From Squalus acanthias (lineage: Eukaryota): a stretch of 64,000 nucleotides of DNA. The stretch is taken from the NCBI GenBank assembly GCA_030390025.1, contig CM059431.1:126730001-126794000 (forward strand), read 5' to 3'. Positions 1 to 64,000 of this stretch are shown here, piece after piece; position 1 is the stretch's first letter, and each line of letters begins with the position of its first letter. A model generated the notes under the pieces. It was not told where the DNA came from. It did no database searches and worked only from the letters and a program-made list of their open reading frames with translations. Position numbers and translations under genes: made by a program.

Positions 1-947
1 TTCCAAGTTTGCTGATTTCATGAAACTAGGTGGGATTGTGAGTTGTGAGGAGGATGCAAAGTGGCTTCAAGGCGATTTAGACAAGTTGAGTGAGTGGGTA
101 AATACATGGCAGATGCAGTATAAAGTGGATAAATGTGAAGTTATCCACTTCGGTAGGAAAAACAGAAAGGCAGAGTATTATTTAAATGGTGATAGATTGG
201 GAAATGTTGATGTACAGAGGGACCTGGGTGTCCTTGTACACCAGTCACTGAAAGCAAACATGCAGGTGCAGCAAGCAGTTAGGAAGGCAAATGGTATATT
301 GGCCTTCATTGCAAGAGGATTTGAGTACAGGAGCAAGGATGTCTTACTACAGTTATACAGGGCCTTGGTGAGACCACACCTGGAGTACTGTGTGCAGTTT
401 TGGTCTCCTTACCTAAGAAAGGATGTACTTGCCATAGAGGGAGTGCAGCGAAGGTTCACCAGACTGATTCCTGGGATGGCAGGACTGTCGTATGAGGAGA
501 GATTGGGTCGACTAGGCCTGTATTCACTAGAGTTTAGAAGAATGAGAGGGTATCTCATTGAAACGTATAAAATTCTGACAGGGCTAGACAGACTGGATGC
601 AGGGAGGATGTTTCTCCTGGCTGGGGGGGTCTAGAACGAGGGGTCACAGTATCAGGATACGGGGTAGGACATTTAGGACTGAGATGAGGAGAAATTTCTT
701 CCCTCAGAGGGTGGTGAACCTGTGGAATTCTCTACCACAGAAGGCTGTGGAGGCTAAGCCACTGAATATATTTAAGAAGGAGATACATAGTTTTCTGACA
801 CAAGGGGCATCAAGGTTGTATGGGGAGAGAGCGGGAATATGGTATTGAGATAGAGGATCAGCCATCATCATATTGAATGGCGGAGCAGGCTCGAAGGGCC
901 GAATGGCTTATTCATGCTTCTAGTTTTCTTTATTTCTATGTTTCTAT
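1..947 (+). mobile_element. CR1-type LINE, 3' part (RT C-terminus and 3' UTR), frameshifted near 630
   Basis: KFADxxKLGG, RDLGV, RPHLEYCVQFWSP, QRVVNLWNSLP motifs; tail GAATGGCGGAGCAGGCTCGAAGGGCCGAATGG...(TTTCTATG)n. Confidence 0.95.
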
Positions 948-950
948 CTA

Positions 951-1377
951 CTTTCATGACTACCGGATGTCCCAAAGTGCTTTACAGCCAACAAAGTACT
1001 TTTTTTTGGAGTGTAGTCACTGTTGTACTATAGGAAGCATGGCAGCCAATTTGCGCACAGCAAGTTGCCATAAACAGCAATGTGATAATGACCAGATAAT
1101 CTGTTTTAGCGATGTTGATTGAGGGATAAATATTGACGAGGGCACCGGGGATAACACCCCTGGTCTTCTTCGAAATAGTGCCATGGGATATTTTACGTCC
1201 ACCTGAAAGAGCAGACAGACCTCAGCTTAACGTCTCATCCAAAAGACAGCACCTCCAACAGTGCAGCACTGGAGTGTCAGCCTAGATTTTTGAGATCAAG
1301 GCTCATGGAGTGGGACTTGAACCCAAAACCTTCTGACTCAGAGGTGACTGGGCTATCCACTGAGCCACAGCTGACAC
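951..1377 (-). mobile_element. tRNA-derived SINE, SacSINE1/DeuSINE-like
   Basis: Minus strand starts GTGTCAGCTGTGGCTCAGTGG (A box) ... GGGTTCAAGTCCC (B box); body matches the copy at 21270-21735. Confidence 0.85.
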
Positions 1378-1518
1378 TGCTACTAAAGGATTTGGTTGCT
1401 GGTTGCTATGTGGCATTAGCCAGGTGGAAGTACTAGTAATGATCATTTATTCAGAAGAATTTTTTGTCTGTTCAATCTTTCTTAGTCAATTCCTATTTTT
1501 CGTCATACTTTTCACTTT

Positions 1519-1760
1519 AACATAAAATTTACAGCACAGAAACAGGCCATCAGCCTAGCTGGTCTATGCACGTGTTTATGCTCCACTTGACCCTCTTCCC
1601 ACCCTACTTCATCAAACCCTATTAACATATCCTTTTATTCCTTTCTCCCTTATGTACTTACCTAGCTTCTCCTTAAATGCATCTTAGCTATTCACCTCAA
1701 CTATTGCATGTGGCAGCAAGTTCAACATTCTAACTATTCTCTGGGTAAAGATGTTTCTGG
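1519..1760 (-). mobile_element. CR1 3' tail fragment (old)
   Basis: CATAAAATTTACAGCACAGAAACAGGCCAT resembles the minus-strand CR1 tail at 27120. Confidence 0.6.
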
Positions 1761-1837
1761 CTATTAGATCTAGGGGTTGTATTCCTTCATTGTTTTGTCT
1801 TTGCAACCAATCCCCCCCAACCCCCTGGAGACTATAC

Positions 1838-3099
1838 TCTTGGAGTTCTTTGAGGAAGTAACATGTGCTGTGGATAAAGGGGAACCGGTGGATGTACTGT
1901 ACCTAGATTTCCAGAAGGCATTTGATAAGGTGCCACATCAAAGGTTATTGCGGAAAATAAAAGCTCATGGTGTAGGGGGTAACATATTGGCATGGATAGA
2001 AGATTGGCTAGCTAATAGGAAACAGAGAGTAGGCATAAATGGGTAATTTTCTGATTGGCAAGATGTGTGCCACAGGGATCAGTGCTGGGGCCTCAACTTT
2101 TTACAATTTATATAAATTACTTGGTTGAAGGGACCAAAGGTATGGTTGCTAAATTTGCTGATGACACAAAGATAGGTAGGAAAGTAAATTGTGAAGAGGA
2201 CATAAGGAGGCTACAAAGGGATATAGATAAGTTTAGTGAGTGGGCAAAGATCTAGCAAATGGAGTATAATGTGGGAAAATGTGAAGTTGTCCATTTTGGC
2301 AGGAAGAATAAAAAAGAAACATATTATCTAAATGGTGAGAGATTGCAGAGCTCTGAGATGCAGAGGGATCTGGGTGACCTAGTGCATGAATCACAAAAGG
2401 TTACTATGCAGGTACAGCAAGTAATTAGGAAAGCTAATAGAATGTTATTGTTTATTGCGAGGGGAATTGAATACAAAAGTAGGGAGGTTATGCTTCAGTT
2501 ATACAGGGCATTGTTGAGACCACATCTGGAGTACTGTGTACAGTATTGGTCTCCTTATTTAAGGAAGGATGTGAATGCGTTGGAAGCAGTTCAGAGAAGG
2601 TTTACTAGACTAATACCTGGAATGGGTGGGTTGTCTTATGAGGAAAGGTTGGACAGGTTAGGCTTGTATCCACTGGAGTTTAGAAGAATAAGAGGTAACT
2701 TGATTGAAACATATAAGATCCTGAGGGGTCTGGACAGGGTGGATGTGGCGAGGCTGTTTTCTCTTGTGAGAGAATCTAGAACTAGAGGGTCACTGTTTAA
2801 AAATAAGGGGTCACCCATTTAAGACAGAGATGAGAAGAAATTTTTTCTCACAGAGAGTCGTGAGTCTTTGGAACTCTCTTCCTCAGAGGGCGGTGGAAAC
2901 AGAGTCTTTGAATATTTTTAAGGCAGAGGTAGATAGATTCTTGGTAAGCAAGGGGGTGAAAAGTTATCGGGGGTAGGCGGGAATGTGGAGTAATCAGATC
3001 AGCCATGATCTTATTGAATGGCGGAGCAGGCTCGAAGGGCCGAGTGGCCTACTCCTGCTCCTAATTCGTATGTTCGTATGTTCGTATGCATGTTCGTAT
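1838..3099 (+). mobile_element. 5'-truncated CR1 LINE, RT pseudogene
   Basis: LDFQKAFDKV, VPQGSVLGP, KFADD with stops; tail (TTCGTATG)n at 3065-3099. Confidence 0.95.
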
Positions 3100-3104
3100 C
3101 CTGT

Positions 3105-3470
3105 ATTATGAGAAGGAAGAAGAGGAGTATCAGGAAGAAAAAAGCAAGGAGGCCAAACACATCAGATTCTATGGCCATCCTCTGGCAGCTACCCACAGGT
3201 GCCCAGGCCACTGGTTTTGCAGATCCAAGCAGTCTTATCCGAACCTCATAGCTCACCAATGCTTTAGAAGGCTGCCGTCGGGACACGATATGCATGTGGT
3301 AAAAAGGACACCACCGTCTTTGGGCAGGTATCCTTGCCACCTGCTGGGAGATCAGGTTAAAACTGAAACCTATCAGCTCCTGGCAGCTTTAGATTAGATA
3401 AGTAACTTGAAGGATTTTAACTGCCCACTGGCCAAGTTTCCTCTAGGCAGTTAGGGTTAAAATCACCCTC
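3105..3470. mobile_element. Possible degenerate Harbinger-derivative remnant
   Basis: EEEE...HIRF resembles the Harbinger transposase C-terminus; TIR-like TTAAAATCACCCTC near 3457-3470. Confidence 0.3.
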
Positions 3471-4910
3471 AGGTCTTTATCCTTTAACTACTTAGATAGC
3501 ACAATTAACAGTTGACCCAGTATGTCTAAAGTGATTAGCCTAAAGGTTCCGCTGGTACTGCTGTGCTGCTGGAAGTGCGCAGTGTAGACTTTTGCCTGCC
3601 CATCTGATCTCAATGTGGCCCTGTCCCAAATCAAGGGAAAGGCTCTTTTAAACATTAGGGGCCAGAACCCACACTAGTACTCATGCAATACTGGGACACC
3701 CACCCCATGGACCCAGTGAGATTTCAGAGTGGCACCTTGCCACTCCATCAAGGCGGGCACAGGCTGGTCTAACTGAGAATCTGAAAGACAAAAATGTCCT
3801 TTGTTGCTGATCCTTCACTGGTGGATTCCATATGTAAATGACCATCAATGGCTGCATTCGCACCCCCTCTCCCCTGCACCCCCACCCCCCCACCCCCTGC
3901 AAATTAAGGTTTCTCCTGGAAGGAGTGGAAATGGGTTCTACCCCAACCTCCTGCCTATGCACCCCCTCACCAAGCCAGATTTCCACAGAATTTCTGTGTC
4001 ACTATTTTTAATTAATTTAATGTTTGGTAACTTTTGTATTGGTCTTTCTTCTGTTAGAGAAGAATCCATACTTTTTACTTGGTCGAATATATGCAGAAGC
4101 CATCACCATGTTAAAATCCTACAAACCAAGTACTGAGAAACAATGTTCCCTCTAAATTGTCTGTGTTGTGCGAGGCCTATTTATTTCAATGTGCCGTCCC
4201 CTTAAATTTCTGCCTGTGTGCGGTATTTCAAATGGATAAGCTTATGAGCGGCCTGTGTGATACCTTGCAGATTACTGCGCACGTGTGCAGCTTAGAGGGA
4301 ATATTGTTGAGAAGCCCATTTGCCTGGCATGGAATGCACACTCTTCCTCTCTATGGATACAGTCCTCTTACTGAAGTGGAGAGAAATTAAGCACAGTTTG
4401 GCCTGAGACAAGGCCTCATGCCCTCCAAGTGTGTCATGTAGCACTGTTAGAGCTTAACCAGCTAAAACCATGCATTATAGGCGCATACGGTACTGGCACC
4501 CTGAGTCAATCCCTTTTAAGGTCATCTATCGCATTCTTAATTACATTATGGGGGAAAAATTCAGTATCGCCCCGTTTGGGGCGCAATTATCGGCCGTGCG
4601 CCAAGTTTAGCGCCTGGCGCTAATTATCGCCTCCGACTGCAAACTTAGCTTTTATCGCCCCCGGAGTTGATTGGAGCGCTCAATCAGGTGCTACACACCT
4701 CTCTTAAGGCGCAAAGGCCGAGGAGCGAGGCGCTAACTCAGAGCGCGGGCGCAGCACAGGTGCTATCAGTTAGCGATGGAACACAGACACACTGGCGCCG
4801 GCCAGTTCTTGAAGGGGAGGGTCGATCTTGCTCTCCAGCCACACCCTGCTCATTGGAGCCTTGAATCTCGGCCTGGAGAGACCTGTGCCTAAATCTTGCA
4901 GCCAAGGACT

Positions 4911-6677
4911 ATGGAGAGGGCCAGGGAGCGAGCACAGCGCTTCAGCGAGCGGGCCTTGGAGGCTCAGGTTGGCGCGGTGGAACGCAGAAGATCAATACTG
5001 TACCCAGAGAATGGCAGGAGGCCTTTGCCGTGCGATTACAGAAGAGTGTGGAGGGAGGTGGCACAGAGCGTCTCCTCCAGAAGCATGGTGCCCAGGACCC
5101 ATATACAATGTAGAAAAAAGTTCAACGACCTCACTCGGGTCGTCAGAGTGAGTGGCTTTTTTTCAATACCTCTCCACCCCTCCATCTCAACCTCACTCTA
5201 TGGCCAGAAGGTCTTAAAACCCCAATGCCCAACACTCATCCAACACCTATGGCCCTCTCATGAAACACATATGCACATTCCACACTTTGCATACAAGTAA
5301 GGGCTATTCACCTATGGGAGGCACATCAGGCAAGACCATGGCTGTATATTTACTCAGACGCTGTCCTTTTTCTTGCAGGCTAAGCTATCTCATAATAGGA
5401 GACAGCAGCAACGGACGGGTGGAGGGCGGCCTCAGCTGCAAACCCTCAGCGATCTTGAGGAGCGCGTCCACAGGATTGTGGCAAGCCGGGTGATTGGTCC
5501 CGTCGCCACTAGAGAGACCGACCCCGTTCTGGACAGCAATGGTAAGGTCATCACATTTTTGTCCTCTCTCCTTCCACTTGTCCCTCACAACACCAGCCTT
5601 TGACACTTTCAATCCAACTTACTAAATCGCTGCACTCATTCCTCCCTTACTGCCACCCTGTCCTCACGCTAAAGCCACTCTTGTACCTCCCTGCTTTCAG
5701 ATGGTGATTCACCAGCTGAGGAGACGGGCCCTCAAGCTGCCAGTGGGAGTGAAGCTGCAGGCGAGGAGGAAGATGAAGCCGGAGCATCAGTGCCACCCTC
5801 TCCCGAGGAAGCCCATGCCCACACTGGGAATACGCCTTCCCTGGAGGGGAGCAGGGGGGAAGGGTCTGATGAGGGTGAAGCTCCAGGACCCAGCGGGCTG
5901 CAGCAATGTGATGGGGGTAGGGAAGCTCGGGGGCGTTCTCCCCGGAGGGAGAGTATGCCAGCGAGTCCTACTGCACTGGACGCAGAGGAGGAGCGGCTGA
6001 TCGCTGAAATGAACACCCAGGTGGTGGACATGCACACTGAGCTCATGGGTGCAGTGGGAAGGGTGCCCAAATGCATTGAATCACTAGCAAGGAGTGTAGA
6101 GCACTTCGCTGTAGCACAGGTGGATGCCACGCAAATGTTTAGTGCTGCAATTCAGTCACTGGCTGCCGTGACCCCATCTCTGACTGCTCTCATGCAGACT
6201 CAGATTGAGGCCACGCGAGCACTGACTGCTGCCATCCTCGCTGGTTCGGACACATTTCCCCGGGGCTCTCACCGCGCCGCAGCAGGCCAGCAATCTGTGC
6301 TCCAGCAGATTGCTCCGGATGCTGAAGTGCTGCCCCGTGGGAGTGCCAGTGTGTCGGTCGAGCAGGGAGTTGCTGTCCTCTCTCAAGATGACAGCATTCC
6401 TGCTGCCACCACTGTCACTTCTCCACTGCACTTGCCACCGCCTGTAGGACAGACTGCTGCCGCCCATGCAGAGTTGGTGCAGTCTACAGCCAGGCCCTCC
6501 AGGCCCAGAGCTGCTCGAGGCCATCCTTCAAGGGCATCTGCAGTCTCAGGTTCTGACAATCAGCAGCCTTCCAGCAGCCTTGCTGCAGCCACTGGGATCC
6601 CATTACGGAGGAGCAGTAGGGTGGGAAGGGGGGAAGTGCGCAAAGGAAGGAGATCACCCTCCAAGGGCAAAAAGTAG
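4911..6677 (+). CDS. Harbinger Myb/SANT-like DNA-binding protein (NAIF1/MSANTD-like), 3 exons: 4911-5147, 5379-5541, 5701-6677; 458 aa
   Basis: RFS...W..VA..V...RT..QCRKKFNDL trihelix, then RTGGG; GTGAGT/TTGCAG (phase 0) and GTAAGG/TTTCAG (phase 1) introns give one uninterrupted frame. Confidence 0.88.
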
Positions 6678-6971
6678 GAGCTTTGACAAAATGTTGGTCA
6701 TTTTTTTATTAAAGGCCAAGGTTCGTGGTCAAACTTTTGTTTAGTGTTTTGGACATTATCTCCAGGTTGTGAGAACCAGTTATGTTAATGACTGTTTTTT
6801 TGTGTTTCTTTCTATTAGTTTGTCATGAGGAAATGACACACACAGAGTTTGTAAAATAAATACGTTTTTGTTTGGTCTTTGGAATCATTGCTGCCTTGGC
6901 CAGCTTAGGGGTTGCGTGTTGGTTTCATTCATGTTGTTCTCAATGGCAGAAGCCATTTCCTCAGCAGGGGC

Positions 6972-8123
6972 CTAGAAGCGGCTTGCTATCAGCCGTTGAC
7001 GGACGGCCCTTCCAGTTTCTACATTGTGGGCCTCCCTCCCCCCTTGGTGCTGCTGATGATCATCCTCCTCCTCTTCCTCCTCCTCCTCTGGTGGTGCTCC
7101 AAGGCCTGGTGGCATTGGCTGGGTCCTGAGGATTGCCAGGTTATGCAGCATGCAGCACACAACAACGAAGAGGGAGACTCGCTCAGGCGAGTACTGCAGG
7201 GCTCCTCCAGAATGGTCCAGACAGCGGAATCGTTGCTTCAGCATGCCGATTGTGTGCTCAACGATGTTCCTGGTAGCTAGATGGCTCTCGTTGTCCCACA
7301 GCTCAGCAGGGGTGTTGGGCGTACAGAGCGGTGTCATCAGCCAGGTGCACAGTGGATATCCCTTGTCCCCGAGAAGCCAACCACCTGGGTGATGCGGTGC
7401 CTGGAAAAGTTCTGCCACAGTAGTCTGGCGCAGGATGAATGCATCGTGGCAGCTGCCAGGATAGTGGGCATTGACAGCGAGTATCAGCTGTCTGTGGTCA
7501 CAGACCAACTGCACCTTTAAGGAATGGAACCCCCCCTTTTGGTTGCGGAAATCCTCTGCATTCTCATGCGGAGCACGCAAAGCCACATGCATGCAGTCAA
7601 TGGTGCCCTGCACCATGGGGAAGCCCACTATCCTTGCAAAGCCCATAGCGCATTCATGCTGCTTGTCTGGGGTCATGGGGAAAGAGATGTACTCTCGTCT
7701 CCTTTTATAGAGGGCATTTGTGATCTGACGGATGCAGCAATGGACCGTGAACTGGGAGATATTGGTGATGTCCCCAGTAGCTGATTGAAATGAGCTGGTG
7801 GCATAAAATTTGAGAGCCACTGTGATCTTCACTGTCACCGACAGAGACATCCTGCTCCTCAGTTGAGGCTGCAGATCTGGCTGCAGCAGGTGGCAGAGCT
7901 TAGTGACCACCTCCTTGCTGAAGCGCAGCCTTCGCAAACACTGCTCCTCAGACATATTAATGTATGAGAATTGTTGGCGATATACCCTGGGAGAGTAAGG
8001 TCTCCTGTACAGAGGCCTATTGACCCTCCTCCATCTGGCCATGATTGCCACTCTCTCTCTGCATCTCTGTGGCCTCCGAGTCTGCTGGCGCAGGACGATG
8101 CCCCCAATTAGTGCAGCCCCCAT
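6972..8123 (-). CDS. Harbinger DDE transposase (HARBI1-like), 383 aa
   Basis: GTIDCMH, YPGSCHDAFIL, LLGDKGY, RNIVEHTIGMLKQRFRCL, CCMLHN; no stops; first good ATG at 8123. Confidence 0.93.
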   Translation of the reverse strand: MGAALIGGIVLRQQTRRPQRCRERVAIMARWRRVNRPLYRRPYSPRVYRQQFSYINMSEEQCLRRLRFSKEVVTKLCHLLQPDLQPQLRSRMSLSVTVKITVALKFYATSSFQSATGDITNISQFTVHCCIRQITNALYKRRREYISFPMTPDKQHECAMGFARIVGFPMVQGTIDCMHVALRAPHENAEDFRNQKGGFHSLKVQLVCDHRQLILAVNAHYPGSCHDAFILRQTTVAELFQAPHHPGGWLLGDKGYPLCTWLMTPLCTPNTPAELWDNESHLATRNIVEHTIGMLKQRFRCLDHSGGALQYSPERVSLFVVVCCMLHNLAILRTQPMPPGLGAPPEEEEEEEEDDHQQHQGGREAHNVETGRAVRQRLIASRF

Positions 8124-8227
8124 AGTCTCTTGGCAATCAAAGTAATGAACGTCAAAAACCAAAGTACCTGCAAATTTATGCTCAGTAGCCAAAACTACTT
8201 CACACAGCATTGACTTAATGCAGAAGT

Positions 8228-8266
8228 CTCTCTTTCTCTCTCTCAAAATCTCTCTCTCTCTCTCTC
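8228..8266. repeat. (CT)n/(GA)n microsatellite upstream of the transposase
   Basis: CTCTCTTTCTCTCTCTCAAAATCTCTCTCTCTCTCTCTC. Confidence 0.8.
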
Positions 8267-8843
8267 AGAACGAGTGGTGCAAAAATGTCTACCACAGAAA
8301 AAGCCAGGAAGAGGCCCCCTTTAAATAGCAACCCCCCAGCCCCACAGCGACTGGGAAGCGTTCCAGTCTACCATCGTTCATTGCGCCTGGCGGAAAGGAG
8401 GGGGGCGCCACTCAATTTCCATTCTGGGGCGCCCCAAGGGCGTTGCACGCTCAAATGACGTCAAGATCTGTGTGCGCCGGAGATTGGGGCGGTATTGTTT
8501 TGCGCTGCTGCAAAATGTCTGGTCAATTTCGCCAGAGGTGCAGATATCGCCGTGCCCGGGCGCTAGTTGCTTTGTGCCCCATTAGCGCCCTCTTAAGGCG
8601 CTAACGGGAGGCGCAAACCAACTGAATTTTTCCCCCTACAGTTTAAAATGGTAGATATGACTATGTAAGGTGAGAAGCCTTTTTTCAAAATTGTTGGAAA
8701 TGTAACATCTGCTGCAGCAGGGTGACATTTTTGAACACTGCTGAGATTGTCTTTCAAACTGCTATAATAGTGCTTTTAGTGTCTGGAAGCTTGTTTATGA
8801 AGAAAAGTTTCTTCAGTTCTCAATGATGACATTTTTCCTTTAT

Positions 8844-8966
8844 TAAAGAAAAAGAAAGACTTGCATTTATATAGCGCCTTTCACGACCACCGGACGACCA
8901 AAGCCCTTTACAGCCAATAAAGTACTTTTTGAAGTGCAGAGCGTAGTCACTGTTGTAATGTAGGAA
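8844..8966 (-). mobile_element. SacSINE1-like 3' tail fragment
   Basis: Reverse complement ends GGCGCTATATAAATGCAAGTCTTTCTTT, as in the 21270-21735 copy. Confidence 0.8.
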
Positions 8967-9251
8967 TTGTAATCAGTACATTAATGATTACAATTGAGGG
9001 GAATCTTCCATCCAGTTTATCTTCTAACCATACTGAATCATGTGGCAAACTAATGAGACAATATGGGAAAAAGCTATAAAGTGTTATAACTGTTTTCACT
9101 TTAGCACTAAACGGATGCTAAAATGCGGCAGCTGTTAATTGTCATCATTCCTAGTAGGAGCCTTTCTCATTATTATGCAATTATGCAAATCTGTATGTGG
9201 AGACTATCATTTAGTATATATTAACAGTTAACAAACCAGAGAGTAAACAAT

Positions 9252-10039
9252 GGCCCAGAATTTGCGATGGGTAATAACAGTGAACGAACAGCGTTTGCTG
9301 TTATTACCCTTTTGAAACTGACCGCAAGATTCAGGATGTAGCACATGCACATCCTAACGCCGACATCTTGAAATTGCAGTCAGTCATTCACAGCTCTGAC
9401 ACTGGCTGCACTGTGGCGCCCCCCGCCCCCTCCCACTACACACTGCCCACACAGCCGGTAATCTGTGTAATCTGTGAAATCAGGGAAACTGACGAAAACT
9501 TTCCCTTTTCTGCGGTAATTACGCTGTTAAATACCCCATTAAAATTTAGATCCTTTTGGATTAGGTGTAACTATGGTTTTAACTGCTGAACAAATGTTAT
9601 TGCCCTGAAAAACTAATTTTAATTTTGCGGAGTGTCAAATTTATCAATTTTAATGAAAATTAAAAATTTTAAGAAATTAAAAAAAATAGATTTTTTAACA
9701 AGTTCGTTCATCTTTATTTCAGATTTACCTTTTCCTCATATGAGAGCCCCAATGTTTGTTTTGCTGTCTATAACATTTTTAAAATGTTAGGATCAAAGGA
9801 GCTTACTCATATCCTTGTTCCCTGTCTGTGAGAATCCTGCATTTTGATGGGCTGCTTAAACAGCTGGTTGATGTCTCAACAGCTCATACTAGGGATTCCC
9901 CATTAACTCACGCTGATTTCAATTGCACATCAGAAAAGCTGCAGTTCTCGCCACAGTGATCGCGAGATCTTTGTAGGAAGCTTACTTCGGGGCCAGCGGG
10001 GAACACCTTTGCTTCACCACTGACCGCAAATTACGGGCT
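9252..10039. mobile_element. Harbinger-type MITE
   Basis: TIR GGCCCAGAATTTGCG / CGCAAATTACGGGCT; flanks AAT/ATT; no ORF. Confidence 0.65.
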
Positions 10040-10124
10040 ATTAAATGTTCTACATTTTTAATTCATTGAATAATATCTACTGAACAGGGTATTCCAGCCT
10101 TTACCAAAGTGGTGAAACACTTTT

Positions 10125-13100
10125 TCAAAATTTGTTCTCAGGGTGTGGACGATGCTGCCAAAGCCACACTTATTACTCACCTCTAGTTGTACTGAGAAGG
10201 TGTTGGTGGGCCAGTCCTTGTGCTGATGGCACTCCCACGATGTTGTTAGGTAGGGGAATTCCAGGATTTTGATCCTGCAATGATAAAGGAATGGCGATAT
10301 GTGTCCAAGTCAGGAATGATGTACGACTTGGAAGAGAAATTGGAGGTGAAGGTGTTCCCATGATCATACAACTCTTGTCCTTGGTGGTAGAGGTCACAGG
10401 CTGGGAGGTGCTTCTGAAGTACACTAAAGAGTTGCTGCACTACAGCCACAGCCAGTGGCAGAGAGGGGTTGATATTGAATCTAATGGCAGGAGCACTTAT
10501 CAAGCAAACTGCTCTATTCTGGATGGTGCCGATCTTCTTGAGTTTTGTGTGAGGGGAACTTGATGGTGTTCCCATGAAATTGTTGTTCTTGTCTTTCTCA
10601 GTGGTAGAAGCTATGGGTCTGTTGAAGAATGCTTTGTGAGTTGCTGCAGTGCATCCTTTAGATAGTAGATACTGCAGCTGTGGTGCGATAATGGTGAAAG
10701 GAGTGGATATTGTGTTCTATCACGTTCCTGACTTGAGGTTTGTAGAGGGGTCACAGGCAAGCAGAGTACTCAGTCTTGGCCCTGATGTTATAGCCACAGC
10801 GTTGCAATTAAGCTTCTGGTCAATGGTAACCACCAGGATTTTGATGGTGGGTAACTGAGGCCGGAATTTTCCGGGGGGTCAGCGGGCGGGATTGGTGGCA
10901 GGTCGGGTGGGAAATTTGATATTTTTGACAGTGGGTCAGGACCCCGTTGTTAACCCACCGCCATGCGCCTTTCCCGATGTCAGGTCTGTCAGCGCTGAGC
11001 AAATCCGACAGGCAGCGGCGGGCAACCTAATTCAGGTAATTAGTGACTTGTTTAGAGCCATTTAAGAATGATTTTCAGCTCATCTTTTGCATTTGACAGC
11101 TCGCCCACAGGGTCCACGCTGGTCGTGGACCACGTCTGTGAAGCTGAGGCGGGGGTTCAGTGGCCATTGAATCAGCTGTTGAGTTGACAGCTTCAAATGT
11201 ACAGTAAAAGCTCCCACCTTACAGGGATATCTTCCCTCAGCCACAAGCTCTTGCTCACTGCATTTCCACAACAGATTCACCATGCTGAAAGTCTTTACAC
11301 AAGTCTCCATCCAGTCTGACCTCATTACCTCTCTCACCATTGACAGATCGCTTCTGTCATCTCTACTTCACCTGACATCTATACCATCAGCATGGGTGCC
11401 CTTTATACTCTCTCACCTTGGTCCTCAGAATCCCACCACGATCAGCCACAACACCAGCAGCACCAGGCAAACCAGTAGCACCAACAATGACACCAACCTT
11501 CTCCGCAATCAACTGATGCTCCACAGGACAGAGGGCATCAGCACCCGACCAAATTGCTGCCCGGGAGGCCAGGGATGGCCTCACCATGGCCAGATTTACT
11601 TCACTTGATGCTTTACACCCTGGCTGTCACATGATGTGCCAAGTTGGCACCACTCCACACCAACACCATAAAGCATCCCTACAATACCCAAGCCATTCCT
11701 TTCACACTCATCACCATTGGGGGGTACCGTTATGTCTCACCATTCAGTGCAACTAACTGAGCCACTTCCAAAGGTGCACACAAATCTGTCCAAGAAAGCA
11801 AAGTGTTGAAAATAAAGGTTTCAATGTTTGACACCACAGTAACAGAAACTTCACATCAACATTGCATAAAACATCCAAGTGCCTACCCCTGTGTGTTGTT
11901 AGTTGGTATGATTGCACTAGGATGAGGGTGAGTGTGAGGGGTGGCTAGTGAGATGGGGATGCGATAATATAGATAGAGAGGGCTGGGTGGAGGTGCAAGG
12001 TAAGTTGGTGTGAGTAAGGATGTGCAGGAGTAGGGTAGGGAAGGCAGAGTGATGGGGATGTGATGAGAGGCACAGCAGGATGAGGTTGAGTGTGGCTTTG
12101 TACTAACGTTTTGTGATCTACTGAGATCATTGAAATGTTTGCGGCACTGCACCTGGTCCTCCTGACCACATCCCTACTTGTGCCCTCCTCTGCAATGTGC
12201 AACCAGGCTGTGTTGATCTCCCGGGAGGTCTCTTCCACCCATGGGAAGGGAAGAGGACCTCCCTGTGTGCTGTGACTCCCTCCTTAATTATATGGAGTGA
12301 GTCAAGGGAGAGTCTGGGTGCAGCCCTGTGCCTTTGTGCAGTCATTGTCAGTGTTTGCAGCACCTCAATGCTGTTGAACACTGACAGCACAAATGTGAAA
12401 ATAAATTTGGACATGGTCCTTTTAAAGAAATCAGCTGATGACGTGACATCAAATGACGTCACCAGACCCGCTTCCTCTAATTGGACAGGAAACACACTGG
12501 GCGGGCTTAACAAGCCCTATTAACAGAAATTCATTTCACAGAGTGAAATGGAGATAGCAGCAGGGTTGGGACCCGCCACCAACGTTGCCCGCCACGGACC
12601 CGCCGAGGTGAGCAAAATCCAAGTCTCAATGATGGTGGTGCTTTAAATTTCAGGGGAGTTGGTTGGGCTTTTCTTGTTGGAGATTTTGATTGCATGCTAC
12701 GAGTGGCCCAAGAATGGATCTTAACCAGGCCCTACTGTAGGATGGCATGGACTGCTTCATTATCAGAGGAGTTGTGAATGGATCTGAATTGTCAGCGAAT
12801 AGCCACACTTGGGACCTTATAATACAGGGAAGGTCATTGATGAAGCAGCTGAAGGTGGCTGGGCCAAGGACACTTCCCAGAGAAAGTAGCGCAGTGGTAT
12901 TCTGGGGCTGTGATGGTTTGCTCCAACAACCATGGCCACTATTTTTGTGTCAGATATGACTCCAGCCATTGGAGGGTTTTTTCCTTGATCACCATTGACT
13001 TCGGTTTTGCTAGGACTCATTAGTGTCATACTCAGTTGAAAGCTGCCTTGATTTTGAGGGCAGCTACTCTCTTGTCTCTTCTGGCATTTAGTTCTTGCCT

Positions 13101-13145
13101 GGTTGAAGGCTGTGACAAGTTCCAGAGCAGAGCTGAGCATTAGCA
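10125..13145 (-). mobile_element. Old LINE-B copy (CR1/L2-group), rearranged, interrupted by the Harbinger derivative at 10859-12625
   Basis: Similar to 17455-20553 (e.g. FIIAGSKSWNS); sequence continues across the insertion. Confidence 0.75.
10859..12625. mobile_element. Non-autonomous Harbinger: transposase core deleted, Myb exon 1 retained (frameshifted)
   Basis: TIR-like GGCCGGAATTTT / AAAATCCAAGTC; flanks TGA/TCA; minus-strand EVLFPSHG...QCRKHFNDL; homologous to 32482-33889. Confidence 0.85.
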
Positions 13146-13212
13146 ACCAGACATACCTTGGCAACTTTTCATATTTTTGGTTAGATGCATAATTGCACTG
13201 GAATAGATTGGC

Positions 13213-16200
13213 ATTTTTTGTTCCTTCATGGAATCTGAGCGTCACTGGCAAGGCCAGCTTTTATTGCCCATCCCTAATTGCCCTTGAGATGGTGATGGTG
13301 AGCTGCATTCTTAAACTGCTGCAGTCCGTGTGGTGAAGGTACTCCCATAGTGCTGTTGGGGAAGGAGTTCCAGGATTTTCACCCAGCGATGATGAAGGAA
13401 TGGCGATATATTTCCCAGTCAGGATGGTGTGTAATTTGGAAGGGAACTTGGAGGTGATGGTGTTCCCATGTGTCTGCTGCCCTTGTCCTTCTAGGTGGTA
13501 GAGGTCGCGGGTTTTGGAGGTGCTGCTGAAGACGCTTGGAGAGTTGCTGCAGTGCATCTTATAGATGGTGCACACTGCAGCCACGGTGCGCCGGTGGTGG
13601 AAGGAATGAATGTTCAAGGTGGTGGATGGGGTGCCAAACAAGCAGGCTGCTTTGTCCTGGATGGTGTTGAGCTTCTTGAGTGTTGTTGGAGCTGCACTCA
13701 TCCAGGCAAGTGGAGAGTATTCCATCATACTCCCAACTTGTGCCTTGTAGATGGTGGAAAGGCTTTGGAGAGTCAAGAGGTGAGAATACCCAACCTCTGA
13801 CCCTCAGAATACTCAGCCTCTGACCTACTCTTGTAGCCACATTATTTATGTGGCTAGCCCAATTAAGTTTCTGGTCAATGGTGACCCCCAGGATGTTGAT
13901 GGTGGGGGATGCGGCGATGGTAAAACCATTGAATGTCAAGTGGCAGTGCTTAGACACTCTCCTGTTGGAGATAGTCATTGCCTGGCACTTGTGTGGTGCG
14001 AATGTTACTTGCCACTTATCAGCCCAGGCCTGAATGTCATTCAGGTCTTGTTGCATGTGGGCATGGACTGCTTCATATCTGAGGAGTTGCAAATGGAACT
14101 TAACGCTGTGCAATCATCAGCGAACATCCCCACTTCTGACCTTATGATGGAGGGAAGTTATTGATGAAGCAGCTAAAGATGGTTGGGCCAAGGACACTGT
14201 CCTGAGGAACTCCTGCAGCGATCTCCTGGGGCTGAGATGATTGGCCTCCAACGACCACCTCTGGAATTCAGCTCTTTTGTCCATGTTTGGAACAAGGCTG
14301 TAATGAGATCTGGAGCCAAGTGGTCCTGGCAGAACCCAAACTGAGCATCGGTGACCAGGTTATTGGGGAGTAAGTGCAGCGTGATAGCAGTTTCGACGAC
14401 ACCTTCCATCACTTTGCTGATGATTGAGAGTAGACTGATGGGGCGGTAATTGGCCGGATTGGATTTGTCCTGCTTTTTGTGGACAGGACATACCTGGGCA
14501 GTTTTGTGCATTGTTGGTTAGATGCCAGTGTTGTAGCTGAAATAGAACAGCCTGGCTTAAAAGTGTGGCTAGTTCTGGAGCACAAGTCTTTAGCACGACA
14601 GCCGGGCTGTTGTCTGGGCCCAAAGCCTTTGCTTTATCCAGTGCGCTCAGCCATTTTTTGATATCATGTGGAGTGAATCTGAATTGGCTGAAGACTGGCT
14701 TCGGTGATGGTGGGGACCTCAGGAGGAGGCTGAGATGGATTATTCACTCAGCACTTCTGGCTGAAGATTGTTGCAAATGCTTCAGCATTGCCTTTTGCAC
14801 TCGTGCTGGGCTCCGCCATCATTGAGGATGGAAATTTTCATGGAGCCTCCTCCTCCTGTTAGTTGTTAATTGTCCACCACCATTCATGACTGGATGTGGC
14901 AGGACTGCAGAGCTTGATCTAATCCGTTGGTTGTGGGATCGCTTAGCTCTGTCGAAAGCATGCTGCTTCCGCTTTTTAGCATGCATGCAGCCCTGTTTTG
15001 TAGTTTCACCAGGTTGGCACCTCATTTTTAAGTACGCTTAGTGTTGCTCCTAGCATGCTCTTCTGCACTCTTCATTGAAGCATGAGTTGAGGACACTCGC
15101 ATCGAAGACAGAGTCTCGGTTAAGGAGATCTTCGAAGTGCTCCTTCCAGCGGGCACTGACTGCCTCCCTGTCCTTGATGAGTACCTCTCCTTCTTGGCCC
15201 GCAGTGGGGTAGGACCTTGGGTGCTTGGGCCGTAGGTGGTCTTGACTGCGCTAAAGAATCCACGCATGTCGTGGTTGTTGACTAGCTGCTGGATCTCCTG
15301 CGCTTTCTCCACCCACCAACTGTTCTTTAGTTGGAGAGTTTTTTGTTGGACCTCGGCCTTCAGGCATCTGTAGAGCTGCTTTCTTGCTCTCGACTTGTGT
15401 TGCTGTTTCCAGATCAGGAATGCCTTGCACTTGTGGCTTATTAGCTCCTGGATCTCCTGGTCGTTCTCGTCGAACCAGTCTTGGTGTTTCCTGTGACCGA
15501 GAGTCTCTTCACAGGTGCTGATTATGGAGGCCTTGTGTGCAGACCAGGCACTGTGGAAGCGAGTGTTTGAAGACCAGGACCTCAAACCTGGCACCAAGCT
15601 CATGGTCTACAGAGCAGCAGTGATACCCGTCCTCCTGTATGCCTCAGAGACATGGACCATGTACAGCAGGCACCTCAAAGCACTGGAAAGGTACCACCAA
15701 CGCTGCCTCCGCAAGATCCTGCAAATCCATTGGCAGGATAGGTGCACCAACGTCAGTGTTCTCGCTCAGGCCAACATCCCCAGCATCGAAGCTTTGGCCA
15801 CGCTCGATCAGCTCCGATGGGCGGGTCACATCATCGCATGCCCGATACGAGACTCCCAAAACAAGCGCTCTACTCGGAGCTCCGACACGGCAAGAGAGCC
15901 CCAGGTGGGCAGAGGAAATGCTTCAAGGACACCCTCAAAGCCTCCTTGAAAAAGTGCAACATCCCCACCGACACGTGGGAATCCCTGGCCCAAGACCGCA
16001 CAAAGTGGAGGAGAAGCATCCGGGAAGGCGCCGAACACCTCGAGTCTCTTCGCTGGGAGCAAGCAGAAGCCAAGCGCAAGCAGCGCAAGGAGAGCACGAC
16101 AACCCAAGCACCCCACCCACCTGCCCCTTCGACCAGCATCTGCCCCACCTGTGACAGAGACTGTAGGTCCCGCATTGGACTCATCAGTCATCTGAGAACT

Positions 16201-17150
16201 CATTTTTAATGTGGAAGCAAGTCATCCTCGGTTCCGAGGGACTGCCTAAGAAGAAGATTGAAGCAGGGTTTGTCCCTGGCTTGATGGTAATGGATGAGTG
16301 AGGGATATGTCGGGCCATGTGGTTACAGATTGTGATTGAATACAGGTCTGCTCCTGCTGATGGCCCACAGCACCTCATGGATGCCAGTTTTGAGTTGTTA
16401 GATCTTTTCTGAATCTATCCCATTTAGCACGATGGTAGTGCCACACAACACGATGGAGGGTGTCCTCAGTGTGAAGACAGGACTTCATCTCCACAAGGAC
16501 TGTGGTGGTCACTCTTACCAAAACTCTCATGAACTGATGCATCCACAACAGGTAGATTGGTGAGGACGAGGTCAAGTAGGTTTTTCCCTCTTCTTGGTTC
16601 TTTCACTACTTGCCGCAGGCCCAGTCTGGCAGCTTTGTCATTCAGGACTCATCCAGCCCGATCAGTAGTGGTGCTACCGAGCCACTCTTGCTGATGGACA
16701 TTGAAGTCCCCCACCCAGAGTAAGCTCCATGTCCTTGCTACCCTCAGTGCTACTTCCAAGTGGTGTTCAACATGGAGGAATACTGATTCATCAGCTGAGG
16801 GAGGGCGGTAGGTGGTGATCAGCAGGATGTTTCCTTGCACATGTTTGACCTGATGCCATGACACTTCATGGGGTCCAGAGTTAATGTTGAGGACTCCCAG
16901 GACCACTCCCTCCCGACTGTATACCACTGTGCCACTCTGGTGGGTCTGTCCTGCCGGTCTGTCTGTCTTCCTGTCTGTCCCGGGATGGTGATGGAGGAGG
17001 TGGCTAATTCTTTTGTGCTTGTGTTCAGCATTACCAGTGGGATGTTTTCAGGACCCATAGTCTTTGCTGTGTCCAGCGTACTCAGCAACTTCTTAATGTC
17101 ACATGGAATCAACCAAATTGGCTGGACACTGGCATCTATGATGGTCGAAA
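13213..17150 (-). mobile_element. LINE-B copy (EN-RT pseudogene) interrupted by an RTE insertion
   Basis: WADKWQVTF, NYRPISLLS, AQFGF, YRPP, GDFN motifs; A-rich 3' end near 13215. Confidence 0.9.
15083..16256 (+). mobile_element. RTE-clade LINE insertion with inverted 5' segment (15083-~15552 on minus strand) and 9-bp TSD
   Basis: HQDWFDEND (minus); LLYASETWT, LRWAGH, RLPKQ and C-terminal C2H2 CPTC...H.RTH (plus); (AAG)n tail; TSD ATTGAAGCA at 15074-15082 and 16257-16265. Confidence 0.9.
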
Positions 17151-17454
17151 ACTTGGGCTGGATTCTTCTGCTCACACTGGTGTTTTAGCGGAGTGCGACT
17201 TCTGCCTGTCTCTCCAAAACTGTTGCAACATAGATTTTTCTGGATTGTGGTTCATTACTTGTGCACTGTGGACTCCTTGTAGGATTCCCAATGCTGAGAG
17301 GGAGCTCACCAGTGCAACCCAAAGAAATTCCAGATATGCTGTAATGGGATCTTTAAAGGGCAGAAGACTCTGGATCTGTAGCCTTGATGGCCTTGGTATC
17401 TGTTGGGCAAGTGAGTAGGAACAAGATTCTAAAAGCCTCTCTCTTGTGATGCAT

Positions 17455-20400
17455 CATACTATCGGATTGTCGTAAAAACCCATCTGGTTCACTAATGTCC
17501 TTTAGGGAAGGAAATCTGCCGTCCTTACCTGGTCTGACCTATGTGTGACTCCAGAGCCACAGCAATGTGGTTGATTCTTAACTGCCCTCTGAAATGGCCG
17601 AGCAAGTCACTCAGTTGTAACTAACCGCTACGAAACAAAATAAGAAGAATGAAACCGGACGGACCACCCGGCATCGACCTCAGCACCGGCTACGGACACG
17701 GCAATGGCACACCCAGCCCAATCAACCCTGCACCAACATCTCAAAGTCCTCCTCACCAACATCTGGGAACTTGTGCCAAAATTGGGAGAGCTGTCCCACA
17801 GACTAGTCAAGCAACAGCCTGACATAGTCATACCCACAGAATCATACCTTTCAGCCACTGTCCCAAACTCCTCCATCACCATCCCTGGGTATGTCCTGTC
17901 CCACCGGCAGGACAGACCCACCAGGGGTGGCGGCACAGTGGTATACAGTTGGGAAGGAGTGGCCCTGGGAGTCCTCAACATTGACTTCGGACCCCATGAA
18001 GTCTCATGGTTTCAGGTCAAGCATGGGCAAGGAAACCTCCTGCTGATTACCACCTACTGCCCTCCCTCAGCTGATGAATCAGTACTCCTCCATGTTGAAC
18101 ACCACCTGGAAGAAGCACTGAGAGTAGCAAGGGCACAGAATGTACTCTGGGTGGGGGACTTCAATGTCCATCACCAAGAGTGGCTCGGTAGCACCACTAC
18201 TGACTGAGCTGGCCGAGTCCTGAAGGACATAACTGCCAGTCTGGGCCTGCGACAGGTGGTGAGAGAACCAACACGAGGGGAAAAACCTACTTGACCTCGT
18301 CCTCACCAATCTACCTGTCGCAGATGCATCTGTCTATGACAGCATTGGCAGCAGTGACCACCACACAGTCATTGTGGAGATGAAGTCCCGTCTTCACACT
18401 GAGAACACCCTCCATCGTGTTGTGTGGCACTACCACCGTGCTAAATGGGATAGATTCAGTACAGATCTAGCAGCTCAAAATTGGGCATCCATGAGGCACT
18501 GTGGGCCATCAGCAGCAGCAGAATTGTATTCCACCACAATCTGTAACCTCATGGCCTGGCATATCCCTCACTCAACCATTACCACCAAGCCAGGGGACCA
18601 ACCCTGGTTCAACAACGAGTGTAGAAGAGCATGCGAGGAGCACCAGGCGTACCTAAATATGAGGTGCCAACCTGGGGAAGCTGCAACACAGGACTACATG
18701 CATGCTAAAAAGCGGAAGCAGCATGCTATAGACAGAGCTAAGCGATCCCACAATCAATGTACCAGATCAAAGCTCTGCAGTCCTGCCACATCCAGTCGTG
18801 AATGGTGGTGGACCATTAAACAACTAACGGGAGGAGGAGGCTCCAAGAATATCCCCATCCTCAATGATGGTGGATCCCAGCACGTGAGTGCAAAAGACAA
18901 GGCTGAAGCGTTTGCAATCAACTTCAGCCAGAAGTGCCGAGTGGATAATCCATATCGGCCTACTCCCAAGGTCCCCACCATCACAGAAGCCAGTCTTCAG
19001 CCAATTCGATTCACTCCACGTGATATCAAGAAACGACTGAGCGCACTGGAAACAGCAAAGGCTATGGGTCCCGACAACATCCCGGCTATCGTGCTGAAGA
19101 CTTGTGCTCCAGAATGCGCCATGCCTCTAGCCAGATGTTCCAGTACAGATGCAACACTGGCATCTATCCGACAATGTGGAAAACTGCCCAGGTATGTCCT
19201 GTCCACAAAAAGCAGGACAAATCAAACCCGGCCAATTACCGCCCCATCAGTCTACTCTCAATCATCAGCAAAGTGATGGAAGGTGTCATCGACAGTGCTA
19301 TCAAGCGGAACTTACTCACCAATAACCTGCTCACTGATGCCCAGTTTGGGTTCCGCCAAGACCACTCAGCTCCCGACCTCATTACAGCCTTGGTCCAAAC
19401 ATGGACAAAGGAGCTGAATTCTAGAGGTGAGGTGAAAGTGACTGCCTTTGACATCAGGGCAGCATTTGACCGAGTCTGGCATCAAGGAGTCCTAGTAAAA
19501 CTGAAGTCAATGGGAATCGGGGGGAAACGCTCCACTGGCTGTAGTCATACCTAGCACAAAGGAAGATGGTTGTGGTGGTTGAAGGTCAATCATCACAGCC
19601 CCAGGACATCGCTGCAGGAGTTCCTCAGTGCAGTGTCCTAGGCCCAACCATCTTCAGCTGCTTCATCAATGACCTTCCCTCCAACATAAGGTCAGAAATA
19701 GGGATGTTCGCTGATGACTGCACAGTGTTCAGCGCCATTCACAACTCCTCAGATAATGAAGCAGTCCATGCCCGCATGCAACAAAACCTGGACGACGTTC
19801 AGGCTTGGGCTGATAAGTGGCAGGTAACATTCGCACCACAGAAGTGCCAGGCAATGACTACCTCCAACAAGTGAGAGTCTAACCACCTCCCCTTGACATT
19901 CATGGCATTACCATCGCCAAATCCCCCACTATCAACATCTTGGGGGTCACCATTAACCAGAAACTTAACTGGACCAGCCACATAAATACTGTGGCAACAA
20001 GAGCAGGTCAGAGGCTAGGTATTCTGTGGCGAGTGCCTCACCTCCTGACTCCCCAAAGCCTTTCCACCATCTACAAGGCACAAGTAAGGAGTGTGATGGA
20101 ATACTCTCCACTTGCCTGGATGAGTGCAGCTCCAACAACACTCAAGAAGCTCAACACCATCCAGGACAAAGCAGCCAGCTTGATTGGCACCCCATCCACC
20201 ACCTTAAACATTTACACCCTCCACCACCGGTGTACCGTGGCTGCAGTGTGTACCATCTACAAGATGCACTGCAGCAACTCATCAAGGCTCCTTCGGCAGC
20301 ACCTCCCAAACCCATGACCTCTTCCACCTAGAAGGACAAGGGCAGCAGGTGCATGGGAACACCACCACCTCCAAGTTCCCCTCCAAGTCACACACCATCC

Positions 20401-20553
20401 TGACTTAGAAGTATATCGCCGATCCTTCATCGTCGCTGGACTGCAGCGGTTCAAGAAGACGGCTCCCCACCACCTTCTCAAGGGCAGCTAGGGATGGGCA
20501 ATAAATGCTGGCATTGCCAGCGACGCCCAGATCCCATAAACAAATTTAAAAAA
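17455..20553 (+). mobile_element. Near full-length LINE-B (single EN-RT ORF ~17704-20491 broken by stops and frameshifts)
   Basis: APE endonuclease motifs (TNI, TESYL, GDFN, LDL, SDH); RT motifs (FDIRAAFDRV, GVPQxSVLGP, FADD); 3' end GGGCAATAAATGCTGG...A-rich. Confidence 0.92.
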
Positions 20554-21023
20554 GGACCATTATCATCACTACCCTGGGCCTATCTCTACCTTCCACCAGG
20601 AGATCCCAGGATTCAGTAGTAACAGGGACTGACAAGAGGAAAATCTGCCAGCATGGAATGGGTGGCCAGCAGTGGTCACAGCAGGCAGGGAGAGGAGGGA
20701 AATTGAGAATGTGGCAGGCAGTTGGCCGTAAGCCTCACTGCCCCATTTCCCATCCTTTTCACTTGTATCTGGTCCAATGTAGTTGGACGTATAAGCTTTG
20801 CTCAGATCCATTAGTTGGGAATGTCTTAGCTTAATGTGCAGAAACCCCTTGCATTATAGCTTCCCAATGAAGATACTGAGATTTTGGCTGATGGACATAT
20901 TGCTTCCTTAGTCTTTAGGACAGCTATCCAATCACCAGAAGGTAATGATGTGAAGTAGACGGGGATTACCTGTATCTTGCTTAGGTCTCTCTGATATGCT
21001 CTGTAGTGAATTTTTCATCAGCT

Positions 21024-21209
21024 ACCCTTCCTTGAAGGACATTAGTGAACCTGTTGGCATTTTACAACAATCCAGCAGCTATATTGGTCAGTTTTCCTGG
21101 TGCTAGTTTACAAATTACCCATTGAATTCAATTTCACAACTTGTTATGGTAGGATTTTAAATCACAACCTCTGGGCTCCTAGTCCAGTACCATAAATACT
21201 ACACCACCA
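21024..21209 (-). mobile_element. tRNA-like head plus GTTCACTAATGTCCTT module (SINE, or LINE-B 5' end)
   Basis: Reverse complement GGTGGTGTAGT...GGACTAG...AAATCCTACC followed by the module seen at 17461-17520. Confidence 0.55.
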
Positions 21210-21269
21210 TAAGATAAATGATGTTACTTTGAAATACACATGTCTGGAAAACGCTTACAAAGCATCATA

Positions 21270-21735
21270 GTTTCAGCCATGGCTCAGTGGTAGCACTCTC
21301 GTCTCTGAGTCAAAAGATCATAGGTTCACTTGCGAAACTTGAGCATATAATCTCAGTTGATATTCCAGTGCAGTACTGAGAGAGTGCTACCCTGTCGGAG
21401 ATGCTGTCTTTCAAATGAGATTTTAAACTGAGGCCCTGTCTGCCCACTCAGATGGATGTAAATGATCCCATGACACTATTTGAAGAAGAGCAGGGAAGTT
21501 CTCCCCGTGTCGTGGCCAATATTTATCCCTCAAGCAACACCACTGAAATGGTTTATTTGATCATTTATTTAATTCCTGTTTGTGGAACCTTGCTGCGTGC
21601 AAATTGGCTGCCATGTTTCCCTACATTATAACAACATTGCACTTCAAAAGTAATTAATTGGCAGCAAAGCACTTTGGCATATCCTGAAGTCATGAAAGCC
21701 CCTATATAAATGCAAGTTCTTTCTTTCTTTCTTCT
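21270..21735 (+). mobile_element. SacSINE1/DeuSINE-like SINE, near full length
   Basis: TGGCTCAGTGG A box; body homologous to 951-1377; tail CTATATAAATGCAAGTTCTTTCTTT. Confidence 0.85.
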
Positions 21736-21861
21736 TTCCATTCTGTGAAATAACACATCAATGTGAAACTTATTTGATGCTGTAAGATTTTTTGATTATA
21801 TCCCTGAATTACTTTAGGTGCAATCCAAAGCACACTGTTTCAGCAGTGAATGAAGCGTAAT

Positions 21862-22604
21862 GCTTCAGAATTTGCTGGCAAAATATTGGCGAGTTAAAGC
21901 TGCAAGGCGTTACTAGTGCGTAAAAAATTCAGCAATTTGTGGCAAGGAAGATATATGGCGTGAGTTGCGAATCGACACAAATTTCAGGATGATTTAGCCT
22001 CACAAAAATAGGAACTTACCATCAATTTCACCATGAGTTTCAAGAAATTGCTGGATTTGCACCATAAATATTAATTAAACTTGTCACAGAAAGTTAGGGC
22101 TGGTATTTCACAATGTGAGGACCCACTTAATGATGAGATTTATGTTCCTGCAATGCCACTCAACATCGGAGGCTCAGAAAGGGAACAATTGAAACTGTTG
22201 GGTCTCATCCGTGCAGGTAGTAAATTGTTCCGAGAGGTTTTTTTAAAATTTTAAATGTTAAATTTTAAATGTTTTTCTTTCTGTCTCTTTTTTCTCTCAC
22301 GCTTAATCCAATCTTTCTTTCCATCTCGTTATTTTTCTTTCTGTACCTAATTTGACTTTAATTCACCCTATTTCCTTCTCTGTTGTTCGCTCCGTTTCTT
22401 CCTCTACCTTAAATTTAATTGGTAAAGGAGATAGTTTATTTGTTGTTCAGCAAGGTCCCAGATGCTCCACTGACCTTGCTGCGCTGTTATCAACTCGCAC
22501 GTCCAGCCATTTGCGGTGCAAAAGGTTTTCGTGCTGAAGGGTGCGGAAAAAATCCAACTCAAGGGGCACGCCGCAAGATGCCCCACTCCAGCAAATTGTG
22601 GCCC
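21862..22604. mobile_element. Harbinger-type MITE
   Basis: TIR GCTTCAGAATTTGCTGG / CCAGCAAATTGTGGCCC; flanks AAT/ATT. Confidence 0.6.
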
Positions 22605-23469
22605 ATTCTAATAGTGGCTGAGGTGAGATGGGGTCTGGTGGGAGTCACATCTGTGCGTTCTACTACATGATTATCTGTAATGTACAGTAATGAATGCTTG
22701 TGGAACTCTAGAAAACAAAATGCGAACCTAAATTAGTTTTGAATTAGTGTCTGCATGATAGTCACAACCACATGTGCGCAAGGAAACCTAAAATCAACAA
22801 GGGATCCAATAAATAGCTAGGCAATCCAGTTCCAACCATCTGTTATTCTTTAAAATGAAAACAAGTTTTTTTTAACTTGTTCTCTTGCATACAAAAGTGT
22901 TGATGAGCTGACTACAGAAGTAAGAGAGCAGTTGGTGTGGAAGCAAGATGGTTGTACATGAGAAAGCACAGTAGGTATTTAATTTGATGGTGCATAAGCC
23001 GAAGATGTTTAATTTCTCTACAAGGTGAGATTTAAAATCTTTGTTTATAGATGAGATGCTTTCTTCAGCACTAATGTTTGTACTAAATTAGTGCATTGTT
23101 GTCTGCTGCACCAATTAAGTATTTGAGGGATAGGGTGTTATTGTCACTCTTTATTTATGGTAAAACTAAGAGAGCTACTGCTGCCTTATGGGACTATGGG
23201 CTGGCTGCTGTGTCAACCATCTTTTCATTAGGGCCTTCAATTTTCCCCTAATACAAATAAATAGACTGTGTTAGCATAAAAAATAGGTTTTCATTTTCGA
23301 TGGTGGTGGAAAACAGATGGTAGTGGATCAGCCACCTGTTATGTACCCTGCCCGATTTCACTATCCACGTGTGCGCATTCTAAATAACAGCTACTTAGGA
23401 GCTTTTTAGACATAGACAACATACTTCTCCTAATGTTGCTAGCAAAGTAGCTTCCAATGCACACAAACT

Positions 23470-24030
23470 GGTCCCGATATTTAGAGGGAGGCGGGGGTGC
23501 TGGTGAGGCCGTAATCAGCCGAAGAAACCGGCAAGGTCGGGGTTGTGGAGGCCCTGCCAATCTTGGCAACGGGGTCTCATTTAAATAAAATGCTGCAGGC
23601 TCCTGCCCAATAACCAGCCAGATTAACAGCCTGGCCGGTGGGCAGGAGTACCAGCAAGCAGCAGGAGGTCACCGCTGGAAACCGTGGGAACAGTCCCCAG
23701 CAGTTAGTGGGGTTCGGGGTTCAGGGTTCGGGGCTCTGGGCCGCGATCGTGAGGAGGGGGCTGCATTCAGGGTCGGGGTGTGGGGGGCAGGGGGGCTATG
23801 AACGGACCTGGGATCGAGAGAGGGAATTGGGGGGAGGGGTTTCTTGCCTCAATTGGGAGGAGGGGTTAGCCCGGTTCAAGGTAGGCCCTAAGCTTCCATG
23901 TGAGGCCGAGAGGCCTGCCCTCCTGGCCCACAAGGAAACCTGAAAAATGAATTTTTAAATTACCTACTGGGCCTCTTCTGCCACAGGGTCCACCTCCCAG
24001 CAGTTTTGCCTGACAGCAAGCCGACATTTC
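23470..24030. mobile_element. G-rich MITE-like repeat related to 60798-61633
   Basis: Shared motifs and G-runs; right end not resolved. Confidence 0.4.
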
Positions 24031-25087
24031 GCTCCCACAGCTCCTGCCCTGCTCAGGCCTCTGGTTGATATCACAGATCGGCTGATATTACAGAGCTATT
24101 TCAACACATGCCTGCTACTTCAAATACATGAAAGGAGGTTGTTTTCTTCCCTCAAGCACCATTTGAGGAGTGCATTTTTTTTTACCATCTTTACAATTCA
24201 AGTATATTCCAACTGAGTACGATCCATCTTATGCTATTATTTTTAAGATTGAAAAATTCTATTGTGGGACGTAAGGGTTACTGTACTTTACGCAAAATAC
24301 TTTACACAGACTCCATGTTGTGATATTCCTGAGCAACATTAAAAAAGGAGGAAGCAGTAAGAGAACCAGCAAATTTGCATATCGATGGAAGATAGTTGCC
24401 ATGGTGCTTTTATTTTAAAACATGGAAATGTTGTTTTATGTGGAATAATTAATGCCAGGGATGAAACTAAGATGGCTTCTGCTGACTGCAAGACAACTAG
24501 CAATATACCAATGTGACTGCAATAATTAGTCACCTTCTGGAACTGCAGGATAGCATAATTCACAATATTAGTATTACTATGCAAGAAGTAGAAGGAATAA
24601 GTAACAGTCTTTAGGCTCTTTGACTTTTCCAGAGATAGTGGCTAATGCTGATGTATCTGATAATTTCATGAGCGGAAGATTTGGAATAGGTGGTGATGAG
24701 AAACCTTAACTAGTTTCTTCAAAGGTATCCTCAGACTGCCATACCACACCACTGAAAAATTTTGTAATTCGCGTTACCTGGGCAACATCTTAAGGATTTT
24801 GTTCATTAGCAATTTATCGCACCTGTTGTTGCAATTTGCTACTATTAATAGTTTATCTCCGTATTTGTTTTCACTTCTGAATAAGCAACAGCAGTGAAAC
24901 ATCCAGTTTCACTTTTTGTAAATCTTCTTTCTCTCTTTGAGTATTTTATATTTTTGCCTTTTTATTTCCCTTTTCATATAATTCTATACAATGTATAGCT
25001 CATTTTGAATTGACTCTTGAAGATTAATGTAGGACCGTCACAATTTTGGCCTGTAAATACACCAAAAGGATTTCTGTCTAACTTGAC

Positions 25088-25350
25088 ATCACTAAGACCG
25101 CCTATTTCCACCTCTGGAACATCACCCGACTTCACCCCTACCTCAGCTCATCTGCTGCTGAAACCATCATCCATGCCTTTGTTACCTCCAGACTTGACTA
25201 TTCCAACGCACTCCTGGCCAGCCTCCCACTTTCTATTCTCCTTAAACTTGAGGTCATCCAAAACTCTGCTGCCCGTGTCCTAACTCGCACCAAGTCCCGT
25301 TCACCCATCACCCCTGTACTCGCTGACCTACATTGGCTCCCGATTAAGCA
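25088..25350 (+). mobile_element. L2 LINE fragment
   Basis: Translates as AYFHL.NI.RL.P.L...AETIIHAFVTSRLDYSNALL...QNSAARVL...ITPVLADLHWLP. Confidence 0.9.
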
Positions 25351-26409
25351 CGCCTCCAAATTTCTGCTGATCAGGAGAATGCCTGTGCAAATTCCAGGTG
25401 ACAATGAGCTATTGCCATGTTACTGATGCACACACCCACCTTACACAGTTAAGCGTAGACTGTTACTACTGCCATAAAGAAGCTAATTTTTCCCCTTTTT
25501 AAACTTGAGTATATGTTGTACATTGAGCTTAGATGATGTAATAATGCAAACACATGAGCAAGTCAGACATGAACAAATAGAATACAACTTTCATATTCTT
25601 TCTCAACCACGATTAGAGACTAATGAGAAATAGGTACACTTATTTCTACTGCTTGTCTTAATCAGAATGAAAATGATCCACTGGACTCTGCAATGGTTTG
25701 GTGAATTGCATGGATATGTAACATTGCACAAAGCTTCAACCCACATTCTTTACATTTTGTTTTCTCTGTCATTAAACTTTTAAACGATTGGTCATGAAAT
25801 AATATATGACCTTATTTTTCTACCATTTTATTCAGCGAGAAAGCTTGCACTGTGAATTTATATTAAAATGTGAAAAGATTCAAGTGCTGCATCCCTTCTA
25901 AATCGTAAAGCCTTGTATCTTAAATTATCTTTTAGCCATATGTTTCTGAGTATCATTACTATTTTTATTCTACTATAATAATGTTGTTAGCCTAAGGCTT
26001 TGGACTCTCACATACCTGTATAATTCCAATTATGATGGTTATTTCCAAGGTTAAAGATTATATTAGAAATTTCGAACAAACTGAACAAGCAGAGCTTTTG
26101 ATGGTGAAATTAACATAAACACAACAATTTTATAAATTCCTTCTCATATACAAATTGTATAATTTTAGAAAGAGCATCAGTTACACTAGATCATCTGTCA
26201 AAAAATATTTGGCATATGTCATAGAAAGTACAAAACCTATTTAGCTTCTGTATCAAAGAGAGCTACAAAGGATAGGGGGTATTTTCAGAGAGCTGGGCCT
26301 AGGAATACTTGACTGCCTGGGTGCAGCGAATATTGTAAAATCAGATGGGTAGGTGTGCGCATCTGTAAAGGAGCCTGGGACCTCGAATAGATAGAGTCAT
26401 AGTCATAGA

Positions 26410-27119
26410 GGGCTGGATTTTGTCTTGGGGTCGGGTTGGGGTCGTGTAAACCGCATTTCGTGTTTACCCCCCGACTCCAGATTAATGTGGATGCCTGATG
26501 CAATTTTCACTTAATTGGGCAATTGAGTTGGAGCATGTGGGAACCCATGAACTAATTAGTGTTTTCAGTCTGAAAGTCGCCTCTGATGATGTCAGACTGC
26601 CTAGTCTCAGAGACTGTTGGTGAGAGAGGACCTGCCTGGCTTTTGATGTGAGTGGACCTGGATGCAAAAAGGGGAGAGAGAGAGAGAATATTTTTTTGCC
26701 AAGTTAAAGACATTCAATGGAGCAGCATCAGAGGCGACGTTTAGACCTAATACTACTACTATCTTCATCACATCTCCGTTGTAATAGTGGACCTGCAGCC
26801 GATAGTCAGCTATCCACTTGTGCTCCCGCCAGGTTTCACTGGAGTGTTTCACACCAGGCGTGCTTCACGTCAGAAGAGGGTTAAACTAGCTACAGCGTTT
26901 CAAAATGGCATTACAGAGCCAATTTAGAGCTTGTTAAGGGCTTTAATGGCCTCTCCCACCTCTTGAAGGCGGGACGGAGTCGGGAACCCCGCGACTGATT
27001 ATGTCAAAATTGCGTGGAGGCGGGATGGAGTCGGGATGGGGTCGGAAACCCCGACCCCGCAAATTTAACCCCCCACACGCCTCCAAATCCGACTCCATGG
27101 GTCATTCAAAATCCAGCCC
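26410..27119. mobile_element. Harbinger-type MITE inserted in the CR1 tail
   Basis: Perfect TIR GGGCTGGATTTTG / CAAAATCCAGCCC; flanks AGA/ATA. Confidence 0.85.
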
Positions 27120-28651
27120 ATAGAGTTATACAGCACAGAAAGAGGCCCTTCGGCCCATCGTGTCAGCGCCGGCCATCAAGCCCTGTCTATTCTAATCCCA
27201 TTTTCCAGCACTTGGTCCGTAGCCTTGTATGCTATGGCATTTCAAGTGCTCATCTAAATGCTTCTTGAATGTTGTGAGGGTTCCTGCCTCTACCACCCTT
27301 TCAGGCAGTGAGTTCCAGATTGCAACCACCCTCTGGGTGAAAAAGTTTTTCCTCAAATCCCCTCTAAACCTCCTGCCCCTTACATTGAAACTATGCTCCC
27401 TTGTTATTGACCCCTCTACTAAGGGGAAAAGTTCCTTTCTATCTATGCCCCTCATAATTTTGTACACCTGAATCAGGTCTCCCTCAGCCTTCTCTGCTCT
27501 AACGAAAACAACCCCAGCCTATCCAGTCTCTCTTCATAGCTGAAGCGCTCCAGTCCAGGTAACATCCTGGTGAATCTCCTCTGCACCCTCTCCAATGCAA
27601 TCACATCCCTCTTATAGTGTGGCGACCAGAACTGCACACAGTATTCCAGCTGTGGCCTAACTAGCGTTTTGTACAGCTCCATCATAACCTCCCTGCTCTT
27701 ATATTCTATGCCTCGGCTAATGAAGGCAAGTATCCCATATGCCTTTTTAACCACCTATCTACCTGTCCTGCTGCCTTCAGGGATCTATGTACATGCACAC
27801 CAAGGTCCCTCTGATCCTTTGTCCTTCCTAGGGTCCTACCATTCACTGTGTATTCCCTTGCCTTGTTAGTCCTCCCAAAATGCATCACCTCACACTTTTC
27901 AGGGTTAAATTCCATTTGCCACTGTTCTGCCCATCTAACCATCCCATCTATATCATCCTGTAGCCTGAGGCTTCCCTCCTCACTATTTACCACTCCACCA
28001 ATTTTTGTGTCATCTGCGAACTTACTGATCATACCTCTTACATTCATATCGAAATCATTAATGTACACTACAAACAACAAAGGACCCAGCACCGATCCCT
28101 GCGGTACACCACTGGACACAGGCTTCCAGTCACAAAAACAACCTTCGACCATCACCCTCTGCCTCCTGCCACTAAGCCAATTTTGGATCCAATGTGCCAA
28201 ATTGCCCTGGATCCCATGGGCTCTTACCTTCTTGACCAGTCTCCCATGCGGGACTTTGTCAAAAGCCTTACTGAAGTCCATGTAGACTACATTAACTGCA
28301 CGACCCTCATCCACACAGCTAGTCACCCCCTCGAAAAATTCAATCAAATTGGTCAGACATGATCTCCCCCTGACAAAGCCATGCTGACTATCCCTGGTTA
28401 ATCCCTGCCTCTCCAAGTGGAGACTAATTCTGTCCATCAGAATTTTTTCCAATAATTTCCCTACCACTGATGTTAGGCTCACTGGCCTGTAATTCCCTGG
28501 TTTATCCCTACTACCCTTCTTGAATAATGATACTACGTTAGCTGTTCTCCAGTCCTCTGGCACTTCCCCTGTGGCCAGAGAGGTTCTGAAAATTTGTGTC
28601 AGAGCCCCTGCAATCTCCACCCTTGCCTCACACAGCAGCCTGGGATACATC

Positions 28652-31600
28652 TAATTAGTGGGGGGGAGGTTTCAAGAGAGCAAAAAATAAAAATGACAAC
28701 AGAGAGGGTCATAGACATAGGTAGCAGTAGGGGAATCACAAATCAGAGCGTGGCAGGAAGGGACAGAGTGTGTGGAGTAAAAGGTAAACTGGTAAAAAGT
28801 GAAAAAGCAGGAACTAAGTGCCACAAAGCATATTTGAAAGTTCTCTATCTAAATGCACGTAGCATTCGTAACAAAATAGACGAGTTAATGGCACAAATAA
28901 CTACATATGGTTATGATATTGTGGCCATTACAGAAACATGGCTGCAGGGTGACAATGCCTGGGAATTAAACATACCAGGTTATTTAACGATCAGGAAGGA
29001 CAGGCAGGAAGGAAGGGGAGGTGGGGTGGCTATGTTAATAAAGGAAGGAATCACTGTAATACAGAGTAATGATATTGGGTCAAAAAATCATGATAATGAA
29101 ACAGTTTGGGTGGAGATAAGGAATAATAAGGGGAAAAAAACATTAGTGGGCGTAGTCTATAGGCCTCCGAACAGTTGCAACTCTATTGGATGGAGTATCA
29201 ATCAGGAAATAGTTGAGGCATGTAATAAGGGAACATCTATAATTATGGGGGATTTTAACTATCATATTAATTGGACAAATCAAATGGGGCAGGGCTGCCT
29301 TGAGGATGAGTTCATTGAGTGTATTAGGGATGGGTTTCTTGAGCAGTATGTAACTGAACCGACCAGGGGGCAAGCAACCTTAGATCTGGTCCTGTGTAAC
29401 GAGACAGGATTAATTAAAAATGTCCTAGTAAAGGATCCCCTTGGAATGAGTGACCATAACATGGTTGAATTCCATATTCAATTAGAGGGTGAGAAGGTTG
29501 GATCTCAAACAAGCGTGCTAAGCTTGAATAAAGGAGACTATGAAGGTATGCGAGCGGAATTGAGTAGAGTGGATTGGGAAAATAGATTAAAGGGTAAGAC
29601 GACACATGATCAGTGGTGTACATTCAAGGAGTTATTTTACAACTTCCAAAAAAAATATATTCCACTGAAAAGAAAAGGGTGTAAAAGAAAGGACAGTCAT
29701 CCGTGGCTAAGTAAAGAAATTAAGGATAGTATTCGACTAAAAACAAGGGCATATAAGGTAGCGAAATCTAGTGGGAGGACAGAGGATTGGGAAAACTTTA
29801 AAAGGCAGCAAAAAATAACAAAAAGATTGATTAAGAAAGGGAAGATAGATTATGAAAGTAAATTAGCAAAAAATATAAAAACAGATAGTAAGAGTTTTTA
29901 TAGTTATATAAAAAGAAAAAGGGTGGCTAAAGTAAATGTTGGTCCCTTAGAGGATGAGACCGGGAAATTAATGGTGGGAAATATGGAGATGGCAAAAACA
30001 CTGAATGAATATTTTGTATCAGTCTTTACAGTAGAGGACACTAAGAATATCCCAACACTGGACAAACAGGGGGCTCTAGGGGGAGAGGAGCTAAACACGA
30101 TCAAAATCACTAAGGAAGTGGTACTCGGTAAAATAATGGGACTCAAGGCGGATAAATCACCTGGACCTGATGGCTTACATCCTAGAGTCTTGAAGGAAGT
30201 GGCGGTAGGGATTGTAGATGCATTGGTAATAATTTTTCAAAACTCCCTGGATTCCGCTAAGGTCCCGGCAGACTGGAAAACTGCTAATGTAACACCCTTA
30301 TTTAAAAAGGGCAGTAGACAGAAGGCTGGTAACTATAGACCGGTTAGCCTAACATCTGTGGTAGGTAAAATTTTGGAGTCCATTATTAAGGAAACAGTAA
30401 CAGGACATTTGGATAATCATAATTTAATAGGACAAAGTCAGCATGGTTTTACGAAGGGGAAGTCATGTTTGACAAATTTGCTGGAGTTCTTTGAGGAAGT
30501 AACATATAGAGTGGATAAAGGGGAACCAGTGGACGTAGTGTATTTAGACTTCCAAAAGGCATTTGACAAGGTGCCACACAAAAGATTATTGCTTAAGGTA
30601 AAAAATCACGGGATTGGGGGTAATATTCTGGCATGGATAGAGGATTGGCTATCTAACAGAAAGCAAAGAGTTGGGATAAATGGTTCATTCTCAGACTGGC
30701 AATCAGTAACTAGTGGTGTTCCACAGGGGTCAGTGCTGGGTCCCCAACTCTTCACAATCCATATTAACAATTTGGAGGAAGGGACCAAGTGTAACATATC
30801 AAAATTTGCAGATGATACAAAGATGGGAGGGAAAGTAGTGAATGAGGAGGACATAAAAAACCTGCAAGGGGACATAGACAGGCTAAGTAAGTGGGCAGAG
30901 ATTTGGCAGATGGAATACAACACTGGAAAGTGTGAGGTGATGCACTTTGACAGGAAAAATCCTAGAGCAATTTATTATCTTAATGGCAAGAAACTGGAGA
31001 GTACTGAAGTGCAAAGGGATCTGGGGGTCCTGGTGCACGAAACTCAAAAGGTTAGTATGCAGGTGCAGCAAGTGATTAAGAAGGCAAATGGAATGTTGGC
31101 TTTCATTGCTAGGGGGATAGAATATAAAAATAGGGAGGTATTGCTTCAGTTGTACAAGGTATTGGTGAGACCGCACCTGGAATACTGCATACAGTTTTGG
31201 TGTCCTTACTTAAGGAAAGACATCCTTGCTCTCGAGGCAGTGCAAAAAAGGTTCATTCGGTTAATCCCGGGGATGAGGGGGTGGTCATATGAGGAGAGGT
31301 TGGGTAGATTGGGACTCTACTCATTGGAGTTCAGAAGAATGAGAGGCGATCTTATTGAAACATATAAGATTGTGAAGGGGTTGGATCGGGTGGATGCGGG
31401 GAGGATGTTCCCAATGACGGGTGAGACGAGAACTAGGGGACATAGTCTTAGAATAAGGGGCTGCTCTTTCAAAACTGAGATGAGGAGGAACTACTTCACT
31501 CAGAGGGTGGTAGGTCCATGGAATATGCTGCCACAAAAAGCTGTAGAAGCTACAACATTAATTAAATTTAAAACAGAAATAGACAGTTTCCTAGAAGTAA

Positions 31601-31881
31601 AGGGCATTAAGGGTTACGGGGAGCGGGCAGGAATTTGGACATGAGTCTAGGTTCGGATCGGTCATGGCCCTGTGGGTAGTGGAGCGGGCCCAGGGACTGT
31701 GTAGCCTGATTCTGCTCCTATTTCGTGTGTGCAATTCTGTTAGATGCAGGAGATGGTTCTGTGATAGATAGTAGATTGGCGGTTAGGATCAGATCAGCCA
31801 TGATCTTATTGAATGGCGGAGCAGGCTCGAGGGGCCGATTGGCCTACTCCTGCTCCTATTTCTTATGTTCTTATGTTCTTA
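28652..31881 (+). mobile_element. Young CR1 LINE, 5'-truncated just upstream of ORF2
   Basis: Interrupts an antisense CR1 at GATACATC|CCATCAGG; (TTCTTATG)n tail. Confidence 0.95.
28693..31644 (+). CDS. CR1 ORF2, uninterrupted APE endonuclease plus reverse transcriptase (983 aa from ATG 28693)
   Basis: YLNARSIRNK, ITETW, VYRPP, GDFN, SDH; LDFQKAFDKV, GVPQGSVLGP, FADD; no stops. Confidence 0.93.
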   Translation: MTTERVIDIGSSRGITNQSVAGRDRVCGVKGKLVKSEKAGTKCHKAYLKVLYLNARSIRNKIDELMAQITTYGYDIVAITETWLQGDNAWELNIPGYLTIRKDRQEGRGGGVAMLIKEGITVIQSNDIGSKNHDNETVWVEIRNNKGKKTLVGVVYRPPNSCNSIGWSINQEIVEACNKGTSIIMGDFNYHINWTNQMGQGCLEDEFIECIRDGFLEQYVTEPTRGQATLDLVLCNETGLIKNVLVKDPLGMSDHNMVEFHIQLEGEKVGSQTSVLSLNKGDYEGMRAELSRVDWENRLKGKTTHDQWCTFKELFYNFQKKYIPLKRKGCKRKDSHPWLSKEIKDSIRLKTRAYKVAKSSGRTEDWENFKRQQKITKRLIKKGKIDYESKLAKNIKTDSKSFYSYIKRKRVAKVNVGPLEDETGKLMVGNMEMAKTLNEYFVSVFTVEDTKNIPTLDKQGALGGEELNTIKITKEVVLGKIMGLKADKSPGPDGLHPRVLKEVAVGIVDALVIIFQNSLDSAKVPADWKTANVTPLFKKGSRQKAGNYRPVSLTSVVGKILESIIKETVTGHLDNHNLIGQSQHGFTKGKSCLTNLLEFFEEVTYRVDKGEPVDVVYLDFQKAFDKVPHKRLLLKVKNHGIGGNILAWIEDWLSNRKQRVGINGSFSDWQSVTSGVPQGSVLGPQLFTIHINNLEEGTKCNISKFADDTKMGGKVVNEEDIKNLQGDIDRLSKWAEIWQMEYNTGKCEVMHFDRKNPRAIYYLNGKKLESTEVQRDLGVLVHETQKVSMQVQQVIKKANGMLAFIARGIEYKNREVLLQLYKVLVRPHLEYCIQFWCPYLRKDILALEAVQKRFIRLIPGMRGWSYEERLGRLGLYSLEFRRMRGDLIETYKIVKGLDRVDAGRMFPMTGETRTRGHSLRIRGCSFKTEMRRNYFTQRVVGPWNMLPQKAVEATTLIKFKTEIDSFLEVKGIKGYGERAGIWT

Positions 31882-32481
31882 TCCCATCAGGGCCTGGGGA
31901 TTTATCCACTTTTGAGCCCGCTAAAACCGCTAGTACCACCTCCCTCTCAATACTAATTTGTTCAAGTATATCACAATCCCCCTGCCTGATTTCCATGCCT
32001 ACATCGCCCTTCGCCATAGTGAACACAGATGCAAAATATTCATTTAAAACCTCACCTACATCTTCCGGCTCTACACACAGATTGCCACTTTGGTCCCTAA
32101 TGGGCCCTACTCTTTCCCTGGTTATCCTCTTGCCCTTAGATAGAAGGAGATCTCAGGTTGTTTTCTTCCCTCAAGCACCATTTGAGGGAAGTAATTAATT
32201 TAATTTAAATTAATGGAAGGAAAAATCGGGTGGGTTCCGATTCAAGTATCTGCTTCAACCCACCTGATTTGACAATATTTGCTGTTGCCAGGTGATCTAA
32301 TGTGCCTGGGTGCAGACCCAGGGAAATTTCCTCTAATATGTGTTATTGGCCTTTTCTCATCCTTGTTGTTCCCTATCTTCTTATAGTACAAGAAAACCAT
32401 CAAGAACATTCAAAATGCATTTAATTCTGTAATGGGAAAACTTTGATTAGTCAAATGGCTTTTCCTTATTCTTGACTCTTT

Positions 32482-33889
32482 GGGGGGAATTTTTCGGGGG
32501 GTCAGCGGGCACATTTGGTGGCGGGTAGGGTGGGAATTTTTTTTTTGACTGCGGGTCGGGACCCCATTGTTAACCCACTGCCATGCGTCTTCCCAGATGT
32601 CGGGTCTGTCAGCCCTGAACAGACCCAACACGCAGCAGCTGGAGGGGCAATTCAGATCATTATGACATTGTTAACAGCCCATTAAGAAGCATTTTGAGCT
32701 CACCTTTACATTTTACGAGGTCGCCAGGCACATCAGCAACAACAACAACAACACCAACCTTCTCCACAATCACCTGATGCTGCACAGGGCACAGGGCATC
32801 AGCACCCAACCATATTGCTGCCCGGGACGCCAGGGATGGCCCCACCATGGCCAGATATATTTCACTTACCGCTGTACACCCTGGCTGCCACATGATACGC
32901 CAGTTGGCACCACCCCACACCAACACCATAAAGCATCTCTACATTGCCAAAGCCATTCCTTTCACACTCATCACCATTGCAGGGGATACCGTTATGTCTC
33001 ACCATTCACTGCAACTCACTAAGCCACTTCCAAAAGTGAACACAGATCTGTCCAAGAACGTAAAGAGTTGACAATAAAGGTTTCAATGTTTTACAGCACA
33101 TTAACAGAAACTTTACATCAACATTGGCTAAAACACCCAAGTGCCTCCCCTTGTGTCTTGTTAGTTGGTATGATTGGACGAGGATGAGGGTGAGTGTGAC
33201 GGGTGGCTAGTGAGATGGGGAAGTGATAATGTAGATAGAGAGGGATGGGCGGAGGTGCAAGGTAAGTTGTTGTGAGTAAGGATGTGCAGGAGTAGGGTAG
33301 GGAAGGCAGAGTGATGGGGATGTGATGAGAGGTACAGCAGGATGAGGTTGAGTGTGGCTTTGTACTAACGTTTCGTGATCTACTGAGATCATTGAAAGGT
33401 TTGCGCCACTGCAGCCTGGTCCTCCTGACAATATCCCTGTTTGTGTCCTCCTGTGCAATGTGCAACCAGGCTACGCTGGTGTCGTGGGGAGGTCTCTTCC
33501 GCCCATGGGAAGGGAAGAGAACCTCCCTGCGTGCTGTGACTCCCTCCATAAGCATATGGAGGGAGTCATGGGAGAGCCTGGGTTTAGCCGTGCACCTCTG
33601 TGCAGTGCTTGTCAGTGTTTGCAGCACCTCAGTGCTGTAGAATACTGACAGCACAACTGTCAAAATAAATTTGCGCATGGTCCCTTTAAGGAAACCGGCT
33701 GACGACGCGTCATCAAATGACCTCATCAGACCCGCTTCCTTCAATTGGCCGGTAAACGAGCTGGGCAGGCTTAACAAGCCCAATCAAACGAAAATCATTT
33801 TGCACAGTGGGATGAATCCGGCAGCGAGGCCAGGACCCGCCATTGACATCTCCCGCCATGGACCCGCCAAGGTAGAGGAAATCGCGGTC
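32482..33889. mobile_element. Non-autonomous Harbinger with an open Myb exon 1 (minus strand)
   Basis: TIR-like GGGGGGAATTTT / GAAATCGCGGTC; TSD TTT/TTT; sister of 10859-12625. Confidence 0.88.
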
Positions 33890-34594
33890 TTTGTGTTCAT
33901 ATATCAAAGATGACAGTATATCAAAATGTGTTATAGTGAGGAGATAGTGCAAGAAAAATACTCTCTGGATTCAGAGAACAAAGGGAAAATGCACAAAAAC
34001 TGTATTTGGAAACATTAAAAAAAGACTTTGATAAGAAAAGACAAATTTGGATTGTTAACAATTAGAGTACATGGGAACGGTATTGACACATTTTGAAAGG
34101 GTGTTATGAGTTAGTGATTTTTCACATGTTTCCCTTTTCTCCCCTCCTCTCAGCAAAAACAAATTGAACCTGGGACTTTCTATTTCCATGTCTTGGAGCT
34201 ACATCTGTGCAATGTCAGTCATTGATAGAATTTATTATAGGCCCATAAAGTAATAATTTGAACAACTGCACCAATTTTATGAGGCTCTGCCACCAGCATG
34301 TACTTGGAAAATTAGTCTCATCTAGTGTTCTCCTACTACTACAGGACCTATGTTTACAGGCACTCCACTTCTACCTGGGCATTTTCATCAGCTCTCTTTC
34401 AATGACTGTGCAGTAACTGAGCTTTGCTAGCCCCTACAGCCCGATTTACAAGTTTCCTCAACGATCAGGACACTTTTTCCTGTTGCTGTCATGGTTACCA
34501 TTGCATTAATCTTCTATACCACAGGATTCTTCCAGGTCACCAAAGGAGATATCTGCCAGACGAGCTAGTTTGCAGTTAATTCCTGCATATGTCA

Positions 34595-37500
34595 ATCATA
34601 GAATCATAGAAAATTAGAAGGAGGCCATTTGGCCCATAGTGTCTGTGCCGGCTGAAAAAGAGCTATCCAGATTAACCCCACTTTCCAGCTCTTAGTACGT
34701 AGTCTTGTAGGTTACAGCACTTCAAATGCATATTAAAGTACATTTTAAATGCGATGAGGGTCTCTGCCTCTACCACCCTTTCAGGCTGTGAGTTCCAGAC
34801 ACCCACCACCCTCTGGGTCAAAACAATTCCCCTCAACTCCCCTCTAATCCTTCTACCAATTACTTTAAATCTATGCCCCCTGGTTATTGACCTCTCTTAA
34901 GGGAAATAGGTCCTTCCTATCCACTCTATCTAGGCCCCTCATAATTTTATACACCTCAATCAAATCTCCCCTCAGCCTCCTCTGTTCCAAAGAAAATAAC
35001 CCCAGCCTATCCAATCTTTTCTCATAGCTAAAATTCTCCATTCCTGGCAACTTCCTCATAAATCTCCTCTGTACCCTCTCTAGTGCAATCACATCTTTCC
35101 TGTAATGTGGTGGCCAGAACGGTACGCAGTACTCTAGCTACAGCCTATCTAGTGTTTCATACATTTCCAGAATAACCTCCCTGCTCTTATATTCTAGGCC
35201 TCAGCTAATAAAAGAAAGTATCCCATATGCCTTCTTAACCACCTTATCTGCATGTCCTGCTACCTTCAGGGATCTGTGGACATGCACTCCAAGGTCCCTC
35301 TATTTCTCTACACTTCTCAGTATCCTACCATTTATTGTGTATTCCCTTGTCTTGTTAGCCCTCCCCAAATGTATTACCTCACACTTCTCCGGATTGAATT
35401 CCATTTGCCACTTTTCTGACCACCTGACCAATTCATTGATATCTTCCTGCAGTCTTCAGCATTCTTCCCCACTATCAACTATATGGCCAACTTTTGTATC
35501 ATCTGCAAACTTCTTAATCATGCCCCCTACATTGAAGTCTAAATCATTGATATATACCACAAAAAGCAAGGAACCTAGTACTGAGCCCTGCAGAACCCCA
35601 CTGGAAACAGCCTTCCAGTCACAAAAACACCCATCAACCATTAGCCTTTGCTTCTTGACATTGAGCCAATTTTGGATCCAACTTGTTACTTTCCCTTGGA
35701 TCCCATGGGCTTTTACTGTTCTGACCAGTCTGCCCTGTGGGACCTTGTCAAAAACCATGCTAAAATCCATGTAGACCAAATCAAATGCACTACCCTCATC
35801 GACCCTCCTTGTTGCCTTCTCATAAAATTCAATTAAGTTAGTCAGACATGACCTCCCCTTAAAAAATCCATGCTGACTGTCCTTGATTAATCTGTGCCTT
35901 GCTAAATGACGATTAATACTGTCCCTCTGAACTTTTTCCAATAATTACCCCACCACCGAGGATAGGCTGACTGGTCTGTAATTACTCGGTCTATCCCTTT
36001 CTCCCTTTTTAAACAATGGTACAACATTAGCAGTCCTTCAGTCATCGGAACCACGCCTGTATCCAGAGAGGATTGGAAAATGATGGTCAGAGCCTCTGCT
36101 ATTTCCTCCCTTGCTTCTCTTAATAACCTGAGATACATTTCTTCCGGGCCTGGTGATTTATTGACTTTCAAAGAAGCTAAACCCATTAATACTTCTTCTC
36201 TCACAATGTTTATCCCATCTAACATTTCACACTCCTCCTCCTTAACTACAATGTCTGCATCATCCCTCTCTATTGTGAAGACAGACACAAAGGCCACGAT
36301 TTTGCCGGTGCTCAGAGGGCGAGTTTGGAGGCGGGTCAGAGATTAAAGTCCTTTTGATTGACGATGGGTTCCGAACCTGCAGTCAACCCGCCTCCACACA
36401 ACCTTCCCAAGTGTCGAGTCCCCGATTTGCGAATGGACCCGACACCTAGTGGCGGGAAACGGATTAAAGACAATGAACTGCCTATTAACAGGTACTTGTC
36501 AGTAGTTTTCAGGCTGTTTTTTGATTTTCCCGCTTCTGGGTCCGGTTTCACAACGTCCGGACGCCAGGTAAGTGTGGCGTGTTGTGAGTCTGGTCTGATG
36601 TTTGTGAAAAGATGACAGCTGCAGAAGTGGTGTGAAGGATGCAATGTTGCACATGGTGAGTTTCAGAGCAAAGAAAATGTTGGTTACTGCATTTTTAAAA
36701 CACATACAGATTTCTTTAGCTTACAAGTTTTTAAATCCAACTGTACGTCCAGTGCCACCACATTGGGACAATCTCTATCACCAGTGACAGATCGCTTCTG
36801 TCATCTCACCTGCAGCTGCCATCTATTATAGCATATGGAGGGAGTCATTGGAGAGCCCGGGTGCAAGAGTTCACCTTTCTGCAGTGATAGTCAGTGTTTT
36901 CAGCACCTCAATGCTGTCAAACACTGAAAAATCAACTGTCAAAATAAAATTGTGCATGGTCCCTTTAAGGGAACCGGCAGATGACGCGTCATCAAATGAC
37001 ATCATCAGACCCGCTTCCTGTTAATTGGCCATTAAGCTCGCAGGGCCAATCAAGGGAAACTCACGTCTGTGGAGCGGAGGCAGCTGGGGGCGGGACTGGA
37101 ACACGGAAACCAGCTGACCCGCACCCATCCCGACACCGAACAGATAATCGCGGCCAAATTATTCATTAAGAACCATATTCACTTCTTCCGCCTCCACACT
37201 CAGGTTACCTTTTTGCTCTCTAATAGGCCCTATTCTTTCTTAAGTTATCCTCTTGCTCTTTATGTATTTATAAAACTTCTTTGGATTTTCCTTGATTTTA
37301 CTTGTCAATATTTATTCATGCCTCTCTTTGCTTTCCTAATTTCCTTTTAAATTTCGCCCCTGTGCTTTCTATACTCCTCTAGGCTTTCTGCAGTATCAAG
37401 CTTTGGTATCTGACATAAGCTTCCCTTTTTTGCCTTATGCTACCCTGTGTGCTCCTTAATATCCAAGGGGCAATAGATTTGGGAGTCCCACTCTTTTCTT

Positions 37501-37885
37501 TGTGGGAACATACTTGCTCTGAACCCTCACTATCTCCTCCTTGAATGCCTCCCACTGCTCTGACACTGATTTACCTTCAAGTAGCTGTTTCCAGTCCACT
37601 TTTCCTAAATCACATCCCAGCTTAGTAAAATTGACCTTTCCCCAATTGAGAACTTTTACTTGTGGTCCATCTTTGGCTGTTTCCATAACTACGTTAAATC
37701 TAACTGAATTTTGATCACTACCACCAAAATGCTCTCCCACTGATACCCCTCCACTTGCCCAGCTTTCTTCCCTAAAACAAAGTCCAGAACTGCCCCTTCT
37801 CTTGTTGGGCTTGCTACATACTGGCTAAAAAAAGTTATCCTGAATGCATTTTAAGAATTTAAGAATTCTGCACCTTCTATACATT
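34595..37885 (-). mobile_element. Degenerate CR1 LINE interrupted by the MITE at 36292-37155
   Basis: (ATTCTATG)n tail; SQHGF, KFADD, KSPGP motifs; EN C-terminus near 37700. Confidence 0.9.
36292..37155. mobile_element. Harbinger MITE (both genes essentially deleted)
   Basis: TIR GGCCACGATT / AATCGCGGCC; TSD AAA/AAA; homologous to 48903-49779. Confidence 0.88.
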
Positions 37886-38339
37886 ATATGTGTCAGGCTG
37901 TGGCGCAGTGGGCAGCACTCTCTAGGTAAGAGGGGCTAGGAGTGAGCAGGTGCTGCTGGATGCCTGATTGCTGTAGGGAGTTGGAATCAGTTTGTAAAAA
38001 GTTGGTGGTGTTTATTTTTTAGGTCCAAAAAACAGCAGCCAGAGGGGCCTGGAGTGCTGGGCCTCTCAGAGGACAATGTTCCCAGGATGAATTTAATCAG
38101 TGGAGAAAATGTTGGGGGAAGGGAGAATAAAAGGCTCAAAGATTTAGGCCGGGTCCCCAGGAGGTTTGGAAAAGAAAACACGGTGGTGGTTCAGTGCGAG
38201 GATAAGGAGATACGAGCTTGGGATATTATCCAGGCGGTACATGAGGACTGCGGCGAGGGAAGCTGCTTTGCCTGCCAACCAAAGCTGAATGTTGGGTTTG
38301 AGGTGACGGTCAGTGGCTGAGAGGAGGTGGAAAGACTTT

Positions 38340-41300
38340 GGGCTTGATTTTGCCAGGCCCAAGGAGGCGGGATTGGAGGCATGTGAGTTGTTAAAATCGC
38401 CAAAAATGGCGGGCAGGCTTGATCCCGCCTCCATCCTACCTCCGAGCAATTTTCCCAAAAGTGTGTTTTCTGACCACCGTTCCACCCCGCCTCCAAGAGG
38501 CGGGATAGGCCCTTAAGGCCCTTAACAACCTCTATAATCCCATTTTGAGAGGCCTTTCCGATTTTTAGTCATTCTCCCCATCCCTCACGCCTCCTCTGGA
38601 ACACGCCAGGTAATGCTAGCAGCCTCACAAGTGGATGGCTGACGAACAGCTGCAGCTCCACCATTACAAAGGAGTTTTCACCAATGATCATTTGCAGGTG
38701 GCAGAACATTGTTGTTTCAGGTCTGGGGGAACTTTTAGCAAGCATACTCAGTGTTGTGGAAGTTTGGAGCCTGACACCCATCTCCAGTGTGACCTCCTGG
38801 GAAACCCCTCTCCCCACCTTGACTAAGCGCTTCCTCAACTGAAGCATATACCAGAAGCATGGCGACCATTTAATTCCTTTCCTCCTGGACATCAGATTCG
38901 GATGAAGACCAGCCGCAGCAGCAGCAGAACCATGAACAACAGCAGCACCAACAGCAGGAGCATCAACAGGAGCGCCAAGTTGCTAGTCACCCACCTGAAG
39001 ATGCATAGGCCAGAAGTCGCCAGAGCGTGACCATATTGCTGCCCGGGATGCAAGGGACACACTCAGGTTGGTCAGATTTGCTTAGCCTGTACAATCAAAC
39101 ACTTTTGCCTCGCACCTTCTTACCAGAGCATCGACAATGGACAAGAACCTGCAGATTCCTATCACTCTGACCACCATACCGACAATTGCAAGTCGCTCTA
39201 AGCCCTCAATGTGGAAGTCCCAATTGCGAAATGACACAGGCCACAACTTCAACAGTTTGCCATCAGATTTTTTTATCACAACAAGCAACTGATGGCATTT
39301 CAAAAACAAACACAACGTAACACCCAAGTGCCTACCCTTGTGATTACTTGTGCATTATCTTCCTCTTACGCGTGCTCCTACATGGTGCTTCCCCTGTGGC
39401 TTCAGCAGATGTGGAGGCCCTTTGCTCACTTTCTTGCTGCTCCTGTCTTGACACCTTTGGCGGTTGCGAATCTGTGAGGGCTCAGCAACAGTCTGCTGCT
39501 CCTGAGGCTGTGCAGGGGATGAGACGCCCATCTCAGTTGGGTGAGGACTCTGGTGGGGCTCTGACCGAGGGCTTTGCAGTGGCATGGTCGTTTGAGCGCT
39601 TGGAGAGGAGCCCCCACTTCCTTGTTGTCTGCCACCAACATCCCTCTCATGGGTCAGCCCCACTTCAAGCTAGCAAGTGGCTTGACAGCACCTTGCTGCA
39701 CTTCAGGGGGGGCATGAGGACCCGTTTCTGCACTGGAAGTCCTACTCCAGAGGACTTCCATGAAGGTCTGGTTTCTATGCTCAGTAGCTGACCATCGCTC
39801 CTCAAGAGATGCCAGTCTATTCTGAACAATGACCATGTTTTCTACACTCTGGCGACTTAGTTCCTCCATGGCCGTAGCCATCCTCTCCTCTACTGTAGCC
39901 ATCCTTTCCATGGAGGTTGCCATCCTTTCCGTGGTGATGCGTTCATGCGCCAATGCCTCCACAAAGGCTCTGCTCATGTTCGCGATGGACTCCTCCATTC
40001 GCTCGACACTCGCAGCGACCCTGGAGTCAAAACCTGCCAGAGACTCCTGTAACTCTTCCTGGAGTTCCAGCACCACTCTCCTTCTGGATGGACCCGGAGT
40101 CACAGGGTCGACATGCAGCTGAGCCGAGCTGGCAGAGTCCTGCACCCTCCGACGAGGACTCTCCACTGCTGTCCCTGTCTCCACCATCTGCTGTTGCTCA
40201 ATTGTGAGCTGTGATACACCAGGTGCCAACACTATTCTATCTCACGAAGGTCCCACCGAGGTGTGAGTGTCTGCGCTGGTGCTGGGTGCGCTGAATTCTG
40301 CTGAGGCTGCGCCCTCAGAGGTTGCAGCTTCCTCTGAGGAGTCTGGAAGCTCAGGCTCTTCCTCCTGGACAGTGGGGACAGGGGCTTTCGATGGTCCTGT
40401 GGGGGTGTAAAGGAAAGAGTTAAAGATGTGAGGTCAAGGTTACATGAACATTGAATAGTGCAGATGATCATAAGTCAACCTGTTAGAGCATCAGATTCAT
40501 TATCAGTGACTCATGCAATGTCAATGAGAGAGATGCCAAACTATTCTGACACCAGCTTGCTGCGATGCGCCCATCTGTCCATCCCCCACTTGGGAATCCT
40601 CCTCGATCTCGGCGATTTCCAGGGCTGCCTCCTCCCAGGCGGTAAGCTGGAGAACTGAGGGTGGCCCGCCTCCTGTCCTCGCTCTTTCCCTCTTATTGTG
40701 GGCTCTCTTTTCCTGCAATGAGGGACACAAGTGGAGTTTGATTGAGAATGAAGGAGTGAGTGTAGATAATCCATAGCATATATGCTTAGAAGGATACAAA
40801 GGACCATCCCTGTGTGTTGAAAGTTGTTGTTGTCATGGCATCACAGTGATAGGGCTGCATGGTCGAATAGTTAAGTGAATGTGACCTTCGAGAGAGAGGG
40901 AGTGGGTAAGGGTGCAGGCATGTAAGTGTCAAGTGGGATGTGGAGGAAGAGGTTGGCAAAGCAGAGTGCTGTTGAGGAGAGGCGATGGGGATGAGATTGA
41001 GGGTGATTGGAAAGTCATACTCACTTTTCCTGTGCGGAGAAGGTCATGAAACCTCTTCCTGCATTGCAGCCAGGTTCTGCGGCTCAGCGAAATGGAGTTG
41101 ACCTCCTGGGCCACTTGTAGCCACACAGCTTTTGTCTGCTGGGGTGGCTTTTTTCTCCCTGAGGAAGGGAACAGCACCTCCTTATTACATCTGGCTCCGT
41201 GCACCAGAGCTTGGAGGGAGGGTTCATCAAACCGAGGTGCACACTTTTGCTTGATCGTGGACATTGTCTGGAAATCAACACCTTCATACAATTTGCAGAG

Positions 41301-41544
41301 CCTTTGCAGTCTCCAGAGGAAGCAAGGCTGCTTGCAGGTCTTAAATCCAGCAGCATTGATGACATCATTGGAGGCGACTTTCTGTATGAAAAGACTCAAT
41401 GGGCCAGGTGTTCCCACACGCAGGAAATCAATTGCCCAATTAGGGGAAAATCCCACTTATTCAGCACTTCACTTAGGAGTCGGGGTCCTGACATGATTTC
41501 CACCTGACACGCCCCAGCCCGCCCACACTGTCAAAATCCAGCCC
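38340..41544. mobile_element. Harbinger deletion derivative: transposase core lost, whole Myb gene kept
   Basis: TIR GGGCTTGATTTTGCCAG / CTGTCAAAATCCAGCCC; TSD TTT/TTT; removing it restores the Tx1 ORF1 frame (EEVERL|LLSLKVG). Confidence 0.92.
39355..41264 (-). pseudogene. Harbinger Myb/SANT gene; exons 41264-41025, 40712-40553, 40396-39355; stop near 40243 and frameshift near 39670
   Basis: Trihelix WLQVAQEVN...RTWLQCRKRFHDL, RTGGG, coiled-coil ERMA repeats; same intron phases as 4911-6677. Confidence 0.82.
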
Positions 41545-43119
41545 TTTTACTGAGTTTGAAGGTTGGAGATAAGTTCTTGGCGATATCTCTGCTATATTCT
41601 GAAGAGGTGGTTGTCTCATTCTTAAACCTGCTGGTTTATATTGAGGAAGATGTGCAAAAAAAAAAGTTGGAGTTGTGGGACATTAAAATATGCTCGGCAA
41701 TAAAGAGGAGATACTATCCAGGAACGCGGGTAGCAGATGGAACCCGTTATATACAGGTGCGGTTCCCAGAGGGGGTGAAGTCATTGCCATACAGCATGAA
41801 ATTCGAAACAATGGAAGGAGTGCAGTACTTCCGGGTACTGCATGATAACTAGGTGAAGGTTTGTTATTATTGTCTTGGCACGACCAACTTGTAAGAAGCT
41901 GTCCAGACTTGTACTGTTATAACTGCGGCGAGTCAGAACACATTGCTCGGAGCTGCAGGGCCGAGAGCTGTAGGGTGTGTCACAAAGACCCCACCCACTG
42001 TAAGTGTGAGGCAGAAGGAAGCCCCTTAAGTGACGAGGAGCTGGGAGAAGGAGCGGAGGTGTGAGTGGAGCAGCTGGAGGAGCGGAGCAGGCGGAGGACA
42101 CAGCCAGCGAAAGGAAGGAGAAAAGAGCGCAGGAAGTGGCAGAAAATTGTGGAGCCGAGAACAGGATGGAGATAGTGGAAAACACACTGAGTACGGTGGA
42201 AAAGGACAAAGACAGCAGCGGGCAGCATGGGTCACGGGCAGAGTCAAGCCATAATACAGCTCGGCTCTCCATAAAGAATCGGGTGTCTGTGGGGGGAGCG
42301 GAGGTGGGAGCAGGGTAAGTGTAAGTACTCCAAAGAAAGACGGGGAGTCGGACGTCTCGGGGAGCAGGAGGGGTAATACAAGGAGAGGGTGCAAGAGGCA
42401 GGAGCCTTAAAGGGGCAGCAGGACGGGAGCAGGGAGACAAAGACGCCAGAAGGGAGCAAGATAGGTGAAGATGCGCCATTGTCCCAGAGAGAGAAGAAAC
42501 AGGGAGCAAGGGTCAGTGGTGGAGATGAGGACGAAGGGAGCGGCACTGTTGGAGAAACCGTGATAGCAGGAAGGCTCTCTCAGGGAGATTCTGGGGGCAA
42601 TTTTGCCAGCGCTCAGGAGGTGGGTTTGGAGGCGGGTCAGGTGTTAAAATGGCAAAAAATGTCGGCAGGTTCCGATCCTGCCGTCAACCCGCCTCCGTGC
42701 AACTTTGCCAAAGGCGGGCTTGCAGACTCCCGTTTGGTCCCGCCACCATGCGGCAGGATAGGCCCTTAAGGCAGTTAACTGGTTGATAACTGCCTGTGTA
42801 ATCCTATTTTGCTTGCCCTTTTAAATTTTACCACATTTTCAGCATGTTCCATGTCGTTCCCAAACCATGCCAGTTAATTGTGTCGGGTTCATAAGTGGCT
42901 GCCTTCCTGACAGCTGCAGCTCCACCATAAAAACGAAGCTTTCAACAAGGATCAGCTGCAGGTGGCAGAACTTTGTTTTTTCAGGTCTTGGAAATCTTTT
43001 TGCAGGTCTACTGATTTTGGAAGTGGTGAAGCTGAGATCCATCTCCATTGTGGCCTCCTGGGAAAACCCTTTCCCCACATTTACTGAGCGCTTCCTCAAC
43101 TGAGATATCGACCAGCAGC

Positions 43120-44333
43120 ATGGGAACCATTTATTTCCTTTCACCCTGGTCCTCAGAATCGGAGGAAGAGCAGCCATGGCAGCAGCAGAACCAGGAACAA
43201 CAGCAGCAGCAACAACAGGAGCGCCAACCTGCTGCTCACCCACCTGAAGCTGCACAGGGCAGAAGGCATCAGCGCAGGGAAGCATGTCGCCGCCGGGGAT
43301 ACCCCCAACACTGGGTTTACAGGCTGAGGAGGAGCTTCCTCAACATGAGTGAGCAGCAGTGCCAAAGGAGGCTGAGACTTTCACGACAGGTTGTCAGAGA
43401 CATCTGCTCAATGCTGCACCAACACCTGGAGCCCAGAGGAGCGGGTGGACATCCCTTACCAGTGGCTGTCAAAGTCACCACCGCACTCAATTTTTTTGCT
43501 TCAGGGTCCTTCCAGGGATCATCAGCAGACATCAGCGGCATCTCCCAGTCGGCCGCACACACTTGCATCATGCAGGTAACCAATGCCCTCTTTGCCAAGG
43601 TGCACAATTACATCCACTTCTCCATGGATCAAGCAAGTATAACCGCGCATGTGGTTGGCTTTGCAAATATGGCAGGCTTGCCAAGGGTGCAGGGCGTCGT
43701 AGACTGCACACATGTGGCCCTTAGGGTACCCTATCACAACCCAGCTGTTTTTGTCAACCGCAAGGGCTTCCACTCCCTCAACATGCAGCTGGTGTGTAAC
43801 CACAGGAAGGGCATTTTGCATGTTTATGCGAAGTACCCTGGCAGTTGCCATGACTCGTTCATCCTGCGGCAGTCTAGTGTGCCTCCGCTCTTCAATCCGC
43901 CAAACCAACTTTCCGGATGGCTACTTGGAGACAAGGGCTATCCCCTGAAGACGTGGTTAATGACGCCGTTGAGGAGGCTATCGAACGAAGCTGAGGAGCG
44001 CTACAATGCCAGCCACATTTCAACCAGATCCATCACTGAGCAAACCTCGGCTTGCTGAAGATGCGATTCAGATGGCTTGACAGGTCAGGTGGAGCCCTAC
44101 AGTATTCAGCAGCCAGGGTCTCCAGAATCGTCGTGGTCGGCTGTGTACTGCATAACATCGCACAGCATCATGGCTTGCAGCTGCCTGAGGAACAAGTGGC
44201 TCAGCGCATAGCCTCCTCAGATGAGGAGGAGGAGGAAGACCTTGCAGAGGCGGATGCGCTAGTTCCAGCAGCACGCGAGCACATTGCTGCCCGAGATGCA
44301 AGGGATGCACTAATCGTTGCCAGATTCGCTTAA
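43120..44333 (+). pseudogene. Harbinger transposase, frameshift near 44050; N-terminal polyQ
   Basis: [44 protein letters not shown]. Confidence 0.9.
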
Positions 44334-44614
44334 GTAGACAAATGTAACAAATGTGGCTGGCACCTTCTTAACACACCATTCAGAATGGACAAGAACCTGT
44401 GGGTTCCTATCACTCTCACCACCATCATTACAAACTCAAGTCTCCCTGAGCCCTCAATGTGGAATTTCCATTTCCGAGATCACATAGGCCAGAACTTCAA
44501 CTGTTTGCCATCACTTCTGTTTAATCCATTCACAAAAGGATGACAATGTCTAAAATTATACACAACAGAACAGAACAGAACACCCAAGTGACTGCTCTTG
44601 TGACTAATTGTGCT

Positions 44615-46886
44615 TTATCTTCCTCTTACGCGTGCTTCTACGTTGTGCTTCCCCTATGGCTGCAGCAGATGTGGAGGCACCTTGCTCACTTTCATGCTGC
44701 TCCTGCTTCGACACCTTTGGCGGGTGTCCTCTGGGTTTGCGAGCCTTTGAGGGCTCACCAACAGTCTGCTCCTCCTACGTCTGTGCAGGGGCTGAGATGC
44801 CCATCTCAGTTGGGTGAGGACTCTGGCGGGGCTCTGAGCGAGGGCTACTCAGTGGCATGGGAGTGTGAGCACTTGGAGAGGAGCCCCCACTTCCTTGTTG
44901 CCTGCCACCAACATCCCTCTCATGGGTCAGCCCCACTTCAGTGCTAGCAAGTGGCTCGACAGCACCTTGCTGCACATCAGGGGGGCCATGAGGACCAGTA
45001 TCTGCACTGGCAGTCCTACTCAAAAGGACTTCCATGAAGCTCTGGTTTCTCTGCTCAATAGCTGCCCATCGCTCCTCCAGAGATGTCAGTCTATTCTGAA
45101 CATTCACCATGTTTTCCTGACTCTAGCGACTTATTTTCTCCATGGCCATAGCCATCCTTTCCACGGAGGTAGCCATCCTTTCCACGGAGGTTGCCATCGT
45201 ATCCGTGTTGGTGCGTTCATGCGCCAACACCTCCACAAAGGCACTGCTCATGTTAGTGATGGACTCCTCCATCCTCTCCACACTCGCAGTAACCCTGGAG
45301 ACAAAACCTGCCAGAGACTCCTGCACTTGTTCTTGGAGTTCCAGCATCACTCTCTTTCTGGATGGACCCACAGGCACAGGGTCGACATGCAGCTGAGCAG
45401 AGCTGGGAGCGCCCTGCGTCCTCCGACGAGGACGCTCCACTGCTGTCCCTGTCTCCACCACCTGCTGATGCTCACTTGTGAGCTGCGATACACCAGGTGA
45501 CAACACTACTCTATCTCCCAAAGGTCCCACCGAGGTGTGTATTTCTGCGCTGGTGCAGGGTGCGCTGAATTCTGCTGACACTGTGCCCTCAGAGGTTGCA
45601 GGTTCCTCTGAGGAGTCTTCTGGCTCCGCTTCTTCCTCCTGGACAGTGGGGAAAGGGGGCTGTAGATGGTCCTGTGGGGGAGTAAAGGCATGAGTTAGAC
45701 ATGTGATATTAACGTAGCATGCACATGGAATTGTGCAGATGATCTTAAGTCAATCTGTATTATCAGTCACTCATGCAATGTAAATGAGAGAGATGCAAAA
45801 CTATTCTGTCACCAGCTTGCTCTGATGCGCCCGTCTGTCCATCCCCCACTTCCAGATCCTCCTCGGCTCCAACGATCTCGGGGGCCGCCTCCTCAGCGCT
45901 GGTGAGTTGGGCTATTGAGGGTGGCCCTCCTCCTGTCTTCGCCATTTCCCTCTTATTGTGGGCTCTCTTTTCCTGCAATGAGGGACACAAGTGGAGTTTG
46001 AGTGAGAATGATGGAGTGCACGCGTGTTTTGGGGCAACACGGTGGCATAGTGGTTAGCACTGTTGCCTCACAGCGCCAGGGACCCGGGTTCGAATCCGGC
46101 CACGGGTGACTGTCTGTGTGGAGTTTGCACATTCTCCCCGTGTCTGCGTGGGTTTCCTCCGGGTGCTCCGGTTTCCTCCCACAGTCCAAAGATGTGCGGG
46201 TTAGGTTGATTTCGCTATGATAAATTGACCCTTAGTGTTGGGGGGGGATTAAATACGTGGGGTTACGGGGATAGGGTGGGATATGTGTCGGTGCAGGCTC
46301 AATGGGCCGAAATGGCCTCTATCTGCACTTTGGGGATTCTGTGATTCTGAGTGTAGAGAATCCATAGCATAGATGCTTAGAAGGACACGAAGATGGAGTG
46401 AGGTCCAAATACCAAGGACCCTCCCTGTGTGTTGTTAGTTGTTGTCATTGCATAACAGTAATAGGGAGTATGAGGGCAGCATATTCGATTAGTGAAGTGA
46501 TTGTGTACATAGAGAGAGAGGGATGGTTAAGAGTGCAAGGGATGTAAGGGTAAAGTGGGATGTGTAGGAGTAGGTTGACAATGCAGAGTGCTGGTGCTGT
46601 GAGGAGATGGGGAGCAGTATGAGGGTAAGGGTGATGGTATACTCACTTTTCCTGTGCGGACAAGGTCATTGAACCTCTTTCGGCTCTGCAGCCAGGTTCT
46701 GCCACACATCGATCTGGAGCTTACCTCCTGTGCCAATTGCAGCCACACAGCTTTGGTCTGCTGGGGAGGTTTTTTCCTCCCAGATGAAGGAAAGCGCACC
46801 TCCTTTTGACCTCTGGCTCCCTTCATCAGAGCATGGAGGGAGTCATCATCGAAGCGAACTGAGGCCTTGGGCCTTGAGCTAGACAT
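44615..46886 (-). pseudogene. Harbinger Myb/SANT gene; exons 46886-46647, 45972-45813, 45671-44615; stops at 45123 and 44775
   Basis: Collinear with 39355-41264; splice sites at matching positions. Confidence 0.82.
46031..46349 (+). mobile_element. HE1-like V-SINE inserted in Myb intron 1
   Basis: A box TGGCATAGTGG, B box GGTTCGAATCC, V-domain GTCTGTGTGGAGTTTGCACATTCTCCCCGTG, CR1-like tail; absent from the homologous site near 40755. Confidence 0.9.
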
Positions 46887-48902
46887 TTCAGGAGTAGCAA
46901 ACACTTAGCACTCTGGATGTACAGAGGGAGAAAATAAACCAAGGCTGCTTGGAGCCCTTAAATACAGCTGAATAAATGACGTCAGCAGAGGCGATTTTCA
47001 GACCCAAAAGACTAATTGGGCCAAGGTTCGCACACGCAGGGAATCAATTGCCCAATTAGGGCAAAATCGCAAATTTATCCCGCCTGACAGCGGAGGCGGG
47101 AGCGGGACCCACCGACCACCTGACCCGCACCCAACCCGCCACCGATGGCAAAATCGAGCCCTATGTATCTGACAGGGAGCAGGGATGGGAGATTACAGAA
47201 GAGCTCGAGAGTGAGGGGTCAGAGGGGGACAGAGACATGGAAGTAGGGGGTGGGGTGGCATCATGTGGAAAGGGAAATGTTAGTGAGGGGCAGAAAGAGG
47301 GAGAAGGGGCAGCTTCTCGGCCCAAACCTAATGTCAGGAAGAGGCTGAAACTGCAGGTAAGGTTCAAGCAGGAGGTGAAAAAGAGCCGGAGGCTGCAGGA
47401 GAAAGCAACAGTTGCCCAAAAAGTTGGGAAGGATCATGAGAGGAAGGAAGGGCCGAAGATTAAATGATGGGGTGATTATCAGGCACACTTCCTTTATTAG
47501 GAGCCATGATTACATTGGTCTCGATTAATGTGAACGGACTGAGGGGTGAGAAGAAATTGCAGCAGTTGTTGCAGTGTTTTAAAGGCACTGACCTGTTGTG
47601 TCTGCTAGAAACCTTTTGGGATGAGGATATCTTAGAAAGAGTTCGGATGGTTTGGAAGGGAGAGGTGTTTGCAAGTTACACAAACAATAACCGTAGAGGG
47701 GTGGCTGTTTTGGTGTGTCCGTCCATAAAAGAGAAAGTTGCCTTGGTGGACAATGACACTGAGGGGAGATTTTTACAGCTAAAAGTAAAAATGGAGGCAT
47801 TTAGTTGCGATCTCTTAAATATCTAGGCGCCGAACGACCATTGCAAGCATCACGAGTTTTTTCGGTGGTGATTCACTGAAGTGGAAGAGGAGGAAAACCC
47901 TTGTATAGTGGGGGATTTCAATGTATTTTTATCTCGGATGGACATTTCAGCCCGGATGACCTTTAACTCCAGAGGGATGTTTGTAAAAATGATGGCAAAT
48001 TTAAATTTGAGAGACTCATGGAGGGATCGGAACCCCATAAAAAGGGAGTTTTCCAGGAGAGGTTGGGTGGGTGATGTTTTAAAACAGAGCCGAATAGATT
48101 TTGTGTTAAAGCGGGAAGGGTTAAATTCTGAGGTGATGGAGATTTATTATAAAAAAGTATTTTTCAGTGACCCCTCGGCTTTGGTTCTTAAAATTAGGAA
48201 CAGCAGAGTTAAGATCAATCCAGGGGTGTAGATTTTAAACAATCAATACCTGAAAGAAATTGCTTATAAAGAAGGGATTTTAAATATAATAAAGAATGCT
48301 CTGAAGGAACCTTTATTCTTGAAAGGAAGAAGAGTTTGGTGTGACAATTTCAAATATGAGGTAAAAGTTTTCCCAGAAGAGAATATAAACAGAAGGTTTA
48401 CAGATATCTGTAAAGCAGTTGATGGAGGGGATAAGGGAGCAGAGATTAAGTGGGTGGTTTTAAAGGAAGAGTGGGAGTTATTGCAAGCTGAAAAATGCAA
48501 GTGGGCCATTCTCCGTGCAAAGGTTAAAGATGCATTGGAGGGAGAAAGATGACCTAGATATTTTCTAGAGCAAGAGAAGCTGCGACAGAGATTATCATTA
48601 ATTGAAGAGTTGAAGGTTGGGGAGAAGATCATTAATGTAAGTGGGGAGATTTTGGTGGCAGCTAGTTGATTTTATCAAGAGTTATATACAAAAGAAGGCA
48701 TTTCTAAATTGGTGATGGAGAAAGTTAGTGCTTTTATTGAAGAGGGTTTAAAGGAGGATGAGAGAAGCATGAGTGATAACGAAGTAGGATTAGCAGAAAT
48801 AAAAGTAGCAATAAGTGGAATGAAGCGGTGTGGGGGGGGGGGGGGAAGCCCAGGGTCCGACGGACTAAGTGCAGAATTTTATAAAGAGTTTTTAGAGATT
48901 TT

Positions 48903-49779
48903 GGCCAGAATTTTGCCAGCGCTCAGGGGGCGGATTTGGAGGCGGGACATCCGGCAAAATCGCAAAGATTGACAGCAGGCAGGAAACCCGCTGTCAACCC
49001 GCCTCCAATCAATTTTCCCAAATGTCGGGTCCTCGATTTGCACATGGACCCGACACCTAGCCGCGAGAAGAAGATTATAGCCACTTAACTGCCTGTTAAA
49101 GGTTGTTAACAGGCAGTTAACAGGCTCTTTTGCAATTTTGACACTTCTACTTCGGGCTTCCTGACGTCCGGACACCACGTCAGGTAAGTGTGGTGTGTTG
49201 TGAGTCTGCTGTAATGTTTCTGCATTGATGACAGCTGCAGAAGTAGTGTGAAGGATCCAGTGGTGCACTGGTGAGTTTCAGAGGTAAGAAAATGTTCGGA
49301 ATTTCATTTTTAATGCATTTAGACTTTTGTGTAGGTAACAAGTTTTCAATTGTATGTGTAGTCCCACCTCATTGGGAGAACCTCTCTCACCAATGACAGA
49401 TCGCTTCTGTAACCTCACCTGCAGCTGCCATCTGTTCTAACCTAAAGAGGGAGTCACTGGAGAGCCTGGGTTCAAGAGCTCACCTTTGTACAGTGATTGT
49501 CAGTGTTTGCAGCACCTCAATGCTGTCAAACACTGAGAAATCAGCTGTCAAAAAAAATTGTGCATGGTCCCTTTAAGAAAACCGGCAGATGACATGTCAT
49601 CAAATGACGTCATCTGACACGGGCTTCGTTTTAATTGGCCGGCAAACCCGCAGGGCAGGCTTAACAAGGCCAATTGACGTAAAATCACGTCTGTGGGCCG
49701 GATGTAGTTGGGGGCGGGACTGGAACCTGGAAGCCACCTGACCCGCTCCCAAGCTGAATCAATCGAGAAAATCGCGGCC
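48903..49779. mobile_element. Harbinger MITE in Tx1 ORF2
   Basis: TIR GGCCAGAATTTT / AAAATCGCGGCC; TSD TTT/TTT; removal restores EFLEILSPLLLEVF. Confidence 0.9.
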
Positions 49780-51761
49780 TTTAAGCCCATTGCTCTTAGA
49801 GGTTTTTAAGGCGATTAAAATTGAGAGAAGCCTGGCCCCATCTATGAGGAGAGGTATCATAAGCTTAGCTTATAAAAATAAAGGGGATAGAAGAGATCTA
49901 AAGAATTGCAGGCCCATCACATTATTAAATGTGGATTATAAGATCTTGGCGAGGGTTATGGCAAATCGTATGAAGGAGGTGATGCCACAGATAGTTTTGC
50001 CCGCTCAGTCCTATGGAGTCATAGGCCGGGACATCGCAGATTCTGTGGTCTCAATCCGAGATGCAATAGACCTCATGGAAGAGAGTTGGAGGGAGGCTTA
50101 TGTGTTAAAGATAGATCAAGAGAAAGCCTTTGATAGGGTCTCTCGTGAGTTTTATTGATGGCTTTGGAAACATTTGGTTTCGGGAAAAGTTTTAATTGAG
50201 TGGATAAGGCTTTTTTATTCAAACATATTTAGCTGTGTTAAATGTAATGGTTTTTTATCCAAGTATTTTCCGATTTAGAGGTCAGTGAGACAGGGTTGGC
50301 CCCTGTCCCCATTGTTGTACATATTGGTAGCAGAACCATTAGGTTACATGAAAGGAACAAGGCATAGTCAGGATTGCGGTTCCCAGTTCCAGGCGGGTGT
50401 CAGTGATACACCAATATGCAGATGACACAACCTTAACGTTGAGAGACGGGGAGTCAGTGAGGAAAGCTATGGGAGTAGTGGAGGAGTATTATAAAGCTTC
50501 AGGAGCCAGAGTGAATTACAGTAAGTCCGAGTGCCTGGTTGTGGGAAGGGGTGGGGGGAATGGTTAGAGCCCCTTTAAGGTGGTGGAGCTTTTGGAAGTT
50601 CTAGGGGTGCATATGGGGTGTAAGAAGGACAGGAATGAAGTGGATCGATTAAATTGGGAACCAAAGGTTATGAAAATTTAAAAGATTTGGGGAAGGTGGG
50701 AAAGAAGGTGATTCAAAGTGCACGGAAGAGCGACAGTGGTGTCCGCTCTCCTGCTATCTAAACTATGGTATTTATTGACGGTTGAGGATATTCCTGAGTG
50801 GGCGGAAAAGTCCATCTGAGAGGCTTGTGTGAGGTTTTTTTGGGAAGGGAACCAGGCTTGGTTGCTTACAATACCATTAATGGACAGAGAAACCAGGGAG
50901 GACTCAATTTCCCAGATATTGATTTGAAGAAAAAATCCTTTAGAATCAAATGGGTGAAGAGATTTCTTCAGAAGTCAAATACAAGTTTTTGGAAGAGTTG
51001 TTTTCATCATTTTTTTAAACGAAGTGGGATAGGATGGCAGGGGATATTGTATATGGAATACAATAATATGTTTTTGAAATCGATTAAACCTCTCACTAGG
51101 TTTTATAAGGGAGTTGTAGAGACTTGGGCCCAATTTTTAAAAAGTGTGCAGTTTGTACCCAAGGGTGCTGAGGAATTTTTAGAAGCCCTTATTTTTGAAC
51201 AGGTGGGTCAACATTGAAGGAGAATTATTATTTAATCAAACTTTTATAAAAGCTGGTATTATATATGTGAAAGATGTATTATATGAGGTAATTCCAGGTT
51301 GGTTGCTGGAAGCAGTAGTGAGGGATATTGTTTGGGAGGAGGATCAGGAGGTAGAGGAAAAAGCAATTATGATCATGTAGGAGAGGATTGTGAGGGCAAT
51401 GCAACAGGATTGGATGGAAGAATTAAATGCGCAAATCTCCAAAGGAAGTAAAATGTGTCCCGCTTTTCCAAGCTTTCTGCTGGAGAAAGGGGAGGAGTTG
51501 GTCCAATTTGACAACTGTAATACTCGAGATTTCTATGAGGTATTTAGAGAATGGAGATTCAAGACATCTGCTGGTCAGGTGTTTTGGCAGAGTATATACC
51601 CACAGCTGGACTTCAACAGGATTTGGAAGGGAGTGTCCAGAATGGATTGAACTAGATTTCAAATTGGCTCACAACCGGATTTTTACCATGATGATCTTAT
51701 GTAAGATTGGACGAGTGGAGTTGGCAAATTGCCCAGTGTGTGGGACACGGGATGAGACTCT

Positions 51762-52478
51762 GGGGGCAAAATTGGGTGCCTTTGCACCTCCCGTTAGTGC
51801 CCCCAGGGGGAGCTATCAGGGGGCAAATGGCCTTTTGACCGGGCGCGGCGCTGACATCAACTCCCACCATATTCGGCAGGAGTTTTGCGGCGGTGCTACA
51901 ACATTGCGCCCCGATCTCCTTCACCTGGAGATCGTAACATCATCACTGTGCGCATCGCCCCGGTAGCGCCCTGGACCCGAAATTGACTTTCGCCCCCTGC
52001 AGCAGCGCCGGTCGAAAACACCGACAACTGCAGCAGGCGTGCATCGGGCGGCCGGCCACTTCGGGGGCGATGATTAAAGGCGAGGTGGCCGAGGTAAGTA
52101 AAAAAAAACTTACCTTTCTTGTTCCAGTTTTTTCGTGCGTGTTCCTGCCCGCAATCGATCAGCCCGGCACTCTGCTTGAGTGCTGGGCTGATTACGCGGG
52201 ATCGCGGCTGCCTTGGTGGTCCAGATAGGTCATTTTTCTATTGCAGAGCCTGCAGCGATGGCCCTTCCCTTTAAGGAAGGGAAGGAGCCTTTGAACGTAG
52301 CAGAGCTGCACGGCCCAGTGTGGAGCGCTGCTGAAGTCTCCGCCCTGCCTGCTGTCGACTGCGTTCCAAGAAGGAAGTAGAGTGCTTGATTTAACGCTCC
52401 ACTTCCGTCCTGGAGCGCAAAACCGAATTCTTTAAAAGTTTAGAAACTTTAACACCTGGCTATAATGAAGTTCTCCCC
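51762..52478. mobile_element. GC-rich Harbinger-type MITE in the Tx1 zinc-knuckle region
   Basis: TSD TCT/TCT; imperfect GGGG...CCCC ends; removal restores CPVCGTRDETLSHLMVLC. Confidence 0.8.
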
Positions 52479-52989
52479 TCTGTCCCATTTAATGGTGTTA
52501 TGTCCGCAGTTAAAGAATTTTAAGTACTATGTTTGACAGTTGTGTGAGGTTTTCTTGCTGGGTGGGGACCGAAGAGCGAGAATGGGAATCCCGTGGGACT
52601 CAATTTTGAGATGGGGATTGCAGGAGAGTCTGGCCGAGTCTAGCGGAGCAGCAATTCATTTAATGTTCAGTTTGGCTAGATTTGTGATTGTGCAAAGAAG
52701 GAATGCTCTGTTTTTTAAGGGGAGGAGAATAAATCTAAAAGAGTATTTTAAATATAAGTTAAAAGATCATTATAAGGCTCTGTGGATGTTTTATTCAGAC
52801 AGGAATTTAAAGATAGTATTTTATGAATAACTTTCTGCCTGTCATTTCCAGCTTTGCTTCTCTCCCTCCTGAATCTACACTCAGGTACCCGTCAAGACTG
52901 ATGCTTGGGGGAGCATCATTACCAATTTCCTATGGAAAAGGCACAGATGATAGAGCGCTTTTACCACCTGGCATGCTACCAAGTCCATT

Positions 52990-53450
52990 ATAGTTGGACT
53001 CCATATGGCCATCAAGACTCCTCAGAACATCTCAAATTATTACATTAACAGGAAAGGGTACCACTTCATTAATGTGCAGGTGGTTTCCAACCACTACAGT
53101 ATCAGCCTGGATGTTAATGCCCATTATCGAGGGAGAGCCTAGTTATTTTTCGTCCTGCAACTGTCCACACAGCTTGCATTGTTTGAATGGATGGCTTTGG
53201 TAGACCTTTGCATCCATGGTTCCCAACCTCATTTAGAATGCCCCATGTTGTAGTAGAGCAAAGATACAATGAAGCATGTGCCAGCATTACTGCATGCTGC
53301 ACAATCTTTCCATCAAAAGAGGGATAAACGTGCAACTGGACATTGAGGAAGGCAATGGGGCAGCAGGCACATATGAAGAGGGGGAGAAAGGGGGAAAGAG
53401 GGAGAGACGGAGGGCCAGGATGTTCAGTGCCACCACCCCCATTTTCAACT
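52990..53450 (+). pseudogene. Highly degenerate Harbinger transposase remnant
   Basis: NRKGYHFINVQVV...VNAHY, EQRYNEA and CMLHNL in broken frames. Confidence 0.65.
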
Positions 53451-55934
53451 GCTGGCTGCCCATTTCTCAGCCAAGAAATGGGTGATGAACAGTTGAAATC
53501 CATCCCAATGGTGTGGGCTCGCAGCCTAGTTAAGTGTTTCTTTTACATCTCTTGCCTATTGACTTGCTCTGCATCACTAGTGAACAGTGCTTCACTTGAT
53601 GCCACTTTCTCAAACACATTAATTGTCTGTCTCAGCGGTAGCTGAGTTGGTGAAAGGAACAGCTAGGTAAAAGTTCCACAAGGTGACCCGATCTCCAGGA
53701 AATACTGGAAAATGTCATAAATGGTTAATGATGCTCTTTCTCCAGAATTTCCGTTGAACAGCCACCAAAGTCATGGCAGCAGACCAGGTAGCATTGCTTT
53801 CATTGCCATTTTGGAAGAGGATGGCCCTCTGCCAGAAAGAGCCACCTTTTGTTGTTGCACCTCGTGCAATCGAACCTCTCGGGCTTCACTAGATAATGGG
53901 GCTGGCTAGATTTTGCAACTGGCAGCCAGTCATCTTGCAAGCCTGACTCTGCATATGTTTTTCACATGTAGGAAGGAAAAGTAAATGAAGGAGCAGGTCT
54001 TGGGTCATACAATAAGCCTGCCTCCCACCTCATCCGTGTCGCAGGTCTGCATAGCCCCAATTTTGCTACGGTGGAGAAACTTGAGGATAACATATTAATA
54101 AACATGCAGATACACAAATATACAATTTGATGATAATTAATGAGAAGATTTAGCTCAATTTTGCGCTAGGTAGTCCAGAACTTACATTAACAGTATATTT
54201 TCCGCTTCATCATTATCTCATTTACTACTGTTGCTGTTAACAGTTATTTTTACAAATATAATACATATTTAAAATATAGTTTAAAAAAATTAATTTGTGG
54301 AACGTGAGCATCGCTGGCAAGATTGGGATTTATTGCCCATCCCTAGTTGTCCTGGAGAAGGTGGTGATGGGAATTCTTCTTAAAACCGCTGCAGTCTGTG
54401 CGATGAAGGTGCTCCCACAATGTCGTTAGGTACAGAGTTCCAGGATTTTTAAGGAATGGCCATATACGTCCAGGTCAGGGTGATGTGTGACTTGGAGGGG
54501 AACTTGGAGGTGATGGTGATCCCATGCAATTTCTGCCCTTATCCTTCTAGGTGGAGAAATTTGCGGGTTTGGGAGGTGCTGCTGAAGAAACCTTGGTGAG
54601 TTGCTGTAATGCATCCTGTAGATAGGACACACGATAGCCGCGGTACACAGATAGTGGAGGGTGTGGATGTTTAAGCCAGTAAATGGGGTGCCGATTAAGC
54701 AGACAGCTTTCTATTGGATAGTGTTGTGCTTCTTGAGTGTTGCTGAAGCTGCACCCATCCAGGCAAGTGGAAAGTACTCCTGACTGTGCCTTGTAGGTGG
54801 TAGAGAGGCTTTGGAGAGTTAGGAGGTGAGCCACTTGCTGCAGAATACCCAGCCTCTGACCTGCTCTAATACCCATAATATTTATATGGCTTGTTCTGTT
54901 CAGTTTCTGGTCAATGGTGACCTCCAGGATGTTGATACTGGGGGTCTTGGCGATGATAATGACCTTGAATTTCAAGTGGAGGTGGTTATCCTCTCTCTTG
55001 TTGGAGATGGCTATTGTCTGACACTTGTGTGATGCGAATGTTACTTGCCACTTATCACCAAGCCTGGATGTTGTCCATGCGGGCATGGACTGTTTCATTA
55101 TCTGAGAAATTACCAATGGAGCTGAACACTAAAATCATTAGCGAACAGCCCCACTTCTGACCTTATGATGGTGAGAAGCTAATTGATGAAGCAGCTGAAG
55201 ATAGTTGTGCCTTGGACACTGCCCTGAGGAATTCATTCAGCGATGTCATGGGGAGGCCAAGATTTGCCTCCAGTGACCACAACCATATTTTTGTGCTGGG
55301 TATGAATCCAGCCATTGGAGAGTTTAACCCCTGATTCCCTTTGACTTCAGTTTTACAAGGGCTCCTTGGTGTTGCACTCAGTCAAATGCTGCCTTCATGT
55401 CAAGGGCAGACACCTCACATCTGGAATTCAGCTCTTGTGTCCATGTTTGGAACAAAAATTTAATGAGGTTTAGAGCTGAGTGGTTTTGGCAGAACCCCAA
55501 CTGAGCATCACTGAGCAGGTTATTAGTGAGTAAATGCTTCCATCACTTTGCTGATGAATGAGAGTAGGCTGATAGAGTGAAAGTTGGCCGGCTGGGGTTG
55601 TCCTGCTATTCAGGACTGTATGTGGAACTGCAGAGCTTTGACCTGATTCATCGATTGTGGGATCCCTTAGCTCTGTCTATAGCATGCTGGTTTCACTGTT
55701 TAGCTTGCATGTAGTCCTGTGTTGTAGCTTCACCAGATTGGCACCTCATTTTCAGGTATGCATGGTGCTGCTACTGGTACACACTATAACAGTCCTCATT
55801 GAAGCAGTGTTGATCATCTGGCTTGATGGTGATGGAGGAGTGAGGGATATGCTGGGCCATGAGGTTACAGATTGTGGTGGTATCCAATTCAGCTACAGCT
55901 GGTGGCTTACAGCGACTCATGGATGCTAAGTGTT

Positions 55935-58632
55935 TACATAGATTACATAGAAGATAGGAGCAGGAGTAGGCCATCCGGCCCTTCGAGCCTGCTCCGCCAT
56001 TTAATGAGATCATGGCTGATCCTCCAATTCAGTATCCCGTCCCCGCCTTCTCTCCGTAACCCTTAACCCCTTTTGCCTGTAGAAATATATCTAATTCCCT
56101 CTTAAATATATTTAATGAGCTGGCGTACACTGCCCTCTGTGGCAATGAGTTCCACAGGTTCACCACCCTCTGAGTGAAGAAATTCCCCCTCATTTCTGTC
56201 CTAAATGGTTTAGCCCTTATCCTTAAATTATGTCCTCTAGTTCTGTTCTCACCCGCCAAGGGAAACATTCCTTCTGCATCTAGTCTGTCTAGACCTGTCA
56301 GAATTTTATACACTTCTATGAGGTCCCCTCTCAATCTTCTAAACTCCAGTGTGTACATCCCTAAACTACATAGTCTCTCCTCATAGGTCAATCCCGCCAT
56401 TCCTGGTATCAGCCTGGTGAATCGCCGCTGCACCCCCTCCATGGCAAGAACATCTTTCCTCAGATGAGGCGACCAAAACTGTACACAGTACTCGAGGTGT
56501 GGTCTCACCAGTGCCCTGTACAGCTGCAGCAAGGTATCCCTGTTCCTGTATTCCAACCCTTTTGCTATGAAGGCCAGCATACCGTTTGCCTTCTTGACCA
56601 CCTGTTGCACCTGCATGCTCGCCTTCAGTGACTGGTGTACAAGAACACCCAGGTCTCTCTGTACTTCCCCCTCTCCCAATTTATTGCCATTTAAATAATA
56701 ATTTGCCCTCCCGTTCCTGCACCCAAGGTGGATAACTTTGCACTTGTCCACATTATAGTGCATCTGCCATTTATCCGCCCAATCACCCAGTCTGTCCAAA
56801 TCGCTCTGGAGCTTCCTGGTCTCCTCCTCTGAGCCCACCCCCCCTCCTAGTTTAGTGTCGTCTGCAAATTTGGAAATGCTGCATCCGACTCCCTGATCCA
56901 GGTCATTAATGTAAATTGTGAACAGCTGGGGACCCAGGACAGATCCCTGTGGTACCCCACTTGTTACTGCCTGCCATTCAGAAAATGAGCCGTTTATTCC
57001 AACTCTCTGTTTTCTATCTGACAGCCAGTTCTCTATCCACGTCAATACTTTCCCCTTTATCCCATGAGCTTCAATTTTCCATGCTAATCTTTTATGTGGG
57101 ACCTTATCGAAGGCCTTTTGGAAGTCCAGGTACACCACATCTACTGGCTCTCCCCCATCTATTTTACCAGTTACTCCCTCAAAAAATTCCAATAGATTAG
57201 TCAAGCACGATTTACCCTTTGTAAATCCATGTTGACTCTGTCCTATCCTGTCCCCATTTGCTAAGTGCTCCGCTATTTCATCCTTAATGATGGACTCCAG
57301 CATTTTGCCCACAACTGATGTAAGGCTTACAGGTCTGTAATTACCTGCTTTTTCCCTACCCCCCTTTTTGAATAGTGGGGTAACGTTAGCTACCCTCCAA
57401 TCCATGGGCACTGTTCCCGAGTCTAATGAATTCTGAAAAATCATACTTAGTGCATCCGCTATCTCTAGGGCCACCTCCTTCAGTACCCTAGGATGCATGT
57501 TATCAGGCCCTGGGGATTTGTCCGCCTTCAATCCCTTTAGCTTCCTTAACACCATATCCTTAGAGATATTGATTTGCGTCAGTTCCTCCTTTGCCAATGT
57601 CCCTATTTTTCCCGATATCCCAGGGAGGTTTTTTGTGTCTTCCTTCGTAAAGACTGACCCAAAGTATGCATTTAGTTGGTCTGCCATTTCCTTATTTCCC
57701 GTTATATATTCCCCCGTATCTGACTGCAATGGACCAACTTTGGTTTTCACCAGTCTTTTCCTCTTGATATACTTATAAAAGCTTTTGGAGTTAGTTTTTA
57801 TATTTTCCGCCAGCTTGCTTTCATAAGCTATTTTGCCCCTCTTGATTAAGCCCTTTGTCCTCCTTTGCTCTATCTTAAACTGTTCCCAATATTCCGCTCT
57901 GGCGCTTTTTTTGGCTATTTTATACGCCCTATCTTTGGATTTTATGCTGTCTCTAATTTCCCCTGTTATCCACGGTTGAGTCACCTTTTTAGATTTCCTT
58001 TTATGCCAGATTGGTATAAACAATTTTTGCAATTTTGTCATTCTATCTTTAAATGCTTGCCATTGTTTATCTACCTCCAGTCCTCCCAGGAACGTTGTCC
58101 AATCAGACCTACTCAGTTCCCGTCTAATGGCATCATAATTCCCCTTGTTTAAATTCAGGACCTTAGTCTCTGAGTCAATTTCTTCGCTCTCCATTTCGAG
58201 TGAGAAATCGATCATGTTATGATCGCTCTGACCCAAGGGTCCCCGTACAACAAGATTACTAATTAGTCCCTTCTCATTGCACAGTACCCAGTCCAATATA
58301 GCCTGTTCCCGAGTTGGTTCCTCGACATATTGATCCAGATAACCATCCCTTAAACACTCAAGGAATTCCTCCTCCTCATTATTTTTACTGATTAGGCTAG
58401 TCCAATCTATATGTAAGTTAAAGTCACCTATGATGACAGCTGTGCTCTTATTGCACGCTTCTCTAATTTCCCTCGTGATGCCCTCCCCAACCTCTGTTTT
58501 ACTATTTGGAGGCCTATATACCACTCCTATTAATGTTTTTCGCCCCTCGCTATTTCTTAGCTCCACCCATATAGGTTCTGTATTAACTGAGTTAATATCC
58601 TTCCTTTCAATTGCATTTATCCCCTCTTTTAC
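55935..58632 (-). mobile_element. Young 5'-truncated CR1; open frame 56029-58632 (partial EN plus complete RT)
   Basis: VYRPP, GDFN, SDH, LDFQKAFDKV, KFADD with no stops; tail TCTTCTATGTAATCTATGTA. Confidence 0.95.
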
Positions 58633-58807
58633 CAGTGTTGTGGTGCTAGATCTGTTCATCATCAATCCAACTTAGCACGGTAGTAGTGCCACACAACATT
58701 ATGGAGAGTATTTAAATTGTGGTCTCCATGAGGACTGTGTGATGGTGACTCCAACCACTGCTGCCATGGACAGATGCATCTATGATAGGTAGATTAGTAA
58801 GGATGAA

Positions 58808-60573
58808 GACAGTCAGAATCAGGGGAATTTATAATGGGGACCAAAGAAATGGCAGAACAATTAAATACATACTTTGGTTCTGTCTTCACAAAGGAGGACA
58901 CAAATAACCTCCCAGAGATGTTGGGGAACATAGGGTCTAATGAGAGGGAGGAACTGAATGAAATCAGTATTTGTAGGGAAATGGTGTTAGGGAAATTGAT
59001 GGGATTGAAGGCCGATAAATCCCCAGGGCTTGATAATCTACATCCTAGGGTACTTAAGGAAGTGGCCCTAGAAATAGTAGATGCATTGCTGGTCATCTTC
59101 CAAAATTCTATAGACTCAGGAACAGTTCCCATGGATTGGAGGGTAGCTAATGTAACCTCACTATTTAAAAAAGGTGGTAGAGAGAAAACGGGGAATGCTA
59201 GAGTCCATTATAAAAGATGTAATAGCAGAGCACTTGGAAAACAGTGACAGGATCAGACAAAGTCAACATGGATTTACAAAAGGTAAATCATGCTTGATTA
59301 ATCTACTGGAATTTTTTGAGGATGTAACTGGTAGAATAGATAAGGGAGAACCAGTGGATGTGGTGTATTTGGACTTTCAGAAGGCTTTCGATAAGGTCCC
59401 GCATAAGAGATTAGCGTGCAAAGTTAAAGCACATGGGATTGGGGGTAAGGTACTGACTTGGATAGAAAACTGGTTGGCAGACAGGAAGCAAAGAGTTGGA
59501 ATAAACGGGGCTTTTTCCGAGTGGCAGGCAGTAGTGACTAGTGGGGTACAGCAGGGATCGGTGCTAGGACCCCAGTTATTCACAATATATATGAATGTAC
59601 TGGACATGGGAAGTGGATGTAATATCTCCAAGTTTGCAGACGACACAAAGCTGGGTGGGCGTGTGTGCTGTGAGGAGGATGCAGAGAAACTCCAGTATGA
59701 TTTGGATAGGTTGGGCGATTGGGCAGATGCATGGCAGATGCAGTATAATGTGGATAAATGCGAGGTTATCCAATTTGGGGGCAAAAACAGGAAGGCAGAT
59801 TATTATCTGAACAGCAATAGATTGGGAAAAGGAGAAGTGCAACGAGACCTGGGTGTCCTTGTGCACCAGTCACTGAAGGTAAGCATGCAGGTGCAGCAGG
59901 CGGTGAAGAAGGCAAATGGTATGTTGGCCTTCATAGCGAGAGGATTCGAGTACAGGAGCAAGGATGTCTTGCTGCAGTTGTACAGGGCCTTGGTGAGACC
60001 ACACCTTGAGTATTGTGTGCAGTTTTGGTCGGCTTATCTGAGGAAGGATGTTCTTGCCATGGAGGGAGTGCAGCGAAGATCCACCAGACTGATACCTGGG
60101 ATGGTAGGAATGACGTATGAAGAGAGATTGGGTCGATCGGGCTTGTACTCGCTAGAGTTTAGAAGAATGAGAGGGGATCTCATTGAAACTTATAAAATTC
60201 TAACAGGACTAGACAGACTAGATGCAGGAAGGATGTTCCCGATGGCGGGGGAGTCCAGAACCAGGGGTCACAGTCTAAAGATAAGGGTTAAGCTATTTAG
60301 GACTGAGATGAGGAGGAATTTCTTCACCCAGAGAGTGGTGAACCTGTGGAATTCTCTACCACAGAAGACAGTTGAGTCCAATTTATTAAATATATTCAAG
60401 AAGGAGTTAGATATATTTCTTAAGGCTAAGGGGATCAAGGGATATGGGGAGAAAGCAGGGAGAGGGTACTGAATTTGGATGATCAGCCATGATCGCATTG
60501 AATGGCGGAGCAGGCTCGAGGGGCCGAATGGCCTACTCCTGCTCCTATCTTCTATGTTTCTATGTTTCTATGT
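58808..60573 (+). mobile_element. 5'-truncated CR1 (same subfamily as 1-947) with a small internal deletion near 59195
   Basis: RT motifs; YRPVSLTSVVGK missing; (TTTCTATG)n tail. Confidence 0.95.
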
Positions 60574-60797
60574 AAATAGGTGTCTCATGTTGGTTCTCTC
60601 ACCACCTGCTACAAGCCCAGTCTGGCAGCTCTGTCCTTCAGGTCTTGGTCACATATAGGCCAGACCAGGCAGTTTCCCTTCCCTAAAAGGCATTAGATGA
60701 GTATTTACGACCATCCAACCAGCTTTTTATTTCCAGATTTTAAAAAAAATTGAATTCTAATTCTCAAACTGCCATAGTGGAATTTGAACTCTTGCAT

Positions 60798-61633
60798 GGC
60801 AGAAATATTCTCCAGGGAGGCGGGTCGGGGGCGGCAGGCCTCTGAGGCGGGTGTGAAACCCGGGAGGCTGGGATTCCCGCAGACCATGCCGACTTTAACG
60901 ACAGGGCCTGATTTGCATGTGAAGCCTTGGATTCCCGGCCACAGCTAGCAGATTGAGAGGCTGGCTGGCTGCGGGCGGGTAGGCTTCAGATGCGAGGAGT
61001 CAGTCCGGGGAGGGTCGGGGTGGGGGGCGGGGGAGGGGTCGGCATTCAGCATCGGGGATTGTGGGAGAGGGGTCGGTGGGGTCAGCATTGGGGCTCATGG
61101 GAGGGGAGTCGGGGGGTCGGCATCGGGGATCACGGGATGGGGGGTCGATGAGGGGGTGGGGGTCGGCCGGGGATCAGGGGGGTCAGGAATCGGTGGGGGT
61201 GCTGGAGGCCTCATGGTGGGGATCAGAGGCCTGGGAAGACGATTGGAGGCCTCGTGGGAGGGTCTCTGATCGCAGGGGCTGGGTTGGATACCAACCAGGA
61301 GGTAGGTATAAAACCACTTATCTCCTGGATGCAGCAATCTCTGCCTCAGTTTAACTGCCACGTTTCACATATTGTGTGAAACCCGTCCACATGCAGTTAA
61401 ATTCAAAAAGGAGGTGAAAAAAGAGGCTTCCTGCCTTATTACAATATTTAAATTGACATACCGCCCCCTGGGAGCGGGTTGGTTGCCCGCCCCACGAGCC
61501 CCCCCAGTCCCGCCCCCGCTAAAACCGGAAGTGGGCGGGTTGGAGGCGGGATCAGGTTGAGAATCCCATTTTTAACAATTTAACTGCCCCCACGCTCCAA
61601 ACCCACCCTTTTTTTAAGGGGAAAATTTCAGCC
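60798..61633. mobile_element. G-rich Harbinger-type MITE
   Basis: TIR GGCAGAAATATTC / GAAAATTTCAGCC; dense GGG runs at 61006-61270. Confidence 0.65.
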
Positions 61634-63060
61634 ATGTTCTCTGAATTTTTAAGAACAAATCCTTCAGAAAATCTGCACACTAGGATGAAGATTTAAACCA
61701 GTATAGCAGCATCATAGCCCTGGGCTTATTTTAGACATGAACCATATTTCAATGTTTGGTTGTTAAATTAAAAAATTTCATATGCCTAAATCCCATTACT
61801 GCATGAAATGTTATTACTTTTTACGAAGTAGAAATAGTGGTCATTTATCAACCCTGTATATATTTTTTTTCTACCATGCACAAAAAGCTTTATAGAAATC
61901 ATATTCATCTTGGAGAAAAAAATAATCAGAAGTTGACACATCTGCTTCAATGTAATATTTTATGCAGCAATTGACAGTTAATAAGGTAAAAAAAAAGGTA
62001 CAGGCACTTGTTTACCTGCTATATTAAATTCTGGGACTAGATTTGAATGGTTTGATAACAAATATCATTGGCATGATACAGTTGACAAGTAACAACATTA
62101 TGATCCGAGATTATTTGATTTGTAAGTGCGTGTATAGATATATTGCCATGTGTCACCTGTGTTGGGAGTTATTTTATTGAAAAGGATCAGTAACAAAGAA
62201 AACTTTCTACCATGAACAGCATCACTTTTAAGACATTTAGATTACGTTTTGCAAGGCTTTACAATTCCACTGTGTAAGAGTCAAAATCAACAGTACACCA
62301 AAGCTTACCACAAATTACCGAACAAAATCGCATATTTTCAGACACTTCAAATGTGAGTTTTAATAATAATGTTCAAATTGAATTATTGAAAATTTTGATC
62401 AAGAAACAATTGAAAAATTGGAAGGAATGTACCTTTAATTCAAATTGATTATGCGCAATCAAAAACAACACAGCAGGTAGATCAGCATCTGTAGATGGTC
62501 TGGGATTGGACCCTTTGTCAGAATTGAGAAATTAACTCTCAGTTCTGGCCCTAAGACAGAATTGAATACTCATATCGGATGAATTGTTCTCAGATGCTCA
62601 ATGGCATGGTGTGGATTGCCAGCGTTTTCTCGATTTCCAGCATTTGCAGGTATTTATTTGGTTTTTGATTTATTTTTGTGAACAATGCAATGCATTTAAA
62701 GTACATCGATGCGATTATTCAAATATTAACTGCTGTCAATTGCATGGATCAAGCTAGTTTGGGAATATAAAATTAAATTCTGTGACTCACAGCAAGAACG
62801 GTTACCTATTCCTGTTTCATTTCGCTAATACTTTAAACCTGGCAGAATTATTGCTCATAATAATAGCATACCAATCATGGATTTAAGCAACATTTTTACA
62901 ACTTAAATGGAATTATTTTAGGATTCAGTATTTTAACTAATTATGGGCTTATGTAAATGCAACTAAAAGGACATTAGTCAGTTAATGGAGCAACATATAA
63001 CTTAGATTTTAATATAATAAGTGGTTTCCTGTAATGAAACTCAGAGTTGGTTGTTAATAA

Positions 63061-63134
63061 GTACTGCACTGGAGTGTCAGCCCAGATTACGCACTCAAGT
63101 CTCTGAAATGGGGCTTGAACCCAAAACCTTCTGA
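63061..63134 (-). mobile_element. SacSINE1-like head fragment
   Basis: Matches 1265-1336, including the B box. Confidence 0.7.
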
Positions 63135-63574
63135 TAACTCCAAGAAAGTTAGTGGAAATTTTAACTTATATTGCTGGTTGAAAAATGGATGATAGCGAAT
63201 TGGTAGCCCATTTAACACCTCACCCGATTTTCTTTTCCGTTGACTTCAAAAAGTTAGAATGACCCCCAAGGGATCTTACAAAAAAGGAAATGTTAAGTCT
63301 ACTATCAAAAGTTAATTGTTGAACGATTATGTCTCACTGATTATTTCATGATAAGTGGAATGAAATACAGGCTAAGCTTACGAACCCACATGCATTGCAA
63401 AATAGTGGTGCCAATTTTCTCTTGGGAAAAATCATCATCAGCCAGAAGTATCGAGTTGATGGTCCATTCCCGGCCTCCTGCTGAGGACCCCACCATGAAA
63501 AGACCTGGTAAATTAATCTGCAGGATGTCAAAATCTTTGCATTCTTTGTTCGGAAGTCAGTGATGAAAGGTCAT

Positions 63575-63975
63575 CAATTTAAAATTGTCACTAAGACAGT
63601 GAGAAGAAAAGTTGGGAGAAATATCTTTTTTTAGAGAGTTGTTGATGCATGTAATACTTTGGCACGGGGAGTGGTTGAGGCAGGGAGCATGGCACGTTTT
63701 AAATAAGAAGTGGATCTAATTTTAGGCACAGGAAAAATACAGGGATACAAGGAAAAAGCAGGACTCCTGACAAGGGGAGGTAGTCTATATCTATTCACCC
63801 TATCAAATCCTTCATAATGTAAAAAACCTCAATTAAATCTCCTCTTAACCTTCACCGCTACATTGGAAATAATCCCAGTGTTTCAAATCTCTCCTCATAA
63901 TTATATAATTTTCCATCCCGGGCTTCGTCCTGGTGAGTCTATGCTGAAAGCTCTCTATGCCTTTCTGGTCTGTTA
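63575..63975. mobile_element. Two old CR1 3' fragments (plus ~63575-63770; minus ~63790-63975)
   Basis: Degenerate RGH..K...FF..RVV..WN.L on plus; YEERFE.LGLF on minus. Confidence 0.55.
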
Positions 63976-64000
63976 AAATCTGCTTTGACCTCTTTGTCAG

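Follow-up and report, generated by a model that had tools for sequence, protein, structure and literature searches.

Harbinger-Type Elements in the Window

Harbinger transposons sit between 3-bp target duplications, and several elements at one Squalus acanthias locus raise the question of why their two flanking triplets differ, mostly at the central base. The window is the whole stretch of 64,000 nucleotides that was analyzed. An earlier note on this DNA had proposed that an excised element carries donor bases to a new target. Our analysis leads us to think that the elements are probably ordinary, that their mismatches arose after insertion by mutation, slippage or rearrangement, and that the centre bias is unproven.

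Terminal inverted repeats (TIRs) were present in pairs on all 11 Harbinger elements, with the starts that the earlier note had given, and elements and triplets read as it had stated. The element at 4550..8636 (TIR match 16/16, flanks TAT/TAC, mismatch at position 3) carries both Myb and transposase genes. Its transposase frame (6972..8264, minus strand, 429 codons stop-to-stop) matched DDE_Tnp_4 (PF13359, E 1.1e-36), and its top named relatives were shark and ray entries labeled 'putative nuclease HARBI1', with 64% identity at the best rank. A Myb/SANT DNA-binding frame (4893..5300, plus strand) matched Myb_DNA-bind_5 (PF13873, E 2.4e-07). Centre mismatches flank the nonautonomous element at 9252..10039 (AAT/ATT, the left triplet being the reverse complement of the right), the element within a LINE at 10859..12625 (TGA/TCA), the nonautonomous element at 21862..22604 (AAT/ATT, with a degenerate left TIR and a poor flank motif) and the element in ORF1 of a Tx1-type LINE at 42593..47161 (TCT/TAT). 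The last has a broken transposase, with a DDE_Tnp_4 (PF13359) match at 43036-44058. Identical triplets flank 32482..33889 (TTT/TTT; 13.9% different from its relative 10859), 36292..37155 (AAA/AAA, in a CR1-type LINE), 38340..41544 (TTT/TTT; 18% different from its relative 42593), 48903..49779 (TTT/TTT; a relative of 36292, in ORF2 of the Tx1-type LINE that hosts 42593) and 51762..52478 (TCT/TCT, with a weak right TIR). The element at 26410..27119 lies in a CR1-type octamer tail. No Myb/SANT gene was found in the scanned frames of the 38340 and 42593 elements, and 10 further TIR-like starts in the window had no convincing partner end. A DDE_Tnp_4 transposase, a second Myb/SANT gene, short TIRs with a 3-bp duplication and an extended target preference were found, as in PIF/Harbinger (PHIS) elements. 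The elements are most likely ordinary Harbinger-type transposons, each between 3-bp target duplications.

Triplet Register and Host Continuity

Scored with a profile derived from these very ends, the chosen register came out on top at 22/22 ends within ±2 nt; end 52478 was a close call (5.0 vs 3.5). The preference around the triplet was palindromic, and the positions of the flank motif A-N-N-Y / R-N-N-T were satisfied in 8, 11, 8 and 7 of the 11 elements. Outer triplet bases were all A/T (W-N-W), falling into 2 ANT, 1 TNA and 8 TNT/ANA triplets. The AGA/ATA reading at 26410 was not upheld. This site lies in a slippage-prone octamer tail, and the flank motif fits ATA two bases further out, not AGA. 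It is better read as ATA/ATA with 2 putatively slipped nucleotides or as a perfect 5-bp ATAGA duplication, the latter having been offered as an alternative in the earlier note. At 51762, a 4-bp TCTG duplication fits equally well, and none of the frames opened in a 300-nt test.

The claim that removing an element plus 3 nt restores the LINE host held at four sites and was ambiguous at 26410 and 51762. A 3-nt gap was seen at 36292 against a CR1 paralogue and at 10859 against one of two spanning LINE paralogues, with the LINE majority in agreement. The reading frame opened at 48903 only when 3 nt were taken out, and taking out 3 nt at 42593 carried the Tx1-type ORF1 frame onward. The host was therefore continuous at two of the four centre-mismatch sites (10859 and 42593), so flank swapping does not explain these two. 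LINE paralogues and the LINE majority gave C as the host centre base at 10859, making the left TGA the altered, non-target copy. A protein search for the target triplet of 42593 (TCT vs TAT) returned nothing. The left AAT of 9252 was matched without difference by contigs from two samples.

Position of the Mismatches

The reported centre bias, five of six mismatches, is present in the counts and falls to four of five once 26410 is dropped. The binomial of 13/729 is correct as equal-rate arithmetic (P 0.018 for 5/6; 0.045 for 4/5; each to be multiplied by 3 for a position picked afterward), but it is overstated in assuming equal mutation rates. Between 9100 and 12800, the rate of change at G/C sites exceeded that at A/T sites by a factor of 2.8-2.9. 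With these measured rates, P for the centre excess rose to 0.07-0.12, because the outer bases are all A/T and mutate more slowly here. Comparing centre with outer positions by Fisher's test gave P 0.0096 (5/11 vs 1/22), or 0.031 without 26410 (4/10 vs 1/20). A triplet-level null was dropped because conditioning on either copy gives bias. Were the same test applied to each of 214 independent windows, at least one would reach P ≤ 0.018 with a probability of 0.98; this is a rough upper limit, as 11 elements are not present in all of them.

All four centre changes were transversions (P about 0.045 at a transversion fraction of 0.46). Reverse-complement flanks occurred at all three sites with self-complementary outer bases (AAT/ATT, TGA/TCA and AAT/ATT), so that three of the four centre changes are exact complements. 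Centre mismatches were present at 3/3 such sites vs 1/7 others (Fisher 0.033; 0.061 with 26410), a grouping picked after the data were seen.

Element Age and Expected Decay

Same-family pairs in the window were 13.9-19.7% different, a divergence at which 4-7 mismatches are expected per 33 sites. Of 3701 places in the stretch with 9252 and 10859, only 183-190 departed from the majority of aligned contigs. In two relatives with a divergence of about 7%, hardly any contigs covered the families of these two elements, though missing cover is weak evidence. Both flanks could not be viewed together in these two relatives, where one contig stops at 9233 and another departs at 9219. The contig tables ran on for 170 letter rows and 4567 loose ends beyond those listed, and of the runs with small word shares the analysis used X11 and X12. 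At the young age of these two families, 0.8-0.85 centre mismatches would be expected per 10 elements, with P(≥4) of 0.005-0.006; at twice that age, this probability was 0.06-0.07. Overall, the mismatches are too numerous only on the assumption that every copy is as young as the two dated families. Standing against a later change of the flanks are the young age of this stretch, the uniform transversions and the three exact complements at self-complementary sites.

Relatives in Bacteria and Metagenomes

IS702-type elements of the bacterial IS5 family are distant DDE relatives of the window elements and share the 3-bp duplication, mostly ANT. In contrast to the window elements, they have one gene, their copies are very young, and the mismatches that withstood the empty-site test do not favor the centre. 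A common cutting chemistry was assumed. The sample comprised 104 young copies; 70 of 117 loci were left out, as were six without a callable TIR pair. Perfect duplications flanked 94 of the 104. Two single-base mismatches passed the empty-site test and a third probably did, each at a different one of the three positions: L114 (ACT/AAT, picked as a seed for its mismatch; ACT at the empty site of 9/9 relatives), L343 (TAT/AAT; TAT at the empty site of 1 relative) and, as the probable case, L363 (AAG/AAT). The resulting rate of non-target bases was about 3% (2-3/104), and about 0.3 such cases would be expected from mutation alone. Each of the three has a same-sequence sister copy that perfectly duplicates the non-target triplet. 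Five of the six testable centre-only pairs had rearranged flanks, including both testable AAT/ATT pairs, which came from draft genomes. None of the 104 copies had a reverse-complement flank pair, though most have ANT sites. The empty-site test was uninformative at L118, L148, L164, L336 and L380, and L095 was left out.

A degenerate pattern derived from the element ends gave no matches in viral and metagenome contigs. Alignment of the transposase gave 80 metagenome loci and none in viral or prokaryote contigs. Among the 49 scanned for TIRs, only L001, L008 and L030 had the look of a bounded Harbinger element, and none of the three lay in a demonstrably continuous host. L001, with identical 16-bp TIR arms, is flanked by CAG/CTG and may be an assembly chimera.

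Origin of the Mismatches

Frequent ligation of donor overhangs across a single mismatched centre base, whether into a new target or by return of the flipped element to its own gap, appears the less probable account to us. In its first form, as put forward in the earlier note, the element exits with 3-nt 5' overhangs of its old duplication, the outer bases pair with a new target and repair fixes the donor centre on one side. This geometry has precedent in mPing, whose duplications are proposed to be cut in a staggered manner (PMC4561436), in the donor TTA/TAA that moves with mPing into Cas9 cuts at engineered junctions (PMC11254759) and in the 4-nt overhang that stays on piggyBac (PMC7351741). 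The non-target left copy at 10859, the transversions at all four changed centres and the non-target bases of L114, L343 and probably L363, whose sister copies duplicate that very triplet, also speak for it. However, the bacterial rate of about 3/104, spread over the three positions, compares with 4/10 central mismatches here. L114 was itself chosen for its mismatch, and the bacterial picture would equally result from gene conversion or from polishing of the assemblies. In the mPing passages, a TCA/TCA donor left 45 of 46 insertions scored TTA/TAA, with only one otherwise. Donors would be expected to resemble the 8/11 TNT/ANA sites, yet the mismatches gather at ANT/TNA sites. Sister copies differ at the outer bases (TNA at 10859 vs TNT at 32482; ANA at 36292 vs TNT at 48903), and donors drawn at random would therefore be expected to mismatch their targets at more than the centre. 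Carry-over to a new target is accordingly judged unlikely.

Flipping in place, for which we see still less chance, would have the element cut out with 3-nt overhangs and religated inverted into its own gap. Such ends would pair only at self-complementary outer bases, with one centre mismatch per junction and left and right triplets that are reverse complements of each other. This is exactly what was seen at 3/3 self-complementary sites and around L001, and the passages on mPing describe its capture at breaks, apparently via end joining and with orientation uncontrolled (PMC11254759). Flipping requires a very high flip rate, though, and leaves 42593 unexplained. The possible chimerism of L001, the absence of reverse-complement pairs among the 104 bacterial copies and the rearranged flanks of the two AAT/ATT pairs tested in draft genomes weigh against it as well, as does the lack of an inversion joint among the contig joints listed, beyond which 439 more lie. 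Template switching or gene conversion between ends or copies could also have rewritten the centre base, perfecting a palindrome, and predicts the same complement centres. Such quasi-palindrome correction was ranked low, as very improbable, because the neighboring TIR bases were not homogenized: the first 12 bases retain 3, 4 and 4 mismatches at 9252, 10859 and 21862, respectively.

Change of the flanks after insertion is thus the reading we prefer. Point mutation would account for mismatches, 26410 would reflect slippage, and 9252 or 21862 possibly has rearranged flanks. The perfect duplications of 94/104 young bacterial copies and the rearranged flanks of five of the six testable pairs there speak for this reading, as do the 45 of 46 mPing insertions scored TTA/TAA. 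The outer bases would seem conserved as slow-mutating A/T, with a centre that is often G/C. A swap of flanks among copies sharing the outer preference may leave a difference at the centre only, and a small tally from one of many windows could give an apparent bias. If so, the finding matters little, amounting to decayed duplications on ordinary transposons. If donor bases were carried over or elements flipped, the flanks would be natural evidence on the cutting and joining of Harbinger ends. In many copies, one of the two flanks would then record an earlier state, making donor-to-daughter chains readable from the genome and calling for caution in mPing-based engineering. Some pipelines discard copies without identical 3-bp flanks (bioRxiv 10.64898/2026.05.26.728016), and such filters would, in that case, remove the informative copies.

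Comparison with Known Systems

Rice mPing/Ping/Pong resemble the window elements, according to the relevant passages, in a DDE transposase with a Myb protein, a 3-bp duplication, a tolerant centre and an extended target preference (PMC4561436, PMC11254759, PMC2836001). The mPing duplication is given there as TWA, whereas the window triplets are W-N-W, mostly TNT/ANA. That donor triplet bases remain on the excised element is already published for mPing, as those passages report. Its nonmatching duplications were engineered, and natural centre-mismatched insertions are not described in the passages on mPing. For piggyBac, the overhang reported in the source's passages is as long as the target stagger, making carry-over geometrically possible; unlike Harbinger, piggyBac belongs to another superfamily, uses hairpin chemistry and is strict for TTAA. 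Its junction outcome at noncanonical sites is reportedly covered by Li et al. 2013. Among PHIS groups, Pangu targets ANT, NuwaI CWG, NuwaII C|TNA|G and PIF/Harbinger TWA (PMC4482050). None of the 11 window pairs is TTA or TAA as strict PIF/Harbinger would have it, and by triplet alone 2 of the 11 are ANT, 1 is TNA and 0 are CWG. The window elements nevertheless share with these groups 3-bp duplications in which the outer bases are fixed and the centre is free or two-valued (PMC4482050).

Results and Discussion

The window is vertebrate DNA dense in repeats, in which 11 Harbinger elements, named by their start positions, carry paired terminal inverted repeats (TIRs). Their left/right flanking triplets are TAT/TAC (4550-8636), AAT/ATT (9252-10039), TGA/TCA (10859-12625), AAT/ATT (21862-22604), AGA/ATA as first stated (26410-27119), TTT/TTT (32482-33889), AAA/AAA (36292-37155), TTT/TTT (38340-41544), TCT/TAT (42593-47161), TTT/TTT (48903-49779), and TCT/TCT (51762-52478). 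TIR pairs and triplets were as an earlier note had listed them in 11/11. An element-end profile, derived from those same ends, favored the chosen register at 22/22 ends. The 3-bp register is supported independently of the triplets by a palindromic flank motif (A-N-N-Y / R-N-N-T), whose positions are satisfied in 8, 11, 8, and 7 of 11 elements. Element 4550 codes for a Myb domain as well as a DDE_Tnp_4 transposase; the transposase of 42593 is broken. Among named proteins, those closest to the window's transposase are from sharks and rays and are annotated as "putative nuclease HARBI1". In 8/11 target triplets, bases 1 and 3 are identical (TNT or ANA), unlike the TWA palindrome typical of PIF/Harbinger. 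Three related elements (26410, 38340, and 42593) are all T-N-T when read in element orientation. The 11 elements belong to the PHIS/Harbinger superfamily and are ordinary for it, though they lie outside the strict TWA group (triplet classes are defined in PMC4482050).

Other repeats were also observed. A single Tx1-type LINE (41545-52800), with a zinc-knuckle ORF1 and an endonuclease-RT ORF2, hosts three separate Harbinger insertions (42593, 48903, and 51762). Degraded sequence at about 52850-53900 resembles, by eye, a Harbinger transposase fragment that lacks a recognizable TIR pair, and such copies escape any duplication tally. Related LINE copies form close inverted pairs at 16258-18612 and 55936-60565 (arms 79-86% identical). 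Contigs of the window's species cover the families of 9252-10039 and 10859-12625 deeply, but those of two relatives at about 7% divergence cover them hardly at all, a hint of lineage-specific bursts. A metagenome Harbinger locus (L001, 631-3297) has identical 16-bp TIR arms and reverse-complementary CAG/CTG flanks; it could be an assembly chimera.

The earlier note had placed five of six flank mismatches at the central base. At 26410, the motif matches ATA two bases further out and the host is an octamer tail with slippage already visible; on these grounds AGA/ATA was replaced by ATA/ATA with 2 additional nt, or by a 5-bp repeat without mismatch. Its removal leaves four center mismatches and one outer mismatch among 10 elements, so four of five stay central. 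As for the claim that duplications in LINE hosts are true, a net 3 bp is supported at 36292, 10859, 48903, and 42593; among the four center cases, a continuous host was established at 10859 and, by reading frame only, at 42593. At 10859, the LINE majority carries a central C in the loose contig ends from each of the four runs, which identifies TCA on the right as the target copy and TGA on the left as altered.

Equal rates at the three positions give P = 0.018 (5/6) or 0.045 (4/5), with a threefold position-choice penalty still to apply. The stretch 9100-12800 departs from the contig majority at 183-190 of 3701 places, and its G/C sites change 2.8-2.9 times as often as its A/T sites, a tally that takes in CpG decay and the LINE host. 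Since outer target bases are all A/T and centers are G/C in 3/10, the center's expected share becomes 0.43-0.46 and P rises to 0.07-0.12, so the earlier binomial, computed under uniform rates, overstates the bias. The center bias is weaker than first stated and unproven. The absolute mismatch count is harder to dismiss. The probability of at least four center mismatches is 0.005-0.006 if every element is as young as 9100-12800 suggests, 0.06-0.07 at twice that age, and about 0.2 at three times; this age comes from the stretch holding 9252 and 10859, two of the 11 elements. As 214 windows of this genome were surveyed, one window in such a tail is expected. Divergence between same-family copies within the window is 13.9-19.7%, which sets a ceiling for twice the age. 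All four center changes are transversions (P about 0.045 given the measured fraction of 0.46). At sites with self-complementary outer bases (ANT, ANT, and TNA), the left flank is the reverse complement of the right in 3/3, and center mismatches occur in 3/3 there vs 1/7 elsewhere (Fisher 0.033, grouping post hoc).

Cyanobacterial IS702-type elements, which are distantly related DDE elements, have a 3-bp duplication that is mostly ANT. In a first sample, 47 of 117 loci were callable: 31 perfect, 7 mismatched at the center only, 1 at the third base only, and 8 multiply. Nine long-contig genomes, two picked for holding a mismatch, yielded 104 callable pairs, of which 94 were perfect, 8 had one mismatched base, and 2 had two. 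Among the 59 unselected copies, the corresponding counts were 52, 6, and 1. The empty-site test, tallied without L336 and L380, was passed by loci L114 (ACT/AAT, center; ACT in 9/9 relatives), L343 (TAT/AAT, position 1; 1 relative), and probably L363 (AAG/AAT, position 3). It rejected L146, L339, and L351 as true mismatched insertions, together with L143, L301, and L309 from outside the 104-pair set. Flanks were rearranged in 5/6 testable center-only pairs, including both testable AAT/ATT pairs. The host is continuous at L114 and L343 and probably at L363, giving 2-3 real cases vs about 0.3 expected (private divergence 0-0.0013 per base). L114 (1436-2374), L343 (401-1618), and L363 (401-1618) are very young copies with a one-base duplication mismatch. 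For each, a same-sequence sister copy in the same genome has the non-target triplet as a perfect duplication; for L363 this is the rare AAG, carried by L365. The three may stem from conversion or from carry-over of donor bases, with a frequency of about 3%; the pattern fits low-rate carry-over and also gene conversion or polishing, with no center bias.

Change after insertion would account for the window's mismatches and is, in our judgment, the probable source. Carry-over, in which the excised element takes donor triplet bases into a new site, is rather unlikely: its donor-overhang step is already published for mPing and the 2-3 bacterial cases fit a low rate, but they lack the center preference, and the complement pattern at self-complementary sites suits it less well, since TNT/ANA would be expected of most donors here. 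The confinement of complementary flanks to such sites suggests instead that the element is excised with 3-nt overhangs, turned around, and religated into its own gap. Such ends would pair only there and leave the complement at the center, as in the window's 3/3; we regard this as improbable. Gene conversion, which the bacterial pattern also fits, is very doubtful as the source here.

No report of natural center-mismatched Harbinger duplications was found in a search that covered few subscription journals; supplements may bear on the point. PMC2836001, in the portion available, gives a single triplet for each insertion site and so has no power to test flank mismatch. For mPing, a staggered cut through the duplications with 5' overhangs has been proposed and the center base shown to be tolerant (PMC4561436); a TCA/TCA donor gave 45/46 insertions in TTA/TAA, the available part of that paper leaving unstated whether the scoring used reads across the junctions or mapped target sites. 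Engineered mPing junctions hold the donor TTA/TAA, and an intact duplication is stated as the outcome of free transposition (PMC11254759); the piggyBac overhang is described in PMC7351741. Compared with these systems, frequent fixation of donor bases at natural targets would be new; the underlying mechanism is known.
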